Assembly: GCA_029258885.1 (NCBI GenBank)
Contig: JAPDJW010000002.1
Span: 160,001 to 224,000, forward strand
Reading direction: 5' to 3'
Origin: Thermoproteota archaeon
Lineage (GTDB): Archaea; Thermoproteota; Thermoprotei; Thermofilales; B9-G17
Length of the DNA stretch: 64,000 nucleotides
The translations under genes and the position numbers were made by a program. This document shows, piece by piece, positions 1 to 64,000 of the stretch; positions within the stretch are counted from its first letter, which is position 1; each line of letters starts with the position of its first letter. Below the pieces are notes generated by a model, which was not told the DNA's origin, did no database searches, and saw only the letters and a list, made by a program, of their open reading frames with translations.

Positions 1-1
1 G

Positions 2-1531
2 AAAAGCGTGGAGGAGGTCAAAGATTGTGTACGAAAGTACATAGACCTAAGGTATTCACTGGATAGGCTGGAGGATGTTAAGCTCTTCTGGGATAAGCTC
101 CTGAGTAAAACGCTGGTTGAGACCCCAGATAAATACCTAAACTATCTCGTTAACTACTGGTATAAATACCAGACTATAAGCGCTAGAATCCTATCTAGGA
201 ACGCCTACTACCAGCAGGCAGCTGCCTACGGCTTTAGAGATCAGCTTCAAGATACGTTAACTCTTCTCTTGGTGGACTACGAGTGGGCTAAGAAACAGAT
301 ATTGGAGCATGCTAGGCATCAGTTTTCGGATGGAAGCGTGCTACATTGGTGGCATGAACTAAATGATAGGGGCATGAAATCCGAGCATTCGGATACTCCA
401 CTCTGGCTTCCCTTTATGGTTATAAACTACATAAAGGAGACGGGCGACTACAATTTCCTTAAGCTGAAGGTGCCCTTCTATGATGGTGGGGAGGCGTCAA
501 TATTTACTCACTGTGAGTTAGCAATAAAGAGATGCCTAAGGAACTTCAGTAAACGAGGCCTACCGTTATTTTTAGCTGGAGACTGGAACGACGGTTTTAA
601 CGCCATAGGAATTAAGAGGAGGGCTGAAAGCTGCTGGCTCGCAGAGTTCCTATATTTAGTTTTAATGGAGTTCTCGAGGCTATGTACGATTATAGGTGAT
701 AGGAGAAAAGCCAAAAAATACAGGAGAAAGGCGCGTGAGCTAAAGAGGAAGTTTAATGAATTATGTTGGGATGGTGGCTGGTTTATAAGGGGTTTCGACG
801 ACGAGGGTGAGGCTATAGGAAGTAGCGCTTGCAGAGAGGGCAAGATATTTCTCAACGCTCAAAGCTGGGCTGTAATTTCAAAAATTACATCGAAGAAAAG
901 AGCTAAAAAGGCTATAGTATCAGCCGAGAAGATGCTAGATACAGAGTATGGTCCAGCTTTATTCACACCAGCATATAGTCGTCCATACGAAAAACTCGGT
1001 TACATCTCTAGGTATGCTCCGGGAACTAAGGAGAACGCTGGAATATTTATGCATGCTGTAACGTGGATGATCATAGCAGAGTGCATGCTGGGAAGAGCTA
1101 GGAAGGCCTATGAAATATATAGGAAGACTTGTCCAGCATACAGGGGATTGGATCCGTGGAAATGTAAAACAGAGCCCTATGTAACGTCGGAGTGGATAGC
1201 TGGACCTGAATCTAAATACTTTGGTGAGGGATGGAACTCCTGGTTAACAGGCTCAGCTGCGTGGAGCCTTAGAGCGGTTCTCGACTACATATTGGGTATA
1301 AGAGCGGACTACGATGGGCTTATAGTTGACCCATGTATACCAAGGGAGTGGAGGGAATATAGGGTTCGCAGGTTCTTTAGAGGAGCAACCTACGAAATAC
1401 ACGTTAAAAATGAGGCTGGAGTATCTAGGGGGGTAAAAAAGATACTTGTCGATGGAAGTGAGATAAAGGGCGTTAAGCTACCCTTATTCAAAGATGAGGA
1501 AACACACTATGTTGAGGTAATTCTGGGATAG
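2..1531 (+). CDS. GH94 glycoside phosphorylase (cellobiose/chitobiose phosphorylase-like), catalytic C-terminal part, 5'-partial
   Basis: Frame is open from the window edge (ORF track starts at GTG 8). Motifs GFRDQLQD, GSVLHWW, SDTPLWL, GDWND (catalytic Asp), ENAGIFMHA and WLTGSAAW are typical of GH94. Confidence 0.88.
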   Translation, partial: KSVEEVKDCVRKYIDLRYSLDRLEDVKLFWDKLLSKTLVETPDKYLNYLVNYWYKYQTISARILSRNAYYQQAAAYGFRDQLQDTLTLLLVDYEWAKKQILEHARHQFSDGSVLHWWHELNDRGMKSEHSDTPLWLPFMVINYIKETGDYNFLKLKVPFYDGGEASIFTHCELAIKRCLRNFSKRGLPLFLAGDWNDGFNAIGIKRRAESCWLAEFLYLVLMEFSRLCTIIGDRRKAKKYRRKARELKRKFNELCWDGGWFIRGFDDEGEAIGSSACREGKIFLNAQSWAVISKITSKKRAKKAIVSAEKMLDTEYGPALFTPAYSRPYEKLGYISRYAPGTKENAGIFMHAVTWMIIAECMLGRARKAYEIYRKTCPAYRGLDPWKCKTEPYVTSEWIAGPESKYFGEGWNSWLTGSAAWSLRAVLDYILGIRADYDGLIVDPCIPREWREYRVRRFFRGATYEIHVKNEAGVSRGVKKILVDGSEIKGVKLPLFKDEETHYVEVILG

Positions 1532-2848
1532 TTATCTGCTATATTTATCAACCCACCTACTATAGACGTCAGTCCAATCTCCTCTTCCAACGAATACTGT
1601 TAGCTGAAACTCCCTTGACTCTCTAGGCCTTAATGTCACAGTATTAAATACTAGCTCTATTGAGTAATAGCTGGGGCTAAAGTAACGTTTTACTAGAGAT
1701 ACATCATCCAGACTCCATAGGATTCCAAGTATTTCTTTCGTTGTATTATTGTAGTAGGCAGCCCATCCATTTGTTACTCTCTCGTCGCTAAGCTGAGTGT
1801 GGCGCCGCTTATACACCTCCTTATATCTTTCCTCGGGAAGTTCCTTAAGATAATACGTCGGCCACGTTATTCCAGAATAGTTGGGTTCAAACCTTTCAAC
1901 GTAAGTTCCGTTTTCAACAGGAAGATACAGCCAGTCATCCGTACTCACATCGCCTCCAATATTTAGATAGTTGCATACCCACAGCGACACCTTCTGCGTA
2001 GTTCTATTTAAGTTTGTAACTATATACTTTACATCAAACTCTGAATTAATGGAATCCATTGAGATCACTTTCTCAAGCTTGATTCTGCCTACGTTTTCTC
2101 CTTCAAGCACCTTAGAGAACATTACCTTTACCCTTTTACCATAGCCCCTAAGTATCTCGTAATCATATCTCTCGTTAGCTAAATATACTCCCCACCCCTC
2201 CTCGAGAAATGTATCATACAGCATGCCCAGCGACTCGTAAACTTCATTGGTTCCAGTTTCCTTATATATCAGGCTATTTATCCTCCCACCGCTGTTTGGA
2301 GCAATTGATAGGAGAAGCTTATTATTCTCCATAACTACTTCATCCACGCCATCCTCGTTAAAATCAAATGTCTTAATCCTGGCCTCATTTATTAAAGGTA
2401 TGTAAGTATCCTCCTTTATCGCCCTAAGTACCAGCCTAGATTTAAGCCCCTTAATGTATGGAATTCTAGATAACCTTTCAATAAACCTAACTAATTCATC
2501 GGATGTTCTGCATCTAACTTTCGCAAATATGTTAGATTCATTCTCAATAACATAAAGTTCCGTAATTTCATGCATGGATGAAAGATTTTTAATTGCCTCA
2601 GAGAGCATAGAGGGCTCGACTTTAATCTCCAGCAGAGAAAGATAGTCATAGTTAACTTTCTTAACGTCAAGCTGAACGGTATACTTCTTAATAATGCCCT
2701 TCTTAACCATCGCATCCATCCTACGCTTAACGGTAGTCGCCGTAGCTTCAATGCCGAATTCCTTAAGGCGCTCAGCTATATCAATAAGCGAGGTCCTGCT
2801 ATTTTCCATTAAAATCATTAGAATTCTCTTATCTATCTCGTCCAGCAT
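1532..2848 (-). CDS. Lrp/AsnC-family transcriptional regulator fused to a C-terminal carbohydrate-type beta-supersandwich domain (DUF1926/galactose-mutarotase-like)
   Basis: N-terminal ~150 aa: LDEIDKRILMILMENSRTSLIDIAERL HTH plus a RAM domain. The C-terminal ~280 aa begin FDFNEDGVDEVVMENNKLLLSIAPNSGGRINSL, resembling the C-terminal domain of GH57 4-alpha-glucanotransferases. ATG 2848 has a GAGGGTG RBS (ORF track uses GTG 2851). Confidence 0.8.
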   Translation of the reverse strand: MLDEIDKRILMILMENSRTSLIDIAERLKEFGIEATATTVKRRMDAMVKKGIIKKYTVQLDVKKVNYDYLSLLEIKVEPSMLSEAIKNLSSMHEITELYVIENESNIFAKVRCRTSDELVRFIERLSRIPYIKGLKSRLVLRAIKEDTYIPLINEARIKTFDFNEDGVDEVVMENNKLLLSIAPNSGGRINSLIYKETGTNEVYESLGMLYDTFLEEGWGVYLANERYDYEILRGYGKRVKVMFSKVLEGENVGRIKLEKVISMDSINSEFDVKYIVTNLNRTTQKVSLWVCNYLNIGGDVSTDDWLYLPVENGTYVERFEPNYSGITWPTYYLKELPEERYKEVYKRRHTQLSDERVTNGWAAYYNNTTKEILGILWSLDDVSLVKRYFSPSYYSIELVFNTVTLRPRESREFQLTVFVGRGDWTDVYSRWVDKYSR

Positions 2849-3082
2849 CACTATACACCCTCGTATCTTCTCCGACTTATGTATTAAAAACTCACATATT
2901 AAAGTTTATTTCGAACAATAACTCGTAAAATTCCAAAATTAACAAGATTATCCATGTACGAAATATGGCTGACTAAAGCTATAATTACTTTAAGGCGATA
3001 TTTAGAAAACAACGTAGTATAGAAAAAAATAAATATTCGATAGTTAAAATATAAAATTGCAGTGTTAAAAAAAGGTGTTAGT

Positions 3083-4276
3083 ATGAATAAAAATAAAGTG
3101 TCGGGCCTACTTATTGCGGTAATGCTTCTTCTAATGCTTCTGCCCATGCTTAGAATAGACAGCTATGTTAAGGCCACTCCCCAAAGAAGAGTTGTATTTG
3201 AATGGGTTAACCAAACAGCCAAGAAGTTCCGTGTAAAGACTTCATACATTGAATGCTACTTTGAGGGAGAGCAGGGTGGAAGCCTAATAGAGATAAAACA
3301 CTACGCCGTACCAAACGTGGATTTTGTAGATGACGTAAAAATGGCTGCGACAGGTCCCGACATCGGCTGGACCTCGTCGAGGTGGGGCATAGACATTTCG
3401 AATGTCACGGTATCCTACAGGGAAATTGAGGAGGATCTATTGGAGGTAAACGTTACTGCATTAAATAATAACATAAAGTTTGAGCATATATTCTACTTTA
3501 CGGACAGCGACGTAATACTGGTCTGGTACAGAGCCACACTCCTAGCGGATATCAATCTAACTTCAATAGGAGCAGAATTCGTACCAGCAACCATAGCTAC
3601 TTCAGGAGCCCAGGTTGTATGTACAGACTACTTCGGTAACCTAATAACCCACACATTGAACGGTAGCATGCTCTATATAGTATTTGGAAATTCAAGCGAA
3701 GGAACACTGCCTCTAAAGGAGAACTGGATGGCCGTATATAACCCAGATGTAAATGCTTTCGCTGGAATAATATGGCTTGACCCGGAGATGTTTATAACCG
3801 ATAAGTCGACCGTAGGCGTATGGGACGGCGCGGTATGGTCTGTAGCTTCGCTCGTCTCTAGATGGTTTGATGATCCCAAGGGCAAGGTATTCCCGAAGGG
3901 AACAATGTTCGAAAACTACCTATTAATAGTCGTCGGCTCTGGAAGCTATGATAGAATTAGGGCATTAGGTGAATTAGTAAGAAACATAAATTCATACTAT
4001 CAGAGAGTAAAGATATCTACACTACTAGAGCAGATAAGCTCGCTCCAGAGCGCATACTCATCTCTACAGTCAGACTACAACTCCCTCCAGACCCAGTATA
4101 ATACACTTCAAACGGAGTATAACTCATTAAAGGCAGAGTTCGATGAATATAAAGCTCAATATACGGTTACTCAGGCTCAACTGCAGCAAACACAGATGAC
4201 TTCAATAATTATAGGCATTGTAATAGGTCTAATAATAGGATTCGCTTTAGGATGGTTTATAAAGAAGAAAAAGTAA
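3083..4276 (+). CDS. Secreted, C-terminally membrane-anchored beta-sandwich protein with coiled-coil stalk
   Basis: ATG 3083 follows AAGGTG. Signal peptide (VSGLLIAVMLLLMLLPML), beta-rich core, heptad repeat, TM helix and KKKK tail. Confidence 0.75.
   Translation: MNKNKVSGLLIAVMLLLMLLPMLRIDSYVKATPQRRVVFEWVNQTAKKFRVKTSYIECYFEGEQGGSLIEIKHYAVPNVDFVDDVKMAATGPDIGWTSSRWGIDISNVTVSYREIEEDLLEVNVTALNNNIKFEHIFYFTDSDVILVWYRATLLADINLTSIGAEFVPATIATSGAQVVCTDYFGNLITHTLNGSMLYIVFGNSSEGTLPLKENWMAVYNPDVNAFAGIIWLDPEMFITDKSTVGVWDGAVWSVASLVSRWFDDPKGKVFPKGTMFENYLLIVVGSGSYDRIRALGELVRNINSYYQRVKISTLLEQISSLQSAYSSLQSDYNSLQTQYNTLQTEYNSLKAEFDEYKAQYTVTQAQLQQTQMTSIIIGIVIGLIIGFALGWFIKKKK
4043..4147 (+). repeat. Five imperfect 21-bp tandem repeats encoding coiled-coil heptads (LQSAYSS/LQSDYNS/LQTQYNT/LQTEYNS/LKAEFDE)
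   Basis: Visible in DNA (ctccagagcgcatactcatct, ctacagtcagactacaactcc, ctccagacccagtataataca, cttcaaacggagtataactca...) and in the protein. Confidence 0.75.
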
Positions 4277-4297
4277 GAAGATAATAAAGGTGTCAAA

Positions 4298-6244
4298 ATG
4301 AAAAAACTTTTTTTATTTATAATAATTTTAGTGGTAAGCCTAGTAGCTAAGCCCCTTATCGGCGTATTTTCCTATAGTAATGATGAAGTCTACGAAAACT
4401 ACAAGTATAAGGCAACAGTACATATAACCGAGACAGCTGGCGTGGATAGATTCTTTGAGCTCGTAATAGTAAGAACTCCACCAATTGATGTAAGCGTTTT
4501 CAAAATAGACTACTTAAGCGGGCCGTCCTCGGCTAAACATGGAGGCGTAGCCTACGTAAAGGATGTACTCGTAGTAAAGGCTGAAGGAGATAAGCTTATT
4601 GAAATACCATCCCAAACCGGCGATGTCATATTTTATCCTAACAATACGGTATCCTTCAACATCTATTTCCTAATTAATATTTCTGGGAACAGCAGAGATA
4701 CATACTACATCTACTTCGGAGCTAAGGATCCAAGCAAGATTGAAGATCCGCTGAAAAAGTATAAGACTGATCTAAGATTCTCAGAAACTAAAACCGGGGG
4801 AGTAAGCGTAGAAAACACCTATTACAACGTTACCGTTGATTCCTCACTTGGAGGCTGGCTGACTAGCCTAATACATAAAGCTGGAAGCGGCACAAAGTAT
4901 GTACATGGCGATAGTGGAGGAGGAGCCTTCATATACTATAAAAACAGGTGGTTATCCCAAGTTTTTAATACAAAGAAGGTGGAGTATAGGATTTGTGCAT
5001 TAGGTCCAATAGCAGTGCACGTGGAATTCTGGGGACCTATAGTAGATACATCGAAGAAGGATCTCGGAGTAGGAGAGTATCATACAACATGGATATTTAC
5101 AGCCTATTCTCCGAGGATAATCCTGATACAAAACGTTACTTTGAAGACCGTAATTAAAGCCAACGATTTTAGACCAATACAGTTTTTCATACCAAAGTTC
5201 AACTGGTATGATTTCTACGTCTTACAGTCAGATAGAACGCTCTATCAGGGGTCCGTAACGAAGTCCGTTGATAAGGGTGGAGCAGGAGTGGACTTTAATG
5301 AGGCCTTCTGGGAGGTAGATATAACCAAAAATAATCCACAAGATGCTGTTGCCGTAATACCTGAACACCCAATCTTTGACCTAGTTAAGGAGCACTGGTA
5401 CAATATAGGCTGCCTAGACTACGTTAAAAATACTAGAAATCCGGACACGAGGACGCAGGTATTTGGTCCGGGAACCTACGAGAACCCCGTCAAGTTCTTC
5501 CTGATAATAGATAGAGCAGATAGAATGCTGGAGAACGACTTAAGCATAATATATACGTACGAGAAGCTGCTAAAGCAGCCATTAATAATTGAATCAGAGT
5601 TTCCGGAGATAGAGGTTAAGAGGATTACATATGCAATATACGCCTTCAAGATAGTCGATATAGCTAATAACCCGGTTAAGGACGTTTTAATAGTAAGTGA
5701 TGAAGCGAGACAGAATATTACGGATGAGAATGGAATAGCTTACCTAAACCTGACCTTAGGGAAGAGGACTATAAACATATTCTGGCATAATCTCAGCGTA
5801 GGCACGCTACACATAGTAGCTTCACCAGGTGGCGAAAACCTAACCATACAGATAAATGTCGCTGTAGTAAATGGGCTATCATTCGGCTCTAATGGAACGA
5901 TAGAGTCCCTCCCCACGGTAAGTAATGAAAAGATTTCATTAAATATCTCGTCTACGCCCAACACACTAGTATTATGCATAGTCACAGGATTGGAGAAGGG
6001 TCCATTAGCGGTTAAGGTAAATGGGGTCGTAGGCTCAAGCGGATACGACTACACGTACAGGGACGGAGTTTTAACAATATATGCCATAACCGACGCCAAG
6101 GGTAAAGCCGCAATCGAGATAATGTTCGTTTCAGAGGAAATCCTACCCTTCTACATGTTTCTTCTGGCGATAATATTCGGCTTTATCATACTAGCTATAC
6201 TGCCTTTTGCGTATCATTTAAGGGGTGAGAAATATGTCAGGTGA
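4298..6244 (+). CDS. Secreted membrane-anchored multidomain surface protein (DUF2341-like region, beta-supersandwich, Ig/carboxypeptidase-regulatory-like domain)
   Basis: AAAGGTG RBS, MKKLFLFIIILVV signal peptide, RDTYYIYFG motif, VENTYYNVTVDSSLGGWLTSL sandwich start, VDIANNPVKDVLIV Ig-like repeat and C-terminal TM. Confidence 0.7.
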   Translation: MKKLFLFIIILVVSLVAKPLIGVFSYSNDEVYENYKYKATVHITETAGVDRFFELVIVRTPPIDVSVFKIDYLSGPSSAKHGGVAYVKDVLVVKAEGDKLIEIPSQTGDVIFYPNNTVSFNIYFLINISGNSRDTYYIYFGAKDPSKIEDPLKKYKTDLRFSETKTGGVSVENTYYNVTVDSSLGGWLTSLIHKAGSGTKYVHGDSGGGAFIYYKNRWLSQVFNTKKVEYRICALGPIAVHVEFWGPIVDTSKKDLGVGEYHTTWIFTAYSPRIILIQNVTLKTVIKANDFRPIQFFIPKFNWYDFYVLQSDRTLYQGSVTKSVDKGGAGVDFNEAFWEVDITKNNPQDAVAVIPEHPIFDLVKEHWYNIGCLDYVKNTRNPDTRTQVFGPGTYENPVKFFLIIDRADRMLENDLSIIYTYEKLLKQPLIIESEFPEIEVKRITYAIYAFKIVDIANNPVKDVLIVSDEARQNITDENGIAYLNLTLGKRTINIFWHNLSVGTLHIVASPGGENLTIQINVAVVNGLSFGSNGTIESLPTVSNEKISLNISSTPNTLVLCIVTGLEKGPLAVKVNGVVGSSGYDYTYRDGVLTIYAITDAKGKAAIEIMFVSEEILPFYMFLLAIIFGFIILAILPFAYHLRGEKYVR

Positions 6245-8216
6245 AGCAAGCACAGGGGCTAAACTAGTAAAGGCATACGTGCTAGGAATACTATTAACAA
6301 TTATAGTGACGATGGTTAACAGCTTTGCCTGGATCTTAGCTCCAGGAGCAGATTTCCCCATTAGCATTCTAGCGCCTATACTCATTCTATTCATCCTAAG
6401 GATAGTCTCAGATATTGGAGCCAAATTATCTAAGGAAAGTATGGCCATAATATACTCGATGATCCTTGTCTCCATAGGATGGAGCTTCATATCTGCTTTC
6501 TGGATATCACAGGCATCCGGCTCGGTCTACGTACCCAGACTGAGGGCTATAGTCTCCCAATGGATTCCCGATTTATGGACTCCTAGGAGCATACTCATAT
6601 TAAAAGGGATGTTTCTCGGTGGCAGTATACCATGGGATGCATGGATGACTCCGGTGCTGTTCTGGATCGCTCTTGCATTAGCATGGGCTTTCCTACTATT
6701 ATCACTAATGCCTCTCTTCAGCACAATATTCGTAGATATAGAGAGACTTTCATTCCCACTATCAACAATACCCCTAGCAATTATAGGTAAAAGTAGCGGC
6801 AGTAAGTTCAGCGAGTACTTTAGGGATATACTATTCATAGGTGGTTTACTCATAGCAATTGCCTTCACTTTGCCCGATGTAATAAACACTGCCGTGAAAA
6901 ATCCCAATTTCCTGCCTTCTCCAGCTGTCCTCATGACGGTAGACTGGCACGAAGTATTCCCAGAGATAAAATATGTCTTAAGGGGTGCAGTATTGTACAC
7001 CAGCATTACTCCGTTAATGTTTGCCTTCGCTTATCTACTCCCCCTAGATGTTCTGTTAACTCAATGGATAACTTACATTTTCTTCATGATAGTACTCCCA
7101 GTAGTAGATATATACATGCTTCATCCGGAGAGGTTTAGAGAGTACGTCAATAGCCCGGGTTATGCGTGGGACATGACTATATCCCCGGCGTATAGCGTTT
7201 GGAGGACGGAAGCATTAACATTAATAGGAGGAATATACGGCCTAGCACTTTTCTATATAGCCTACAACTGGAGCAACATATCCTCATGGATTAAAAAGCT
7301 ATTCAGGGAGCGGCCTAAGGTGGAGATGTTATCGGGAGTATACTTTGTATTCTCGGCAGTAATACTAATAGCCCTACTAACGATTTCGGGAATGCCTCTA
7401 GTACTATCAATACTACTGCTAATAATGCTTATAGTCTCATCCATAGGAATGACAGCATTAAGAGCATCAGCTGGAGGAAACATATTAAATGGCCTAGTAA
7501 TTGGAGGAGAATCCAACAGACTCTTCACGCTGGCTTTCCTCTACGATACAGGTGGAGCACTAGGAATATTCAATAGCAGACCCAGCCCGACGCCTACTCA
7601 GCAGTGTTTTCTCAGTATGCAAGCTGCAATAATTATAAATGGAGATGCAATGGCATGGAACCCGCTGGCTCTAGGACTAGAGTCATATAAAATATGCAGT
7701 GAATACGGTATAGGTAAAGATAAGGTATTTACCGCACAGGCATTAGCGTTGCTTGTAGCGATACTAGTATCCTTCCCACTTGTGCTCTCAGTATTCTACA
7801 GCTATGGTATTGAAAACATAATATATACCTATCACAGCTCGATAAGAGATATCTTCGCCGAGGCATTTACGAGAGACTTAACCCTGTACTACACTAACGT
7901 TGGGCCTCTTAACGTCCAGTTAAGTAGCCCCTACCTTCCACACACTATAGCTGGAATAATAATAGTAATCGCCTTGATGTACATGAGAATAATGAAGCCT
8001 GGTTTCCCGCTAAATCCAGCGGGATACGTGCTGGGAGCAAGCTTCTTCACCTATCCATGGTGGACAGCATTCCTAGTAGCATGGATTGTTAAGTACATCA
8101 TAATAAGGATAGGTGGAGCCGAGCTCTACGAGAGGACAATAAAGTTCTCAACGGGAATAGCTATCGGAACGGGCATAGGTCTCCTAATGCTATGGTTAGC
8201 TTCACTAACGACCTAA
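6234..8216 (+). CDS. Polytopic membrane protein, OPT-superfamily-like class B (DUF6785/DUF6784-like), module copy 1
   Basis: Many hydrophobic segments. FVDIERLSFP, FPLNPAG and KYIIIRIGGAELYE are shared with 41643-43676 and 44930-46963. ATG 6234 follows GGGGTGA (track GTG 6225). Confidence 0.72.
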   Translation: MSGEASTGAKLVKAYVLGILLTIIVTMVNSFAWILAPGADFPISILAPILILFILRIVSDIGAKLSKESMAIIYSMILVSIGWSFISAFWISQASGSVYVPRLRAIVSQWIPDLWTPRSILILKGMFLGGSIPWDAWMTPVLFWIALALAWAFLLLSLMPLFSTIFVDIERLSFPLSTIPLAIIGKSSGSKFSEYFRDILFIGGLLIAIAFTLPDVINTAVKNPNFLPSPAVLMTVDWHEVFPEIKYVLRGAVLYTSITPLMFAFAYLLPLDVLLTQWITYIFFMIVLPVVDIYMLHPERFREYVNSPGYAWDMTISPAYSVWRTEALTLIGGIYGLALFYIAYNWSNISSWIKKLFRERPKVEMLSGVYFVFSAVILIALLTISGMPLVLSILLLIMLIVSSIGMTALRASAGGNILNGLVIGGESNRLFTLAFLYDTGGALGIFNSRPSPTPTQQCFLSMQAAIIINGDAMAWNPLALGLESYKICSEYGIGKDKVFTAQALALLVAILVSFPLVLSVFYSYGIENIIYTYHSSIRDIFAEAFTRDLTLYYTNVGPLNVQLSSPYLPHTIAGIIIVIALMYMRIMKPGFPLNPAGYVLGASFFTYPWWTAFLVAWIVKYIIIRIGGAELYERTIKFSTGIAIGTGIGLLMLWLASLTT

Positions 8217-8234
8217 AATTAAGGTGAATACGTA

Positions 8235-11200
8235 TTGAGGAGATCCCATACCAAGCTAAAATATTCATTAATAATTTTTTTAATAATTACTATCCTTTTT
8301 CTTCCGACAGTTTCTGCTTCCCCCGGAAGCTCCACGCCAGTCTCCGACGTAGAAGTAATTAAAAAATTTATAGGCAATAGCACAGCCGCCGTATTAAGCC
8401 ATGTGAGGACTCTTTCTTCCTACGGCTCTAGAGTTGTGGGGACTCAAGGCTTCTATGAAGCTAGAGATTATATAGCGTCGATTATGAGCAATCTGGCTGA
8501 TGAAATATATTACCAGAACTTCACAGTAGCTGTGCCACGCTACGATATAGACTTCTCCTATAGCGTAGACGGTAATAACTATAGAGCCAAAATATATGCA
8601 ATCCTTCCTAATGGCTTCTCTCTAGGTCAGATTGGGGATATAGAGGGAGAACTAGTTTATGTAGGATCCGGCGAGCTTGATTCATATAGAAACATGAATG
8701 TTAACGATAAGATAGTTCTCATAGACTTCGAATCAGAGATAAACTGGCTTAGATACGGGAGCATACTAGGACCCCCCAAGGCATACATCTTCATCGAGCC
8801 GTACGTTCGAGGAGCGACATTTAACGATTCACTGGGTACCGAATTTACGAGAAAAGACGTATATGGACAATACGTCTCCATCCCAATAAATACGCCTAGA
8901 TTCTACGCAAGGATTAGTGATATTAAACATATTCTATCGTTGCTTGAAAATGGGAAAACGATCAAGGGTAAAATACGTGTGAGGGCTGAATGGCGCCTGG
9001 TCAAGGCATGTAATATAATAGGCTACATTAAAGGCACAGTTTTTCCCGACGAGGTATTAATTGTAGCTGCACACTATGACTCCTACTCTATAGTCCCCGA
9101 AATTTCTCCCGGAGCGGATGAAGCTCTTGGAATAAGCTTTATGCTAGAACTAATGAAGTTCTTCAGTATAAATAGGCCGAAAAGATCGATACTTTTCGTA
9201 GCATTATCCGGACACTGGGAAGGCTTGGCTGGAGCAAGGATTTTCACAAAAAACATAATCTTAGGGAAAACTTACAACGTGAAATTATTCATATATCTGG
9301 CTTTTTCGGCATCTGGAAGCGAGCTTGCAATTCTCCATGCAGGACGATTCTACTTTAATCCAACGGCGGGAATAGAGTATCACAGAGCTGGAGTGTTAGA
9401 TAAACTCAACCTCTACATAGGACAATTAAAGATAAAACTGTATGGAGGAGAAAGGAGCGTAGAGAGTTTCATATATCCCGGCTACGCTTGGCTCAACATA
9501 ATATATGGGGATCCTCTCTCAATCTTCGATAGCGAGGCCTTTACACTCGCTGGAGGATACGGTCTAGCCTTCTACGTTCCAGGTCCAAGGCTGTACTGGG
9601 GTACGCCCTACGATGAATATTCCAAGTTTAAAGAGAATTTCGAGAATAACGTAGTTTCAAGGAAGTCAAACTTCCTAGAAGCCTCAGCCTCATTAATATA
9701 TATTCTGGCAAACGACCTAGAGCTTAACATTAAGGAGCCAAGCTTCCGTCTTTTTGATACAAACTATGGTGGCTTCTCCACAATCAGGGGACGCGTATTA
9801 ATATACAACTTAAGCACGGGATGGTATACCCCAGTACCTAATGCTATTGTCAGATTAAGGGTAATAGCCAGCATGCCTAATTCATTTGGCCTCGGAATAT
9901 ACGGTGGATACCCCAAAATAAAGGCCGAATACGTGGAGGGATACTATACTACATCTGGAAGCATAATTAACATAACTGATAGCAAGGGCGAATTCACAAT
10001 ATATGGGATATCGCCGTCAGCCCTCCTGGGAACGGAGTACCTTCCGAGCATAAGGTACAGCTATATAATAGAGGCGTGTATCCTCAATGAAAGAGGCGAG
10101 ATAGAATACTACAGCGACCTAGGAGTACACAGCAGAGATGTAGTGTTTGAAATCAATAGGGAAGAAGAGATGGTAAACCATGTTATTTTCAGATGCGGTT
10201 CAATAATTGCTTATTCGATAATAGAACCTGAAACTCTATCAATACCGAAAATATTTAGGCTTGAGGTAAGGGACGCATTAAGCCACATGACCCCGCAATT
10301 TTACGGAAGCACTTTCTACTCATTCAGCGAGGGATATAGCGCTTTCATAGTATTTTCGAGACCAGATACCCCCATTGAAATATTTATAGTATCGAGAAGC
10401 CCCCTAACAGGCGAACCCAAGCCGCTGGTTTTCCTAAACAATGTAAGCAGAGGACTTAGAGCTGAATATGGTCGTAGCACCTACCTGAAGTTCTCATTCA
10501 TCCAGATAGCAGAAGATCTTTACAATATATGTTCGGAACGCTATAGCATGTTTTATAGTCAGGGGATAAGGAACCTTGAAGTAGAGGATAACCTTAACAG
10601 CATAAGACTGTATCTGGATAAGGCTAGGGAGAAGGTTGCCTTAAACGAATACACTCAGTCCATGATTCTAGCGCTGGAGGCTTGGAAGCTAGCTAGAGAA
10701 GTATACGTGAAACTGTATTACGAAGGTTTAAACATAAGGTTTTCAATAATATTTGTATTTATTCTCCTAATACCCTTTATCTACTTCTTTGAGAGGCTCC
10801 TCTTCATGTACCCCGATATTAAAAGACAGACGCTAGCGATGGTTTCAATTTCTATAGTAATAGTTGTATTCCTATACCTCATGCATCCGGCCTTTAAGCT
10901 GGTAGAGGATCTTTTCCTCCTTTTCCTAGGAGTATTAATTTCTGTATTAACTCTACCTACAATGGCTATACTCTTATTCGACTTCGCTTCGCTACTCTAT
11001 GTATTTAAGAAGAAGGTTAGAGGACCTCACTTTACTGGTATAAGCCGTAGCGGAGCTATAGTTGCAGCTTTCAATATTGGTGCGTCGATGATGAGGCGAA
11101 GAAAACTTAGAAGTAGCCTAACCTTCGCAACCCTAGTCATAATAATTCTAGCACTTATAATATTCTCATTCCCCGCCGTAACCATCGGTGTAGTTAAGCG

Positions 11201-12797
11201 GAACACCTATCTGGCACCAACATACACTGGAATACTCATACGAGATAGCCTGTGGAGAAACATACCTACGAAAGTTATTAATTTAGTAAACTTAACTTTA
11301 AAGGAGTCCGGATACCCCTACAGCATATCAACTAGGGTATGGCTTTACCCATCGGATTCAATATACATAGCTGGCAGGAATGAGGAATTCAAGGGGCTAA
11401 TTAGCGCTTTCTTAGGCTTCGATTGGAGGGAGGATAAGGTATCGGGTATAAGCGGCCTCATTGTGAGGGGTAGATGGTTTAAGGAGAACGATTATCAAGT
11501 ATGTATTGTTGATGAAAAGGCTGTGGAATATCTAGGCATAAATCTAACTAACGTAGCTTTAGGCAGGGAATACCTTACTTTCTCTAATGGATTAAAGCTG
11601 AAGGTGGTAGGCGTAATAAATGGTAAATTATTCAGTAACAAGCTGGAGCTGGATGGAGGAAACTTTACTCTCCTAGATATTAAGGGTATAGCTGTGGGCT
11701 TAAAAGAGGAGCGTATGAAGCTATTCAGATATTTGCCTACCAGTATAGTGCGGGGGGAGGATCTAGGCTACTTCATAGTAATAGTGCCTTCAAAACTAGC
11801 CTTAGACTTGGGAGGAAAAGTCTATAGTATAGCCGTAAAGGTTCATGAAGCTAACATCTATAGGACGCTGGAGGCCATCGACGATATAGCTAAAAATCTA
11901 GCATTAAGGCTAAACAAGACGTACTTTATATACGCCGTACAATTAACTCCGAAAAAGACTTTAAGTGTCTATAGATATATGGTCTCCCCAGTGTATGTAT
12001 CAGGAAGCGTAGAGCAGCTCGTAATACCGATTGCTATAGGCATATTAATACTATTCAACTCTATGCTATCAAACGTGTACGAGAGAGCTAAGGAAATAGG
12101 CGTCTACAGCGCATTAGGATTATCGCCTTATCATGTATCGGGAATGTTTCTAGCTGAAGCAGTAATTCTAGCCGTAGTAAGTAGCATGATAGGTTATTTA
12201 ATGGGCGTATTCCTGGCTAAAATGATAAACGTATTCAAGCTATTCCCCAAAATATATCTAAACTTCACCATCAGCATACCGATATATTCAACTATGCTTT
12301 CGATAGCTGCATCCCTGCTTGCTATATGGTATCCAGTACTCAGAGCATCTAAGATGGTAACACCATCCTTTGAAAGGGAATGGAAGCCAAAAAGCAAGCC
12401 TAGAGGAGATGCCTGGATAGTAAACCTGCCGTTCGTAGCTACAAGTATGAGCGAAGCTAAGGCTATTCTTAAATTCATCTTGGAGTACCTCGAACATTAT
12501 AGAGTACACGGCAAAATATTCACTACGCTGGAGGCAGGTATACGCTACGAGGAGGAAACGCCGGTACTCAAGGCAAAACTTCAGATGGCACCATATGAGC
12601 TTGGAATACAGCAGGACGTATCTATAGTTATATCCAGGATAGCGGAAGAACGATACTCGTTCACGCTTGAAATGAGGAGAATTAGAGGTCCAAGACAGTC
12701 TTGGATAAGATCCTCGACTATTCTTGCGAGAGAGCTTAGAAAGCAATTCCTAATATGGAGGGGGTTAAGTCTTGAGGAGAAGAGAAAATACGAATAA
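8235..12797 (+). CDS. PA + M28 peptidase-like ectodomain fused to MacB/FtsX-like permease (1520 aa), module copy 1
   Basis: TTG start after AGGTGA; signal peptide. PA domain GELVYVGSG...DKIVLID. M28-like VAAHYDS...PGADE...SGHWEGLAGA. MacB TM1 MMRRRKLRSSLT. FtsX motif SNVYERAKEIGVYSALGLSP. Confidence 0.85.
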   Translation: MRRSHTKLKYSLIIFLIITILFLPTVSASPGSSTPVSDVEVIKKFIGNSTAAVLSHVRTLSSYGSRVVGTQGFYEARDYIASIMSNLADEIYYQNFTVAVPRYDIDFSYSVDGNNYRAKIYAILPNGFSLGQIGDIEGELVYVGSGELDSYRNMNVNDKIVLIDFESEINWLRYGSILGPPKAYIFIEPYVRGATFNDSLGTEFTRKDVYGQYVSIPINTPRFYARISDIKHILSLLENGKTIKGKIRVRAEWRLVKACNIIGYIKGTVFPDEVLIVAAHYDSYSIVPEISPGADEALGISFMLELMKFFSINRPKRSILFVALSGHWEGLAGARIFTKNIILGKTYNVKLFIYLAFSASGSELAILHAGRFYFNPTAGIEYHRAGVLDKLNLYIGQLKIKLYGGERSVESFIYPGYAWLNIIYGDPLSIFDSEAFTLAGGYGLAFYVPGPRLYWGTPYDEYSKFKENFENNVVSRKSNFLEASASLIYILANDLELNIKEPSFRLFDTNYGGFSTIRGRVLIYNLSTGWYTPVPNAIVRLRVIASMPNSFGLGIYGGYPKIKAEYVEGYYTTSGSIINITDSKGEFTIYGISPSALLGTEYLPSIRYSYIIEACILNERGEIEYYSDLGVHSRDVVFEINREEEMVNHVIFRCGSIIAYSIIEPETLSIPKIFRLEVRDALSHMTPQFYGSTFYSFSEGYSAFIVFSRPDTPIEIFIVSRSPLTGEPKPLVFLNNVSRGLRAEYGRSTYLKFSFIQIAEDLYNICSERYSMFYSQGIRNLEVEDNLNSIRLYLDKAREKVALNEYTQSMILALEAWKLAREVYVKLYYEGLNIRFSIIFVFILLIPFIYFFERLLFMYPDIKRQTLAMVSISIVIVVFLYLMHPAFKLVEDLFLLFLGVLISVLTLPTMAILLFDFASLLYVFKKKVRGPHFTGISRSGAIVAAFNIGASMMRRRKLRSSLTFATLVIIILALIIFSFPAVTIGVVKRNTYLAPTYTGILIRDSLWRNIPTKVINLVNLTLKESGYPYSISTRVWLYPSDSIYIAGRNEEFKGLISAFLGFDWREDKVSGISGLIVRGRWFKENDYQVCIVDEKAVEYLGINLTNVALGREYLTFSNGLKLKVVGVINGKLFSNKLELDGGNFTLLDIKGIAVGLKEERMKLFRYLPTSIVRGEDLGYFIVIVPSKLALDLGGKVYSIAVKVHEANIYRTLEAIDDIAKNLALRLNKTYFIYAVQLTPKKTLSVYRYMVSPVYVSGSVEQLVIPIAIGILILFNSMLSNVYERAKEIGVYSALGLSPYHVSGMFLAEAVILAVVSSMIGYLMGVFLAKMINVFKLFPKIYLNFTISIPIYSTMLSIAASLLAIWYPVLRASKMVTPSFEREWKPKSKPRGDAWIVNLPFVATSMSEAKAILKFILEYLEHYRVHGKIFTTLEAGIRYEEETPVLKAKLQMAPYELGIQQDVSIVISRIAEERYSFTLEMRRIRGPRQSWIRSSTILARELRKQFLIWRGLSLEEKRKYE

Positions 12798-14661
12798 ATT
12801 AAAAGAAGGCTTCACTATAAGGTCAATCTTAGGAATACTCTATGTAATACTAATACTATTGCCCACAAACATGTACTATACTTTAGCCATAGGCGGAAGC
12901 CTAGCGTTTGCAGCGCCGATAATATCCCTAATATTCTTCCTTGAAGTATTCCGCTTCTCGGAACGTCCGCTGACGAAACAGGAGGCTTTTATCATATACT
13001 CGATAGCCTCTGAAGCAGCTATGGGGAGCGTTGCGATGGCCCTGATAGGAAACGTATATTTTAGGGCAAGTCCGATGGCAGAGTACTTTGGAATAAGCGG
13101 AATAATACCCGACTGGTGGGCGCCAGCTCCCACATCCGAGGCAATACAGCTCCGCACGTTCTTCCACAGCGACTGGATTCTACCAATAACAATTCTATTC
13201 TCTGCGTGGACTCTAGGAAAAATCATAGATTTCTCGCTAGCAACATACCTCTACTACCAGCTGATAGAGATAGAGAACCTACCCTTCCCGCTAGCTAAGG
13301 TCTCAGCTGAAACAGTACTAAGCTTAGCAGACCCCAGATACGCGCATAAGAGGAGGATGTTCGCTATTGCAAGTATCGTTGGGCTGGCATATGGAATAAT
13401 AACATACTTAGTACCGATACTAACCGACTATAGGTTAGTCATAATTCCATCCCCATTCTACGATCTAACCAGATATATTGAGCATATTGCGCCGGGAGCC
13501 AGCTTGGGAGTATCAACGGACTTGGTGGCATATACTGTAGCCTTCTATATGCCTCACAGTTTCATCATAGTACTATTTATGACGTCCCTGGCAGTATACC
13601 TCTTCGGAAACCACCTGCTGGTTAAAAACGGCTATTTCAAACTCTACATGCCCGGAATGAGCCTTGGGGAAATATTCACGTGGTCCTACATCTCCTACTG
13701 GATAAACCCAACAGTAGGATTCGGAGTAGCAATAGCACTCTTCCAAATAATATACAATAGAAAGTATATTCTAGATGCTATAGGGAAGTTCGGACAGGTA
13801 GGTGAGGTTGCTACACTCAAGACAAAATTGCCAGCATACATGTTCTTTGCATCCACCGCCATAGCTTCCCTCATGGCATGGGCTCTCTCAGGCTTCAACC
13901 CATACTACCTATTAATCATAGTCTCGGTTTCAATAGTCTGGTCGTTCCTGTTCTCACATCTACAGGGAAGAGCTCTAGCAGAATTCGGAATTACGTTTGA
14001 TATACCATACTTCGTGCCTGCAATAATATATATAAGTGGAGCCAGGGACCCCAAGCTATGGTTTGTACAGACTGCTGGCTTCACAGTCTATACAGGAGGA
14101 GTTAGTTTACTCCAGCAGTTGAAGGTAGCAACTCTCTGTGAGACTAAGCCAATGAGCTATATTAAAGCCTGGTTCTTCACGTGGTTCGTAGGGGCAATAG
14201 CGAGCATAATATTTCTACAAATGTTCTGGAGCATAGCTCCGATACCCTCCTCGATGTATCCGGCATCGCTAATAAACTTCCCAGTACAGGCAGCTGAACA
14301 ATATTTACTTCTATCTACAGTCACCGAAATAGGGAGTAAGGCCATTACGCTGGATATCCACAGCATTACATACGGCTTCATTATTGGAGTAGTTTTATCA
14401 GCGCTAGCATACCTCCTAGGAAAATCGCCTTCACTAATAGGCCTAGGAATACTTGCAGGCATGAGGACATGGATATCAACGGCCATATCGTTTACAATAG
14501 GAATAGTAATTGCTAGGATAATTCAGAAAATATTGGGAAGGGAGAAGTGGGAGGATAGCAGATTCGTTATTGCAGCTGGGACATACGCTGGACTGGGGCT
14601 GGCAATAGGATTAAGCGTAATTATATTGTTCCTAAAGAAGGCATTAATTCTGCCGTACTAG
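12772..14661 (+). CDS. OPT-superfamily oligopeptide-transporter-like membrane protein, class A, module copy 1
   Basis: TTG start after GGAGGGGG, overlapping the upstream gene. EGFTIRS, PLTKQEAFIIYS, IEIENLPFP and WSIAPIPSSMYP are shared with 34920-36854 and 53467-55422. Confidence 0.75.
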   Translation: MRRRENTNKLKEGFTIRSILGILYVILILLPTNMYYTLAIGGSLAFAAPIISLIFFLEVFRFSERPLTKQEAFIIYSIASEAAMGSVAMALIGNVYFRASPMAEYFGISGIIPDWWAPAPTSEAIQLRTFFHSDWILPITILFSAWTLGKIIDFSLATYLYYQLIEIENLPFPLAKVSAETVLSLADPRYAHKRRMFAIASIVGLAYGIITYLVPILTDYRLVIIPSPFYDLTRYIEHIAPGASLGVSTDLVAYTVAFYMPHSFIIVLFMTSLAVYLFGNHLLVKNGYFKLYMPGMSLGEIFTWSYISYWINPTVGFGVAIALFQIIYNRKYILDAIGKFGQVGEVATLKTKLPAYMFFASTAIASLMAWALSGFNPYYLLIIVSVSIVWSFLFSHLQGRALAEFGITFDIPYFVPAIIYISGARDPKLWFVQTAGFTVYTGGVSLLQQLKVATLCETKPMSYIKAWFFTWFVGAIASIIFLQMFWSIAPIPSSMYPASLINFPVQAAEQYLLLSTVTEIGSKAITLDIHSITYGFIIGVVLSALAYLLGKSPSLIGLGILAGMRTWISTAISFTIGIVIARIIQKILGREKWEDSRFVIAAGTYAGLGLAIGLSVIILFLKKALILPY

Positions 14662-14670
14662 GGATAGCTC

Positions 14671-14737
14671 ATATGCGGCGGCCAGCGTCATCCCCCTAAG
14701 GGGGTACGTATTTATATAATTAATCATCGCCGTAAAT
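14671..14737 (-). other. GC-rich structured intergenic element (imperfect outer stem plus CCCCC-TAA-GGGGG hairpin); candidate small RNA, terminator or mini-element
   Basis: 14671-14681 pairs with 14727-14737 (10/11 with GU). Perfect hairpin at 14692-14704. The minus strand reads GGCGAUGA...GAUGACGCUGGCCGCC. Confidence 0.3.
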
Positions 14738-14779
14738 AGTAATCCCAAACTTATACTTAAGTATTGAGGATATAGCAAC

Positions 14780-16057
14780 TTATTCAATACTTTCATCCCT
14801 AGCAGATGGCTTTAACAACCATTTCCATAGAGGCACCACCTCAATACATTTATCCTTTATATCAATGACGTCTTCCTCCGCCCATGTGATAATTGTCCCC
14901 CTCTTTATCTTCAGCTCATTCAAAGCTTTAAACATCTTCTTTACATGGCTCTGCTGTACTTCGTATGTAACCTCAATTAGATCTTTTACATATCCCCTTT
15001 CCCTTACTAGGAAATCTACCTCTTCTCTACCCTTGGTTCTATAGTATGATATGTCCGTAAATGGACTACTTCTTCTAAGCAGTTCTATAAAAACTAGGTT
15101 TTCAATTTTTCTCCCGATATCAAGAGTCTCCGGAAAGAGGTTTGAAAAGGATACATCAATAACATACAGTTTCCTAGGGTTAACTATACGACTCCGCTGA
15201 GAATAGGAAAATATCTCCAGAGTATAGACGAGGAAGGCCTGCTTCATGTAGCCTATATAGTTTATCAGGGTTTTTACATCTATATCCACGCCCATAGACT
15301 TCAATATGCGATTTATAGATCTATAGGATATCAGATTAGAATAGTTTGATAAAGTAAAATAGAAAACAGACTTAAAGATCTCAATATTTTCGATATTGAA
15401 CCTCTCAATTATGTCCTTAAAGAATATAGTCTCAAGCAAGCTTATGATCTTCTCCCTAGACCTCTGTAACCAAACCTCAGGAAAACCTCCCCACTTAAGA
15501 TACTCTTCAAGCAAGCGTAGTATTCTTCCTCTCTCCCTAAACGTTCTTACCTCAAAGTCTACTAGCTCCCTAAACGATAGGGGGTATAGGATTTTAGAGA
15601 TATATCGTCCCCTTAATCTCTTGGGAATCTCTGAGGACATTAAAGTAGATGAAGAGCCTGAAACATATATTCTGAAATCTTTGACGTCGTGAAGCCACCG
15701 CAGATTAAAGTCCCAGTTCTCCCACTCCTGAATCTCGTCTAAGAAAAGATAAACACGACCATGAGGATAATCCTTCCTCACGAGCTCCGCAAATTTTCTA
15801 ACATCCATCTTTCTCAGAAAAGGCTCATCTAGAGAAGCGTATATTACCTGCTTACCGGAATCCAGTAGTTCCCTAGCTTTTTTCAATAACATAAATGTTT
15901 TCCCTACCCTTCTAGCTCCTATCAATGCAAGAATATCCGTGTACTCTCCAAGCTCCATTCTCCTTCTAATCTCCCTTACATACCTCAAAGATTCCAGATA
16001 CTCGTAGGTTATCTCAAGCAGGCTTACCATACCTATCTGTAGAATATTGTTCCACAA
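14780..16057 (-). CDS. AAA_14 / DUF4143 ATP-binding protein (COG1373-type)
   Basis: Walker A GARRVGKT, Walker B LFLDEIQ, SGSS, GGFPE, KLYVID and EVDF..EV C-terminal nuclease-like region. Confidence 0.9.
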   Translation of the reverse strand: MWNNILQIGMVSLLEITYEYLESLRYVREIRRRMELGEYTDILALIGARRVGKTFMLLKKARELLDSGKQVIYASLDEPFLRKMDVRKFAELVRKDYPHGRVYLFLDEIQEWENWDFNLRWLHDVKDFRIYVSGSSSTLMSSEIPKRLRGRYISKILYPLSFRELVDFEVRTFRERGRILRLLEEYLKWGGFPEVWLQRSREKIISLLETIFFKDIIERFNIENIEIFKSVFYFTLSNYSNLISYRSINRILKSMGVDIDVKTLINYIGYMKQAFLVYTLEIFSYSQRSRIVNPRKLYVIDVSFSNLFPETLDIGRKIENLVFIELLRRSSPFTDISYYRTKGREEVDFLVRERGYVKDLIEVTYEVQQSHVKKMFKALNELKIKRGTIITWAEEDVIDIKDKCIEVVPLWKWLLKPSARDESIE

Positions 16058-16128
16058 AAAATATAAATTTTATGGAATAATACTCCACAATACAATAACC
16101 AATCTACTAGAAGTTTAAGCAATCGAAA

Positions 16129-16941
16129 TTAATCTATACTAATAGCCTTCCTTGAGACGTATTCATCTTCGAGACTATATACAACTACCATATTTTTCCC
16201 GAGGGGAGCGAACTCAAGTATGCCTTCATCATACCTAGTTAAAGTACTTGAAGCAATGATGTAGCATCCGCTACCATGTTTAGCTTCATAAAGCTCGCAG
16301 TACTCCCTCCTAGCTTCACCATAGATAATCCTTGCAACAAGCAATTCAACCTTATCCCTGGGGGAAAACTTTAAAATTAAGATATTAGAGCACGAACCAT
16401 AAAGCCCTTTATCGTGAAGCAATTCGTGCAGTTTAATAAAGCCATCAATTAACTTTCCATCGTTCTTCTCAACAAATTCCCTTAGGAGCATCGCGTGAAT
16501 AAAAGTATCAGAAACACTATCCAAATCCACCTTAACCCTATTAGACAACAGCTCGTACGCCTTCACCTTATCGATACCGCCGTTCTGAGCGAAAAATACC
16601 AGGCTTCCATCGTTCGATGTAAAGGAGAATGGATGAGCTGAAAACGTATCAACAGGGGTATTCTTCGACGCCTTCCTAGTATGTACTAAGCCTAATGCAA
16701 TGCTATAACGTCTAAGCAGCCTTTCCAGAGCACTAATACTTGAATCCTCCCATATAGGAACTCTAGTCTTATAGCTTAACAACCTCCACTCATCCTCCTT
16801 TAAAGCAACGGCGTATCCCCAGCCATCATCATGCTGCTTAAATGAAGCCAAAATCTCTCTTCTAGATGCATTAACCAGCAACTTGAGAAGATAGCCAACA
16901 TCGAATTCCTCAGTTAATGCAAAAGCGAGAAGCCTACACAC
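16129..16941 (-). CDS. Class II (Ntn) glutamine amidotransferase-like protein (EgtC/YafJ-like)
   Basis: N-terminal (M)CRLL nucleophile, HDDGWG, HTRKAS, AHPF, QNG and SDT. GTG start after AAAGGAG. Confidence 0.85.
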   Translation of the reverse strand: MCRLLAFALTEEFDVGYLLKLLVNASRREILASFKQHDDGWGYAVALKEDEWRLLSYKTRVPIWEDSSISALERLLRRYSIALGLVHTRKASKNTPVDTFSAHPFSFTSNDGSLVFFAQNGGIDKVKAYELLSNRVKVDLDSVSDTFIHAMLLREFVEKNDGKLIDGFIKLHELLHDKGLYGSCSNILILKFSPRDKVELLVARIIYGEARREYCELYEAKHGSGCYIIASSTLTRYDEGILEFAPLGKNMVVVYSLEDEYVSRKAISID

Positions 16942-17145
16942 CTCCTTTCACCTCTCTAATTTTAAACGAAGGGTAATATATCCCTTAGCAGTACACGTTA
17001 ATCTTATAAAATTACCGCCCAGCCGATACCACAGGCTAAAACTATTAAATTTATAGGAATCAGCTTTTAAGTTAAGCATTAAATACAATAATATTTAGGA
17101 TTCAGCTTATAATTATCATAACAACATCTTGATAAGGAGTGGAAC

Positions 17146-18396
17146 GTGGTTAAGAGGCTGGATCCAGCATTATGTGCCAAGTGTAAGGGAACTAGGAGAC
17201 TATGCGGTAGACCTGTCTGTCCCATTTTAAAGAGAATAGAGAACCTAGTTAAAGTAAAGAACGTGGTAAGTAAGAGGGAGCTCTTCGCTGCAACCCCGCC
17301 CTCAGTGTTAGTCGGCGAGCAGGGATATCCCTATATCTGGCTAGGGCCAAATGTAGCGCCATTGACCGGAGATAGTGCAGTTGAATACGATAATCCCGAG
17401 CTGTGGTGGGGAGTAAAGAACATCAATGATATTATAGCGCTACGCTCCTCAATGGTTTTCTCAAGGTTTAGACTCAAAGTATCCAAGGCTAGATCGGCTT
17501 CCGATAAACTGCTGGATTTAACGAGAGAGGCAGCGTTATCCGTAAAGCCTGTTGATGCAGAGTATCTCTTCGCCAAGCCCCCCAGGCCACAGTTAAAGTT
17601 TGATGGAATACTTTCCCCCATAGGTCCTAGAGCACGCCTAGTTAAGATGAACATAGTAGATAACCCGGTAGTTCCAAGGAAGGTCGATAACATAGTAGAG
17701 GACTACGATGTATTAGCTCGAGACGCCATTAGAGAGCTGTATCAGCACGGCGTAAGCTTCTATCATATAGTGAGAATATTCAGCCTAGGAATGCTTGGCG
17801 TGAAAATCCAGAGGAGGCTGGTGCCGACTAGATGGGCGATAACGGCCGTAGACAGCACTCTAGGCGATCTACTTTTAAAGAAGGTTAAGGAGTATAAGGC
17901 TATAAACCAGATAGAACTCTACTTCACAGAGTATATAGGGAATAGATACGTATTGATCCTCGCACCGGGAGCCTGGTCCTTTGAAATGATAGAGATATGG
18001 CTACCTAGAAGCGTATGGGTCAAGGATGTTAAGCCATACTTTACCGTAAACTACGAGCTATACGACGGCAGGTGGAGGAGGCCTGGGGTCGATGGAGGAT
18101 ATCATGCTATAAGATTTCCCGTACTCGAATCACTATTCCAGAGGAGGAGGCAGGCTACAGTCATAGCCATAAGGGAGGTTACGAGGGAATACTATGCTCC
18201 AGTTGGATCCTGGCAGATAAGGGAGAGCGTACGTCATGCATTAAAATCAAAGCCTAAAATCTTCCCGACACTAGTAGATGCGTTAAAATCGGCAAGCAAA
18301 TACATTGATACATCCATTAACCTAATTATAAGGGAGTCGTACCTACTTAAACTGCTATTAACTCAACGTAAGATAACGGAATTTCAGGAGAAATAA
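17146..18396 (+). CDS. nreA: Archaeal DNA repair protein NreA (DUF650/DUF651)
   Basis: N-terminal CAKCKG..LCGRPVCP zinc ribbon, PPSVLVG, LVPTRWAITAVD, YYAPVGSWQIRE and C-terminal PIP box QRKITEF. Confidence 0.92.
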   Translation: MVKRLDPALCAKCKGTRRLCGRPVCPILKRIENLVKVKNVVSKRELFAATPPSVLVGEQGYPYIWLGPNVAPLTGDSAVEYDNPELWWGVKNINDIIALRSSMVFSRFRLKVSKARSASDKLLDLTREAALSVKPVDAEYLFAKPPRPQLKFDGILSPIGPRARLVKMNIVDNPVVPRKVDNIVEDYDVLARDAIRELYQHGVSFYHIVRIFSLGMLGVKIQRRLVPTRWAITAVDSTLGDLLLKKVKEYKAINQIELYFTEYIGNRYVLILAPGAWSFEMIEIWLPRSVWVKDVKPYFTVNYELYDGRWRRPGVDGGYHAIRFPVLESLFQRRRQATVIAIREVTREYYAPVGSWQIRESVRHALKSKPKIFPTLVDALKSASKYIDTSINLIIRESYLLKLLLTQRKITEFQEK

Positions 18397-19403
18397 TGGA
18401 GCCCGGCGACCTAATAATATATACTCTTCCAGGCCTCGAGGAATATCTAAAGTATGAGTGTATAAAGAGCGAGCTAAACGTTAAATCCGTTAATCCGCTG
18501 GGAATAGGCGGGAGAGTACTTATAAGTAGGGGCTACGACCCAGCCAAGATATTAAGCTTAAGAACAGCTGAAAACAGCCTAGAAGTAATAGGTTTAGAAT
18601 ATCTAGCGTCAATTGATGCAAGAAACATCAGGCTCGCCATTAGACGAATACTGAGAGGCATGAAGAAAGGCGAGCGCCAATATTCAATAAAAACAGGTAT
18701 GTATGGGAGATGCTTTAGCCACATCCACCTAACTAGGATATTTGCAAGGGAATTTGAGAGAGTATTTAAGAAGAAGCCATTGGAATCCGCAGCTAATGTT
18801 CTAAAGCTGGAACTCTACTGCCGGGATAAAATAGTGGTCGTGGGAAGGCTTCTTTCAAATAAACCATTACATAGGAGGCCATACTTTAAAATGCTCCACC
18901 CAGCTTCGCTGAATCCATTAATAGCTTCAGCAATAGCCATAGAGGCTAAACGGAGAGGGTTAAAGCTACTTTATGATCCCATGTGCGGATGTGGAACAAT
19001 ACCCATAGAATACCTATTAACGTGTCGAGGCGAAGCCTATGCTTCAGATATAGTTATGAAGCATGTTAAAGCCACGGGAATAAACGCTTTATCGGCTGGT
19101 GTGGACGACAGATGTCATCCCTTTTGCTCAGACATAAGTCTCCCTGCTCTAGCCAGTCAAGTAGATATCCTGGCAACTAATCCGCCTAGAGGACGCAGAA
19201 TGAGAGCTGATGTCAAGGCAGTGTATAGGAAGCTACATAAACTAGCATTGAAAATGATCTCCAAGGACGGCCTTTTCTGCATAGTAACGCCATACAAGTT
19301 TACTGTAGCAAGAGTATTCAGTAGGTTTAGCCTCGAGAAGGAGGTAAGGGTATTGAAGGGCAATTTAAAGCTCTATCTAATGATACTAACTTCCTCTAGG
19401 TAG
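18396..19403 (+). CDS. THUMP-domain SAM-dependent RNA methyltransferase (Trm14/UPF0020-like)
   Basis: HPASLNPLIASAI, DPMCGCGTIPIE motif I and TNPPRG motif IV. Start overlaps the nreA stop (TAATG). Confidence 0.8.
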   Translation: MEPGDLIIYTLPGLEEYLKYECIKSELNVKSVNPLGIGGRVLISRGYDPAKILSLRTAENSLEVIGLEYLASIDARNIRLAIRRILRGMKKGERQYSIKTGMYGRCFSHIHLTRIFAREFERVFKKKPLESAANVLKLELYCRDKIVVVGRLLSNKPLHRRPYFKMLHPASLNPLIASAIAIEAKRRGLKLLYDPMCGCGTIPIEYLLTCRGEAYASDIVMKHVKATGINALSAGVDDRCHPFCSDISLPALASQVDILATNPPRGRRMRADVKAVYRKLHKLALKMISKDGLFCIVTPYKFTVARVFSRFSLEKEVRVLKGNLKLYLMILTSSR

Positions 19404-19486
19404 GCTAAAATCCTATACGCTTTAGAATAGGGGAGTTATAGGGTCATTTCCCTTATTAGGCTAAATTTCCTGATAGCTGGATAGTA

Positions 19487-19528
19487 TTTATATGATCGAA
19501 AATAATATTATTACTCGGTGAATTCGAT
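19487..19528 (+). promoter_or_regulatory. vapBC promoter: TATA box plus downstream palindromic operator candidate
   Basis: TTTATAT at 19487-19493. Perfect palindrome AATAATATTATT at 19501-19512, flanked by ATCGAA (19495-19500) and TTCGAT (19523-19528). Confidence 0.45.
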
Positions 19529-19764
19529 TGATAGCTATTGGCCGAGTAGGCTCGAAAGGAGAGCTCTTCCCTCCTAAGAAGATTAGGGAGAAGTTAGGTA
19601 TTAAGCCGCACATGAAAGTAGTCTATAGAGTTGAGAAGGGGAGACTCATCGTAGAGCCTATTCCAAGTTTAGAAGATGTTCTAAGAGAACCTCCTGAAAT
19701 TGAAATAACTTTGGAGGAATTCCATGAGTTTAGGAAGAAGCTTTCGCGAGAGGCTGAGACATGA
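19528..19764 (+). CDS. vapB: AbrB/MazE/SpoVT-family antitoxin
   Basis: GRVGSKGELFPPKKIREKLGIKP...VEKGRLIVEP AbrB fold. 4-bp overlap with the PIN gene. Confidence 0.88.
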   Translation: MIAIGRVGSKGELFPPKKIREKLGIKPHMKVVYRVEKGRLIVEPIPSLEDVLREPPEIEITLEEFHEFRKKLSREAET

Positions 19765-20255
19765 AACTCCTTTTAGATACAACTTATTTCCTGCCTACAA
19801 TAGGAGTTGCCGTAAAATATTTTCCGAGAAATATAGTCATAGAGTTAATTAATAAAGGATACAGCGTCTTAGTAAGTGAAATCACACTCTTTGAACTTTC
19901 AGCTAAGGGAGCTAAATATGTTGCATCCGGTCTTCTTAAGGCTGAAAGAGTAATTAGAGGCATAAAAGCTCTTTTCTACGACGATAGAGTACGTAAGGTT
20001 CCCGTCTACGAGACCTCTGCGCTTTTAACGGCATTAGAACTAAGGAAACTATTAAGCGACTTCATCGACTGTCTTATCCTTTCGGCAGCTCTAAATTATG
20101 CTGATGCACTGATAACGGAGGACGAGGATATCCATATGCTGTTAGAGAACGAAAAATTCCTGAAAATAATCCAAGAGAAGAATCCAGAATTTGAAATAAT
20201 GAACTACAGTACGTTGAAAAACAGGCGTCTCTCAGATTCTAATGGTTATCTTTGA
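19761..20255 (+). CDS. vapC: PIN-domain ribonuclease toxin
   Basis: LLLDTTYF, SEITLFE, DFIDCLILSAA and LITED carry the PIN acidic residues. Confidence 0.88.
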   Translation: MKLLLDTTYFLPTIGVAVKYFPRNIVIELINKGYSVLVSEITLFELSAKGAKYVASGLLKAERVIRGIKALFYDDRVRKVPVYETSALLTALELRKLLSDFIDCLILSAALNYADALITEDEDIHMLLENEKFLKIIQEKNPEFEIMNYSTLKNRRLSDSNGYL

Positions 20256-20763
20256 TTGATTCTTTACATGAGCCTTTGGCTTTTATCTCACGGTATATCA
20301 GGATAAGAAACTTTCCAGATATTCCTACGAAGATGAAGATGGATGATAAAAGCAGTATCCTTTCATCAAAACCCTTGCCGATTACCTTAACCATAACATT
20401 TGCAAATTCACCTTCTCTCAACCTAAATATGAAGACGTAAATATTCGGCTCATCCGGTAGGAAGGAGACCTTATCCCCACAAGTATTGTTTAATACAAGG
20501 ATAAATTCAGCTCCCCCCAATAGCTTATCCAGCTCCAAGTATTTCAGAAGAACCACATCCACACTCGAGGTAGAGGGCCGCACACTTATGATTATTGAAT
20601 ACCTTTTTAATCCGTAAAATGTTGTAAGATAAACGTTTTCATTAGGCGAATTCAACTTTATAAAAATGGTATGTTCACTGGAGCCAACTGCAAAATTGGG
20701 AATTAACATACCTATACCAGCCAGCATCAATATGAGGAAGAGCTTATCTATCTTCTCCTGCAT
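20239..20763 (-). CDS. Hypothetical membrane protein (N- and C-terminal hydrophobic helices)
   Basis: ATG 20763 after AGGAGG, two TM-like segments and a small beta-rich extracellular domain. Confidence 0.6.
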   Translation of the reverse strand: MQEKIDKLFLILMLAGIGMLIPNFAVGSSEHTIFIKLNSPNENVYLTTFYGLKRYSIIISVRPSTSSVDVVLLKYLELDKLLGGAEFILVLNNTCGDKVSFLPDEPNIYVFIFRLREGEFANVMVKVIGKGFDERILLLSSIFIFVGISGKFLILIYREIKAKGSCKESIKDNH

Positions 20764-20977
20764 ACATCAAACCTCCTAGTAAAGTATACGTATGCCGCCA
20801 ACAGTAGTTCTAAATGCGAATATCAGATACGTGGGTGAAGCGCTGGAACTTAAATTTTATATAAGTACTACTTTTTCTCTAATGCAACCTATAGAATAGT
20901 TTTTTCGCACAATATTTAATCGGACAATTAGATATCGTTAAATGCTTGGCCAGTAATAATTGCATTGAGGTATCTGA

Positions 20978-22285
20978 ATGTTTAAAATACTGGTAAGGGC
21001 TAAGAAGGATGCTGATGCAGTAAGGGCTGCACTAAACGTCTTCTATAGAGACTGGAATATAAGCGTTGAAACATTGGGAGGAGTAAGATCTAAGGAGGAC
21101 TTCTACTCCGCCATAATGGAGAAGATAGATCAAAAAGCCTATAATTTAGTAATAGTTGGAAGGGAGGACTATGATAAGCTTATGCTTGAGCCTAATCTTC
21201 CATGGAATACTTATATTCAGCCTATCCCACGTCAGAAGGTTAGAAACGCTAGATTACCGATGATTAAAAATGCTATTGAGAGAGGTAAAGCAAAAATTAG
21301 GACTACAATATACTGGAAGGAATCCTACATCCTAGGCAAAGGCAACGGCCTAAAACTCGATGTTGAAAACCATCCGGCATACGACCCCTTCCTCCTATGG
21401 GGTGTGCATTCGCTAGCTATGCTTTCAAACTACATAGGTGAAGTAGGCGGCGTAGCTCTACTTGTGAGGAAGATGGGCGGCGAACACGATGTCTACATCG
21501 GGCCTAAATTAGTGGCCAAACTTAAAATTCCAGACCACGGATTACCACGCGGCGAGAGATTAAGTCCTCAATATGAGGAGACAAGCCCAGACGCCCTAGC
21601 TGTCGCAAACCAGGAGCTATTGTCTAGGATGGAGGAGCTATCCATTAGCCTAATTAAAGACGTTGGCAAGGACTACGACACGGTTATCGTACCTTGGTCG
21701 GGCGGCCGTGATAGTACTGCAACGCTATTGCTCACGTTAAAAGCCTTGGGAAGAAGTGTTAAGGCCATATACGTCGACATGGGCCTCGAATTCAACATCA
21801 CTAGGAGATACGTTGAGGAGGTAGCCAAAAACCTTAGGGTGGATTTAGAGATTGCTAAAGTAGACCTCCTACATCACGTAAGGGAGAAAGGCCTCCCAAG
21901 CCATAGGGATAGATGGTGCACCAAGTTGAAAATAAATGCTCTCTACAGCAAGATAAGGGAGATATCAAGCGGCAAAACATTGATAATAGTCGGCGACCGC
22001 GACGCCGAGTCTGAGCTCAGAAGCAAGAGGCCATTCATAAGGAGGCATGAGGAGTTCATCCAAGTAGCTCCAATAAAGCTCTGGTCAGCGGCGCATGCCC
22101 AAGTCTACCTGCTCATCAACAAGGTTCCTCTAAACCCATTGTATATGCTGGGGTTCTACAGGATAGGATGCTGGATATGCCCATCGCTCAGAGGGTGGGA
22201 GAAGGAGATAATGAGAAAACATCTAATGGAAGAGCTTAAGGATGCGGGCGAGGATATACTTAAAAAAGTTTTAGAGACAGTATAG
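20978..22285 (+). CDS. Phosphoadenosine phosphosulfate reductase-family (PP-loop) protein with N-terminal extension
   Basis: WSGGRDS PP-loop, WCTKLK, GDRDAESELR, PIKLWS and LYMLGFYRIGCWICP. Confidence 0.82.
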   Translation: MFKILVRAKKDADAVRAALNVFYRDWNISVETLGGVRSKEDFYSAIMEKIDQKAYNLVIVGREDYDKLMLEPNLPWNTYIQPIPRQKVRNARLPMIKNAIERGKAKIRTTIYWKESYILGKGNGLKLDVENHPAYDPFLLWGVHSLAMLSNYIGEVGGVALLVRKMGGEHDVYIGPKLVAKLKIPDHGLPRGERLSPQYEETSPDALAVANQELLSRMEELSISLIKDVGKDYDTVIVPWSGGRDSTATLLLTLKALGRSVKAIYVDMGLEFNITRRYVEEVAKNLRVDLEIAKVDLLHHVREKGLPSHRDRWCTKLKINALYSKIREISSGKTLIIVGDRDAESELRSKRPFIRRHEEFIQVAPIKLWSAAHAQVYLLINKVPLNPLYMLGFYRIGCWICPSLRGWEKEIMRKHLMEELKDAGEDILKKVLETV

Positions 22286-22286
22286 A

Positions 22287-23855
22287 TTGGGAGCCCGCTT
22301 GCCGTCAATAGTCTTCATGTTTGAGGTGCATCAACCATATAGGCTAAACAGGAACTTTATAGATAGTTTATTGAAGCTGCCACCAAACCCGAGTTTTGAG
22401 GATCTATTCAAAGCATACTTCGACGAGAAATTAAATAGGGATGTTATCAGGAGAGTTGCCGGGAAATGCTACCTGCCAGCAAGCAGGATAATCCTGGAAA
22501 ACATAGATAGGTACAGGAACAGTGGCAGGAGCTTCAAGGTATCGTTCAGCATATCTGGGGTCTTTATAGAGCAGGCGTTAAAGTATGCACCCGAGATAAT
22601 AGATTTGTTTAGGGAGCTCGTAGATACAGGATGCGTTGAACTGGTGGAGCAGACGTATTATCACTCCCTAGCCTCACTCTTTCCGAATAAGCTCGAGTTC
22701 ATGGAGCAGTTGGAGGAGCACAGGGGGATAATTAAGGATACATTCGGTGTAGAGCCAAGAGTAGCCGAAAACACGGAGTTCATATACAATAACAGCGTAG
22801 CCTTCATACTCGATTTAATGGGATACAAGGCCGTATTCACTGAGGGCGTCGAGCGAATACTTGGATGGCGTAGTCCAAACTACGTATACAAGGCTAAGGG
22901 CCTATCAATAAAGCTGTTGTTTAGAAACTATAGGCTTTCGGATGACATAGGCTTCAGGTTCTCGTCGAAGGACTGGGAGGAGTATCCGCTAACCGCCGAG
23001 AAGTACTCCGCATGGCTCTCGGCAGTGGAGGGAGACGTAGTATGCATATGCATGGACTATGAAACGTTCGGCGAACACCACTGGCCCGAATCGGGCATAC
23101 ACGAGTTCCTACGCTGGCTACCAGGAGAGATACTGAAGTGGAGAAACCTAGAGTTCCTGACGCCATCTGAAGCCATCGAAAAATATCCTGCAAAAGATGA
23201 GATAGAAGTTCCCGATGATAAGACGATTAGCTGGGCGGATCTCGAGAGGGATACGTCAGCCTGGCTTCAAAACCCACTACAGAAGTCCTCCTTCGAAGCA
23301 GTAAAGCGCATAGAACCCTACGTTAAGGCAGTATGCGACGATAAATATATTAAGCTATGGAGATACCTTCAGATAAGCGACCACTACTACTACATGTCGA
23401 CGAAAGGCGGAGGACCCGGGGAAGTACACGGGTACTTCAGCCCTTACGGTTCACCCATAGAAGCATACACAACATTCCACCACATATTATCCGACCTCAC
23501 AATAAGGATATTAAACGAGTATAAACGTCTAACAGATAGGAAGGAAATATTCAAAGTAGTGGAGGACGCCAAAGCATTCCACTTCTACCTAAGGGACGAT
23601 AAGCCGCTTCCAATCAAAGCTAGATGCATACCTGAATTTATCAAGGCCCTACTGTTACTACCTAACCCAAGCATAGAACATCATTTAAAAAACAACGACT
23701 TCAGGAAATGGCTAAAACAAGTATTCAGGGCAGATAGACTAGCTGAAGATATCTATTTACTCTGCGCAAACGCAGACATCCTTAAAAGAAATATCACCAA
23801 AATTATGAGCGATCTCTGCAATTTACGTCAAACAGAGAAGCAGAATGAGAGATAA
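22287..23855 (+). CDS. GH57 alpha-amylase-like glycoside hydrolase with C-terminal DUF5752-like domain
   Basis: FEVHQPYRL, QTYYHSL, ENTEFIY (nucleophile), DYETFGEH (acid/base) and LQISDHYYYM. Tail AFHFYL...SIEHHLKNNDFRKWL. Confidence 0.88.
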   Translation: MGARLPSIVFMFEVHQPYRLNRNFIDSLLKLPPNPSFEDLFKAYFDEKLNRDVIRRVAGKCYLPASRIILENIDRYRNSGRSFKVSFSISGVFIEQALKYAPEIIDLFRELVDTGCVELVEQTYYHSLASLFPNKLEFMEQLEEHRGIIKDTFGVEPRVAENTEFIYNNSVAFILDLMGYKAVFTEGVERILGWRSPNYVYKAKGLSIKLLFRNYRLSDDIGFRFSSKDWEEYPLTAEKYSAWLSAVEGDVVCICMDYETFGEHHWPESGIHEFLRWLPGEILKWRNLEFLTPSEAIEKYPAKDEIEVPDDKTISWADLERDTSAWLQNPLQKSSFEAVKRIEPYVKAVCDDKYIKLWRYLQISDHYYYMSTKGGGPGEVHGYFSPYGSPIEAYTTFHHILSDLTIRILNEYKRLTDRKEIFKVVEDAKAFHFYLRDDKPLPIKARCIPEFIKALLLLPNPSIEHHLKNNDFRKWLKQVFRADRLAEDIYLLCANADILKRNITKIMSDLCNLRQTEKQNER

Positions 23856-24146
23856 AATACTACTTGTTAAGTCCGAGAAACAAAATATATTTACAAATCA
23901 CTCACTAATGTGAATTACATATAAAATCATTGAAATCTACCATGCATTCTAATTTTTAGAACTAATATAATACATATAATTTTTTTCATTAACCAAAAGA
24001 TACAATCCATAGTCATGTGTTATATAAGATGTTTAGTAGAGAAAACTAACTTACAAATACTAAGCAATTTGATATCCTCATGAAATATCTTTCAGCGATA
24101 AAACATATATACTCTATAAAATAATAAAAAGGCTATAGGTGATGAA

Positions 24147-25610
24147 ATGAAAGCCAAAGCACTACTAATATTATTAGTATTATTTTCACCATTAATTGTG
24201 TTAATAGACGTTGAAGCTCAACCAACATTAATACTTTTCGATAACAGGCACTACTGGAATGCAGATAAGTGTGACCAATTTATTGACGACCTAAAGGCAA
24301 CATACGGCGCCAATAAGGTAATTCTAATAAACGATAGCTCCCAGCTCAACGACTACATAGATGAGGCCAAGTTGCTAATACTGCCCAACCCTGACGGAAC
24401 GTTCGAAACCTCAGATATAGATACAATAAGAAGCTTCGTGGAAGGAGGTGGTGCATTACTAGTCATGGGAAACTGGCATAAGTACATTAAGGCAGACCTA
24501 TTGAATCAAATAGTAGATGGAACTGGAATATTGTTTACCGAGACAAGCGTATACGATGAAGACCACTACGACAATAAGCCCTGGTACCCGCTAATAGGCA
24601 CCTGGACTCCATACTCACTTTCCAATGATATTAAGAACGGCGTAACAGAGGATATAAAGTATGATGGAGCAATGCTTGTCGTAGAGCCGCCAGCAGTAAT
24701 TCTGCTATTAACCTATGATACTGCATACGCTAAGGATGGTAGTGGAACCGTTGTAGCCACTGGAGCAATACCGGTTGCGGCAATGTCGTATTTGAGTAAT
24801 GGAATAGTTTGCGCTATAGGCTCATCAATGGTTATGAGGACAGAGTACTTCTATAATAAGGATGAGTTTGGAAATAAGGAGTTCCTACTAGCAGTAGTAG
24901 ACTGGCTCTATCAGGGTAACGGCTATATAGGCGTCCAAGTACTTGACGCGGATGGAAGTCATCCAGTATCCGGCGCGACGGTTAAACTTGATGCAACGAC
25001 ATCTACTACCGATGAAAAGGGAATAACAGCATTTAAGGTTACGCCTTCAACTGACTACACGCTAACAGTAGAGAATACATATGGTAAGATACATGAGGAA
25101 ACAGTCTCAGCTAACAAGGGCGCATTTATAACAGTAAACGATAAGCACTATGATTACAACATACAGGGACAAGCATACGATGTCGAGACAAACGGAACGA
25201 TAGAATCCTCCTCATGGGACCCGGATGCAGGTGAGCTAACTCTTTCAATAAACTGCGAGGATGGAACAAAATCTCTCACAATAATCCATGAAGTATCCAG
25301 GCTACCAGAATACGTTAAGGTTGATGGAAACATAATAGCAAGGAAGCTAAGTTATGATGAGTTCGTTGCAGCAGCACCGAATGTATGGTATTACGATGAA
25401 GCCAATAATAAGGTATACATTAAGATTCAGCACAGCTCGGCAAAGAACATACTAATAAGGTTTGCACCGCCGCCCATTATAGGAGGAGAAGTCATCTTAA
25501 TGGATAAGATGGCTATATTGTTAGAGGCAATAATACAGTACATAACCATAATATTATCTGTAACAGCTATCGCAGGAATAGCAGTATATATTTGGAGAAA
25601 ATCTAAATAA
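24147..25610 (+). CDS. Secreted surface protein (DUF4350/GIFT-like domain plus Ig-like domains) with C-terminal GGE motif, TM and basic tail
   Basis: Signal peptide, LLILPNP...IRSFVEGGGALLVMG, DADGSHPVSGATVKL Ig-like repeat and PPIIGGEVILMDK-TM-RKSK. Confidence 0.72.
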   Translation: MKAKALLILLVLFSPLIVLIDVEAQPTLILFDNRHYWNADKCDQFIDDLKATYGANKVILINDSSQLNDYIDEAKLLILPNPDGTFETSDIDTIRSFVEGGGALLVMGNWHKYIKADLLNQIVDGTGILFTETSVYDEDHYDNKPWYPLIGTWTPYSLSNDIKNGVTEDIKYDGAMLVVEPPAVILLLTYDTAYAKDGSGTVVATGAIPVAAMSYLSNGIVCAIGSSMVMRTEYFYNKDEFGNKEFLLAVVDWLYQGNGYIGVQVLDADGSHPVSGATVKLDATTSTTDEKGITAFKVTPSTDYTLTVENTYGKIHEETVSANKGAFITVNDKHYDYNIQGQAYDVETNGTIESSSWDPDAGELTLSINCEDGTKSLTIIHEVSRLPEYVKVDGNIIARKLSYDEFVAAAPNVWYYDEANNKVYIKIQHSSAKNILIRFAPPPIIGGEVILMDKMAILLEAIIQYITIILSVTAIAGIAVYIWRKSK

Positions 25611-25797
25611 ATAGAAATTTTTACCATTAATTTCTTTCTTTAAGTAAATACCTTACAACATTGTCTTTATATCGTTCGATTTTAAAGCCCTATATATGAG
25701 TGAAACATAAAAGCTGGAGTATACTCACTTATCACAGCCATGAATCGATATTATGGCAACCTTAGGCTTATAAGTTAAGTTATTATAGGCTATTAAA

Positions 25798-25900
25798 ACT
25801 GAGTTGCTCAGTGCCGTAGCTATTGGAGCTACGATAAGTATCCTTTTGCTACTTCACACCGATTTCATATGACTGCTGCTTATTCAAAATAGCATAAGCA
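25798..25900 (+). other. Cluster of three hairpins in the 438-bp intergenic region upstream of the methionine synthase-like gene
   Basis: ACTGAG-TTG-CTCAGT (25798-25812), CGTAGCT-ATTGG-AGCTACG (25815-25833) and TGCTTAT-N10-ATAAGCA (25877-25900). Confidence 0.3.
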
Positions 25901-26048
25901 AACTATTAACTTTTTACATAGCTCCAGTTTTTCTCTACGGCTCTTAAATAGTCATTTACTACGCCCACATAGGTAATATCTAGCGTTAAGATTGCTGAAA
26001 TATAGAAATAGTAATAAGGATAGTAATTAATAGTAATGGCATAGGCTG

Positions 26049-27023
26049 GTGTCTATATTGTTATATCTATCTCACGTCGGTAGTTTTCCGCTGGAGTATA
26101 GTGAGGCGAATTTAAAACGCGCTTTTCTCAATATGATTAAGGCGGGCTTAGAGTATCCGCCATACCCTCAACTCAGAGACTTCATTGATATATACTTAGA
26201 TCCTCTGGTTAGGGATGGAGCGTTAGTCCGCGAGGAAAACAAGTATATCTTAATCGATGAGGGAAAAATAGGAGTAAAAACCCCAATTATCCCTGAAGCT
26301 CTCATGATATCCCAGCTGGCTAAGTACCAGGGCGGGCGAATAATGGGGCTTAGAGCTCCAGTTACGGGGCCATTTACCTTAGCTTCGAAAATATATCTTT
26401 CCAGGGAAACTTATACTTTAGAAAATACGTTGCTCGCTAAATCAGCTATTATTGTGGAAAGACTGGCTACATATGTAAATAAGGTTGTCAGGTGGCTGTC
26501 GGGGCTGGGATATAGGCTGATAGTAATCGATGAACCTATATTATCTACGATAGTTGGAGCTAAACATATACTGTATGGTATTTCCGAAGACGACATTATA
26601 TCAGCATACGGGAGAATTTTCGATGGAGTAAGTAGCATTGCTGGTACACACGTATGTGGGAGGATTTCAAGAAGATTAGCTGAAATACTGCTAGAAACGA
26701 ACGTTAAAATTTTAGACCATGAACACGTTGACACTCCCTCAAATATTGAGGTTTATACGTTAAATGACTTGGAGACATACGACAAATATATAGCATTAGG
26801 TGTTGTATCTTCTAAAAAGCCAGGAGTTGAGCCAGTACCACAGATAGTTAATTTTATCCTTAACGCTTTAGGTAGATATGGGGATAGAGTATTTTTAGTT
26901 AAGGGAGATTGTGGCTTTAGGGGATTAGCGGCGTACGAGCACGGCTATGAGATAGGAATAGCTAAGCTAAAAGCTGTTAGAAAAGCCATAAATATTGTCA
27001 AGAAGGAGATATTTGGATATTAA
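26049..27023 (+). CDS. Cobalamin-independent methionine synthase catalytic-domain protein (core-MetE-like)
   Basis: HVGSFP, PVTGPFTLA, IVIDEP, zinc motif HVCG and C-terminal DCGFRGL. Single barrel only (324 aa). Confidence 0.75.
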   Translation: MSILLYLSHVGSFPLEYSEANLKRAFLNMIKAGLEYPPYPQLRDFIDIYLDPLVRDGALVREENKYILIDEGKIGVKTPIIPEALMISQLAKYQGGRIMGLRAPVTGPFTLASKIYLSRETYTLENTLLAKSAIIVERLATYVNKVVRWLSGLGYRLIVIDEPILSTIVGAKHILYGISEDDIISAYGRIFDGVSSIAGTHVCGRISRRLAEILLETNVKILDHEHVDTPSNIEVYTLNDLETYDKYIALGVVSSKKPGVEPVPQIVNFILNALGRYGDRVFLVKGDCGFRGLAAYEHGYEIGIAKLKAVRKAINIVKKEIFGY

Positions 27024-27044
27024 TTTGCGTATTAGGTGGTATTA

Positions 27045-27488
27045 ATGATTTCGAATAAACTACTAAACATGTACCTATTTTCAATTTTTTACGTAATATA
27101 TGAAAAGCTGGGAGACGAGTTATGGTCGGTCGTAAGGGAAGCTGGCAAAATCCTTTACAGGGAGATAAGGAAGGAACTAGGGATCCCTCAGAGGAAGGAG
27201 GTGTTCAACGTACTAGAGAAGCTAATAGATTTTCTAGTTAAGGAGGGATACTTTGAGGATGCAGACATAAAGGCTCTGCCGGGAAATATCATAGAGTATA
27301 GGATGAAGAATCCAGTAATTCTGCCGTCGGCTAAGCGTCTCATAGAGCTTAAAATGGTTCCTCCTCACATATCCACATTCCTCCTCTTTGCGGCCCTTGA
27401 GGAAATGGGATATACTGCAGAGCTCCTGGAAGTGTCTGAATCAGCTAACGGCTGGGTTATAGAGAAGTGGAGGCTAATGAGAGCATAG
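27045..27488 (+). CDS. Hypothetical protein, possibly V4R/H-NOX-like small-ligand-binding fold
   Basis: ATG 27045 after AGGTGG (track GTG 27036). Helical N-terminus GDELWSVVREAGK, then beta strands. Fold call is weak. Confidence 0.55.
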   Translation: MISNKLLNMYLFSIFYVIYEKLGDELWSVVREAGKILYREIRKELGIPQRKEVFNVLEKLIDFLVKEGYFEDADIKALPGNIIEYRMKNPVILPSAKRLIELKMVPPHISTFLLFAALEEMGYTAELLEVSESANGWVIEKWRLMRA

Positions 27489-27606
27489 GATGACGCGAAA
27501 TTTATATGGGCTCTAACCTATTCCCCAGTTTTTCGTTAAAGTAGAAATAGGAAACGCTTATATTTTCTAAGAAAATTAATTATAAGCAATATTACTGGGT
27601 GATTGT

Positions 27607-29193
27607 ATGAGAAAGTACCTGCCACTGCTGGTAAGCCTGCTTTTCTTAATACTAACGTTAAATGCTGGGCTAAACGCATCTCCTCATCAATGGTGGCCCA
27701 TGTTTCAAAGGGATGCTGTAAACAGTGGATGGATGGACGTAGATGCTCCTGAGACTCCTCAAATATTCTGGGTAGTTTCCCTGCCTGAAAAACCTGGCGT
27801 AAGAGTTCAGCCTGTAACCTTCGAGAATAAGACCATAATAACCACTAGAGATACTGGCAAAGTGATATGTTTTGACACGATAACAGGAGAGAAGCTATGG
27901 ATGAACAGCCTAGGGGTATATATCCATTACTCGTCACCAATAATATATAACGGTAAAGTTATAGTCTGCGGCTACGGTAAAGTTGCAGCCTTTGATCTAG
28001 AAACGGGAGATAAACTCTGGGAATACACGCCTCCCGACGGCAAGAGAATAAGGGCCGAGCCTACATTACACCAGGGCATCCTGTTCCTACCAGTGGGCCA
28101 CTACAAAGATAGTCCACCCTTCTACATAGTCGCTCTTGATCCAGATACTGGAACCGAAATAAACGTATTTACTGATCCAAATCTTCCGCCACCCTCCGAT
28201 AGCGGAATAGTTGGATACGGAGATCTAATAATATTTGGAACACGCTATAAATCTGGGTTTGTACAGAAGCTATATGCTCTAAGAGTAAGTGACCTAAGCA
28301 TAGAATGGGTTTTAGAGGTAGGATCCAGCATCAGTCCTCCAACGGTGGCTGATGGAATAGTATATGTAGGTCTATATAACAGCACGATACTTGCTGTTGA
28401 TGCATCCACCGGATCAGTTTTATGGAAGCTTGTAGTTGGCTCAGGAAACAGGTTCTACAGGATAGCTCCGGTATATAAGGATGGTGTACTATACGTCGCT
28501 GCCTACAATACCGGTCTCGTAGCTGCAATAGATACGTCAACTCAAACCGTCATATGGACATACGATGCACCAAGCTACATATATAGTCAATTAATATATG
28601 CAGACGGCAAGATATACTTTGGATGTGATGATGACTACCTCCGGTGCCTAGATGCATCCAATGGAAACATTATATGGGAGTATAAGGCTGGAGACGATTG
28701 GCAGTCAGTATCCATAGTCGACATCGGCGGCTATGGAATAATTATAGCTGCATCAAACGACTATAACCTATACGCATTCGGCTCAATACCCATGTTTGTA
28801 ACGCTAGAAATAGAGGTTCTAGATGAGAACGGTAATCCACTGCCAAATGCCCACGTACAACTATTCACAAGAGACTGGTCTCTAGCAAGGGAGGGAGATA
28901 CGGGAGGCGATGGTAAGATAACGTTCTTCAACGTACAAGCTCAAGACTACATCATAAAGGTCACGTACGATGATAGGGTAACGTATTCAGGCGTGAGAAA
29001 GACAGATCTAATGGGATACCTTGGAGGAACATTCCACATAACCGTAAGGTTCCCATTGCCTGTTGGAGGAGAGGCTATTCCAGTAGATAAAATAGGACTT
29101 ATTCTATATACCGTTACAGTGAATCTCCACTATATCATATTAGCGCTGCTAGCTATAGCGGCAACCCTCATGTATAGGAGGAGTAAAACCTAA
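27607..29193 (+). CDS. Secreted PQQ-like/BamB-like beta-propeller surface protein with Ig-like domain and C-terminal GGE motif + TM
   Basis: WPMFQRD start, repeated (T)G..LW blades, DENGNPLPNAHVQL and PLPVGGEAIPVDK-TM-RRSKT. Confidence 0.82.
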   Translation: MRKYLPLLVSLLFLILTLNAGLNASPHQWWPMFQRDAVNSGWMDVDAPETPQIFWVVSLPEKPGVRVQPVTFENKTIITTRDTGKVICFDTITGEKLWMNSLGVYIHYSSPIIYNGKVIVCGYGKVAAFDLETGDKLWEYTPPDGKRIRAEPTLHQGILFLPVGHYKDSPPFYIVALDPDTGTEINVFTDPNLPPPSDSGIVGYGDLIIFGTRYKSGFVQKLYALRVSDLSIEWVLEVGSSISPPTVADGIVYVGLYNSTILAVDASTGSVLWKLVVGSGNRFYRIAPVYKDGVLYVAAYNTGLVAAIDTSTQTVIWTYDAPSYIYSQLIYADGKIYFGCDDDYLRCLDASNGNIIWEYKAGDDWQSVSIVDIGGYGIIIAASNDYNLYAFGSIPMFVTLEIEVLDENGNPLPNAHVQLFTRDWSLAREGDTGGDGKITFFNVQAQDYIIKVTYDDRVTYSGVRKTDLMGYLGGTFHITVRFPLPVGGEAIPVDKIGLILYTVTVNLHYIILALLAIAATLMYRRSKT

Positions 29194-29201
29194 CTTCCTT
29201 T

Positions 29202-30257
29202 TTATTCGTTATTTTCAGGTCTAATAATTATATCCCATATCAAGGGATCCTCTTGCCCCACTCTCCATACAGCTATTTTATCTAATCCGAAGGCTTTAAT
29301 TAACCTAGCCCTAACCTCAAAGCTCTTAGCCACCTGAAACCACACTTCATGCTCTAAACCTCCGCTACTATACCTAAAGTATGCTTCCCCACTAGCATTA
29401 TCGAAGCGTACTTTAGCGCCGTAGGCGCCCGCTAGGCTTATCGCATCATAGTATGTGACCGCGCTACCCCTCCCGCCCTTAGGCCAGTCGTAGCCGTAGA
29501 GAGGCACGCCAATTATAAGCTTTTCTCTAGGAACGTATTTCAGCATATTTCTAATAACGTCTTCAAGCCAATATAGGGGGGCTATTGGTCCTGGGCCGCT
29601 GCCGGAGTAGTGGTAGCTGTAGGCCATTACTATAAGATAGTCGTTATATTCTGCTAAAGCCTTATGGTCATATACGTAGGATAGTCCGACAGCTTGTGTA
29701 ACTATTTTGCCATGGCTATGCAATTTCTCATATAGAAGCCTCATAAACTCCGTTAAATACCCCCTATCACTGTATGGTATGTTCTCAAAATCTATATTAA
29801 TACCGTCGTACCCCCGCTTCAAAACCTCCTTAACTATGCTATCTACAGCCTTCTTCCTAACTTCAGGGTTAGTAAGTATCCGGTGTATAGTATCCCTATC
29901 AAATTCCCAATTAGCCACTAGAGGGATTAGCTTCACTCCCCAGCTCCTACACTTCTCTATAAAATCCCGGCTAACGCCTCTATCGATCAAATAACCGCCG
30001 CCAGTTATATAGTACCATGTTGGAGATACCCAGGTAAACTTATCGTGGTGTGCATAGAATGCTTCGATGCTCGAGCTTGACAGCGTAACCCAGCCGAACA
30101 GCTTTACCTCCACTTTAGTTAAATTTTTATTCAATGCCTCTATCTCGCTTAGATAGGCCTTACCGTACCTTTCTCTTCTCCACCGCATAACAGAGTATGC
30201 CATTAATAATGCTACAGATATTGAAATGGCTACAAATACAATCGTTTTCTTTTCCAT
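29202..30257 (-). CDS. GH18 glycoside hydrolase, spore cortex-fragment-lytic (SleL/YaaH/YdhD-like) type, N-terminal membrane anchor
   Basis: TWVSPTWY, GYDGINIDFE, VMAYSYH, GPIAP, IIGVPLYGYDW, HEVWF and IAVWRVGQED. Confidence 0.85.
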   Translation of the reverse strand: MEKKTIVFVAISISVALLMAYSVMRWRRERYGKAYLSEIEALNKNLTKVEVKLFGWVTLSSSSIEAFYAHHDKFTWVSPTWYYITGGGYLIDRGVSRDFIEKCRSWGVKLIPLVANWEFDRDTIHRILTNPEVRKKAVDSIVKEVLKRGYDGINIDFENIPYSDRGYLTEFMRLLYEKLHSHGKIVTQAVGLSYVYDHKALAEYNDYLIVMAYSYHYSGSGPGPIAPLYWLEDVIRNMLKYVPREKLIIGVPLYGYDWPKGGRGSAVTYYDAISLAGAYGAKVRFDNASGEAYFRYSSGGLEHEVWFQVAKSFEVRARLIKAFGLDKIAVWRVGQEDPLIWDIIIRPENNE

Positions 30258-30372
30258 AAGCTAACACCCGAAATTAGCACCTTCCACCTCCTATGGATTC
30301 GGCTGCTACTCTAGGTCTCTATATTTAGCATTGGTGCAAAAATTAATTTTTCTTTCATACATTTTAGTGAAC

Positions 30373-31773
30373 ATGACATCCCTAAGGCTTATAATATTAA
30401 TGGCGCTAATTATCCAGCTTCTAGCGGGTATAGCTTCCCCCTCTCTATCTTCCCCTCAAATCAATAGGCCGAGGATTATATCTAGAGAGGAATGGGGGGC
30501 TAGGCCTCCTAAATGCAACTATAGGGCTAACCCATACTATAATGCAATAACGATACATCACACAGCAACATCCAACGACTATACCGATGGAGCTGCTGTA
30601 GTGAGGAGTATTCAAAAATACCATATGGACGTTAGAGGATGGTGCGATATAGGATATCACTTTCTAATAGATAAATACGGGAATATCTATGAGGGTAGAC
30701 CCATCTGGGCGGTTGGAGCTCATGTTAAGGGACATAATACGGGCAATATTGGAGTAGCTGTTATAGGCAATTTTGAGGAAGCGGTTCCGAATAGTGAGAT
30801 ATTAGACGCTCTAGCAGAGCTGGTAACCTGGCTAGTATATGAATACGGCATACCTATAGAGAATATTAAGGGACATAGGGATTATGCAGCTACAAGCTGT
30901 CCTGGACGTTATCTATATGAAAAATTGTCTTGGCTTAGAAATGAGGTTAAACGTAGGCTTGAAAGTGCTTCCGAGGAATACTATGATGTTAGGGTTAAAA
31001 TATTAAATGATTTAGGCGAGCCTCTTCACGGAGCTATAGTTGAGCTGGACGGATTAACCGATGAAACTGATATTTGGGGAGAGGTATACTTTAGGGATAT
31101 TAAGGGAGGTAGCTACACGATCAACGTGTATTGGGATGATATAAAAGTTTACGGTAAGTCTTGCAAGATATCGAGCAATTGTATGCTTACATTTAAGGTG
31201 CCAGTTATACATTTAAATTTCACAGCCATTACTGAATCTGGCGTTCTTTTAAATAACTATATTTTGGAAATTAGTGGCATAAAAAACTTGACGATTAACG
31301 TAACCAAAGGATATTATGTTCTAAAAAATGTTCCAGCTGGAAAATTCCATGTGAAGATATACTTCCTAAATAGGCTAGTCTATAATAAAAGCATGAGTAT
31401 GTATACGTCTTCCAAAGTAGCGCTGAGGTGTAGGGTTCATATGCTTAAGGTATACTTGAAGGGAGAGGACGGCAAGAACATTAATCAGGCTAAAGTTATA
31501 GTTCTAGAGGAGAATAAAGAGCTATCTACCTATAATGTGTCTGGAGGCTATGCTCTAATCCTTTTACCCGAGGGTAGTTATACGTTAAGAATAGAGAGTG
31601 ATGAGTATACGCCGCTAACAGCTAAAGTTAACGTATCAAGCGATACAGTAGTTCAGCTAGCATTAGAGCCAGGCGAACCTGATGATCCATTCTCCTCGCT
31701 AACCACATTGCTGACCCTAATTATTTTAGCTATACTTCTAGGATTAGCTGGAAAAAAGGTTTTCTCCCACTAA
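30373..31773 (+). CDS. N-acetylmuramoyl-L-alanine amidase (Amidase_2/PGRP-like), secreted, with Ig-like stalk and C-terminal TM anchor
   Basis: IISREEWGA, ITIHHTA, GWCDIGYHFLID..G.IYEGR, GAHVKGHN and KGHRDYAATSCPG (Zn ligands H, H, C intact). ATG 30373 (track TTG 30331). Confidence 0.92.
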   Translation: MTSLRLIILMALIIQLLAGIASPSLSSPQINRPRIISREEWGARPPKCNYRANPYYNAITIHHTATSNDYTDGAAVVRSIQKYHMDVRGWCDIGYHFLIDKYGNIYEGRPIWAVGAHVKGHNTGNIGVAVIGNFEEAVPNSEILDALAELVTWLVYEYGIPIENIKGHRDYAATSCPGRYLYEKLSWLRNEVKRRLESASEEYYDVRVKILNDLGEPLHGAIVELDGLTDETDIWGEVYFRDIKGGSYTINVYWDDIKVYGKSCKISSNCMLTFKVPVIHLNFTAITESGVLLNNYILEISGIKNLTINVTKGYYVLKNVPAGKFHVKIYFLNRLVYNKSMSMYTSSKVALRCRVHMLKVYLKGEDGKNINQAKVIVLEENKELSTYNVSGGYALILLPEGSYTLRIESDEYTPLTAKVNVSSDTVVQLALEPGEPDDPFSSLTTLLTLIILAILLGLAGKKVFSH

Positions 31774-32582
31774 TTTACATAACCTAATCTTATTCACTAT
31801 TCCCTGTATATTATTGGTTCCCCGAACTTCCATCACTAATGGCTTGTTATAGTTAACTTTTTCGAAGCTCTCTATAACCTCTCTCCATTCGATTCTACCC
31901 ATTAAAGGTGGATTGTGTAAATCTCTTATACCATAATTATCATGTATATGAGTTGCTATAAGATATTTCTTTGTAGTCTCTATAAATGTTGAAATATCAA
32001 GGTGGTTAACTGATAGATGTCCTGTGTCGATGCATACCCCTATATTATCATACTTAACGTTTTCAATTAAACTCAGTAGATCGCCAGCTTTGCATCCGAA
32101 AACTCTTTCAAGAGTATTTTCAACTGCTATAAGAATTCCTCTCTCATGAGCATACCTCAGAATTCTATTAAATATCCTTACGTTAACTTCCAGGGAATAC
32201 TTATATGTATCTAGGCTTCTAAACCCTATATTTGGATCGGCTATCGCTGGATGAACTACCAACACTTCCGCTTCAAGCATCCTACAGTAGTCTATCCATC
32301 TAAAAATCTTCTCTAAAGCTCTCTCTACCGTGTTTTTATCAGTCGAGGCGAGCTCTGCATTTACTGAACCAAATATGGCATGCATTTGAATAGGTTTAAG
32401 AGAGGTTGTATTTAGTCTATCCCTAATTTTTCTGCTAATCTATCTTGGCCTTCTCTATCTAGGCCTCTAAAATGTTCATAGGCTATTTCAATAAACTTTA
32501 TTCCCTCCTCGTCCAGTAAATCGAATGTTTCTTCAGCGTTTAAAACAGGATATCCTATCATAGTATCTACTCCCCAATCCAT
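31744..32582 (-). pseudogene. Sugar phosphate isomerase/epimerase (xylose isomerase-like TIM barrel), frameshifted near 32440
   Basis: ATG 32582, 2 nt after the anmK stop, gives 56 aa (MDWGVDTMIG...FIEIAYEH...) ending at TAA 32412. The shifted frame continues ISRKIRDRL...IQMHAIFG into the 213-aa ORF with LVVHP, AVENT, CIDTGH, HIHDN and VMEV. Confidence 0.75.
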
Positions 32583-32584
32583 AT

Positions 32585-33781
32585 CTATTCACCTAGTACT
32601 ATCTTTCCCATAACAACTCTCCTTTTAGCACCAGTAGCAGTTGTGACATTATTATAGTTGCCGGATATGGTTTCGTTGGCCAGAATAGCTATGATCAGAG
32701 GCTCCTTGGCCTGAGCTGGAATACCGTAATCCTCATGAACCCTAACCTCAGCTGGATAGAGATACTCCCTAAGCATCTTAAGCAATGTTTTATTATAGGA
32801 TCCTCCCCCACCAACGATGACTTCATCCACCTTTCCAAGGTAGTTTTCATAGTTGTATTTTATGGATAACGCAGTGAATGCAGTTACTGTAGCTACTATA
32901 TCTTCATCGCTAAGCCCCATTCTCTTACCCTCGCGATACACCTTTAACGCGTAATGTACTCCAAATTCCTCTCTGCCAGTGGTTTTTGGAGGCGGTCTCT
33001 TAATAAACTCATGCTCCATAAGCCTGCTTAAAAGCCTTTCGTTCACACGCCCCTTCGCAGCAATTTTCCCATCTGCATCAAAACTCATTTTACCGCCTGT
33101 AATGTGGCTTACAATAGCATCTATAATCATGTTTCCGGGTCCTGTATCAAAAGCCATAACATCGTCTATTGATGCTTGAGCAGGAATATATGTTACGTTA
33201 GCTATGCCCCCTATGTTCTGAATAGCCCTATTAACGTATTCACTTCTAAAAATTATGTAATCCACATATGCCGATATCGGAGCTCCCTGGCCACCCACCG
33301 CTACATCTTTATGTCTAAAATCAGCGACCGTAACAACGCCAGTTCTCGCGGCAATAACTGATGGCTCAACTATTTGAAGAGTAGATCTAACTCTATAGCT
33401 ATCTACAGTCACGGGATCTGGCATATGATATATTGTTTGACCATGTGATCCTATTAAATCGATGTCTCTCATACTTAGCCCCGCCTCCTCAACTATCCTA
33501 AAGCATGCATCCGCAAAAAGTTCAGCTAGGACGTAGTTCATTAAACATATTTTGTCAACTTTACCCGTATTTGGATCAAATAACTCGAAGACTCTACGCC
33601 TTATGCTCTCTGGGTAGGGATAGGTGTTGTAGGCCAGTATTTTAAACTTGGTGTTTATACCCGATCCACGTATCTTAACTACGACAGCCGACACTCCGTC
33701 GGCCGAGGTTCCAGACATGAGACCTATAACTAGCTTCTCCTCCTTCCTATGTATTTCAATTAGTTTCTCGAAGGGATTCAT
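32585..33781 (-). CDS. anmK: Anhydro-N-acetylmuramic acid kinase
   Basis: IGLMSGTSADG, GSHGQTIYH, DFRHKDVAVGGQGAP, NIGGIAN, FDTGPGN, PPKTTGREEF and GGGSYN. ATG 33781 after GGTGA. Confidence 0.95.
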   Translation of the reverse strand: MNPFEKLIEIHRKEEKLVIGLMSGTSADGVSAVVVKIRGSGINTKFKILAYNTYPYPESIRRRVFELFDPNTGKVDKICLMNYVLAELFADACFRIVEEAGLSMRDIDLIGSHGQTIYHMPDPVTVDSYRVRSTLQIVEPSVIAARTGVVTVADFRHKDVAVGGQGAPISAYVDYIIFRSEYVNRAIQNIGGIANVTYIPAQASIDDVMAFDTGPGNMIIDAIVSHITGGKMSFDADGKIAAKGRVNERLLSRLMEHEFIKRPPPKTTGREEFGVHYALKVYREGKRMGLSDEDIVATVTAFTALSIKYNYENYLGKVDEVIVGGGGSYNKTLLKMLREYLYPAEVRVHEDYGIPAQAKEPLIIAILANETISGNYNNVTTATGAKRRVVMGKIVLGE

Positions 33782-33828
33782 AACGGTCACCGTAAACTGT
33801 TATATACCGTATTAGGAAAATAAAATCT

Positions 33829-34923
33829 TTGGGTAATAACTTGAAGGGAGTTGAAAGGTTTCTTAAAGCATTAAATAGGGAAGAGCCCGATAGAGTCCCG
33901 ATATGGGAGCTTATTATTGATAGACCCGTGATTAAGTCCCTCTATGGGGATATAAGCTACGCTGATGTTGTTGAGATACTGGATTTAGATGGCATAACTG
34001 CTGGAGAGGACGTTAAAATGAGGGAGATTGAAAAGGGGAAATTCGTATGCGAATGGGGGATAACATGGGGCATAACCGAGTTTGGCGTAGTATATCCCCT
34101 TAAGGGTCCCATAAAAAGCAAGAAGGACTTAATCGACTATCAGCCTCCAGATCCCGATGCCGACTACAGGCTAAATACGCTTGAGGAGTATATCGATAGA
34201 TTTAAAGGCGAAAAAGCTATAGTTCTTTTAAGCCACGACGCCTTTGAATTCTCCCATTACTTGGTTGGCGGCATGGCGAATCTATTTAGGCTTTACTATA
34301 AGGATCCCGAGGCCGCACATACTCTAGCGGAGAAGATAGTCGAGTATAAATCAAGAGTCATAGAGAGAGCTATTAAGGCTGGGGCTGACGTTATATTAAG
34401 CGGAGACGACTACGCCGATAAAAACGGTCCGCTAGTATCACCCCGAATGTTCAAAATCTTCATTATGCCCTATCTTAAGAGGGTAGTTGATACGGCAAAA
34501 AGGTACGGGAAGCCGTTTATAAAACATACGGATGGAAAGATATGGAAAATCCTTGATATGATAGTTGCTACCGGTATAGATGGCCTACATCCAATAGAGC
34601 CCTGCGCAGGAATGGATATACTTAAGGTTAAGAGGATGTATGGAGATAGGATCTGCGTAATAGGCAATATAGATTGCTCCTATGTTCTTCCGTTAATGTC
34701 CCCAAATGACGTCGAGGAGGTTGTTAAGGAGACTATAGCTAAAGTGGGTCCCGGAGGAGGATATATATTATCCTCCAGCAACAGCATTCATCCAGGAGTT
34801 AAGCCAGAAAATTTTCTTGTAATGATTAAAGCTGCAAAAAGATATGGTCGTTATCCAATCAGTGAGGAGCTTATCAGGGAATATGGTAAGAGAAACTTTT
34901 ACAGTAAGATTTTCAAGTTTTAG
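33829..34923 (+). CDS. Uroporphyrinogen decarboxylase-like / methylcobamide methyltransferase-superfamily protein
   Basis: ERFLKAL..EEPDRVP, GDDYA...GPLVSP.MF, HTDG, IGNID and GGGYILSSSNSI. Confidence 0.82.
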   Translation: MGNNLKGVERFLKALNREEPDRVPIWELIIDRPVIKSLYGDISYADVVEILDLDGITAGEDVKMREIEKGKFVCEWGITWGITEFGVVYPLKGPIKSKKDLIDYQPPDPDADYRLNTLEEYIDRFKGEKAIVLLSHDAFEFSHYLVGGMANLFRLYYKDPEAAHTLAEKIVEYKSRVIERAIKAGADVILSGDDYADKNGPLVSPRMFKIFIMPYLKRVVDTAKRYGKPFIKHTDGKIWKILDMIVATGIDGLHPIEPCAGMDILKVKRMYGDRICVIGNIDCSYVLPLMSPNDVEEVVKETIAKVGPGGGYILSSSNSIHPGVKPENFLVMIKAAKRYGRYPISEELIREYGKRNFYSKIFKF

Positions 34924-36854
34924 AACGGCAATATCCACGTAGCTTTTGAAACCATGACAATAGCTGTTGCAAGCCCTATTAAAATACCTTCACCCGCTGC
35001 AACGCCCGCTACTATGAGTGCCTTATTTTCGTTCCACCACTCCTTTCCAACCACCTTGGGTGCTAGGTATTTGCTAATAAATGCGCCTATAAACGTAGGT
35101 ACTGCTGAAGTCGGTAGAATATAGGTACCCGTTAATAGACCTATAAGCGAGAACGGTATCCCCATTTTAGATAAAGCTTCGCCTATTATCCCTACCGAGA
35201 GCATAAGTGCGAAGGGATAGATCAGGGTTTCCGACCTGAACTTAAATATCTGCCCAGAAATCCATAGGCATGAGGACGCTGCTTGAACAGGCCATGAAAT
35301 CAATGTCTGAGGATAGACTGAGGAGGGTATTGGGGCTATGCTCCAATAGAACTGCACGTAAACGAAGCTCATTACGAAAAATACTATAGCTGTAAATATG
35401 AAGGCCTTGAAAAAGTCTGAGAGCCTGGTTTTAGTAAGATAAGCGGCCTTCATGCTTTGAGTCCAGTATGGAACAGCTGCTGCACTGACAATAGGTGCTG
35501 TCAACCACGGCTCTATTCCCTTATATCCACTTACGAGTATGGTCGCCTGCCAAACATAGGGTATCGATATAGAGTACCCTGTCTCACCTATAGTCCTTGT
35601 CCTTATGAGGGAGTCCATAAAGCTCCATCCAAGAGCTACAAGGAGGGAGAGCCATATCGGGAAGTCTAATCCCACTAAAGCATGGAACACTATAACGGAA
35701 AGTATAACTGTACCAGCATACCATAGGAGCAATATTTTAGGTGATGGGTATCCAGTGGCCTTCTCAGCCTTAGATAGCTTCGCTAAGCTCTTTATAGCCC
35801 TAATTATACTCTTATAACTTCTAGCTAAAACAATTATTGATACCGCTAACGTGAAGCCTATATGGGGAGCTATCCACACCCTTATGCTTGCCCTTTGGTA
35901 AACATAAGCTAACCCTGAGGCTGGAATCCACTCCTCAACCCATTCAGGGAACCAGTGGGCGAAAACTGTCAGCGCCAAATGATTACCTATAACCCACGTA
36001 GCTATGGATCCTATTAGCATGTAGAGGGCTGTGTCGAACGATATTAGAGTTCCCCCGAGAAATGCGAGTATATCCGTTGCTATACCAAATACCGCACCAG
36101 GCAATATATTCTCTATACCCATGTACCCAGATGTCAGATCAATCCATGGTATGGGTATCAACTCGACCCTTATACCCGTCATACCATAGGAAAGAGTAGG
36201 AACGCCATAAAGTAGTGTTGAGTATATTAGGCCGACCATAGCGCTTAGGATGAATACCCTAAGCTTTTTAGGGTCTCTTTCCGCTAGAGTGGAGCTCATT
36301 TCTGCCTGAACGCTAGCGAAGGGGAACGGCAGTTTCTCTATTTCAATGTATAGGTAACTAAAGAGAAAGGTTAATGAGATATCGTAGAATACATACATGA
36401 AGTATCCACCTACAAGTAGCAGTATGGGTATAAGCCACTCAGGTGCAAAGAATGTTCTAAGCTCATGTACTGGAGAATCGTACCTTGGAACCCACCATGT
36501 AGGTATTACTTCTGGTAGAGGTTTGCCAGTATAGGGGTCCTTAAAGGACCACGTTATAGGGGATCTGACAAAGTAAGATCTATAAACTAGTCCCTCAAAA
36601 GGGGCTGCGGTAGCGGCTATTCCAACCATGGAGTAAATTATAAACATTTCCTGCGTAGTGAGGGGGTTGCCTGTGAGAACGGCTATTTCGCTTAATAGTA
36701 TAGCTGTAACGTAGACTGCCGCGCTAGCGAGACCTCCGCCGCTTACTAAGCTTAGATATATTGATACTGGAAGGATCATTGCTGACGCGAAGAGTATAGC
36801 TAGGGCTGTTCTAGGGGTAAATCCAGGTTTAAATTCGAGCAATTCTTCAGACAT
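34920..36854 (-). CDS. OPT-superfamily-like membrane protein, class A, module copy 2
   Basis: PGFTPR, PLTTQEMFIIYS, IEIEKLPFP, LPGAVFGIATD and WSIAPIPSSVYP. ATG 36854 after GGTG (track 36866). Confidence 0.75.
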   Translation of the reverse strand: MSEELLEFKPGFTPRTALAILFASAMILPVSIYLSLVSGGGLASAAVYVTAILLSEIAVLTGNPLTTQEMFIIYSMVGIAATAAPFEGLVYRSYFVRSPITWSFKDPYTGKPLPEVIPTWWVPRYDSPVHELRTFFAPEWLIPILLLVGGYFMYVFYDISLTFLFSYLYIEIEKLPFPFASVQAEMSSTLAERDPKKLRVFILSAMVGLIYSTLLYGVPTLSYGMTGIRVELIPIPWIDLTSGYMGIENILPGAVFGIATDILAFLGGTLISFDTALYMLIGSIATWVIGNHLALTVFAHWFPEWVEEWIPASGLAYVYQRASIRVWIAPHIGFTLAVSIIVLARSYKSIIRAIKSLAKLSKAEKATGYPSPKILLLWYAGTVILSVIVFHALVGLDFPIWLSLLVALGWSFMDSLIRTRTIGETGYSISIPYVWQATILVSGYKGIEPWLTAPIVSAAAVPYWTQSMKAAYLTKTRLSDFFKAFIFTAIVFFVMSFVYVQFYWSIAPIPSSVYPQTLISWPVQAASSCLWISGQIFKFRSETLIYPFALMLSVGIIGEALSKMGIPFSLIGLLTGTYILPTSAVPTFIGAFISKYLAPKVVGKEWWNENKALIVAGVAAGEGILIGLATAIVMVSKATWILPF

Positions 36855-37042
36855 GTAGAACACCATTGCTGGTGGTCAATAACTTAGAGGATAATTAGCT
36901 TATTAATGTTATCATCACCATGGTACAGACAGCGCTAGTTATTCAATACATGCTATTCCAGCTAGTCCATAGGCCTACGGCAAATGATAAACAATATAAA
37001 ACGTAACTGGTATATCATGGTAGTATTTGAGGTGGTATGTGC

Positions 37043-40000
37043 ATGAACAAAAAACTATTGATCGTAATAATACCGCTATTATTAACCGTTCAACTAGTTG
37101 CCTCAAAACCGGAGGGGGAATCTATTTATAAAGAGCTATATGATAAAATAAACCTAGACAATATAAAGTATCATGTAAAGTATCTCTCATCCCTTGATAC
37201 CCTTTTCGTAGGCTATGAGGGCTATTATAAGGCGGCCGACTATATAGAGAGTAAGTTCAGGGAGTACGGCCTAAAAGTCTGGAGGCACGAGTTTAAAGTC
37301 GTCGTCCCCATCGACGAGGGATCGTATATAATATATAGGAAGACTGGAGAGAAGTTAAGGGCTTATGCCATGCTTCCAAACCTAGTGCAAACATGTTCAG
37401 GAAGGATTTCCGGTGAACTAGTATATGTTAAGGGGTATGATTTACAGGAACTTTCTGGGGTAAGCTTAGAGGACAAGATAGTTCTTATGGAGTACAACAC
37501 CTATAGAAACTGGCTGTATTTAGCAAATCTAGGAGCTAAAGCTGTAATTTTCATAGAACCCTCTGAAACGGATCTGCGGCAGTCGATAGCTAAGGTACTT
37601 TCAGTTCCATTGAATTTCACGAGAGTATACGTTACTGGAGATGTAGCTAGTAGATTAAAGGAGATAGCGAGAGAGGGTGGGGTGATAGATCTAGTAGTAA
37701 ACATGAAGTTTAAGGAGGTAGTAGGATACAATATAATTGGAGAGTTGAAGGGTGAGCTTGAAAACGATGTAATTCTAATGGTGTCGCATTACGATTCGTG
37801 GTCGGCAGTTCCAGGTAGATCCCTAGCGCTGGATGATATAGTTTCTGTTTCATCCCTACTTGAAATTGCCAGAATAATGTCTAAGTATAAACATAAGAGA
37901 ACTATATGGTTTGTAGCGTTCGGAGGACACTGGCAGGCACTAGCCGGTCCACGGAGTTTCGTGGAGGACTACTGCTTCAATGAAACCGTTCAAAGAGGAG
38001 AGCTTAAGCTATGGATGGCTATAGGCATAGATTTCTCCCTTAGAGGAAATAAGACGGCGTTAGTTGACGCCGGCTATTTCTATAGCTACGATGGAGGTAA
38101 TAGAGCTAATCTCCTAGCAAGATTTAGAGGCACATTAAGACCCCTAAGGACAGGCGAGGTATCTCCGATTGAAAGGTATCTAGCTAGGGTTATAGAGGAG
38201 ATATATGAAGGGAGAATAAAGCTTCCACAGCTCCTAGATAGTGGAATAGTTGAGGAAAATATAGGTTGGTGGGCGTCAATTCAAGAACCCTATATCCTAG
38301 ATACCGAGCCATTTATGGCTTCCGGAGGCATAGGATTCACCTTTTACACGGGCGATGTATTCAGGCCTGAGAGAGGCACAACGGTAATTCCTAAGAGAAG
38401 CTTTAACTATGAAAACCTTAAGCCGCAGATTATTGTTGCCCTGGCAACTCTCTATGGATTTGCAAACGAGGAGGATTGGGCCCTAAACTGGGACGAGGTT
38501 AAGGCCAGCAGAGCTTTCGTAGTTTCTGGAGGAGCTACAGCACTATATACCGCTAAGGGATTCAATTATATAGAGGGTAAGGTTGTTGAATACAGCTTAA
38601 TTCAAGGCAAGTATATTCCCGTACCCAATGCAATAGTAGTAATTCATAGGGGAGATCCCATAAACTTCCCATATAACGTGATATATACCTTCGCCGATAA
38701 GAACGGAACCTTCAGAATATACGGCTCTACGCCTAACACTGGAATAATGTCCCCCTACGGGGGATACGGTTCATATCACGTTAGCGCATATGTGCTGGAC
38801 GATAAAGGCAGGGTAATATACGCCCCCGACTATGGGATATATGGCCATAGAAGATTTCCGAGTACTGTTTTAGCTAGGCATGAAATTAACAGGATACAGG
38901 CGAGAGTATTCAGAGTTAAGGGTAGAATATATTTATATGGCCTTGTAGACCCCTATACCGTAAGCGTTAGGTCGGCTACAAGGTACGTAAATCCGTTTTC
39001 ATACTGGGCATCCCCGCCTACGTTTTACATAACGTTATTTAAATCTGAGACGCTAAGCGAGCCTATGAGCTTCTATGTCAGTGTTCAGCCTCCCGTTGCC
39101 GTCATATTTACGCCAAGGGAACTAAATAAGGTAACATTACTCATTAAATACGGTGCCCTAGGGAGAATAGTTGGACTCTTACAGGAGATACCGATAAGCG
39201 CGGAGGTACACGTGCATAGGACGATATATAACATTGCGATAAACTTATACAATATCTCAAGTGAAAGGTACCTTAAGCTAAAGAATTCCTTTATTGAAAT
39301 ATTCTTGGTCGAAGAAACCCTTTCCCACACACGCAAGCTAATAGATGAGGCTAAAGCTAACCTTATAAAGAGGGACTACAACGGATTCTTCAGTAGCGCC
39401 ATTTTCTCATGGCTATGGAGCATCGATAGCTATAGAAACGTAATGGCTGTTGTATTTGATGTCGCAAATACGAGCGCAATATTCTTCGTTCTATTGCTAC
39501 CCTTCACATTTTTCTTTGAACGGTTGGTGTTCCACGCAGAGGGCTATAAGAGGTTCGCTGTAATAGTATCTACGGCCATACTTTTGACCGTGTTCTTTTC
39601 GGTAATTCACCCATCCACAAAGCTTGCTTCGAACGCGTATGTAGGATTCCTGGGGGTAACTCTAGGTGGAATATTCATAGCGATAATAGTTCTATTCACC
39701 GAGGAGTTAAGGTCTTTCCTTAAAGAGATTAGGAAGAAGCTTAGGGGCGAACACTTTATAGAGAAGGGTCTAGTACCAATGACTACGATAGCCTTCTCGG
39801 TAGCTCTTGAAAACATGAGGGTTCGTAAGCTAAGAACCGTCCTAGTCCTATTTACGATAATAACAACAGTATTCAGTTTAATAGCGCTAGCATCATTTAG
39901 CTACGCGATAAGCGTATACGATAAATATCCGATAAAGTATGAGGGAGAACCGCCTTATGAAGGACTATTAGTTAAACTGGGAATAGGAGCGCCGTGGGAT

Positions 40001-41506
40001 TTAATGGGACAGGAGACGTTATCCAGCATACAGGCGATGGTTGGATTAAGGGCAAATATTTCGCCTAGAGTATGGCTTTATCCGACATCTAGAGTATTCT
40101 CGGCAGAGGGAGTTCTAATGAAAGTTAAAAGTACTCATGGGGAGACCTACATAAGAGCATTACTAGGTCTATCTCCAACAGAGCCTATGAATCCACTAGA
40201 TTTAGGCGTTATATATGAAGGTAAGGCGTTAAGGTGGTTTATAGAGGAAGACGAGTACGTATGCTATATTCCATCCGAAATTGCCTCCCAGCTAAACGTC
40301 GATGTAGGCGATACGATAAATGTTGCTGGAATAGACCTCAGGATCCTAGGAATATATGACGAAAAAATGTACGACTACTACCTCGATATTTTCGGCGATA
40401 AATTTACGCCACTAAATCCACAGAGAATAATTTCACTATCTCTAGAAACTCTGCCAGAGGAGGAGTTTGTTACCCTACCTTTCGGCGATGTAATTATAGT
40501 TCCATACGAGCTAGCACTAGAGCTTGGAGGAAACATAGCTAGCATTGCCATAACATCAAATGATGCAGAGTACATAGATAGCCTAGCATGGGAGCTTGCC
40601 GCTCATACAGCCTTTGACGTCATTTTGAGTAAAAACGGCGAAGTATTCATGTTACATAGAAGAGTAATATCGATGATAAGAGGACTTGAATACATAGCAT
40701 TCCCGTTGATCATAGGCTCACTCAATATATTTATAACAATACTTGGATCCATAAAGGAGAGGGAGAATGAAATAAAAATATACAGCTCCCTAGGCCTCTC
40801 CCCAACGGGAGTATTCGCTCTGTTCCTAGTCGAAACAATGACATACGCTTTTATAGCAATAGTTCCAGGATACATTTTAGGCATACTCTTCAACGTGTAC
40901 CTGGTGGCAAATGACATACTTCCACCAGGTTTCTCCGCAAACTACACCTCCTCCGCCGAAGTCTACACAGTTAGCATAACCTTGCTAGCTACGATCGCAG
41001 CATCCCTCTATCCTATAATGAGGGTATCAAGAACAGTCACGCCATCTTTTGAAAGAAAATGGAAGATACCGACCAAGCCCGTAGGAGATACATGGGAGAT
41101 ACCACTTCCATTTTCAGTAACAAATGAAAAATCTGTTAAGGGCATCATATATTACCTTCAAGAATTCTTTAAGGGGCTCATGATAGAAACCGATCAGCCC
41201 TACATAGTCAGGGCATTAAACTATGACCTATCCAAGAACGAAATAGATATGGTGGTAGCATTAAAGCCCATAGAATCTAATGTTACCCAGGATGTAATAA
41301 TTAGAGCTTTAAGAGTGGAAGAAAATAAGTTCTCTTTCACTATAATTGTAAAGAGAAGAACTGGAGCTAAACTTGTATGGAAATCTTCCAACTACAGGTT
41401 CATAGATGCTGTGAGGAAACAGCTGCTTACATGGCGCTTCATAGGTCCAGAGAAGAGGAGACGATACATAATGCTGGCATTAAAATCCTCTACCTCCACG
41501 AGCTAA
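37043..41506 (+). CDS. PA + M28 peptidase-like ectodomain fused to MacB/FtsX-like permease, module copy 2
   Basis: ATG 37043 after GAGGTGG (track 37037). SHYDSWS, GGHWQALAG, NMRVRKLRT and GSIKERENEIKIYSSLGLSP. Confidence 0.85.
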   Translation: MNKKLLIVIIPLLLTVQLVASKPEGESIYKELYDKINLDNIKYHVKYLSSLDTLFVGYEGYYKAADYIESKFREYGLKVWRHEFKVVVPIDEGSYIIYRKTGEKLRAYAMLPNLVQTCSGRISGELVYVKGYDLQELSGVSLEDKIVLMEYNTYRNWLYLANLGAKAVIFIEPSETDLRQSIAKVLSVPLNFTRVYVTGDVASRLKEIAREGGVIDLVVNMKFKEVVGYNIIGELKGELENDVILMVSHYDSWSAVPGRSLALDDIVSVSSLLEIARIMSKYKHKRTIWFVAFGGHWQALAGPRSFVEDYCFNETVQRGELKLWMAIGIDFSLRGNKTALVDAGYFYSYDGGNRANLLARFRGTLRPLRTGEVSPIERYLARVIEEIYEGRIKLPQLLDSGIVEENIGWWASIQEPYILDTEPFMASGGIGFTFYTGDVFRPERGTTVIPKRSFNYENLKPQIIVALATLYGFANEEDWALNWDEVKASRAFVVSGGATALYTAKGFNYIEGKVVEYSLIQGKYIPVPNAIVVIHRGDPINFPYNVIYTFADKNGTFRIYGSTPNTGIMSPYGGYGSYHVSAYVLDDKGRVIYAPDYGIYGHRRFPSTVLARHEINRIQARVFRVKGRIYLYGLVDPYTVSVRSATRYVNPFSYWASPPTFYITLFKSETLSEPMSFYVSVQPPVAVIFTPRELNKVTLLIKYGALGRIVGLLQEIPISAEVHVHRTIYNIAINLYNISSERYLKLKNSFIEIFLVEETLSHTRKLIDEAKANLIKRDYNGFFSSAIFSWLWSIDSYRNVMAVVFDVANTSAIFFVLLLPFTFFFERLVFHAEGYKRFAVIVSTAILLTVFFSVIHPSTKLASNAYVGFLGVTLGGIFIAIIVLFTEELRSFLKEIRKKLRGEHFIEKGLVPMTTIAFSVALENMRVRKLRTVLVLFTIITTVFSLIALASFSYAISVYDKYPIKYEGEPPYEGLLVKLGIGAPWDLMGQETLSSIQAMVGLRANISPRVWLYPTSRVFSAEGVLMKVKSTHGETYIRALLGLSPTEPMNPLDLGVIYEGKALRWFIEEDEYVCYIPSEIASQLNVDVGDTINVAGIDLRILGIYDEKMYDYYLDIFGDKFTPLNPQRIISLSLETLPEEEFVTLPFGDVIIVPYELALELGGNIASIAITSNDAEYIDSLAWELAAHTAFDVILSKNGEVFMLHRRVISMIRGLEYIAFPLIIGSLNIFITILGSIKERENEIKIYSSLGLSPTGVFALFLVETMTYAFIAIVPGYILGILFNVYLVANDILPPGFSANYTSSAEVYTVSITLLATIAASLYPIMRVSRTVTPSFERKWKIPTKPVGDTWEIPLPFSVTNEKSVKGIIYYLQEFFKGLMIETDQPYIVRALNYDLSKNEIDMVVALKPIESNVTQDVIIRALRVEENKFSFTIIVKRRTGAKLVWKSSNYRFIDAVRKQLLTWRFIGPEKRRRYIMLALKSSTSTS

Positions 41507-41642
41507 CAACAATATATATTATAATATAATGATTTATTTGCAAATGAAATTTTTATTTCAAAACAAAAAAGATTTACATATATAAGCTCAACGTTAAAGC
41601 TTAAATAGACTTACGATTAATTTTCCCTCAGGGTGTTCTTTT

Positions 41643-43676
41643 ATGAGTTCTAGTACAGAGGTTCGGGAGGAAGTTATTGAGAAGGGATTAACGCCGAGAG
41701 CTATAATTCTGTCTTTCGCTATACTATTAGCGACTTTTGCTGAAGAGCTTATACTTTACATAAGCCCCGACTTACGCTGGTTTAATGCATGGTTCCCTCT
41801 TCCGCCATTCCTCTTAATATTCATAGACTATGCTTTGGGCAAGATTAATCCACGTTTTAAACTCAGGAGAGGCGAGTGGGTAGTAGTAATAGCTGCTGCC
41901 TCAGCAATAACATTCTCCACCTATCTACAGCATGGACCATCATACGTATTCATGATGCCGATATTAGCTCAAGGACCATTTATGCCTCTCTACTTTAAGA
42001 TGCATCCATCATTCAAGAAGTATGGGTTAGGCGATCTATATCCTGTATTCATGTGCCCGACAAGCCCTGAGGCCATAGATGCTTTCACCTATGGAGGCCC
42101 GTTCAATATAGGTGATTGGCTACCCTTCATAATCTTCTGGACACTGCAGTGGATATTCCTGGTAATGATATATGTCTTCTTCGGTTTCATGCTTAGAAAA
42201 CCGTTTGTAGAGATAGAGAGGATCCCATTCCCATACGTTATTGCTACAACTGAAGTAATCAAAATGTATACCACCGTAGAGGACAATAAGCCATCTATCT
42301 TCAATTTAAAGAACCCGAGGACTAAGATGTTCTATATAGGCTTTGCATTAGGTCTCTTCTTCACATTCCCGGGCTTTATTCAGAAGGTATTCTTCCCAGA
42401 GTTCTGGGGAGGAGTACCGTACAGCTACTCATTCGACCTCTCAACGTACGTCAGGTCCTTCCTGCCGGGCTCATACACCAGAGGGCTAATAGTACTCCAG
42501 GACATAGCCTTATCCTATCTAATAAACATAGATATTCTGGCAAGCGTAATAATATTCTACGTAATATTCTCAATAATATATCCAGTGCTCGGAGTAACTA
42601 TGGGATTTCTGCCCTACAAGGTAGGATACGAGAGAAGCCAATGGTACTATGGCAGAAGGTACGGTCCATTCCACTGGATAGATTTCATGTATTGGCTACC
42701 ATTTGCAATAGGATTGTGGGTCCTTCTAAATAACTGGAGCCACATAAAGGGTATATTAACAACATTCTATACTGGCAAGGATGTAGTTGAAAGCGGAGTA
42801 TCCTACAAGTTCATATCATGGGGAGCATTAATATCCTTCATAGGCTTCTGGCTTCTATGGATAATTGCTGGAGCACCAATAATAGCTTCACTAATACTAA
42901 TAGCCTTCATGATAATCTGCTTCTTCGGATACACCTACGCTAGGGCGGAGGCAGGCTTTGTTCCATGGAACCTGTACTCAAGGCTTAATCTACCCTACGA
43001 CATTGGAGCAGCTACTCTAGCATTCAACTGGACACAACCGGATCCAAGGGCTTTCACATATTCAACGATGTTCATGGCTTCATGGAACGATGGCCACAGA
43101 ATGACTGGCTTTGCTATGTGGAACCACATGGGTCTCTACAAGATGGCCGACGAGCTAAAGACCAGAGCCAAGGATATAGTTATAATCTTACTAATAATGG
43201 GTGTTGCTACAGCCATATTGGTACATACTGTCGGTATATGGGCGTACACGGCATACGGAGGATGGACTGGACCAATGGGTAAAGATACTATAGGCTATGC
43301 AGCATGGTATGCATGGTTCCCATTAATTGACGCTAAAACTGGAAAGAAGCCGGCGTTTTGGAACCCGGAGTGGGGATTCCCGTATAACTGGACATTATTC
43401 ATTACGGGTATACTATTCACGTTAGGCTGCTTCTTCGCTAGAGCAAGGTGGCCATGGTTCATACTGAATCCAATAGGTATCTTCGGAGCATACGGCTACT
43501 GGTTCTGGCCAAATGCCCTAATAGCGTTAATCCTCAAGTACTTAACACTAAAGATAGGTGGAACAGAGCTCTACTACAAGATAGGAATACCGCTAGCAGT
43601 AGGATTCATAGTGGGTGTAGGGTTCCTCACGACGTTCACGTACCTAATATTCTTCGTACAGGCCCTAACAAAATAA
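41643..43676 (+). CDS. Polytopic membrane protein, class B (DUF6785/DUF6784-like), module copy 2
   Basis: KGLTPR, FVEIERIPFP, FLPGSY, FILNPIG and KYLTLKIGGTELYY. Confidence 0.72.
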   Translation: MSSSTEVREEVIEKGLTPRAIILSFAILLATFAEELILYISPDLRWFNAWFPLPPFLLIFIDYALGKINPRFKLRRGEWVVVIAAASAITFSTYLQHGPSYVFMMPILAQGPFMPLYFKMHPSFKKYGLGDLYPVFMCPTSPEAIDAFTYGGPFNIGDWLPFIIFWTLQWIFLVMIYVFFGFMLRKPFVEIERIPFPYVIATTEVIKMYTTVEDNKPSIFNLKNPRTKMFYIGFALGLFFTFPGFIQKVFFPEFWGGVPYSYSFDLSTYVRSFLPGSYTRGLIVLQDIALSYLINIDILASVIIFYVIFSIIYPVLGVTMGFLPYKVGYERSQWYYGRRYGPFHWIDFMYWLPFAIGLWVLLNNWSHIKGILTTFYTGKDVVESGVSYKFISWGALISFIGFWLLWIIAGAPIIASLILIAFMIICFFGYTYARAEAGFVPWNLYSRLNLPYDIGAATLAFNWTQPDPRAFTYSTMFMASWNDGHRMTGFAMWNHMGLYKMADELKTRAKDIVIILLIMGVATAILVHTVGIWAYTAYGGWTGPMGKDTIGYAAWYAWFPLIDAKTGKKPAFWNPEWGFPYNWTLFITGILFTLGCFFARARWPWFILNPIGIFGAYGYWFWPNALIALILKYLTLKIGGTELYYKIGIPLAVGFIVGVGFLTTFTYLIFFVQALTK

Positions 43677-43688
43677 ACAATATTTTTT

Positions 43689-44870
43689 CTATTTTCTTCT
43701 AATAATCCACCTACATAGAATAGCTATGGCAACTACTAGTAAGCCAGCCAGTATTATATATCTATTATTTACGGAATTTTCTTCAATATTTTCGCCTTGA
43801 ATAATAGATTTAATTGCCTCCGCCTTACCTGGATCCTTTATTAGCAAATCAACATTAAAGAAAACCACTCCATCTACGTTGCTTGAAAGAGCATATTTCA
43901 ACTCGTCGGCTATAGTTTTAGTATCGTATCCTAGGTATATACCTACTAAAAGAGGCACTTTACCGGAAACCGTATTTATCTCATCATCTACGTATACCTT
44001 AAATTTATCTACATCGCCTGTGTAAGCCATCGTGACAACATAGTCAAGCCACCCTTCTTCAACCCACCTCTTCCAGTCCTGAAGCTGGTATCTATAGCTG
44101 CTGCCGTATCCAGCTAAATTGTAGACGGGAAACACGGCGGCGGAAACCTTAACCTCAGGCTTTATTGATTTAACTTTCTCGTAGGTCAACCTAACTATCT
44201 CTGAGACACTATTTCTTCTAAAACTATCCCATAAATCTCGACTATAGCTAGGGTCTATATTATATATTTGAATAAATTTGTTTCTGCTTACTATACCGTA
44301 GGCATCTCTGTTGGGATACCTTATTCGGTCAAGCTGAATTCCCTCAATAGGATAATTTTTCACTATCTCCTCGACTACTGATAAAATCCTTGCTCTGGCC
44401 TCTTCAGCCTCGGGATCCATCCACCCTATAACATTACCATATCTATCACGTAATGCTATATCTCTGTGTTTGCTAAGCCAAGGGCTAGGCGTAGTCTCTC
44501 CTTCAGCTAAGGCATTAACATACACGTTAACGCTGATGTTATACTCTAAAGCTTTATTAACTATATACTCGAGTGGATCCCAACTATATTTAGGGCTGAG
44601 AGGGGCTATTAAGCTGTTATAGTAGGTGAAGCCCCAGGGGTCTTTAGCTAGGAAGAATATCGTATTTATGCCTATATCACTTAACATTTTAAAGACTTCA
44701 TCTACCTGCTTACACCAAACATCTTTTTCACTACTCCAATAATCCGAGTAAATGCCCCACCATATCCCTATAACCTTACTCTTGTTCTGATGATCCATAC
44801 AATCAGTATGCTTATGATAAATAGTTAAAGCTAAAACCACGGCTATAATAACCAGTAATGCTAGACGCAT
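43689..44870 (-). CDS. Glycosyl hydrolase-like 10 (GHL10/DUF187, YddW/DigH-like), membrane anchored
   Basis: GINTIFF, YYNS, WMDP, YPIEGIQLDRIRYP and QDWKRWVEEGWLDYVVTMAY. N- and C-terminal TM segments. ATG 44870 after GGTGA. Confidence 0.85.
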   Translation of the reverse strand: MRLALLVIIAVVLALTIYHKHTDCMDHQNKSKVIGIWWGIYSDYWSSEKDVWCKQVDEVFKMLSDIGINTIFFLAKDPWGFTYYNSLIAPLSPKYSWDPLEYIVNKALEYNISVNVYVNALAEGETTPSPWLSKHRDIALRDRYGNVIGWMDPEAEEARARILSVVEEIVKNYPIEGIQLDRIRYPNRDAYGIVSRNKFIQIYNIDPSYSRDLWDSFRRNSVSEIVRLTYEKVKSIKPEVKVSAAVFPVYNLAGYGSSYRYQLQDWKRWVEEGWLDYVVTMAYTGDVDKFKVYVDDEINTVSGKVPLLVGIYLGYDTKTIADELKYALSSNVDGVVFFNVDLLIKDPGKAEAIKSIIQGENIEENSVNNRYIILAGLLVVAIAILCRWIIRRK

Positions 44871-44929
44871 GGCGTTCACCATTAAGAGGGAAAACTCAAT
44901 TCATTAAAAAGATGCGAAATAATAAAAAA

Positions 44930-46963
44930 TTATAGTCTTCTTAATAATGAAGGTAACCCGATGTTGAAGAAGGCTATGAATGCTGAAACTATAGCACCCA
45001 CACCGTATCCGGCTAGCAGTCCGGCTGCTATCGGTACTAAATACTCTTCGTAGGCTCTAGCTCCACCGATTCTAAGAACCACGTACTTTATTATAAATGC
45101 CAGAAATATCGTTGCCCACCACCAGTCGGTTACCCAGCTTACAGCAATACCTACTGGATTTATGAAGAACCAGGCAAACCTTGATCTAAGGAGGTAGATT
45201 ATGAATACTAAAACTATTCCTCCAGCTGTTAGCATCATTCTCTCTTCGCTGGTTGTAGTAGGCGGTCTACCGAACGTAAGTTCCCATGTTCTACGCATAC
45301 CACCTTCGGTGTATACTGAGTGTAAACCTCCTAGTGCACTGTATCCTCCGAATCTAGAGTACCATATGGGCCATATTATTTCAGCTGAAAAGGCTGCCGA
45401 AATAAGTGTGATCAGCGAGATTATGAATACCAGCTTAGCGGGAACTTTACTCATTGACGCCATTCTATATAGTTTAAGTTGATGGGGCATAGCGATGGAG
45501 GCCATTCTTAGCCCTCCAGAGCCTAGCGATTGATACATGATCATAGTTCTGTATGCTAAAATTGACTGTGCTGGAGCTGGCCCCCACAGTCCCATGTAAT
45601 GTAGAAAGTCGAAAATTTGCTTCTGATGATGGTGTATTGCTGGAAGGTACTCGTGGCTTTCGCCTACAACTCTGCTCCAGGAGATCATTGTCAGTAAGTA
45701 CCATAGTACGGCTATTGCTGAGATATGTATTGGTATATTCGCCATTGAGAATAGTAAGATGCCGAGTACGAGGAAGAGTAGAGCTCCGATAGCCATAGTC
45801 CTATAGGATAACCCTTCATCCTCACCTCCTCCCTCTTCGATACCTAACCCTATCTTAAATACTTCTATAATGTATCTTCTGTGGTTATAGAGGGTCCATA
45901 GTCCCAGTCCTATTACTACTCCAAATAGTCCAAATAGTTCGAATTTAAATGGACCATATAGCCTCCCGTAGTACTGGTACGAGTAGCGTTCAATTCCTAC
46001 CCTATAGGGCAGCCATCCTCCTCTTATACCTATTACCGGATAAATTATGCAGAAAATGAGCCACCAGAGTAGGCACGTCATTAGCATATCAAGTGGCGCG
46101 AAAATTAACACTAACACATCTGGAGGTACTAAATATACTCTCGTGAAAGCTCCTGGCAGAAAGTCTCTCGTCATAGGTGTTATATCAAGCTCGTGAGTTC
46201 TGAAGTCTATAATGCCTCTAGGTAGCGTAGGCAGTACAAATGATCTTACAGCATCTTGTATACTTATAAGGAATCCTATGATGAAGCTTACAAAGAATAG
46301 CTTAGCTACCCTAGATTTAAGGTTGAATAATTTAGGTTTATCCTTGCTTCTCTCTACATACCACATTGTCATGTATGCAGACGGTAGTATGCCTGGAAAC
46401 GGCAATCTTTCAACGTCAACCAGTGGTTTTCTTAAAATGTAGCCCCAGAAATAGGTGCCTCCTATAAACACTACAACCCATATACTCCAGAATATAGCTG
46501 AATAAATGAATTCGATGGATAATGGTCCACCGAAATATATTGAATCAATTATCGAGTCAGGCGGCCTTACGGGAGTAGGCACGAGCATTCTAGTTATTTC
46601 TCTATAGGGATCTGTAGCTCCAGCATATACGAATATTGCTTGATTAAATGTTGGTAGAGGCGCTAGCGTCCATTGGAGTAGTCCATACTCCGCATATGCC
46701 TGACCAGCCACTAAATACATAATGGTGAATAGGAGCACTAAGTTTAATGGAGATATTCTAAGCTTAGGTGACGCTTTTTCCAGTAAAAATAGGATGAGCA
46801 GATTTATGAACCAAGGTAGGGGAAATATTCCAGGCCATGACGCCCAGTCAGTGAACGACTGCATAATAGTATTAAGTACAAAGGCTATTGGTGGAACTAT
46901 AATAGCAACAGCTATTATCCAAGGCTTTAACCTATATTCCACCTCACGCTCGGCCAAGAGCAT
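44930..46963 (-). CDS. Polytopic membrane protein, class B (DUF6785/DUF6784-like), module copy 3
   Basis: LVDVERLPFP, FLPGAF, YYGRLYGPF, FFINPVG and KYVVLRIGGARAYE. Start uncertain (46957-46966). Confidence 0.72.
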   Translation of the reverse strand: MLLAEREVEYRLKPWIIAVAIIVPPIAFVLNTIMQSFTDWASWPGIFPLPWFINLLILFLLEKASPKLRISPLNLVLLFTIMYLVAGQAYAEYGLLQWTLAPLPTFNQAIFVYAGATDPYREITRMLVPTPVRPPDSIIDSIYFGGPLSIEFIYSAIFWSIWVVVFIGGTYFWGYILRKPLVDVERLPFPGILPSAYMTMWYVERSKDKPKLFNLKSRVAKLFFVSFIIGFLISIQDAVRSFVLPTLPRGIIDFRTHELDITPMTRDFLPGAFTRVYLVPPDVLVLIFAPLDMLMTCLLWWLIFCIIYPVIGIRGGWLPYRVGIERYSYQYYGRLYGPFKFELFGLFGVVIGLGLWTLYNHRRYIIEVFKIGLGIEEGGGEDEGLSYRTMAIGALLFLVLGILLFSMANIPIHISAIAVLWYLLTMISWSRVVGESHEYLPAIHHHQKQIFDFLHYMGLWGPAPAQSILAYRTMIMYQSLGSGGLRMASIAMPHQLKLYRMASMSKVPAKLVFIISLITLISAAFSAEIIWPIWYSRFGGYSALGGLHSVYTEGGMRRTWELTFGRPPTTTSEERMMLTAGGIVLVFIIYLLRSRFAWFFINPVGIAVSWVTDWWWATIFLAFIIKYVVLRIGGARAYEEYLVPIAAGLLAGYGVGAIVSAFIAFFNIGLPSLLRRL

Positions 46964-47022
46964 CACCTAATTTACTTCATATATCTAATAGATAAAAATA
47001 TAAGAAAATATATTAAGGTTGT

Positions 47023-48828
47023 TTATTTCTTGGTTTCCTCCTCTTTTCTAGGCTTAGCCTTCCTTATCTTCAGGAATACGAAAACTATTATCAGTATTAT
47101 GATTATTACTGCTGCAGCTATTAGGTTCCCGTACTTAGTCATAAATGGTATCTCAATCTTAAACTTTACAACTGCTTCTGCCTTGTTTCCAGCTTTATCG
47201 TAGGCTACTATCTTAAGCTCATGCTCACCCTCGGGAACCTTTGCAAATATAGACGTTGTTGATGTAGTAGTCTCATGTAGCTGGCCATCAAGATATACCT
47301 CAAACTTATCTATGCCGGCCCCTTCGTCAGAAGCTGTCCATGTGGCTGTAAACTCTGTCTGAGGTATAGTTTCCCCAGACTTAGGTGAGGTAATGGTTAT
47401 TGTTGGTGGAGTAACGTCAACATTAAATATCCTGCTTGCCGACGTAGTCTCGCCCCTAACGTTATAAACAACTATGGTTACATTATGAGAACCTGTAGTG
47501 AGGCCTGTTAGTGTATATGTTGTTTGATTAACTGGAATGTTTGCCGCTATACGCTCTCCATCCAGATATATCTCTATCTTCTCCAATCCTACTCCCTGAA
47601 CAAGCCACTCAACCTCAACATCTCCAGTACTCCATCCAGCCTCTAAAGGCTTCAAAATCGTAACTATTGCTGGAGGTAAGGTGCCTATAGCGTATACGAA
47701 TCCATCATTAGACCCCACGAATAATATTCCATCTCCAAAGCTTACATCCTGGACATCAGCCCCAAATACCGTCAAATTCCAAAGCATTTCTCCAGTACTT
47801 GCATCAAGACAGTAAAGTATTGCATGGTCTGTACCAAAGTACAGTCTTCCCTCAGCATAAACCACATGCTGATAGAATGGCCCGCTCCCCTGGAACTCCC
47901 ATACGACCTCTCCAGTATCCTTATTAACGGCTATTATCTTAGCATCAGGCTTATACTCCTTAACAATAACATAGCCTTCAGGTATTACCAGAGGCTGATT
48001 ATATATACCTCTTCCAAACTTGTACTGCCATATAACCTCTCCCGTTTCAGCGTTAAGCGCATATAACGTGCTACCTCCACCAGTTATATCACCGACAACA
48101 TATACTACTCCATCGTGGAACGTTACTCCAAACGGCGCGCCGCCAGTATTAAACTCCCAGAGCTTATTGCCAGTATCTGGGTCAAGGCAGTAAACCTTGC
48201 CATCATAGCTTGCCCAGTAGAGCTTACCATTACCTAATGCGGCTGGACCTCTAACTTGTCCGCCAGTCTCAAACTGCCAAATAAGTTCTCCAGTAGTTGC
48301 ATTAACGCAGTACATGAAGTAATCCTTAGATCCAAAGTATAGTTTGCCATTATATACTAGCGGCGGTGTCATTATAGCTCCAGCAGTCTCAAACTGCCAT
48401 ATCAGCTCTCCGGTATAGAAGTCAAGGGCATACATTATGTTATCGTAGCTACCAATAAACACGTAAGTTCTTCCATCAGTCCCCTCCCATACACATGGCG
48501 TACTATAGATGGGTCCACCTGTTGGGAATGACCATATCCATTTACCAGTAAATTCCTCTAGGCAGTGAACTAAGCCATTTCTCTCACCATATATAACTCT
48601 ATCCTTATATACCAGTATTTGACCCCAGTGTTTAGCGCCATCTTCATACTTCCACAAGATGTTTGGCTCCTCAGGACCGTCTGTGGCAACGCCATTGCGT
48701 TCGGGACAGCCCATATACATTGTCCACCACGGTCTCTCCTGGGGCTGTGAATAAACTGCTGGCATATAAAACGGCGCTATACTGAACGAAAGAAGCAATA
48801 CTAACAACATTAAGATACTTTTTTTCAT
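47023..48828 (-). CDS. Secreted PQQ-like beta-propeller surface protein with FN3/Ig-like domains and C-terminal TM
   Basis: Signal peptide, repeated WQFETGG/WEFNTGG blades, DVTPPTITITSP Ig repeats, TM and basic tail. ATG 48828. Confidence 0.85.
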   Translation of the reverse strand: MKKSILMLLVLLLSFSIAPFYMPAVYSQPQERPWWTMYMGCPERNGVATDGPEEPNILWKYEDGAKHWGQILVYKDRVIYGERNGLVHCLEEFTGKWIWSFPTGGPIYSTPCVWEGTDGRTYVFIGSYDNIMYALDFYTGELIWQFETAGAIMTPPLVYNGKLYFGSKDYFMYCVNATTGELIWQFETGGQVRGPAALGNGKLYWASYDGKVYCLDPDTGNKLWEFNTGGAPFGVTFHDGVVYVVGDITGGGSTLYALNAETGEVIWQYKFGRGIYNQPLVIPEGYVIVKEYKPDAKIIAVNKDTGEVVWEFQGSGPFYQHVVYAEGRLYFGTDHAILYCLDASTGEMLWNLTVFGADVQDVSFGDGILFVGSNDGFVYAIGTLPPAIVTILKPLEAGWSTGDVEVEWLVQGVGLEKIEIYLDGERIAANIPVNQTTYTLTGLTTGSHNVTIVVYNVRGETTSASRIFNVDVTPPTITITSPKSGETIPQTEFTATWTASDEGAGIDKFEVYLDGQLHETTTSTTSIFAKVPEGEHELKIVAYDKAGNKAEAVVKFKIEIPFMTKYGNLIAAAVIIIILIIVFVFLKIRKAKPRKEEETKK

Positions 48829-49058
48829 AAATTCTCCCCCCACCTGGATTTATCTTTTAGCTTTAGAACTTATAAGTTTTAACATTAAATTTATATATTA
48901 GATGGCTAACTTTTTATCAAATTTTCTATCGAAGGAAATTATCAAAATATTATACTACATATTTCCCAAAACAATTTATGGTAAAAATATAAGTCTTAGG
49001 CGGGATAAGCGTTATTTAGGTAAAGATTTAATCTAGTATAAGCCGTGGAGGGACGGTT

Positions 49059-52000
49059 ATGAGGAGGAGGACTATAATATTGTTATTACTATTCTTCAGT
49101 CAAACCCTGGCATGGGCACATGGTTCCTCCTATGGGGCTTTTCCCATTGATAATATTAACTTCGACCACATAGCGGCTATGGCGGAGAAGATTTCAAGCT
49201 TTGAGTCCCGCGTTACGGGCTATCCGGGATATTATAGGACATTAACATATATAGAGAGACTAGCCGCAAATTTTGCGAATAAGCGTGGTTTAGATATTAT
49301 TAAACAGAATTTCACGGTTTTGGTGCCACTTGAGATAGAATCGTATCTAGTAGTTGGGAATACTAAATACAGGGCGTACGCTATGTGGCCTAATCTCGTG
49401 CATACTTGCAAGACCGTAAAGCCTATTTCGGGAAAGTTTGTCTACGCTAAAGGTGGTGGAATTGAAGAGATAAATGGTCTTCCATTAAATGGAAGTATAG
49501 CATTCCTTGATTTTAACTCGGGCTATAACTGGCTTAGGATAGCTAGTTTAGGGGCGAAAGCCATAGTGTTCGTGGAGCCGAACTCCACTAATACATACGA
49601 GTCTTTAACTAAGTTCATAGAGGTGCCTATAAACATTCCGAGACTATATGTAAGGAAAGATACATTCGAGGAAATACTGAGAATTAATCCCGAGGAGGTA
49701 AGCGTTTTTCTTAATATGGAGTTTAGGGAGGTTAATGCTACGAACATAGTAGTCGAAGTACCAGGTTCAAATGAGAATTTAAGGAATGAGATAATAGTGG
49801 TAGCAACGTATCTGGATTCTTTCTCACCAGTACCCATGCTTTCCCCCGGCTTTAGTGAGGCCATATCTACGGCATACCTACTAAACCTGCTTGAAATACT
49901 TGCCGAGAATCCCACCGAAAGAACGGTCTGGATAGTATTCCTTTCGGGACACTGGCAGGCATTAGCTGGAGCCAGATACTTCGTTGAAAAGTTTTTCCTA
50001 AATGAGGGTAGGAGGATTGTAGCCTTTATAGGACTGGATCTAAGCAACGATAAGGGCAAACTGGGACTAATGTACAAAGGCTATTTCTATGAGTTCTATG
50101 CGCCCAACGTTGAGAGGTGGATTTTCTGGCTTAAAAATAAGATCTTTGGAGATGGAGGCTATTTAGATAAGCTATCTGAGCTAAGCGACTTTGAGTACAG
50201 GGAGCTAATAGTTGATGCATTAGTTAAAAACTATGGATGGTGGGGTCAAATGTATGGACCGTACATCCTTGACAGCGAGCCCTTTGTAGTAGCTCACGGG
50301 CTAGGTTTTACGATAGCGGATCAGATAGAGTTTCCAACGCTCAAATTAACTCCAATAGACGAAGTTAGAAACTTAGATAGGGAGAATTTGCTACGGAAGT
50401 TGGAAATTGCGACAGCTATTATCTATGGGCTTGCTAACGAGCCGGACTATATTAGCTGGAGCGATATATCCCCCGAGAGGATTAAATGGAGTGCTGGAGG
50501 AGCTGACGTGGCAGGCTTTATTACAATGGAGGGGGAGGTTCTAGTATATAATGTAAGTAGCGGATGGTATACAGCGCTAGGGAACGCCATAGTTATAGTG
50601 TCTCGTTACGGTCTCGATTATCTAGAGTTCCCATTCACTAGAATATATGTTAAAAGCAATGAAAATGGTAAATTTAGGGTACTAGGACTTGGACATGGAT
50701 CGGCCGTAGGTTGGTACTACGTAGAAGCCTACGTCCTAGATAATACCACTGGAGACATAATTTATGCGCCGGATTACGGTGTTTACGGCTATAGACAGCT
50801 ATCCTTCGCATACTCTCCTGATAGCCATCCAGTTAAAGCATCAACCGTCGTCTTTAGGTGCGCTACCATAAACATATTTGATTTAGTTGATCCCCTCGGC
50901 CTTAGAAGAACGGTATATTATGATAGAAGGTTCATGAAGACATACACGAGATTCACGGGGGGCACAATTTACCACTTATGGCTAAACTTAGGCTCCTCGC
51001 TTTCAATACTCGATAAAAGCACTTTAAGTGAATACATTAGGTGGGGAGCATGCGTACATAGGGGAATTGGCGCGGCTTCAATATTTGTTCCATTAAACTC
51101 TACGACTGTTATACTATTTAAGATAGGGCAGCCAGCTGCCACGGTAGGTATTCTGGCAAATGCATCACGTGAGTACCCTAATGGGGTTGGCTTTAAGTGC
51201 CAGGCTAAATCGATTAGCGTTAAATTCTCCTCCTTTATATTTGCTAGAGATCTATATCTGGTGGCTTTAAAAAGATATTCTATACTTAAAGAGAACGGCA
51301 TAAGAGATCCATTAGCTGAAAAATACCTGGATCTAGCGGGGCTTTACCTTGCCGATATTAAACGTGAAATTAAAGAAAACAATTACGGCTATGCCTATAC
51401 TCTAAGCATTATAGCGTGGAATACTTCATTAAAAGCTTACAGAAGGATTATGGGAATGATAAGTGATACGATGACTGTAAACTTAATGTATTTCCTCCTA
51501 ACTGTTCTATTCATATTCTTCCTAGATTTAATATTATTTAAGAAAAGAACGATTAAGGAGATTGCCTTTATAGCCGGAGCAACTGCAGGATTAATACTGA
51601 TTTACTACCTAATACATCCGGCTCCCAAGATAAGTCAAAGCTTCATAATATCTCCGCTCTCAGTAACTCTCGAGATACTATTCTTGTTTGTCGCTGTACT
51701 ATTTCTGAGAAACTTCTCCCTCATAATTAAGGAGGCTGCTAAGAGGGTATCTGGGACACATAGGATAGAGGAGGATTTCTTTGCTTTAGCCTCTTTATCA
51801 TTTAAGTACTCGATAGAGAACGTTATGAGGCGTAAAATTAGGGCTATGCTGATAATGATTAACCTTACAACAATAATGTTTGCAATGGTTGCACTTACCT
51901 CAGCTTATCCATCTCAAATGACGGTGGAAGGTTACGTTGGAGGAAGCGCAATTTATGAGGGTGTAATGATAAGCTATGGGTTTGAAAACACACCGGCTAA

Positions 52001-53474
52001 CGTAATAGACTACGATCTCTCCAAGGCTATCCTACCGCTATTACGCGGGCTAGACTACAAGATAAGCTACAGGATCTGGCTCTACCCACAGTCATACAGG
52101 GGCTCTTCAGTATTTATCTTAGCTACATATAATGGCAGGACTTACAAGTTCAAGTCAATATTAGGCTTATCTCCCGACGAAATAGAGCTTAGATCCGGAA
52201 TAAAGGATATGATGATAGGCAGATGGTTTGAGCACTACGATGAGTACGTATGCATTATCTCAAGCAGCGCAGCCGAGAAACTTGGCATTAACATATACGA
52301 TAAGTTGAGTCTGGGAGGGCTCAATTTAACAGTAATAGGTATTCTAGATTCCTCAGCTATAGAGTATCTCAAGGATCTTGATGGAAGCTACATAGTCCCC
52401 GTGGATCCGGACGACGTCGTTAGCTTAAAGGTTGGCATAGTATCGGAGGAAGTTAGGAAGCCAGTATCGCTAGATGAAATAATCATAGTCCCCGATAGGT
52501 TGGCACTGAAGCTGGGAGGCTATGTCTCAAGCATAGCAGTTAAGGTAGACTATGAGCATGCACTTAACATAGCAAGGAATCTATCCCTAGTATTGGAGGG
52601 TCCAGCCATCTATCTGTCTGATGGATCGAGGGTAGTAACGGTAAGCGTTATTTCAGGTCTAGAAATATACGGATGGAACTACCTGCTAATTCCGCTCATA
52701 ATAGGTTCATTCACGGTAGTGATATCCATTATGGGCAATATTAGAGAGAGAAAATCTGAAATAGACGTATACTCGGCCATAGGCCTGCCTCCAAGCGGAA
52801 TAGTAGTGATGTTTATGACGGAAGCCTTAATATACGGGGTTATAGCTGCGGTCATAGGCTATATAGCTGGTGTCGCTACAAACAGAATCCTAGTAGGACG
52901 TGGCTTGCTTCCTCCAAGCTTTATGATAAACGTATCGTCCTCCTTCATGATTATAGCATTTGTAATTATAATGTTATCAACAATTCTTTCAGCGCTCTTC
53001 CCCTCTCTATCGGCATCAAAGATGGTTACTCCTTCGCTTAGAAGAAAATGGAGAGCTACCAAGCCTGTAGGGATAAGGTGGGAGGTCCCCTTACCATTCA
53101 CAGCTAGCAGTATAGCTGAGGCTAGGGGTATGCTTAGGTATCTAGCGGAATTCTTAGGATACCATAAGATAGAGACCCCCGATCCATTTTTCGTGGATGA
53201 ACTGAAGGTTGATCTCGATAACCTAAGGATAGATGCTAAAATGACACTTAAGCCCCTTGAGTCGGGAGTAAAGCAGAGCTTCGTTCTTTCCGCTAGAAGG
53301 TTTGGCGGTAGGTATACATTCGCCGTCTCGATAACTAGGCTGAGCGGTTCTAAGGAAATATGGAGAACCGTCAACTATAAGGTTATAGATGCCGTAAGGA
53401 AGCAGTTTCTACTATGGAGAAGCCTACCCGAGGAGGAGGCATTAAAGTACATTAGAGGTGAGAAGCATGTATGA
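49059..53474 (+). CDS. PA + M28 peptidase-like ectodomain fused to MacB/FtsX-like permease, module copy 3
   Basis: ATG after GGAGGG. ATYLDSFS, SGHWQALAGA, NVMRRKIRA and GNIRERKSEIDVYSAIGLPP. Confidence 0.85.
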   Translation: MRRRTIILLLLFFSQTLAWAHGSSYGAFPIDNINFDHIAAMAEKISSFESRVTGYPGYYRTLTYIERLAANFANKRGLDIIKQNFTVLVPLEIESYLVVGNTKYRAYAMWPNLVHTCKTVKPISGKFVYAKGGGIEEINGLPLNGSIAFLDFNSGYNWLRIASLGAKAIVFVEPNSTNTYESLTKFIEVPINIPRLYVRKDTFEEILRINPEEVSVFLNMEFREVNATNIVVEVPGSNENLRNEIIVVATYLDSFSPVPMLSPGFSEAISTAYLLNLLEILAENPTERTVWIVFLSGHWQALAGARYFVEKFFLNEGRRIVAFIGLDLSNDKGKLGLMYKGYFYEFYAPNVERWIFWLKNKIFGDGGYLDKLSELSDFEYRELIVDALVKNYGWWGQMYGPYILDSEPFVVAHGLGFTIADQIEFPTLKLTPIDEVRNLDRENLLRKLEIATAIIYGLANEPDYISWSDISPERIKWSAGGADVAGFITMEGEVLVYNVSSGWYTALGNAIVIVSRYGLDYLEFPFTRIYVKSNENGKFRVLGLGHGSAVGWYYVEAYVLDNTTGDIIYAPDYGVYGYRQLSFAYSPDSHPVKASTVVFRCATINIFDLVDPLGLRRTVYYDRRFMKTYTRFTGGTIYHLWLNLGSSLSILDKSTLSEYIRWGACVHRGIGAASIFVPLNSTTVILFKIGQPAATVGILANASREYPNGVGFKCQAKSISVKFSSFIFARDLYLVALKRYSILKENGIRDPLAEKYLDLAGLYLADIKREIKENNYGYAYTLSIIAWNTSLKAYRRIMGMISDTMTVNLMYFLLTVLFIFFLDLILFKKRTIKEIAFIAGATAGLILIYYLIHPAPKISQSFIISPLSVTLEILFLFVAVLFLRNFSLIIKEAAKRVSGTHRIEEDFFALASLSFKYSIENVMRRKIRAMLIMINLTTIMFAMVALTSAYPSQMTVEGYVGGSAIYEGVMISYGFENTPANVIDYDLSKAILPLLRGLDYKISYRIWLYPQSYRGSSVFILATYNGRTYKFKSILGLSPDEIELRSGIKDMMIGRWFEHYDEYVCIISSSAAEKLGINIYDKLSLGGLNLTVIGILDSSAIEYLKDLDGSYIVPVDPDDVVSLKVGIVSEEVRKPVSLDEIIIVPDRLALKLGGYVSSIAVKVDYEHALNIARNLSLVLEGPAIYLSDGSRVVTVSVISGLEIYGWNYLLIPLIIGSFTVVISIMGNIRERKSEIDVYSAIGLPPSGIVVMFMTEALIYGVIAAVIGYIAGVATNRILVGRGLLPPSFMINVSSSFMIIAFVIIMLSTILSALFPSLSASKMVTPSLRRKWRATKPVGIRWEVPLPFTASSIAEARGMLRYLAEFLGYHKIETPDPFFVDELKVDLDNLRIDAKMTLKPLESGVKQSFVLSARRFGGRYTFAVSITRLSGSKEIWRTVNYKVIDAVRKQFLLWRSLPEEEALKYIRGEKHV

Positions 53475-55422
53475 GAGACGCTTTAAATCAGGATTTACTA
53501 GAAGGTCTATACTAGCGCTCATATTTACCTCATTCACGATACTTCCTGTACAAATACTGCTTAGACTTACATCAGGAGAATCTATCGCCGCTGCAGCAGC
53601 ATACATAACTATAATTCTCTTTACTGAAATATCAGTATTCCTAGGAAATCCGCTAAGCAAGCAGGAGGTTTTCATAATATACTCGCTCGCAGCTCTTGCT
53701 GGAACAGCTGCGCCGTTTCTAGACTTCGTATACTACGCGTACTTTAAGACTTCAGAAATAGCGTGGTCGCTTAAGAATCCCTATACTGGAAGGCCCATAC
53801 CGCTTGAAATACCCTCCTTCTACGCCCCTCCAATAGGCTCTTCAGCCTATAGGTTTAGGTCGTTTATACATAGTGACTGGATACTGCCGATATTTGCATT
53901 CACGTTTCAATTCGGACTGCTTCTGGTACTAATGGAGTTTTCCCTAACATTTATGGGAGCGGCGTTATTCATAGATGTTGAAGAACTACCATTCCCCATA
54001 GCAAATGTTCAAGCACAGCTCATAAGCACACTAACTGAAAGAGATAGAGAAAGAATGAAGATATTTACGATAATGGCCGTAGTCTCTTCAATATACGCCT
54101 TCGTGCTTTACGGCATTCCAATATTATCCATGGGGATGTTCGGTACAAGCATTCAGATAATTCCTCTACCATGGCTGGATATGACCACGGGGCTAATAGG
54201 CATAGAGAAAATACTGCCTGGAGCCATGTTTGGAATTTCAACAGACCCCATAGCATGGGGAGTGGGGCTACTCCTATCCTCAGACACTTTAATATACATG
54301 ATTATTGGAAGCATAGCTGTATGGGTTATAGGAAATTACCTAGCTTTAAACGTATTCAGTAGCGAATTTCCCGAGTGGGCAGCTGAGTGGAAGCCTGGCA
54401 TGTCGCTTTCACTAATATGGCAGAGAAGCTACCTCAGGGTATGGTCCTTCATACACCTTGGCATATTTTTCGCTGTTTCAGCTATAATAGTTGCTTCAAA
54501 GTTTAAGAGTCTAATTAAGGCTTTTAAAATATTAATAAATCCTCCGAGAAGAGTGAAGGAGGCAGGATACATAGACATGCGAATACTAGTTTTAACGTAT
54601 GTATCAGCAAGCTTAGCGTCAGTATTATTCTTCCATTACCTAGTTAAAGACTATCCGCTACAGTACATGTGGGCAACAGTAGCATTATCCATGGGTGCGA
54701 GCTTCATATTTGCGCTAGTAAATACGGCTATGCTTGGAGAGACTGGAGCTACCGTCGGAACAATAGGGGGAATAGCTCCTCAGCACCTATTGTGGTATGG
54801 TACGCTATATACAACAGGCTATAAAGGAGTTGCTGCCTTCTTCTTTAACCCTGTTATAGGCGGTATACTATCCCCGAGTTGGGTGCAGGCAATTAAAGTT
54901 GCCCACCTCACCGAAACCAAGCCAATAGATTTCTTCAAGGCATACGCGATAGCTTTCATACTATACCACTTGTTCAGCTTCGTATACGTGTCGGCTTACT
55001 GGGCAATAGCTCCTATACCTTCCTCAGTGTACCCAGCAGCTATGGTTTTCTGGCCAATGGCAGTGCTAAACAAGGGAATGTGGGTAACGAGGAGGATAGT
55101 AGCTAAGCCTACTCTCACGGTATACAGCTTCATAACTATGCTATTACTCGGAGCAGCGGGAACTATTTTATCTAAATTTGGATTGCCGTTCAGCATAATA
55201 GGATTAACCGTAGGCATTACCACCCCGCCACCGTTTCCGGTAGCAGCCTTCCTGGGAGGCGTTATAGGAAGAGTTATAATTAGAAATCTGTATAGCGATG
55301 AATGGTTTAAGAAATATAGGGCGGTTATCGTGGCTGGAATAGCGGCTGGAGAAGGCATAGTCATCGGAATATTCTCAGCGATAGCTCTGATGTCTAAGTC
55401 GGCCTGGCTTCTCCCCTATTAA
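53467..55422 (+). CDS. OPT-superfamily-like membrane protein, class A, module copy 3
   Basis: SGFTRR, PLSKQEVFIIYS, IDVEELPFP, LPGAMFGISTD and WAIAPIPSSVYP. ATG 53467 after GAGGTGA overlaps the upstream stop. Confidence 0.75.
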   Translation: MYERRFKSGFTRRSILALIFTSFTILPVQILLRLTSGESIAAAAAYITIILFTEISVFLGNPLSKQEVFIIYSLAALAGTAAPFLDFVYYAYFKTSEIAWSLKNPYTGRPIPLEIPSFYAPPIGSSAYRFRSFIHSDWILPIFAFTFQFGLLLVLMEFSLTFMGAALFIDVEELPFPIANVQAQLISTLTERDRERMKIFTIMAVVSSIYAFVLYGIPILSMGMFGTSIQIIPLPWLDMTTGLIGIEKILPGAMFGISTDPIAWGVGLLLSSDTLIYMIIGSIAVWVIGNYLALNVFSSEFPEWAAEWKPGMSLSLIWQRSYLRVWSFIHLGIFFAVSAIIVASKFKSLIKAFKILINPPRRVKEAGYIDMRILVLTYVSASLASVLFFHYLVKDYPLQYMWATVALSMGASFIFALVNTAMLGETGATVGTIGGIAPQHLLWYGTLYTTGYKGVAAFFFNPVIGGILSPSWVQAIKVAHLTETKPIDFFKAYAIAFILYHLFSFVYVSAYWAIAPIPSSVYPAAMVFWPMAVLNKGMWVTRRIVAKPTLTVYSFITMLLLGAAGTILSKFGLPFSIIGLTVGITTPPPFPVAAFLGGVIGRVIIRNLYSDEWFKKYRAVIVAGIAAGEGIVIGIFSAIALMSKSAWLLPY

Positions 55423-55485
55423 ATATTCCTTAAATTCTATTTTTGATGAAAATGCTTATATTAGTCAATAAATTTACCTTCTGGC

Positions 55486-56346
55486 ATGAGCCTGAGGAGC
55501 ACCTTAGTAATACTACTAGCGTTAGTTCTCATATTACCCGTAGTTAAAGCTTTACCGCCGGGTTCAGTTGTTCTAGATGTTCCGTATGTACATCAAGTAT
55601 ATGATGTTCCCGAGTGGTTTGATGGCCGCTATTCATGTGGGCCAACTTCGATAGTTATGGTGCTTGCATACTGGAAAGTTATAGAGCCATGGCCGTTCGA
55701 GGCCAGCATGCCATATAAACACACTTCGGAGTACGGAAGGTACGTATGTTGTATCTTTAAGGTTGGAGACTTCGTCTTCGATAAGGGGGAAGTAGATGCT
55801 TCCAGGAGGACTAAGGGGTACGGGGTGCATGGTTTCACATATATACCTGGAGCTGGCATGTCGTGGCAGAAGGCAGTAGATCTATTTAAGATATTCGGCT
55901 TCCAATCATACATAGACTACTCTCCAACATTCGAGGAACTTAAGAGGGAGATTGATAATGGCTATCCAGTATTAATGAGTACCCAGCTAACCAAAGCAGG
56001 ACATATAGTAGTTGCAATAGGATATACTCCGGATGGATGCATAATAGTCAATGATCCAGCTGGCGATAAAAATAGAGGGTCATACTTTAATTACTATGGG
56101 AAACAGGTAGTGTACGACTGGCCAGGCGTTAATAAGGGCCACGTGAACTTAAATAAAGTTAAAGCCTTTATAATAGTACATCCAACGGAAAACCTTAAGA
56201 AAGCAATACCCGTAAGCGAGAGGCCTGAAGAGGAGGATGGAATAAACGTTAAAACGTGGGTATCGCTGGCTATAATCATCGCAGCCGTGTGCCTCATAAT
56301 ATACCTGGGAGTAAGGGAGAAGCTTAAGGCTACACGACCAATCTAA
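55486..56346 (+). CDS. C39-like (papain-fold) cysteine peptidase, secreted with C-terminal TM anchor
   Basis: LDVPYVHQ, SCGPTSIVMVL (Cys), GHIVVAIGY (His) and VNDP (Asp). Confidence 0.85.
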   Translation: MSLRSTLVILLALVLILPVVKALPPGSVVLDVPYVHQVYDVPEWFDGRYSCGPTSIVMVLAYWKVIEPWPFEASMPYKHTSEYGRYVCCIFKVGDFVFDKGEVDASRRTKGYGVHGFTYIPGAGMSWQKAVDLFKIFGFQSYIDYSPTFEELKREIDNGYPVLMSTQLTKAGHIVVAIGYTPDGCIIVNDPAGDKNRGSYFNYYGKQVVYDWPGVNKGHVNLNKVKAFIIVHPTENLKKAIPVSERPEEEDGINVKTWVSLAIIIAAVCLIIYLGVREKLKATRPI

Positions 56347-57562
56347 GTATATCCTCGTATCTCTCCCTCTTCCTTATGATTTTAACCTTGTCCTTAGATA
56401 CTAGTATCTCCATAGGTCTAGGCCTAGAGTTGTAGTTGCTTGCCATGGAATAGCCGTATGCTCCAACGTCTAGTATGGCTAGTATATCGCCCCGCCTGGT
56501 CTCAGGAAACTCGCCATCCAGCAGGAATACATCGGATGATTCACATATTGGACCGCCTATGCTGTATACCGCTTCTTCCCCATGTTCATTGCTTAAATTT
56601 ATTATCCTATGTTTTGCCCCATAGAGTGCAGGTCTAATTAAATCGTTCATTCCTGCATCGACGAGTATCCACCGTCGCCCTCCAGATTCTTTAACATAGT
56701 TAACTTTAGTAAGGAGTATTCCTGATTCTGCAACCAAGTACCTTCCCGGTTCAATGACTACCGTAGGTTCATTTAGCCCGTATTCGTTGCATTTCTCAAA
56801 GTATTTTCTCGATACTTCCTTGAGGCATTTATCTAAGTCTATTCCTTTATCGTAAGCATAAGATACTCCAAATCCTCCTCCTATGTCTACGTATTTAAGC
56901 TCTATTCCGAGCTTATCCAGAATCATACCAGCTATGTCCATAAGCTTACTCATATTCTGAACAAATGGATTAATCTCCCCTATCATCGAACCTATATGTG
57001 AATGTATTCCCAAGGCATTCAGCTTTCTCCATTTAAGAATTCTAGAGTACGCCTTAAACCAGTCTTTTAAATCAACTCCAAATTTACTCCCCCTAGTCCC
57101 TGTCCTAACGTATCTATGCGCTTTAATATGTATATCAAGATTAAATCTGACTCCTACTCTAGACTCCTTATCCAGCTTTTCCGTAATCCTACCTATAACA
57201 TCTATCTCCTCCAGGGACTCTACATTTATAATTAATACGTCGCTAAGAACAGCGTTCTCTATCTCATAATCGCATTTACTAACTCCATCAAAAATTATCT
57301 CCCTACCGCTATATCCGGCTCTAAACGCTGAGAGTATTTCTCCCCAGGACACAGCCTCTACCCCAAATCCATATCCTCGCATTATTTCGAGAATCCTTGG
57401 ATTGCTGTTCGCTTTACATGCATATGTTATCATAAAATTCCTAAAGTACTTACTCATTAACTCTTTTACATGCTCGCATCTATTTTTAATAATGTCTTCG
57501 AAGTAGACGTATAAAGGCGTACCATATTCTTCAGCTAGGCTAATAAGTAGGCTATGATCCAC
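56330..57562 (-). CDS. lysA: Diaminopimelate decarboxylase
   Basis: YGTPLYVY, YACKAN (PLP Lys), SKFG, HSHIGS, DIGGGFG, EPGRYLV, DAGMNDLIRPALY, GPICESSD and GAYGYSMASNYNSRPRP. Confidence 0.93.
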   Translation of the reverse strand: MDHSLLISLAEEYGTPLYVYFEDIIKNRCEHVKELMSKYFRNFMITYACKANSNPRILEIMRGYGFGVEAVSWGEILSAFRAGYSGREIIFDGVSKCDYEIENAVLSDVLIINVESLEEIDVIGRITEKLDKESRVGVRFNLDIHIKAHRYVRTGTRGSKFGVDLKDWFKAYSRILKWRKLNALGIHSHIGSMIGEINPFVQNMSKLMDIAGMILDKLGIELKYVDIGGGFGVSYAYDKGIDLDKCLKEVSRKYFEKCNEYGLNEPTVVIEPGRYLVAESGILLTKVNYVKESGGRRWILVDAGMNDLIRPALYGAKHRIINLSNEHGEEAVYSIGGPICESSDVFLLDGEFPETRRGDILAILDVGAYGYSMASNYNSRPRPMEILVSKDKVKIIRKRERYEDILRLVV

Positions 57563-59087
57563 CGCATATCACCTCAACCATAGCCTCCACGATAGCGGGG
57601 GAAATACCGTATGTTAATACGATCGTCTTTGCCTCCCTTATCATTAAGTAGTCTGTGGGCTCCTTTAATACTATAAGAGCCGATTTATCAAAGCTAGAAA
57701 TAATTCTCTTTGCAAGCTCCAACTGGCCCTTATATCTATAGGCATCATACGTTGCCACTATCACAGCATCCCCTCCCAGCCTATCAACCTCCATAATACA
57801 ATCCTCTACTTCCTCAATTAATGGATTTATGTCTATGGGAACTGTTAAACACTTTACCCCCTTATCCTCAAACTTCCTAATAACCTCTTCCTCCAGCCTA
57901 TTGAAGGGTAGCGGATACATGCTTCTGTATCGCGGCAGGAGAAGGACGATTTTCATTCCCTGTTTAAGCGGTAGGATTTTAGCGGAATCTCTAACGACCC
58001 TTATAGAGTTTAGGCAAATATTCCTGTTAATCTCCTTATGTCTAGTACATCCAACTACAGATAGTGGATAGCTTCTAGACTTTATTTGTAAAGCAAACTT
58101 TCTAAGATTCATAACCCTACTATATGCCTCTAGAATTCTCTTCCTCGAAATCCTCCCCGCCCTAACGTTATCAACTATACTATCCCTAATACTGTATATG
58201 AAGTTCTCATCGTAGCTCATCAGGAGGATGTCGCACCCAGCATTAAGAGCCATAGCCGCTATCTCGCTAGCCTCATATCTATCGTATACAGCTTTCATTA
58301 GTAGAGAATCTGTTATTACAGCGCCTCTAAATCCAAGCTCCCTCCTTAGTATTCCCTCAATAATTCTCCTTGAAAACGTCGCTGGTATAATTTCCTTGTC
58401 GATCTTTGGAAGGGCTACGTGGGCTGTCATTATAAGCTGTATACCAGCATCAACCGCCGCTTTAAAGGGCTTAAGCTCCCTGGATTTAAGAAGCTCTAAG
58501 TCGTGAGTTAGCACGGGAAGGTCTAGGTGTGAGTCTACGGAAGTATCTCCGTGTCCAGGGAAGTGCTTCCCGGTAGCAACAATCCCCTTCTCGTGGAGGC
58601 CACGTATAAACTCAACGCCCATAGATGAGACTAGTTCAGGCGTCGAGCCGAACGATCTTATCCCAATTATAGGGTTGTAGGGGTTAGTATTTATATCAAG
58701 TACTGGCGCAAAATCCACGTTAAATCCCATCGCATTAAGCTCCGCTCCAGCTATCTCCGCAACGGCCCTAGCATACCTGGGAGCTCCCGTGGAGCCTACA
58801 GCCATGTGGCTGGGAATAAATGTTACGTAGTCGTTAAATCGCATAATCAATCCTCCCTCGTGGTCTATAGCGTAGAGAAATCTTGGAATTTCAAGTTCCC
58901 TAGCATATCGGTTAAACTCCGACGTTAGACGTCTAACCTGCTCGGGGTTTCTTATATTACCTATGGTAAAGACAAGGCCGCATGGCTTAATATCCGATAT
59001 TAAATCCCTTGCTTCGTCAACGGAACTTCCCGGAAATCCTATAAACATCAGCTGACCAGCCAAATACTCAAGATCTACCTTTTCCAT
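57552..59087 (-). CDS. nagZ: GH3 beta-N-acetylhexosaminidase with C-terminal GH3 domain, no signal peptide
   Basis: AIDHEGG, RSFG, KHFPGHGDTSVDSH (NagZ signature), MTAHV and ITDSLLM. Start ATG 59087 or 59096. Confidence 0.93.
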   Translation of the reverse strand: MEKVDLEYLAGQLMFIGFPGSSVDEARDLISDIKPCGLVFTIGNIRNPEQVRRLTSEFNRYARELEIPRFLYAIDHEGGLIMRFNDYVTFIPSHMAVGSTGAPRYARAVAEIAGAELNAMGFNVDFAPVLDINTNPYNPIIGIRSFGSTPELVSSMGVEFIRGLHEKGIVATGKHFPGHGDTSVDSHLDLPVLTHDLELLKSRELKPFKAAVDAGIQLIMTAHVALPKIDKEIIPATFSRRIIEGILRRELGFRGAVITDSLLMKAVYDRYEASEIAAMALNAGCDILLMSYDENFIYSIRDSIVDNVRAGRISRKRILEAYSRVMNLRKFALQIKSRSYPLSVVGCTRHKEINRNICLNSIRVVRDSAKILPLKQGMKIVLLLPRYRSMYPLPFNRLEEEVIRKFEDKGVKCLTVPIDINPLIEEVEDCIMEVDRLGGDAVIVATYDAYRYKGQLELAKRIISSFDKSALIVLKEPTDYLMIREAKTIVLTYGISPAIVEAMVEVICGGS

Positions 59088-59103
59088 GGTAAACATCTAT
59101 CCC

Positions 59104-59125
59104 CCAAAAGTATATAACGATTGAT
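59104..59125. promoter_or_regulatory. Shared bidirectional TATA element between divergent nagZ-lysA and murK-murQ-namZ units
   Basis: TATATAA at 59111-59117 (TTATATAC on the minus strand) lies ~30 nt from both GTG 59142 and ATG 59087. Purine-rich BRE-like CCAAAAG lies upstream on the plus strand. Confidence 0.5.
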
Positions 59126-59141
59126 TCGGTATAATGGCTAC

Positions 59142-60092
59142 GTGATAATACTAGCTATCGATGGGGGAGGCAGTAAAACAGAGGCAATAGCATTAAATGA
59201 TAAGGCAGACGTTTTAGGACGAGGCCTCGCAGGTCCCAGCAATCCAAATGTAGTTGGCCTCAAGTCATGTATAGAGGCAATACTTTTAGCCGCTCGAAGA
59301 GCCCTTAAAGAGGGAGGATTAGAGAAAGCGGACATACTTGTAGCCGGAATAGCTGGTGCTGGCAGATTTAAGACAAAATCGCTTATTAAGGATTCCCTAT
59401 CTAAAACCGGAATTGCGAAAAAATACCTCATATTTTCAGACGCCGAAATATACCTGGTTGCGTCCACTCGAGGTAGCTCCGGAATAATGGTAAACTCCGG
59501 AACTGGAATGATAGTCTTGGGAATGGATGATCGCGGGAGAATAGCTAGGAGCGGTGGATGGGGCTATCTCATAGACGATGAAGGAAGCGGGTTCTGGATA
59601 GGACGTGAGGCGCTAAACGCCGTGTTTAGATCATTGGATGGAAGGGGGCCGCCAACCCTACTTAGCGAGGAAGTATTAAGATTCTTCAACTCCGAGGATT
59701 TCGACGACCTTATAATCAAGATATATAGCAGTCTAACGCCTACAGATATCTCTAAGCTAACCCACGTAGTAGATAAGCTATATGAAACTGACGGGGTTTC
59801 CCGGGATATCGTTAGAAGGGCAGCACAAGAGCTCGCTAAGGCGGTAGAGGCAGTTAGAGCTAAACTTAATCTCAGATATCCAGTGAAGGTATACTGCGTT
59901 GGAGGGGCATTTGAGATGAAGTCGCTTTTAAGCGAATTCGAGAGAGCTCTAGGAGATAAGTATCTTATTTCAAAAGTTAAGCTAAGCCCTGTCGTTGGCG
60001 CTGCCATTTTAGGCTTAAAGGAGCTGCATGGAGGGAAAATAGATAAAAGATTATTGGACAAAATCTATTTAGAGTGTTTGAGGGTGGGATAG
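59142..60092 (+). CDS. BadF/BadG/BcrA/BcrD-family amino-sugar kinase (MurK/GlcNAc-MurNAc kinase-like)
   Basis: IDGGGSKT, GIAG, SDA, NSGTG and GGWGYLIDDEGSGFWIG. Directly upstream of murQ. GTG 59142 (track TTG 59121). Confidence 0.87.
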   Translation: MIILAIDGGGSKTEAIALNDKADVLGRGLAGPSNPNVVGLKSCIEAILLAARRALKEGGLEKADILVAGIAGAGRFKTKSLIKDSLSKTGIAKKYLIFSDAEIYLVASTRGSSGIMVNSGTGMIVLGMDDRGRIARSGGWGYLIDDEGSGFWIGREALNAVFRSLDGRGPPTLLSEEVLRFFNSEDFDDLIIKIYSSLTPTDISKLTHVVDKLYETDGVSRDIVRRAAQELAKAVEAVRAKLNLRYPVKVYCVGGAFEMKSLLSEFERALGDKYLISKVKLSPVVGAAILGLKELHGGKIDKRLLDKIYLECLRVG

Positions 60093-60095
60093 ATT

Positions 60096-61076
60096 ATGGC
60101 TACTAGTGAGTTGGGTAGGAAGGATAGGGAGCTATTTAAGCTCCTAGAGAGGCTAACTACCGAGCAGATAAATCCGAGATCTACTAGATTAAGCGAGTTG
60201 TCAACAGTAGAGATACTAAAAATAATAAACGACGAGGATAAAAAGGTTGCATTTGCTGTGGAAAAAGAGATTCCAAATATAGCTAAAGCTGTAGATACGA
60301 TAGTAGACGCCATTAAGAGAGGAGGTAAATGGATATATGTTGGAGCTGGAACCAGTGGTAGATTAGGGATAATTGACGTAGCCGAACTTCTTCCAACATA
60401 CGATATAGGTCCTGAGGTAGCTGAAGCTATAATTGCAGGAGGACCTGGGGCTGTCTTTAGACCTATAGAGGGGGCTGAAGACGATGAGGAAATGGCTGTT
60501 AGGGAGCTTAAAGCTAAAAGACTATGCAGTAAGGATGTGGTTGTAGGCATATCGGCCAGCGGTAGGACGCCCTATGTAATTGCTGCACTGAGATACGCTA
60601 GAGAGATAGGAGCAAAGGCTATAGCTATAACCTGCGTTAGGGATTCACCTATAGTTAAACACGCAGATATAGTTATATGCCCCAATACGGGCCCTGAGGT
60701 CATAACAGGCTCCACGAGAATGAAAGCGGCTACAGCGCAGAAAATGATTTTAACGATGATGAGCACGGCCATTATGGTTAGACTCGGAAGAGTTAAGGGC
60801 AATTTAATGGTTACACTCGAGCCTGTCAGTAGGAAGCTAATTGAGAGAGCTAAGAGGATAATAATGATCGAGACTGGCGTTGACTATGATACAGCAACTA
60901 AACTGCTTGAGGAATCTAAGGGTAACGTGACAGCGGCGATAGTAATGGGGAAGGCGAACGTAAGCTACGAGAAGGCAATAGCATTATTAAATGCAACGAA
61001 CAATGTTCCCACTAAGGCTATAGAATTAGCCGAAAAACTTAGGAGAGAGGGTGTACTTGATAAGTGGAGCGGTTAA
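60096..61076 (+). CDS. murQ: N-acetylmuramic acid 6-phosphate etherase
   Basis: TEQINPRS, YVGAGTSGRLG..D..E, EGAED, GISASGRTPYV and GPEVITGSTRMKAATAQKMIL. Confidence 0.96.
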   Translation: MATSELGRKDRELFKLLERLTTEQINPRSTRLSELSTVEILKIINDEDKKVAFAVEKEIPNIAKAVDTIVDAIKRGGKWIYVGAGTSGRLGIIDVAELLPTYDIGPEVAEAIIAGGPGAVFRPIEGAEDDEEMAVRELKAKRLCSKDVVVGISASGRTPYVIAALRYAREIGAKAIAITCVRDSPIVKHADIVICPNTGPEVITGSTRMKAATAQKMILTMMSTAIMVRLGRVKGNLMVTLEPVSRKLIERAKRIIMIETGVDYDTATKLLEESKGNVTAAIVMGKANVSYEKAIALLNATNNVPTKAIELAEKLRREGVLDKWSG

Positions 61077-62217
61077 AACAGGGTTAGATGTACTTGTCGA
61101 AGAGAAGCTTAGAAGCATAGAGGGAGACAAGGTAGGTTTAGTAATAAACCATACGGCTTTAACTAGAGACCTGGAGTTCATAGTTGATGTATTTCGAAGA
61201 TGTGGAAAGGAGATACCGGTAGTTTTTTCACCAGAGCACGGCTTAATGGGTGACGTTGCTGACGCCGTAAAGGTTGAGTCATATAGGGATCCCGATTTAG
61301 ACGTATATGTATATAGCTTATACGGGAAAACATATGAGCCACCCCTAGATCTCGTCAGGGATTTCGATGCACTAGTATATGATATCCAGGATTTAGGAGT
61401 TAGATGGTATACCTTTATTTCAACCCTCTACTACTCCCTAAGGGCAGCGGCAAAAGCCAATACACCGATTTATGTTCTGGATAGACCTAACCCTGTAACC
61501 GGAGTAGCTATAGAGGGTCCGGTTTTAGATCCCAGATTTAAGTCCTTTGTAGGAATATATAGGCTTCCGACGAGATACGCCTTAACATGCGGCGAGCTAG
61601 CCCTCCTCTACAATAAGGAGGAGGGATTTAATGCTGATTTAAAGGTAATAGAAATGAGAAACTGGAGAAGGAGCATGTGGTACGATGAAACAGGATTAAT
61701 ATGGGTTCCTCCCTCCCCCAACATACCGTCGCTTGAAACCGCAACAATATACCTTGGTACATGTCTAATAGAGGGCACGAACATTTCTGAAGGCAGGGGA
61801 ACTCCTAATCCATTCGTCTACATAGGAGCGCCCTGGATTAAGCCTAGGGATCTAGCAAGACGCATGAACTCGCTTAACCTTAAGGGGGTAAAGTTTAGAC
61901 CAATCTACTTCAGACCTTCTGTGTCCAAGTATGCTGGTGAAAGGTGCGGAGGAGTACAGGTCCATTTAATTGATAGAGAGAAATTTCAGCCTCTAAGGAC
62001 GGGCTTGTATCTAATAAAGACTATTATGGAAATGTATCCGGATAAGTTTGAGTGGAGGGTGTTTAAAGGGGAATACTTCTTCGATAAACTCATAGGTAGA
62101 GGCTACGTCAGAAAGTATCTCGAGGAGGGATATGATATAGAATACATTGAAGAGACCTGGCTTAAAGACCTACAGGAGTATAGGGATAGAATTAAGGATA
62201 TTATGCTGTATGGATAA
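61051..62217 (+). CDS. namZ: Exo-beta-N-acetylmuramidase (DUF1343/YbbC family), no signal peptide
   Basis: VGLVINHT, FSPEHG, YDIQDLGVRWYTFISTL, LDRPNP, WVPPSPNIP and EGTNISEGRGT..PF. Confidence 0.93.
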   Translation: MYLISGAVKTGLDVLVEEKLRSIEGDKVGLVINHTALTRDLEFIVDVFRRCGKEIPVVFSPEHGLMGDVADAVKVESYRDPDLDVYVYSLYGKTYEPPLDLVRDFDALVYDIQDLGVRWYTFISTLYYSLRAAAKANTPIYVLDRPNPVTGVAIEGPVLDPRFKSFVGIYRLPTRYALTCGELALLYNKEEGFNADLKVIEMRNWRRSMWYDETGLIWVPPSPNIPSLETATIYLGTCLIEGTNISEGRGTPNPFVYIGAPWIKPRDLARRMNSLNLKGVKFRPIYFRPSVSKYAGERCGGVQVHLIDREKFQPLRTGLYLIKTIMEMYPDKFEWRVFKGEYFFDKLIGRGYVRKYLEEGYDIEYIEETWLKDLQEYRDRIKDIMLYG

Positions 62218-62331
62218 AGCGGTGTTTTAAGGCATAATGTACCTGCACTATTCTCTTAGTGTTTTATACAATGGCTAGTAGATGCTATAACTGGAACAAT
62301 AAAGTTTAAAATAAATCCAGTAATATAGTCA

Positions 62332-63942
62332 TTGGACGGTGATCGCTTGAAGTTTAAAGGAATGCTTATACTTGAATTCAGCAAGCCCCTGACAGAAGAG
62401 CACAACGGGCTCATTAGACACGTGGTAGACGAATTAAATAATAATATATTGGTTAAGGGCGCGACATTACCTGAGGAGGCAGCTAAAGTAGTCGATTTCC
62501 GTATAGAGGACGGAAAGCTGGTACTAAATCTTGAGACTGGTAGACAGGTTAGGATACATAGTGCTGCTATGAGAATTAAAAACTACGTAGCTAAGATCTT
62601 TGGCTCAAAGCTAAAGGTTGGAGTAAGAGGCTTAACTCTGAAGGACACGGTTATAGAGCTTGATGGAGAGTTTTCAGTCTCACCTAAGATACCTTTAATA
62701 AGGAAGCTATTAGTGGACGAGGGTAAAACGTACGTATACCTGGATGTTATGGATGAGAGCGTATTAAAGAAGCCGGTGCTGGATAGGCTTATTAAGCTAC
62801 TTAACGATAAGGAGATGAGGGCGAAGTGGAAGGGTAAGGCCGAACACTGGCAGCTTATTAAGAGGAGCAGGGAGAAGGAGCCCCTGTTTAAAGAGGATCC
62901 TAATAAAATCTTCGAGGAGATAGGATGGATAAAGAGGTTTTCGATAGGTCAGTGGATATACACTCCGCCGGCCATATACTTAATAAACATGATAAAACAA
63001 CTCTTCTTGGAGGAGGTAGTTAAGCCTCTAGGGTTTGAGGAGGTAGTATTCCCGAAGATATATCCTCCGGAGATAGGGCTTAAAACAGGGCATTTAAAGG
63101 GCACCATAAACTCGATGCTCTTCGCTTCACTACCGATCTCCTACGATATATCAGCCTTCGAGGAGCTTATAGACTACATGTCCGTAATGAACGAGGTTCC
63201 TCAGGAGGATCTTAGGGATTATCTTAGGCCACCATCCTACTTCCTCTGTTTTGCACAGTGCGAGCCATTCTACCAGTTCTTCAGTGGAGAAATAGTTGAC
63301 GATAGAGCGCTTCCTATCAAGTGGTTCGACCAGAGCGGTCCATCATTTAGGTGGGAGGCGGGAGGCCTACATGGAGTTGAGAGGCTAATAGAGTTCCACA
63401 GAATAGAGGTTGTTTGGCTTGGAAAGCCCGAGCAAGTTGTTGAAATAAGGAATCAGCTACTGGAGAGATACGAGCACTTCATGGATAAGGTGCTGGATCT
63501 AGAGTGGAGGTGGGCTTGGGTAACACCATGGTACCTTGAGCACGCAGGCGTAATAGAGAAAATAAGTGAGGAGATTAATAGACCAGGAACAATAGATTTC
63601 GAGGCCTGGCTGCCGTATAAGGGATCTAGGGATGACGCTAAAGCATGGCTTGAAATAGGGAATATATCAATTCACGGAACGAAGTTCACAGACCCATTTA
63701 AGATAAAATACAGCAAGAAGAACATGAAGCTGTGGACCGGTTGTTCAGGGTTTGGAGTAGAACGCTGGATGCTAGTTTTCATAGCGCAGAAGGGATTTGA
63801 CCCCGAGAACTGGCCAAGTAAGCCGAGAGAATACGTTAAGAAGAACCCAATGCCTAAGTCGTTACTAATGGTAACCTATCCTAAGACTAAGGAAGGAAAA
63901 GAATTACTCAAGAAAATTGTAGATTTATATTCTAATCCTTGA
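62332..63942 (+). CDS. serS: Serine--tRNA ligase, type 2 (methanogen-type, zinc-dependent)
   Basis: Atypical N-terminal tRNA-binding domain, FAQCEPFY, SGPSFRWEAGGLHGVERLIEFHRIE (motif 2) and WTGCSGFGVERW (motif 3). Confidence 0.9.
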   Translation: MDGDRLKFKGMLILEFSKPLTEEHNGLIRHVVDELNNNILVKGATLPEEAAKVVDFRIEDGKLVLNLETGRQVRIHSAAMRIKNYVAKIFGSKLKVGVRGLTLKDTVIELDGEFSVSPKIPLIRKLLVDEGKTYVYLDVMDESVLKKPVLDRLIKLLNDKEMRAKWKGKAEHWQLIKRSREKEPLFKEDPNKIFEEIGWIKRFSIGQWIYTPPAIYLINMIKQLFLEEVVKPLGFEEVVFPKIYPPEIGLKTGHLKGTINSMLFASLPISYDISAFEELIDYMSVMNEVPQEDLRDYLRPPSYFLCFAQCEPFYQFFSGEIVDDRALPIKWFDQSGPSFRWEAGGLHGVERLIEFHRIEVVWLGKPEQVVEIRNQLLERYEHFMDKVLDLEWRWAWVTPWYLEHAGVIEKISEEINRPGTIDFEAWLPYKGSRDDAKAWLEIGNISIHGTKFTDPFKIKYSKKNMKLWTGCSGFGVERWMLVFIAQKGFDPENWPSKPREYVKKNPMPKSLLMVTYPKTKEGKELLKKIVDLYSNP

Positions 63943-64000
63943 TCGATGAAGCAACTATGTTATGAAGCAGGGGTCTAATCCTTAAAATAGCCCTGTTTTC

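What the first reader, a model, noticed from the sequence alone, without database searches (positions are those of the whole stretch)
6234..55422. Candidate undescribed tripartite membrane system, present three times in strict 1:1:1 stoichiometry
Seen: copy 1 is B(6234)>M28-FtsX(8235)>A(12772). Copy 2 is A(<36854) divergent from M28-FtsX(37043)>B(41643). Copy 3 is B and a propeller (<48828) divergent from M28-FtsX(49059)>A(53467). Order and strand are shuffled, yet each copy keeps exactly one large fusion, one class A and one class B protein. The copies are strongly diverged, so they are old paralogues. Each sits beside different catabolic enzymes (GH94; AnmK/UroD-like; GHL10/C39). Known: OPT proteins are secondary importers, MacB/FtsX proteins are type VII ABC permeases/mechanotransmitters, and PA-M28 ectodomains serve as receptors in transferrin receptor and nicastrin. 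Inference: an obligate receptor-permease-transporter complex importing glyco/peptide oligomers, with paralogues specialised by substrate. I know of no experimentally characterised system with this composition.
Basis: partly seen in the sequence, partly recalled or inferred. Interest (0 to 1): 0.92.

Follow-up and report, generated by a model that had tools for sequence, protein, structure and literature searches.

The report
Archaeal OPT-pair plus ATPase-less FtsX module
A hydrothermal-vent archaeon carries eight diverged copies (three in this window) of a conserved, uncharacterised three-gene membrane module, probably a new kind of nutrient-uptake core; two of the window's copies sit inside a bacterial cell-wall (murein) degradation island.

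Summary
The window holds three sets of three proteins:
- F: a roughly 1,500-aa protein with a PA/M28-like ectodomain, a MacB periplasmic domain and an FtsX domain.
- A: an OPT-like permease.
- B: a DUF6785/DUF6784 permease.

A and B are homologous over their full length, so the module is two OPT-superfamily permeases plus one giant FtsX protein.

The whole genome has 8 F, 8 A and 8 B, all clustered. In 20 of 20 F loci sampled from 16 related genomes A is adjacent, and B is present in 19. The same trio appears in Bathyarchaeia, Brockarchaeota and a complete genome of another class.

In 151 genomes of the phylum, all 39 with A also have F and B. B also occurs alone (23 copies against 2 F in one genome), so "obligate 1:1:1" holds for A and F only.

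F has no ABC ATPase gene nearby. It carries a conserved C-terminal alpha+beta domain instead, and the M28 catalytic Glu-Glu is replaced by His-Trp.

The gene context is catabolic. Copies 2 and 3 lie in a complete MurNAc/anhydro-MurNAc pathway.

A physical complex is not shown, and I found no paper on the module. First-stage notes of this scan flagged the same module on other pieces of this genome.

The parts
3062..4276 (+). Accessory surface protein of copy 1. It has an N-terminal signal/TM, a coiled-coil stalk and a C-terminal TM anchor (SlaB-like tail).
   Evidence: TM prediction. Coiled-coil hits at residues 314-378. Weak SlaB/anchor hits. Same strand as B1-F1-A1, 21-nt gap to the next gene.
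4298..6244 (+). Accessory surface-anchored protein of copy 1 (648 aa). No family match. It overlaps the start of B1 by 20 nt.
6225..8216 (+). B1: DUF6785/DUF6784 polytopic permease (OPT superfamily).
   Evidence: Pfam DUF6785 E 4e-36 and DUF6784 E 3.5e-16. Homology to class A.
8235..12797 (+). F1: N-terminal TM, PA/pseudo-M28 ectodomain, beta-sandwiches, TM bundle, MacB periplasmic domain, FtsX 3-TM unit, cytosolic alpha+beta tail.
   Evidence: Pfam. Tail HMM E 1e-44 and no ABC ATPase within 3 kb.
12772..14661 (+). A1: OPT-like permease. Its start overlaps the end of F1 by 26 nt.
   Evidence: 33% and 31% identity to A2 and A3. Hits the class A profile.
34920..36866 (-). A2: OPT-like permease, divergent from F2.
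37037..41506 (+). F2: the giant PA/pseudo-M28-MacB_PCD-FtsX protein that was modelled here.
   Evidence: Pfam. AF2 models with pLDDT 83 and 87. Fold matches to MacB/LolCDE and M28 aminopeptidases.
41643..43676 (+). B2: DUF6785/DUF6784 permease.
44930..46966 (-). B3: DUF6785/DUF6784 permease.
47023..48843 (-). Surface-anchored PQQ-type beta-propeller with Ig-like domains, upstream of B3 on the same strand. Candidate accessory binding protein.
   Evidence: Pfam. Signal plus C-terminal TM.
49059..53474 (+). F3: giant PA/pseudo-M28-MacB_PCD-FtsX protein.
   Evidence: Pfam, with MacB_PCD at 28.3 bits against a cut-off of 27. Tail E 3e-49.
53458..55422 (+). A3: OPT-family permease. Its start overlaps the end of F3 by 17 nt.
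   Evidence: Pfam OPT E 2.3e-14, profile positions 16-621 of 623.
29202..34923 (.). Murein-catabolic neighbours of copy 2: GH18, surface Amidase_2, AP_endonuc_2 TIM barrel, AnmK, URO-D/MtaA-like.
55486..62217 (.). Murein-catabolic neighbours of copy 3: C39-like peptidase, LysA (DAP decarboxylase), GH3 NagZ-like, NagK-like kinase, MurQ etherase, NamZ exo-muramidase.
2..2851 (.). Neighbours of copy 1: GH94 phosphorylase (cut at the 5' end by the window edge) and an AsnC-type regulator with a sugar-enzyme-like C-terminal part.

Best explanation
The trio is the membrane core of substrate-specific nutrient-uptake loci of Thermoproteota archaea, an archaeal analogue of a polysaccharide-utilisation locus.

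A and B are two anciently diverged OPT-superfamily secondary permeases and provide the translocation path. By analogy with characterised OPT proteins they are probably driven by the proton gradient.

F is an ATPase-less MacB/FtsX-type membrane protein. Its large extracellular part (a PA domain, an M28 fold that has lost the catalytic Glu-Glu, two beta-sandwiches and a MacB periplasmic domain) captures or positions oligomers released by surface-anchored hydrolases and binding proteins, then hands them to the permeases. Its conserved cytosolic alpha+beta tail takes the place where other FtsX proteins meet their ATPase.

Each paralogous set serves a different substrate. Copies 2 and 3 probably import murein fragments such as (anhydro)muropeptides or MurNAc-GlcNAc. 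Copy 1 probably imports beta-glucan or chitin oligosaccharides.

Shown: domain content, homology of A and B, conserved linkage, joint presence and absence, co-divergence, absence of a nearby ATPase gene, loss of the catalytic residues, and catabolic context.

Inferred: physical association, import direction, energy source and substrates.
For: Linkage and co-inheritance:
- Genome-wide there are 8 F, 8 A and 8 B, all in eight clusters.
- All 20 F loci taken from 16 other genomes of the order have A adjacent, and 19 have B, with varying gene order.
- The same contiguous trio occurs on Bathyarchaeia, Brockarchaeota and a 'WOR-3'-labelled contig. It occurs once in a complete 1.6-Mb genome of another class, beside a surface GH57.
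- In 151 genomes of the phylum, F is in 41, A in 39 and B in 44. All 39 genomes with A have both F and B.
- Two genera of the same order that lack F also lack A and B.
- Distance matrices of F, A and B over 29 trios correlate at r 0.84-0.90. No permutation out of 2,000 reached these values.
- F and A overlap by 26 nt and 17 nt in copies 1 and 3.

Protein features:
- A and B are homologous (hhalign 99.8%). Several copies pass the Pfam OPT cut-off.
- The C-terminal half of F has a MacB/LolCDE fold (Foldseek E 4e-10; VIA Z 13-16).
- The ectodomain has an M28 fold (Z 28.5, rmsd 2.5 over 264 residues). The positions of the Glu-Glu pair read Gly-His followed by Trp or Tyr in most members (7 of 8 own paralogues, 73 of 120 relatives by a motif scan) and Glu-Glu in none.
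- There is no ABC ATPase gene in the window.
- In this genome the small FtsX proteins with an ATPase gene 4-7 nt away lack the tail. All eight F proteins have the tail and no ATPase gene within 3 kb.

Context:
- GH94; TrmB; GalK/GalT/GalE; GH57; DUF6259.
- A full MurNAc pathway: AnmK, MurQ, NamZ, NagZ-like, amidase, LysA.
Against: - No direct evidence of binding between the three proteins.
- B-type genes occur without F and A: 5-7 in G047, and 23 against 2 F and 2 A in G087. B can therefore work alone.
- In genus g74 F lies far from the A-B pair.
- All characterised OPT substrates are peptides or metal chelates, not sugars (established knowledge).
- Every characterised FtsX/MacB protein needs an ATPase, and a shared ATPase encoded elsewhere is not excluded. 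The genome has about 45 ABC ATPase matches.
- The coupling-helix region of F is well conserved, which would also fit an ATPase partner.
- Some neighbours of B-type genes (DegT aminotransferases, epimerases) could equally be biosynthetic.
Confidence: 0.55

Rival explanations
1. F is a genuine type VII ABC mechanotransducer powered by an ATPase encoded elsewhere. Like FtsEX with EnvC, PcsB or RipC, it would use ATP-driven movements of its ectodomain to activate or move surface hydrolases or their products. A and B would separately import what is released.
For: - MacB/FtsX fold including the periplasmic domain.
- A conserved ER..EI..SLGLSP stretch at the position of the FtsX coupling helix.
- Surface-anchored hydrolases and binding proteins in the loci.
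- Many ABC ATPase genes in the genome.
Against: - No ATPase gene lies within 3 kb of any of the eight F genes, whereas every small FtsX gene has one 4-7 nt away.
- None is seen in the related loci inspected.
- F carries a conserved extra cytosolic domain exactly where an ATPase would dock.
- F follows A one-to-one across genomes rather than following any ATPase.
Confidence: 0.2
2. The three proteins are independent transporters that are merely co-regulated in catabolic loci. The 1:1:1 pattern would reflect block duplication of whole loci, not joint function.
For: - B-family genes stand alone in some lineages.
- F is unlinked from A and B in genus g74.
- Correlated divergence is expected from block duplication alone.
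Against: - Gene order and strand are repeatedly shuffled, yet the trio stays together across classes of the phylum.
- A is never found without F in 151 genomes.
- The single-copy genome keeps exactly one of each.
- F and A overlap.
Confidence: 0.13
3. F is a transmembrane substrate sensor, in the manner of BceAB flux sensing. Its ectodomain would detect the oligomer and its cytosolic tail would gate the A and B permeases or signal to the neighbouring TrmB- or AsnC-type regulators.
For: - A non-catalytic receptor-like ectodomain.
- A conserved cytosolic alpha+beta tail of a small-ligand or membrane-binding fold type, with Z about 9 to START/AHSA1/KA1-like domains.
- Regulators in several loci.
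Against: - Regulators are not a constant part of the loci.
- The fold match of the tail is generic.
- No kinase or DNA-binding part is present.
Confidence: 0.07
4. The module exports or assembles envelope material, for example glycans or lipid-linked oligosaccharides, rather than importing nutrients.
For: - MacB-type proteins are exporters or extractors (established knowledge).
- Some B-type genes sit beside DegT aminotransferases, epimerases and a mannosyltransferase-like gene.
Against: - The neighbours of the trios are overwhelmingly catabolic and cytoplasmic: GH94 phosphorylase, GalK/GalT, AnmK, MurQ, NagZ-like, LysA, GH38.
- Sugar-specific TrmB regulators are present.
- Eight diverged paralogues fit substrate diversity better than envelope assembly.
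Confidence: 0.05

Closest known systems
OPT oligopeptide transporter family (Pfam PF03169, TC 2.A.67)
   Same: A3 and several paralogues match the OPT profile over its full length. B is homologous to A. Both are about 650-aa polytopic proteins.
   Different: - Very divergent: A1 and A2 miss the profile, and B is filed as DUF6785/6784.
- They always come as an A+B pair with an FtsX giant.
- The context points to glycans or glycopeptides rather than plain peptides.
- No NCBIfam model or solved structure matches them.
MacB / LolCDE / FtsEX type VII ABC systems
   Same: FtsX 3-TM unit, a preceding TM helix with a MacB-type periplasmic core domain, stalk helices, and a conserved stretch at the coupling-helix position.
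   Different: - No fused or neighbouring ATPase.
- An extra C-terminal alpha+beta cytosolic domain.
- An additional N-terminal TM plus a roughly 780-aa ectodomain and a second TM bundle with no detectable similarity to FtsX.
- Constant partnership with OPT-like permeases.
Non-catalytic PA/M28 receptors (transferrin receptor 1, nicalin) and PA-M28 aminopeptidases (2ek8)
   Same: A complete PA-inserted M28 fold, with Z 27-28 to aminopeptidases and Z 27 to TfR1 over about 400 residues. The catalytic Glu-Glu is lost, as in receptor-type members.
   Different: - The His-x-Asp and bridging Asp motifs are mostly kept, so a metal site may persist.
- The domain is fused to a transporter-type membrane domain. 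I know of no characterised protein with this fusion.
Bacteroidota polysaccharide-utilisation loci (SusC/D) and binding-protein-dependent secondary transporters (TRAP, TTT)
   Same: The logic is the same: paralogous, substrate-specific loci combine surface hydrolases or binding proteins, a regulator, cytoplasmic catabolic enzymes and a dedicated uptake core in which an extracytoplasmic receptor serves a transporter that needs no ATPase of its own.
   Different: There is no homology to SusC/D, DctPQM or TctABC. The organism is an archaeon without an outer membrane. Here the receptor is an FtsX-type integral membrane protein.
Bacterial muropeptide and MurNAc uptake (AmpG, MurP, MurT, Opp-MppA) with AnmK-MurQ-NagZ-NamZ recycling
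   Same: The cytoplasmic and surface enzymes around copies 2 and 3 are the bacterial MurNAc catabolic set.
   Different: The window's annotated genes include no MFS or PTS transporter and no ABC ATPase. The trios stand where an importer would be expected, and the host is an archaeon.

Membership tests
OPT family (PF03169) | Significant full-length match to the family profile above the curated cut-off | tested here: met
   A3 scores 53.4 bits (cut-off 25.8) over profile positions 16-621 of 623. Four A copies and one B copy in the genome pass the cut-off. A1 and A2 do not hit directly but are 31-44% identical to A3.
OPT family (PF03169) | Proton-coupled import of oligopeptides or metal chelates | not testable with these tools
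The context suggests other substrates.
DUF6785/DUF6784 (PF20581/PF20580) | Both profiles matched above cut-off, in N-to-C order | tested here: met
   All three B copies match, as do seven genome copies. The eighth matches a B profile built here (E 2e-37).
MacB/FtsX type VII ABC permease | FtsX C-terminal TM unit preceded by a TM helix and an extracytoplasmic MacB-type core domain | tested here: met
   Pfam FtsX 46-62 bits. MacB_PCD 28.3 bits in copy 3 (cut-off 27) and 25.2 in copy 2. Foldseek E 4e-10 to MacB. VIA Z 13.2, rmsd 3.2 over 175 residues to the MacB periplasmic domain 3ftj.
MacB/FtsX type VII ABC permease | Cognate ABC ATPase, fused or encoded beside the permease | tested here: not met
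   No PF00005 match in the window. No ABC-like ORF lies within 3 kb of any of the eight F genes, while four small FtsX genes have one 4-7 nt away. An ATPase acting in trans is not excluded.
MacB/FtsX type VII ABC permease | Two FtsX units per functional transporter (homodimer, heterodimer or internal duplication) | tested here: inconclusive
   Only one FtsX unit is detectable. The first TM bundle shows no similarity to it by hhalign (probability 0.3%). The oligomeric state is unknown.
Peptidase family M28 | M28 alpha/beta fold with inserted PA domain | tested here: met
   Z 28.5 to 1rtq (rmsd 2.5, 264 aligned) and Z 27.6 to 2ek8 (381 aligned). Profile E 5e-30 to 2ek8.
Peptidase family M28 | Catalytic Glu-Glu pair (general base plus zinc ligand) | tested here: not met
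   Where 2ek8 has Glu-Glu, the F profile has His-Trp, within the motif Gly-His-Trp/Tyr. Seven of the eight paralogues read Gly-His there and one reads Gly-Tyr. Among 120 relatives a motif scan found Gly-His in 73, other residues in 5, no match in 42, and Glu-Glu in none.
Peptidase family M28 | Remaining metal ligands (His-x-Asp, bridging Asp, downstream Asp and His) | tested here: inconclusive
   His-x-Asp is kept in 6 of 8 paralogues and 94 of 120 relatives. The bridging position is Asp or Glu. The downstream ligands could not be placed with confidence.
Sus-like polysaccharide-utilisation locus | SusC (TonB-dependent) and SusD pair | tested here: not met
   No such families appear among the Pfam hits of the window's genes. 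Archaea have no outer membrane. The resemblance is in logic only.

The most novel reading that the evidence does not exclude
A, B and F form one machine of a new transporter class. In it, a MacB-type mechanotransmission protein has lost its ATPase and is coupled through its cytosolic tail and TM bundle to a heterodimer of OPT-type secondary permeases. The proton gradient would therefore drive both substrate capture outside the cell and import. This machine would be the main oligosaccharide and glycopeptide importer of many uncultured Thermoproteota, including for feeding on bacterial cell walls.
Probability: 0.3. Interest if true: 0.92.

Novelty: new variant of a known kind. Interest (0 to 1): 0.8.

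Why it matters
If the trio works as a unit, it is an undescribed way to build a substrate-specific importer: two OPT-type permeases served by an ATPase-less FtsX-type receptor.

That would matter in three ways:
- It would extend what FtsX/MacB proteins can do without ATP.
- It would give a function to DUF6785/DUF6784 and to hundreds of genes annotated as 'M28 family peptidase' in Thermoproteota, Bathyarchaeia and Brockarchaeota.
- It would explain how abundant sediment and vent archaea take up glycans.

The murein-catabolic island around copies 2 and 3 further suggests that this archaeon feeds on bacterial cell walls. That would be relevant to carbon turnover in hydrothermal sediments.

Tried and rejected
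- The search for related loci failed with the F alignment because no stretch was conserved enough. With F2 alone it found no confirmed relative. I used the genome search instead.
- Complex prediction on A2 with three TM fragments of F2 gave no verdict (score 0.01). The design was unusual (a split chain), so it says nothing either way.
- A search for fused forms (A3 against longer proteins) found none, which the tool itself rates as weak evidence.
- The protein-atlas search on the F tail gave no usable hit.
- hhalign of the first TM bundle of F against its FtsX unit showed no similarity. The idea that F is an internally duplicated FtsX pseudo-dimer is therefore not supported.
- Profiles of A and B have no sequence match among solved structures.
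- NCBIfam has no model for A or B, and only sub-threshold LolC/E hits for F.
- Literature searches for DUF6785, DUF6784, FtsX+M28+OPT, polysaccharide utilisation+archaea+FtsX, OPT family+archaea+glycoside hydrolase, and FtsX+Bathyarchaeota+peptidase found nothing relevant.
- No RNA holder is listed for the copy 1 operon. Expression could not be examined and read laying was not used.
- I considered ORF 4298-6244 (648 aa) as a fourth OPT-like gene. It has only two TM segments, a signal and an anchor, and no similarity to A or B.

Full report
**What is there.** The window is C1:160001-224000 of a 2.1-Mb, 99.9%-complete archaeal genome with about 42% G+C. The DNA recurs in hydrothermal-vent and marine-sediment metagenomes.
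- The three giants (F: 1,520, 1,489 and 1,471 aa) hit Pfam Peptidase_M28 and FtsX. Two of them also hit MacB_PCD.
- The three B proteins hit DUF6785 plus DUF6784.
- A3 hits OPT over the full profile. A1 and A2 are 31-44% identical to A3.
- Paralogue identities are low (F 29-33%, A 31-44%, B 23-27%).

**A and B are related.** A profile-profile comparison aligns A and B over about 570 columns (probability 99.8%, E 3e-30). They share an I-E-x-E-(K/R)-L-P-F-P motif. One B copy passes the Pfam OPT cut-off, and one Atlas DUF6784/6785 cluster has 11% of members with an OPT hit. The module is therefore two anciently split OPT-superfamily permeases plus F.

**Anatomy of F.** I made two AlphaFold2 models with 31-row alignments: residues 1-800 (pLDDT 87) and 790-1489 (pLDDT 83).
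- After an N-terminal TM helix comes a complete PA-inserted M28 fold. It scores Z 28.5 to the Aeromonas aminopeptidase, Z 27.6 to 2ek8 and Z 27 to transferrin receptor 1.
- Two beta-sandwich domains and a helical stalk follow, then a TM bundle.
- Next comes a canonical FtsX unit: a TM helix, a MacB periplasmic core domain (Z 13.2 to 3ftj) and three TM helices. Foldseek gives E 4e-10 to MacB and LolCDE.
- The protein ends in a conserved cytosolic alpha+beta domain of about 150 aa. Its best matches are generic (START/AHSA1, KA1 and TBP-like folds, Z about 9). It is not a nucleotide-binding domain.
- The first TM bundle shows no similarity to the FtsX unit.
- In the M28 part, His-x-Asp and the bridging Asp are mostly kept. 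Where 2ek8 has the catalytic Glu-Glu, the F profile has His-Trp, inside a Gly-His-Trp/Tyr motif. Seven of the eight paralogues and 73 of 120 relatives read Gly-His by a motif scan, and none reads Glu-Glu. Canonical peptidase chemistry is therefore unlikely. A residual metal site cannot be excluded.

**No ATPase.** The window has no ABC ATPase match. In the whole genome four small FtsX genes (220-393 aa) each have an ABC ATPase gene 4-7 nt away and lack the tail. All eight F genes, and one 1,351-aa relative, carry the tail and have no ABC-like ORF within 3 kb. Some loci also hold a second, tail-less FtsX protein of about 950-1,200 aa, again without an ATPase.

**Is the trio a unit?**
- Genome-wide there are eight F, eight A and eight B. 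The eighth B is divergent and was found with a profile (E 2e-37). All lie in eight clusters.
- I took twenty F loci from 16 other genomes of the same order. All have A adjacent and 19 have B within 7 kb. Order and strand vary.
- Contigs labelled Bathyarchaeia, Brockarchaeota and WOR-3 show B-F-A side by side.
- A complete 1.6-Mb genome of another class has exactly one A, one B and one F, contiguous, next to a surface-anchored GH57.
- In an even sample of 151 genomes of the phylum, F is present in 41, A in 39 and B in 44. All 39 genomes with A also have F and B. The two genomes with F but no intact A are fragmented assemblies.
- Two genera of the same order that lack F also lack A and B.
- Pairwise distances of F, A and B over 29 trios correlate at r 0.84-0.90, and no permutation out of 2,000 did as well. 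The sets therefore duplicated and diverged together. Relatedness alone could give this result, so it is not proof of contact.
- F and A overlap by 26 nt and 17 nt in copies 1 and 3.

**Limits of the 1:1:1 rule.**
- One family of the phylum has B-type genes but neither F nor A: 5-7 in G047.
- Another has 23 B-type genes against 2 F and 2 A, although each F still sits in a contiguous trio.
- In one genus the A-B pair is adjacent but F lies about 700 kb away.

So A and F are tied one-to-one, while B-family permeases can evidently work alone.

**Context and likely substrates.**
- Copy 1 is the end of a five-gene run that starts with two surface-anchored proteins, one with a coiled-coil stalk. A GH94 phosphorylase and an AsnC-type regulator lie upstream.
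- Other loci of the genome carry TrmB, GalK/GalT/GalE/PfkB, DUF6259, a C25-like surface protease and more stalked proteins.
- Copies 2 and 3 lie in a bacterial-type murein catabolic island. It holds GH18, a surface Amidase_2, AnmK (486 bits, over the cut-off), a C39-like peptidase, LysA (456 bits), a NagZ-like GH3 (209 bits, cut-off 207), a NagK-like kinase, MurQ etherase (382 bits) and NamZ.
- The window's annotated genes include no MFS or PTS transporter and no ABC ATPase, so the trios stand where an importer is expected.
- An URO-D-like gene and a xylose-isomerase-like TIM barrel also flank the trio in the Bathyarchaeia and WOR-3 contigs. The copy 2 type of locus is therefore old.

**Mechanism.** My best reading, at about 55%, is an ATPase-independent uptake core. 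A and B provide the path through the membrane and F acts as the extracellular capture and hand-off receptor, with one paralogous set per substrate. The main rival, at about 20%, keeps F as an ATP-driven mechanotransducer using an ATPase encoded elsewhere, perhaps activating surface hydrolases as FtsEX does. Mere co-regulation, a sensor role and export are less likely. The single complex-prediction job gave no verdict, and no fused forms were found.

**Comparison and novelty.** Each part belongs to a known superfamily, but F fails one defining feature of type VII ABC systems (a cognate ATPase) and one of M28 peptidases (the catalytic pair). I found no paper, NCBIfam model or solved structure for the module. 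Public annotations call F 'M28 family peptidase' or 'FtsX-like permease'. I rate it a new variant built from known kinds. There is a substantial chance (about 0.3) that it is a new class of transporter. First-stage notes of this scan flagged the same module on other pieces of this genome. I checked several of their points here.

Noticed in passing
window 29202-34923 and 55486-62217: A complete bacterial-type MurNAc/anhydro-MurNAc catabolic set in an archaeon: GH18, surface Amidase_2, AnmK, C39-like peptidase, DAP decarboxylase LysA, NagZ-like GH3, NagK-like kinase, MurQ etherase and NamZ exo-muramidase. It suggests the organism feeds on bacterial peptidoglycan. A search of the paper library found no paper on such a pathway in archaea.
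   Followed up: partly
window 33829-34923 and 31744-32385; L041:12263-13438; L042:2936-3943 and 6721-7656: An URO-D/MtaA-like gene flanks the trio in this window, in a Bathyarchaeia contig and in a 'WOR-3' contig. A xylose-isomerase-like TIM barrel (AP_endonuc_2) also flanks it here and in the Bathyarchaeia contig. These are conserved accessory enzymes of unknown role in this type of locus.
   Followed up: no
window 3062-4276 and 4298-6244; L016:7444-10570; L020:4155-6593: Pairs of surface proteins with a signal peptide, a globular part, a coiled-coil stalk and a C-terminal TM anchor (SlaB-like tail) precede several trios. They may be the substrate-binding proteins of the loci.
   Followed up: partly
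L017:3812-6685 (G000:C2:99812-102685); L019:1913-4876 (G000:C4:94913-97876): A second family of ATPase-less FtsX proteins of about 950-1,200 aa sits in some trio loci of this genome and its relatives. Some have a CarboxypepD_reg domain, and none has a detectable tail.
   Followed up: partly
G087 (handle), e.g. L045, L046, L050: One 1.8-Mb genome of another family carries 23 DUF6785/6784 genes against only 2 F and 2 A. Several of the solitary copies sit beside DegT aminotransferases, a GFO/IDH/MocA oxidoreductase or a GH38 mannosidase.
   Followed up: partly
G126:C1:683923-688599 versus G126:C1:1381486-1385578 (also G150, G166): In one genus the A-B pair is adjacent and divergent, but the single F gene lies about 700 kb away. 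The counts are still 1:1:1.
   Followed up: no
window 24147-25610 and 27607-29193: Two further surface-anchored proteins: one with a GIFT/ABC_transp_aux-like domain, and a second PQQ-type propeller with a CarboxypepD_reg domain. The second is 28% identical to the propeller beside B3.
   Followed up: no
window 1532-2851: An AsnC/Lrp-type regulator (439 aa) carries an unusually long C-terminal extension with weak similarity to sugar-enzyme domains. It lies between the GH94 gene and copy 1.
   Followed up: no
L041 (GCA_039803405.1 contig, 14 kb): A contig binned as a WOR-3 bacterium carries a typical archaeal-type B-F-A trio. This could be a binning error or a transfer between domains.
   Followed up: no

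Follow-up and report, generated by a model that had tools for sequence, protein, structure and literature searches.

A chromosomal gene cluster in Thermofilales with a probable role in harvesting and catabolising bacterial peptidoglycan

Surface enzymes of the locus

The 64,000-nucleotide stretch of DNA analysed here (the window) contains a peptidoglycan-related locus of ~35 kb from an archaeon of the order Thermofilales, whose habitat is hydrothermal vents or sediments. The locus brings together genes for surface hydrolases, putative membrane importers and cytoplasmic sugar and diaminopimelate (DAP) enzymes. Families were assigned by Pfam and NCBIfam cut-offs, by solved relatives in the PDB and by topology predictions of transmembrane (TM) segments and signal peptides. 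All ten genes that an earlier note had named between 29202 and 62217 are present in that interval as intact ORFs with matching profiles, and their catalytic motifs are retained in alignments to solved relatives or on motif inspection. The clustering described there held up, but the cluster does not end at 62217; it continues to an AmiE/PBP4B-like gene that begins at window position 63932 and ends beyond the window.

Four hydrolases, all membrane-tethered by predicted topology, are encoded in the locus. The Amidase_2/PGRP-type N-acetylmuramoyl-L-alanine amidase (30331..31773, plus strand; PF01510, 2.7e-21, with CarboxypepD_reg) has a signal peptide, an Ig-like stalk and a C-terminal membrane anchor, retains the His, Tyr, His and Cys positions when aligned to PGRPs and T7 lysozyme, and among the relatives compared is present only in MurQ-bearing genomes. 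A GH18 glycosidase of the YdhD/YaaH/SleL spore-cortex type (29202..30257, minus strand; PF00704, 4.8e-23) is anchored at the surface by one N-terminal TM segment; its best solved relatives are YdhD (3cz8), YaaH (4s3k) and a cortical-lytic enzyme (4s3j), it retains the DGINIDFE motif, and it is a candidate endo-N-acetylglucosaminidase acting on the peptidoglycan glycan. The GHL10 glycosidase of the DigH/Cwp19 family (43689..44882, minus strand; PF02638, 1.5e-30) carries a signal peptide and a C-terminal anchor and shares 41-45% identity with the C-terminal half of the Amidase_2-GHL10 fusions that three relatives (G008, G033 and G010) encode as a single ORF. Its sole solved relative is Cwp19 (5oq2), a weak match of 39 bits, and we propose that it cuts peptide-free glycan strands. 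The papain-like cysteine peptidase (Peptidase_C39_2; 55486..56346, plus strand; PF13529, 1e-17), for which a PDB search found no solved relative, has Cys (SCGPTS), His (AGHIVV) and Asp (NDP) residues in place, together with a signal peptide and a C-terminal anchor, and is a candidate cross-link or stem-peptide endopeptidase. Alongside these enzymes, a surface-anchored PQQ-type beta-propeller with Ig-like domains (47023..48843, minus strand; PF13570/PF13360 and Big_7; signal peptide and C-terminal TM segment), which has a paralogue at 27607-29193, is a candidate substrate-binding protein.

Membrane proteins and candidate importers

The locus holds two paralogous sets of an OPT-fold permease and a giant membrane protein. 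Giant A (37037..41506, plus strand; PF04389, PF12704 and PF02687) consists of a signal peptide, an M28-like ectodomain, a MacB-type periplasmic core domain and an FtsX permease, has no ATPase gene nearby, and shares 33% identity with giant B and 29% with a further giant at 8235. Its neighbour, an OPT-fold permease of ~11 TM segments (34920..36866, minus strand), gave no match in a Pfam search and aligns along its whole length, at 44% identity, with the OPT protein at 53458. Giant B (49059..53474, plus strand), assigned the same M28-like, MacB core and FtsX parts by Pfam and paralogy, overlaps by 17 nt the gene for this OPT-family oligopeptide-transporter-like permease (53458..55422, plus strand; ~13 TM; PF03169, 2.3e-14, over the whole protein), which we propose as an importer of stem peptides or muropeptides. 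A divergent second OPT-like type is represented by two DUF6785/DUF6784 polytopic membrane proteins, one at 41643..43676 (plus strand; PF20581 and PF20580) with weak similarity to the OPT-like set, and another at 44930..46966 (minus strand; PF20581, 1.3e-20; PF20580, 1.7e-11) that is 27% identical to the first and lies upstream of the GHL10 gene on the same strand. Other genomes have an importer in the same position, since LysA is followed by an Opp-type peptide ABC importer in G010 and is preceded, at a distance of 3.7 kb, by a giant and OPT-like pair in G005. The giant/OPT modules are not specific to peptidoglycan, since they also occur in a beta-glucan locus of the same window.

Cytoplasmic enzymes

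The cutting enzymes are predicted to have a signal peptide and/or a membrane anchor, and the sugar and DAP enzymes to have no signal peptide. NagZ, a GH3 beta-N-acetylglucosaminidase (57552..59096, minus strand; PF00933, 4.8e-82), scores 209 against a cut-off of 207 for NCBIfam NF003740, has 6k5j as its best PDB match and retains the KHFPGHGDTSVDSH and VITD motifs. A MurK-like BadF/BadG-type sugar kinase (MurNAc/GlcNAc 6-kinase; 59121..60092, plus strand; PF01869, 4.3e-38) best matches the MurNAc/GlcNAc kinase 8zo3 (149 bits), falls under the NCBIfam NagK cut-off, and has its gene upstream of MurQ in all archaeal relatives with MurQ that we examined. MurQ, the MurNAc-6-phosphate etherase (60096..61076, plus strand), scores 336.5 for TIGR00274 (cut-off 302) and 262 bits against the etherase 4s12, with both conserved Glu motifs retained. 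The next gene overlaps murQ by 26 nt and encodes NamZ, a GH171 exo-beta-N-acetylmuramidase (61051..62217, plus strand; PF07075 and PF20732, with NamZ_N at 2.3e-75 and NamZ_C at 6.5e-57) that matches 4k05 with 272 bits. The AnmK-family anhydro-sugar kinase (32585..33790, minus strand; PF03702, 1.7e-97) clears two NCBIfam AnmK equivalog cut-offs (NF007148, 486 against 387 bits; NF007142, 443 against 435 bits), and Kin-MurQ-NamZ/NagZ cassettes in MAGs of Culexarchaeia and Methanomethylicia include its orthologues, at 54-61% identity. Its best PDB match is a fungal levoglucosan kinase, which scores above the solved AnmKs, and therefore the substrate that we infer for the step from anhMurNAc to MurNAc-6P rests on gene context.

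Past NamZ, the archaeal-type seryl-tRNA synthetase (SerRS; 62332..63942, plus strand; PF18490 and PF00587) is a housekeeping gene embedded in the cluster and a marker of host DNA. The 3' end of the AmiE/PBP4B-like gene follows (63932..64000, minus strand; PF00144, 7.1e-71), the gene continuing to G000:C1:225044. Its cytoplasmic, beta-lactamase-fold product of 370 aa has PBP4B as its best NCBIfam match (226 bits, under the cut-off), and is 61% identical to the product of a gene between NagZ and AnmK in Culexmicrobium and 56% identical to that of a gene in the G010 cassette. We propose that it acts as a MurNAc-L-Ala amidase on imported muropeptides. Two other genes have less defined places in the locus. 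A xylose-isomerase-like TIM-barrel protein (31744..32385, minus strand; PF01261, 4.2e-30) covers profile positions 53-234 only, its N-terminus being shortened relative to the family model with in-frame stops upstream, and distant family members adjoin AnmK in G010 and LysA in G005. A cytoplasmic URO-D/MtaA-like protein (33829..34923, plus strand; PF01208, 1.6e-40) has all its NCBIfam matches under cut-off, and URO-D-like genes occur near MurQ in L022, L031 and L086.

LysA, a cytoplasmic diaminopimelate decarboxylase (56330..57562, minus strand; TIGR01048, 456 bits, cut-off 298), has the PLP-lysine motif YACKAN and CESSD, and its start overlaps the end of nagZ. Searches of the genome did not find DapA or DapF, and the single match to LysX falls under the cut-off for a true LysX; LysA is thus an orphan, and the source organism appears unable to make its own lysine. 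Among 41 relatives LysA turned up in 8, all of which bear MurQ, and in G010, G033 and G038 it directly follows NamZ as the last gene of Kin-MurQ-NamZ-LysA operons. Both the missing Dap genes and this shared occurrence with MurQ-NamZ favour the previously suggested supply of lysine from DAP.

A locus aimed at chitin or other GlcNAc polymers would also make use of a GH18, a GH3 NagZ and a GlcNAc-type kinase, and a GH94 phosphorylase lies 28 kb upstream. However, chitin use would leave MurQ, NamZ, Amidase_2, the AmiE-like protein and LysA without a function, the GH18 belongs to the spore-cortex type, and relatives carry Amidase_2-GHL10 fusions, which together make this explanation very improbable.

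Genomic setting and distribution

Every core family is typically bacterial, as would be expected if bacterial DNA had been misjoined to an archaeal contig. The cluster, however, lies 189 kb into a contig of 647 kb, both surrounded and interrupted by archaeal genes; Nre, GH57, an Lrp-type regulator and the archaeal-type SerRS flank it. In GC content and tetranucleotide signature the cluster does not stand out from the rest of the genome (2.1 Mb, archaeal 16S, 99.89% complete, 0.6% contamination). The NamZ-SerRS junction is spanned by contigs from three other independent metagenome studies, one of them a 16 kb contig that covers giant B to past the end of the window, and on these grounds we rejected the chimera or contamination reading, whose probability we regard as negligible. 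MurQ is moreover present in 15 of the 41 genomes of the order (37 of 401 in the phylum), and the archaeal sequences group in a clade by themselves, with no more than 56% identity to the nearest bacterial MurQ. The archaeal context described in the earlier note was thus borne out, and the chimeric insertion that it had raised is excluded by the bridging assemblies, composition and the MurQ clade. Its suggestion that the genes were acquired from bacteria is plausible, but any such origin would be old, and the direction of transfer is not established.

Thermofilales, Culexarchaeia and Methanomethylicia share a conserved Kin-MurQ-NamZ(-NagZ-AmiE-AnmK) cassette. MurQ, NamZ, AnmK and LysA are each single-copy in the 2.1-Mb genome, and finding these four within 35 kb is far beyond chance, by our own estimate (35/2100)^3 or ~5e-6 for these genes alone. 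A search for an operator motif shared among the promoters of the locus found none.

Missing steps and proposed function

A profile search found MurB_C in 0 of the 41 genomes of the order; because MurB is needed for MurNAc synthesis, the organism cannot make MurNAc. The predicted gene products cover the whole sugar route between the polymer and GlcNAc-6P, with its steps divided between compartments, but the 'near-complete pathway' of the earlier note is an overstatement. Canonical NagA, LdcA, NlpC/P60 and an FAD-type D-lactate dehydrogenase were not found in searches of the genome, leaving the fates of GlcNAc-6P, D-lactate and the stem peptide partly accounted for, and candidate peptide-splitting genes are located elsewhere in the genome, outside the cluster. 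The best candidate for GlcNAc-6P deacetylation is a PIG-L deacetylase, likewise encoded elsewhere; in relatives, a PIG-L and GNAT pair adjoins NamZ (L017) or is separated from LysA by 4 kb (G008).

These gaps bear on whether the pathway might be mainly anabolic, salvaging GlcNAc-6P for the archaeon's UDP-GlcNAc and glycoproteins and not for carbon or energy. The lack of a detected NagA and a SIS-only GlmS-like gene beside a GlmU-like gene point this way, as does the near mutual exclusion of GlmS and MurQ in the order, full-length GlmS occurring in 1 of 15 MurQ-bearing against 19 of 26 MurQ-lacking genomes, but these genomes are related and the anticorrelation may reflect phylogeny. GlcN-6P could also come from the SIS-only enzyme, and bulk catabolism better explains the cassette-linked PIG-L deacetylase and the many surface hydrolases and importers, so we think a chiefly anabolic purpose unlikely.

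We consider it likely that the locus is a genuine chromosomal Thermofilales system that harvests and catabolises bacterial peptidoglycan. Outside the cell, judging from family and topology, the Amidase_2 would strip stem peptides, GHL10 and the GH18 would cut the bared glycan, the C39-like peptidase may cut peptides, and the propeller/Ig protein may hold the substrate. Fragments would then be imported by the OPT-fold permeases working with their giant FtsX/M28-like partners. For the intracellular steps family membership is shown, and the activities that we infer from it are as follows. NagZ and NamZ would remove GlcNAc and MurNAc by turns, with the AmiE/PBP4B-like enzyme releasing MurNAc from any attached peptide; the MurK-like kinase, acting on MurNAc, and AnmK, acting on anhydro-MurNAc, would both yield MurNAc-6P, which MurQ would convert to GlcNAc-6P and D-lactate. 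GlcNAc-6P could pass through the PIG-L deacetylase and a SIS-only GlmD-like deaminase to fructose-6-P, and LysA would decarboxylate meso-diaminopimelate from the stem peptide to lysine. That this archaeon digests bacterial walls, as first suggested from the sequence, is supported in silico by the absence of MurB, the orphan LysA, the sorted sugar route and the Amidase_2-GHL10 fusions.

The same surface hydrolases could instead be chiefly weapons for contact killing of neighbouring bacteria, the catabolic genes clearing the debris. Killing of bacteria by archaeal peptidoglycan hydrolases has been demonstrated (PMC12352652), the Amidase_2 has a full catalytic set, and cell-tethered cutters suit contact-dependent attack. 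Yet the genes for these hydrolases are interspersed with those for putative importers and a complete sugar route, and the co-occurrence of LysA and MurQ-NamZ with them across relatives points to nutrition. We judge a primarily offensive role improbable; killing and feeding are in any case compatible, making this a variant of the feeding system proposed above and not a true alternative to it.

Comparison with known systems

The muropeptide rescue operon of B. subtilis (murQ-murR-murP-amiE-nagZ-namZ) encodes NagZ, AmiE and NamZ, which digest peptidoglycan stepwise (PMC8054146). The archaeal locus likewise clusters NagZ (GH3), NamZ (GH171), an AmiE/PBP4B-type protein and MurQ, with alternate removal of end residues predicted. 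Unlike the B. subtilis operon, it has neither the MurP PTS nor MurR, phosphorylation being assigned to the MurK-like kinase and AnmK; its NagZ, NamZ and AmiE-like proteins have no signal peptides and would therefore act after import; and it adds surface Amidase_2, GHL10, GH18 and C39 enzymes, OPT-fold putative importers and LysA, all in an archaeal host that has no murein.

Kinase-dependent MurNAc routes are found in Clostridium acetobutylicum (MurK) and Tannerella forsythia (MurT-MurK-MurQ). The archaeal locus resembles them in having a BadF-type kinase gene immediately before MurQ and in predicted PTS-independent uptake and ATP-dependent 6-phosphorylation, but no MurT-type transporter was seen in the locus, and the specificity of the MurK-like kinase is predicted. 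Gram-negative bacteria recycle their cell walls with AmpG, NagZ, AmpD, AnmK, MurQ, LdcA, MpaA and Mpl. Cytoplasmic NagZ, an amidase step, AnmK and MurQ acting on imported fragments would be common to both, whereas the purpose here would be feeding on foreign walls and not recycling of the cell's own, LdcA was not found in the archaeal genome, the amidase is AmiE-type and not AmpD-type, and released DAP would go to LysA and not back to a Mur ligase.

E. coli DigH (YddW) acts after amidases on bared glycan strands (PMC12288456). The archaeal GHL10 shares the TIM barrel of DigH and of C. difficile Cwp19 (PDB 5oq2), and the Amidase_2-GHL10 fusions of its relatives mirror this amidase-then-DigH order, which supports the scavenging reading. 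It differs in its C-terminal TM anchor, which would hold it in an archaeal membrane, and its similarity to Cwp19 is weak. Our literature search found no paper describing an archaeal MurNAc catabolic cassette. The work on bacteria-killing archaeal hydrolases concerned single hydrolases, mentioned no MurNAc catabolism and left killing versus scavenging open (PMC12352652). Those enzymes and the ones described here are alike as bacterial-type secreted or surface peptidoglycan hydrolases in archaea, but here the hydrolases share one locus with predicted import and a full catabolic route, by which an archaeon that lacks the ability to make bacterial wall material very probably feeds on bacterial walls.

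A probable peptidoglycan-scavenging gene cluster in archaeal DNA

All ten genes that the earlier note had placed between 29202 and 62217 (encoding GH18, Amidase_2, AnmK, GHL10, C39-like, LysA, NagZ, a kinase, MurQ and NamZ proteins) are intact ORFs with strong family matches. MurQ, LysA, NagZ and AnmK score above the curated NCBIfam thresholds, and the Amidase_2 gene carries an Ig-like stalk. The proposed right-hand boundary had to be moved, as a gene for a 370-aa AmiE/PBP4B-type beta-lactamase-fold protein begins at 63932 and runs past the window end, and its product is 61% identical to that of the gene lying between NagZ and AnmK in a Culexmicrobium cassette. The cluster therefore outruns 62217 and encloses a seryl-tRNA synthetase gene (62332-63942); this synthetase of a Thermofilales genome has a tRNA_bind_4 N-terminal domain, the type known from methanogens. 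Short gene overlaps point to four operons, namely nagZ-lysA, kin-murQ-namZ, giant B-OPT-C39 and propeller-DUF6785-GHL10. When nine intergenic regions of the locus were compared by k-mers, no shared operator motif of at least 10 nt emerged, and Rfam and tRNA scans across the window gave zero matches.

Several further genes in and around the cluster were noted. Xylose-isomerase-like TIM-barrel genes adjoin AnmK or LysA in three genomes (window 31744-32385 on the minus strand; 5428-7217 in locus L105 of the relative G010; 8540-9346 in locus L112 of the relative G005), and the window copy falls about 50 residues short of the family model at its N-terminus, with in-frame stops upstream. At 20-25% identity these proteins were excluded as orthologues, so we propose no role for them. 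A URO-D/MtaA-like gene adjoins AnmK (33829-34923, plus strand), and URO-D-like genes also occur a few kb from MurQ in a Thermofilaceae MAG and two Ignavibacteria loci (L022, L031 and L086); an ESM Atlas look-up with the URO-D-like protein returned its own family alone. Beyond the window, at 225528-228905 of the same contig (L093 1628-5005), the anaerobic ribonucleotide reductase gene NrdD contains an intein (Intein_splicing, 1.8e-22).

A chimeric bacterial insert in the assembly, the outcome that the earlier note had named as fatal to its reading, is excluded by several lines of evidence that identify the cluster as archaeal DNA. The contig bearing the window is the largest (646,815 bp) of a 2.10-Mb genome with an archaeal 16S rRNA, 99.89% completeness and 0.6% contamination, and archaeal genes (Nre, GH57, an Lrp-type regulator and the archaeal-type SerRS) flank or interrupt the cluster. 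GC is flat along the window; that of the cluster, 0.420, lies within the 5-95% range of genome windows, and its tetranucleotide signature, with a genome correlation of r = 0.953, ranks at the 13.5th percentile among 156 windows of equal size. At least half of the words of a 5.9-kb core were present in 12 hydrothermal-vent or sediment metagenome runs from many studies. Among contigs compared from four other studies, one of 16,107 nt spans 51504-64000 and continues further, and contigs from two further runs bridge the NamZ-SerRS junction. Loci duplicated in named MAGs (a Thermofilaceae archaeon, a Thermofilales archaeon and Guaymas 'Thermoprotei' bins) place the compared genomes in the order Thermofilales of the Thermoproteota. 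No RNA data set was listed as containing the 5.9-kb core, and in one metatranscriptome 0.19 of murQ words were present.

Predicted cytoplasmic enzymes

The enzymes of the sugar branch and LysA were assigned by family models and active-site residues. MurQ matches TIGR00274 over its full length (336.5 bits against a cut-off of 302) as well as NF009222 (382 against 255), has the SIS fold and, when aligned with the etherase 4s12, conserves the Glu of the AEL/SEC motif and the EGAEDD motif, the two conserved glutamates of MurQ being catalytic. We propose that it would convert MurNAc-6P to GlcNAc-6P and D-lactate. NamZ (GH171) has both family domains (NamZ_N PF07075, 2.3e-75; NamZ_C PF20732, 6.5e-57) and scores 272 bits against 4k05, a Bacteroides DUF1343 structure; it shows no N-terminal hydrophobic segment of the kind expected of a protein secreted as in B. 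subtilis and is predicted to be cytoplasmic. NagZ (GH3) narrowly exceeds NF003740 (209.1 against 207) and in alignment with 6k5j conserves the Asp-His dyad loop KHFPGHGDTSVDSH and the nucleophile-Asp motif VITD. LysA scores 456 with TIGR01048 against a cut-off of 298, and both the PLP-lysine motif YACKAN and the active-site Cys motif CESSD are present.

For the AnmK homologue (PF03702, 327 bits; NF007148, 486 against 387; NF007142, 443 against 435) the family is certain, and anhMurNAc as its putative substrate rests on context: the best PDB match is a fungal levoglucosan kinase (266 bits, versus 195 bits for the solved AnmKs), and AnmK orthologues sit within MurQ/NamZ/NagZ cassettes. The second kinase has a BadF-type ATPase fold (PF01869), gives 149 bits to the MurNAc/GlcNAc kinase 8zo3 and 120 with the NCBIfam NagK model against a cut-off of 370, and is encoded next to MurQ across all archaeal loci compared; we propose it as a candidate MurK-like MurNAc kinase.

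Predicted surface cutters and putative importers

Aligned with PGRP-3, the Amidase_2 protein retains HHT, GYHF, GHRD and SCPG, which include the zinc ligands His, His and Cys and the catalytic Tyr; its structural relatives, PGRPs and T7 lysozyme, share the His, Tyr, His and Cys positions. The GH18 protein keeps the catalytic D-x-E (DGINIDFE) and has the spore-cortex enzymes YdhD, YaaH and SleL as best PDB matches; Pfam sees the GH18 domain alone in it, with no LysM repeats, and a membrane anchor stands in their place. The C39-like protein conserves Cys, His and Asp, with no solved relative found and an ESM Atlas look-up giving its own family alone. GHL10 matches PF02638 at 107 bits and, weakly, the structure of Cwp19. 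Its link to the amidase's substrate comes from natural fusions: in three relatives of three families, Amidase_2 and GHL10 form single ORFs of 560-585 aa (L101 3130-4887 in G008, L102 4329-6059 in G033 and L103 3266-4948 in G010), whose halves are 58-60% (Amidase_2) and 41-45% (GHL10) identical to the window's two proteins, here in split form as separate genes 12 kb apart. In E. coli, DigH cleaves the glycan after amidases have bared it, and the fusion in the relatives matches that order (PMC12288456).

A hydrophobicity scan separates these cutters from the remaining enzymes. GH18 is anchored at its N-terminus, and a signal peptide together with a C-terminal anchor is predicted for Amidase_2, GHL10, the C39-like protein and the propeller/Ig protein; no export signal is seen in NagZ, NamZ, the AmiE-like protein, either kinase, MurQ or LysA. 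On the basis of this topology, we propose that walls would be cut at the cell surface, small fragments imported and exo-acting breakdown carried out in the cytoplasm.

For the import step the locus offers two paralogous sets, each consisting of an OPT-fold permease (34920-36866, minus strand; 53458-55422, plus strand), a DUF6785/6784 permease and a giant of 1,470-1,490 aa (giant A, 37037-41506; giant B, 49059-53474; both plus strand) with an M28-like ectodomain on a MacB/FtsX-type base. The window ORFs include no ABC ATPase family, so that the cognate ATPase of a Type VII ABC system (MacB/FtsEX) is missing there. In G005 a giant and OPT-like pair lies upstream of LysA, and the equivalent position in G010, after LysA, is taken by an Opp-type peptide ABC system (binding protein, OppB and OppC); this supports the predicted import of peptide-bearing fragments. 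A third OPT-like/giant/DUF6785 set is located in a beta-glucan locus (6225-14661), and finding the module in glucan loci as well points to a general role in oligomer uptake. That glucan-type locus, at 1-14661, is of like plan, with a GH94 phosphorylase, an Lrp-type regulator with an extra carbohydrate-type domain, two surface proteins and the third set. Genes for AAA_14/DUF4143 ATPases were also seen near OPT-like/giant sets (window 14780-16057, minus strand; L112 7106-8539 in G005). The murein cassette of G010 also encodes a separate 547-aa PA plus M28 peptidase (L105 2386-4026), whose identity of about 25% to the giant A ectodomain hints that the M28-like heads of the giants may bind peptides.

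Peptidoglycan as the probable target and the proposed role of LysA

MurB makes the muramic acid moiety. The search for it drew a blank in all 41 Thermofilales genomes, with all 10 bacterial controls matched, so any MurNAc must be foreign to these archaea. Amidase_2 was restricted to MurQ-bearing genomes in the survey of the order. Neither DapA nor DapF was found in the 99.9% complete host genome, which thus lacks a full DAP pathway around LysA, and its sole LysX-like match scores far below the cut-off; LysX passes in only 3 of the 41 genomes. LysA is therefore an orphan in an apparent lysine auxotroph, as the host looks to be, and the incomplete DAP pathway favors a salvage role for it. LysA occurs in eight of the 41 genomes, every one of them MurQ-bearing; it directly follows NamZ in G010, G033 and G038, and in G005 it is on the MurQ contig.

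We tentatively regard the cluster as a predicted archaeal 'murein utilisation locus', a reading that we consider possible but rather less than evenly probable in its full extent: a lysine-auxotrophic Thermofilales archaeon would depend on bacterial walls and draw lysine from wall meso-DAP, and the widespread ATPase-less OPT-fold/FtsX-M28-giant module would gain its first substrate (muropeptides or stem peptides here, glycan fragments in sister loci).

The occurrence of full-length GlmS and MurQ was nearly mutually exclusive, with GlmS in 1 of 15 MurQ-bearing versus 19 of 26 MurQ-lacking genomes. MurQ-bearing genomes retain only a SIS-only GlmS half of about 350 aa, encoded in the host at C2:87162-88220 (L095 7163-8221), adjoining a GlmU-like gene. 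Either phylogeny or a reliance on salvaged amino sugars may explain this pattern.

The pathway had been called near-complete, a description that suits the sugar branch as far as GlcNAc-6P and is tentative for the peptide branch. Searches of the host genome found no canonical NagA, LdcA, NlpC/P60 or FAD-type D-lactate dehydrogenase, and candidates for gaps lie elsewhere in it. These include a PIG-L deacetylase on contig C6 (47580-48290) paired with a GNAT protein (orthologues of the pair adjoin NamZ in a Thermofilaceae MAG and lie 4 kb from LysA in G008), the SIS-only GlmD-like protein adjoining the GlmU-like gene, an M14 carboxypeptidase next to a second BadF kinase, an enolase-superfamily protein (best model L-Ala-D/L-Glu epimerase) whose gene overlaps that of an M18 aminopeptidase, and a second Amidase_2 adjoining an amino-acid permease.

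Distribution and history of the cassette

MurQ scored above the cut-off in 15 of the 41 Thermofilales genomes, representing six families. NamZ was found in 14, almost always adjoining MurQ, and AnmK in five. Across an even sample of the phylum Thermoproteota, MurQ is present in 37 of 401 genomes, clustering in a few families. MAGs of Thermofilales, Culexarchaeia and Methanomethylicia share a common gene order: Kin-MurQ-NamZ, NagZ and AmiE-like on the opposite strand, then AnmK.

The phylogeny proposed as a check in the earlier note places the archaeal sequences mostly together: in an unrooted MurQ tree of 86 rows, sampled as the query's 80 closest sequences, 19 sequences from Thermofilales, Culexarchaeia and Methanomethylicia form one clade (SH-aLRT 99). 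A quick tree had set a Brockarchaeota pair apart, raising the alternative of two independent archaeal acquisitions; this was dropped, as the AU test did not reject a single clade uniting all 21 archaeal rows (p = 0.73). The nearest bacterial MurQs, from Kryptoniota and Ignavibacteriota, are 49-56% identical. The archaeal clade and this distance from bacteria thus indicate old residents that moved among thermophilic archaea. The MurQ of Candidatus Culexmicrobium cathedralense (L013), of the Culexarchaeia, nests inside the Thermofilales group, which suggests exchange of the cassette between archaeal classes that live in similarly hot habitats. As for the claim that the genes were acquired from bacteria, the bacterial nature of the substrate makes such an origin a reasonable inference, and we name neither donor nor direction since the tree is unrooted and its sample is the 80 nearest sequences.

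Significance and comparison with known systems

Few pools of microbial necromass are larger than peptidoglycan, and its breakdown is credited to bacteria, from which these enzymes and their pathway logic are known. A 2025 study reported that archaea possess wall-cutting enzymes and did not settle whether killing or scavenging is their purpose; MurNAc catabolism goes unmentioned in it (PMC12352652). The present locus combines cutters, putative importers and a full predicted MurNAc/GlcNAc/DAP route in a host unable to make MurNAc, which makes the scavenging answer directly testable. The locus itself is real, and the scavenging reading is well supported in silico. Consistent with the earlier note's statement that no such clustered route had been characterized, our literature search (MurQ and AnmK in archaea, necromass or muramic acid in archaeal MAGs, LysA salvage) found no account of such an archaeal pathway, and the Culexarchaeia paper does not mention peptidoglycan. 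What stands out is the full surface-to-cytoplasm locus, its operon-linked orphan LysA, the split Amidase_2-GHL10 pair and a substrate context for the OPT-fold/FtsX-giant machines, an uncharacterized membrane-machine family. The trait is spread across several Thermoproteota lineages and offers predicted heat-adapted peptidoglycan hydrolases, a fusion that assigns GHL10 to peptidoglycan and a proposed link to lysine salvage from DAP, of which the literature search found no description.

B. subtilis secretes its NagZ, AmiE and NamZ, whereas their counterparts in the archaeal locus are predicted to be cytoplasmic. Neither a MurP PTS nor a member of the RpiR/MurR family, both of the B. subtilis type, was found among the window ORFs. 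In B. subtilis the three enzymes digest intact peptidoglycan stepwise, and the NamZ family was listed in bacterial phyla only (PMC8054146). In layout, the archaeal locus is similar to Gram-negative recycling.
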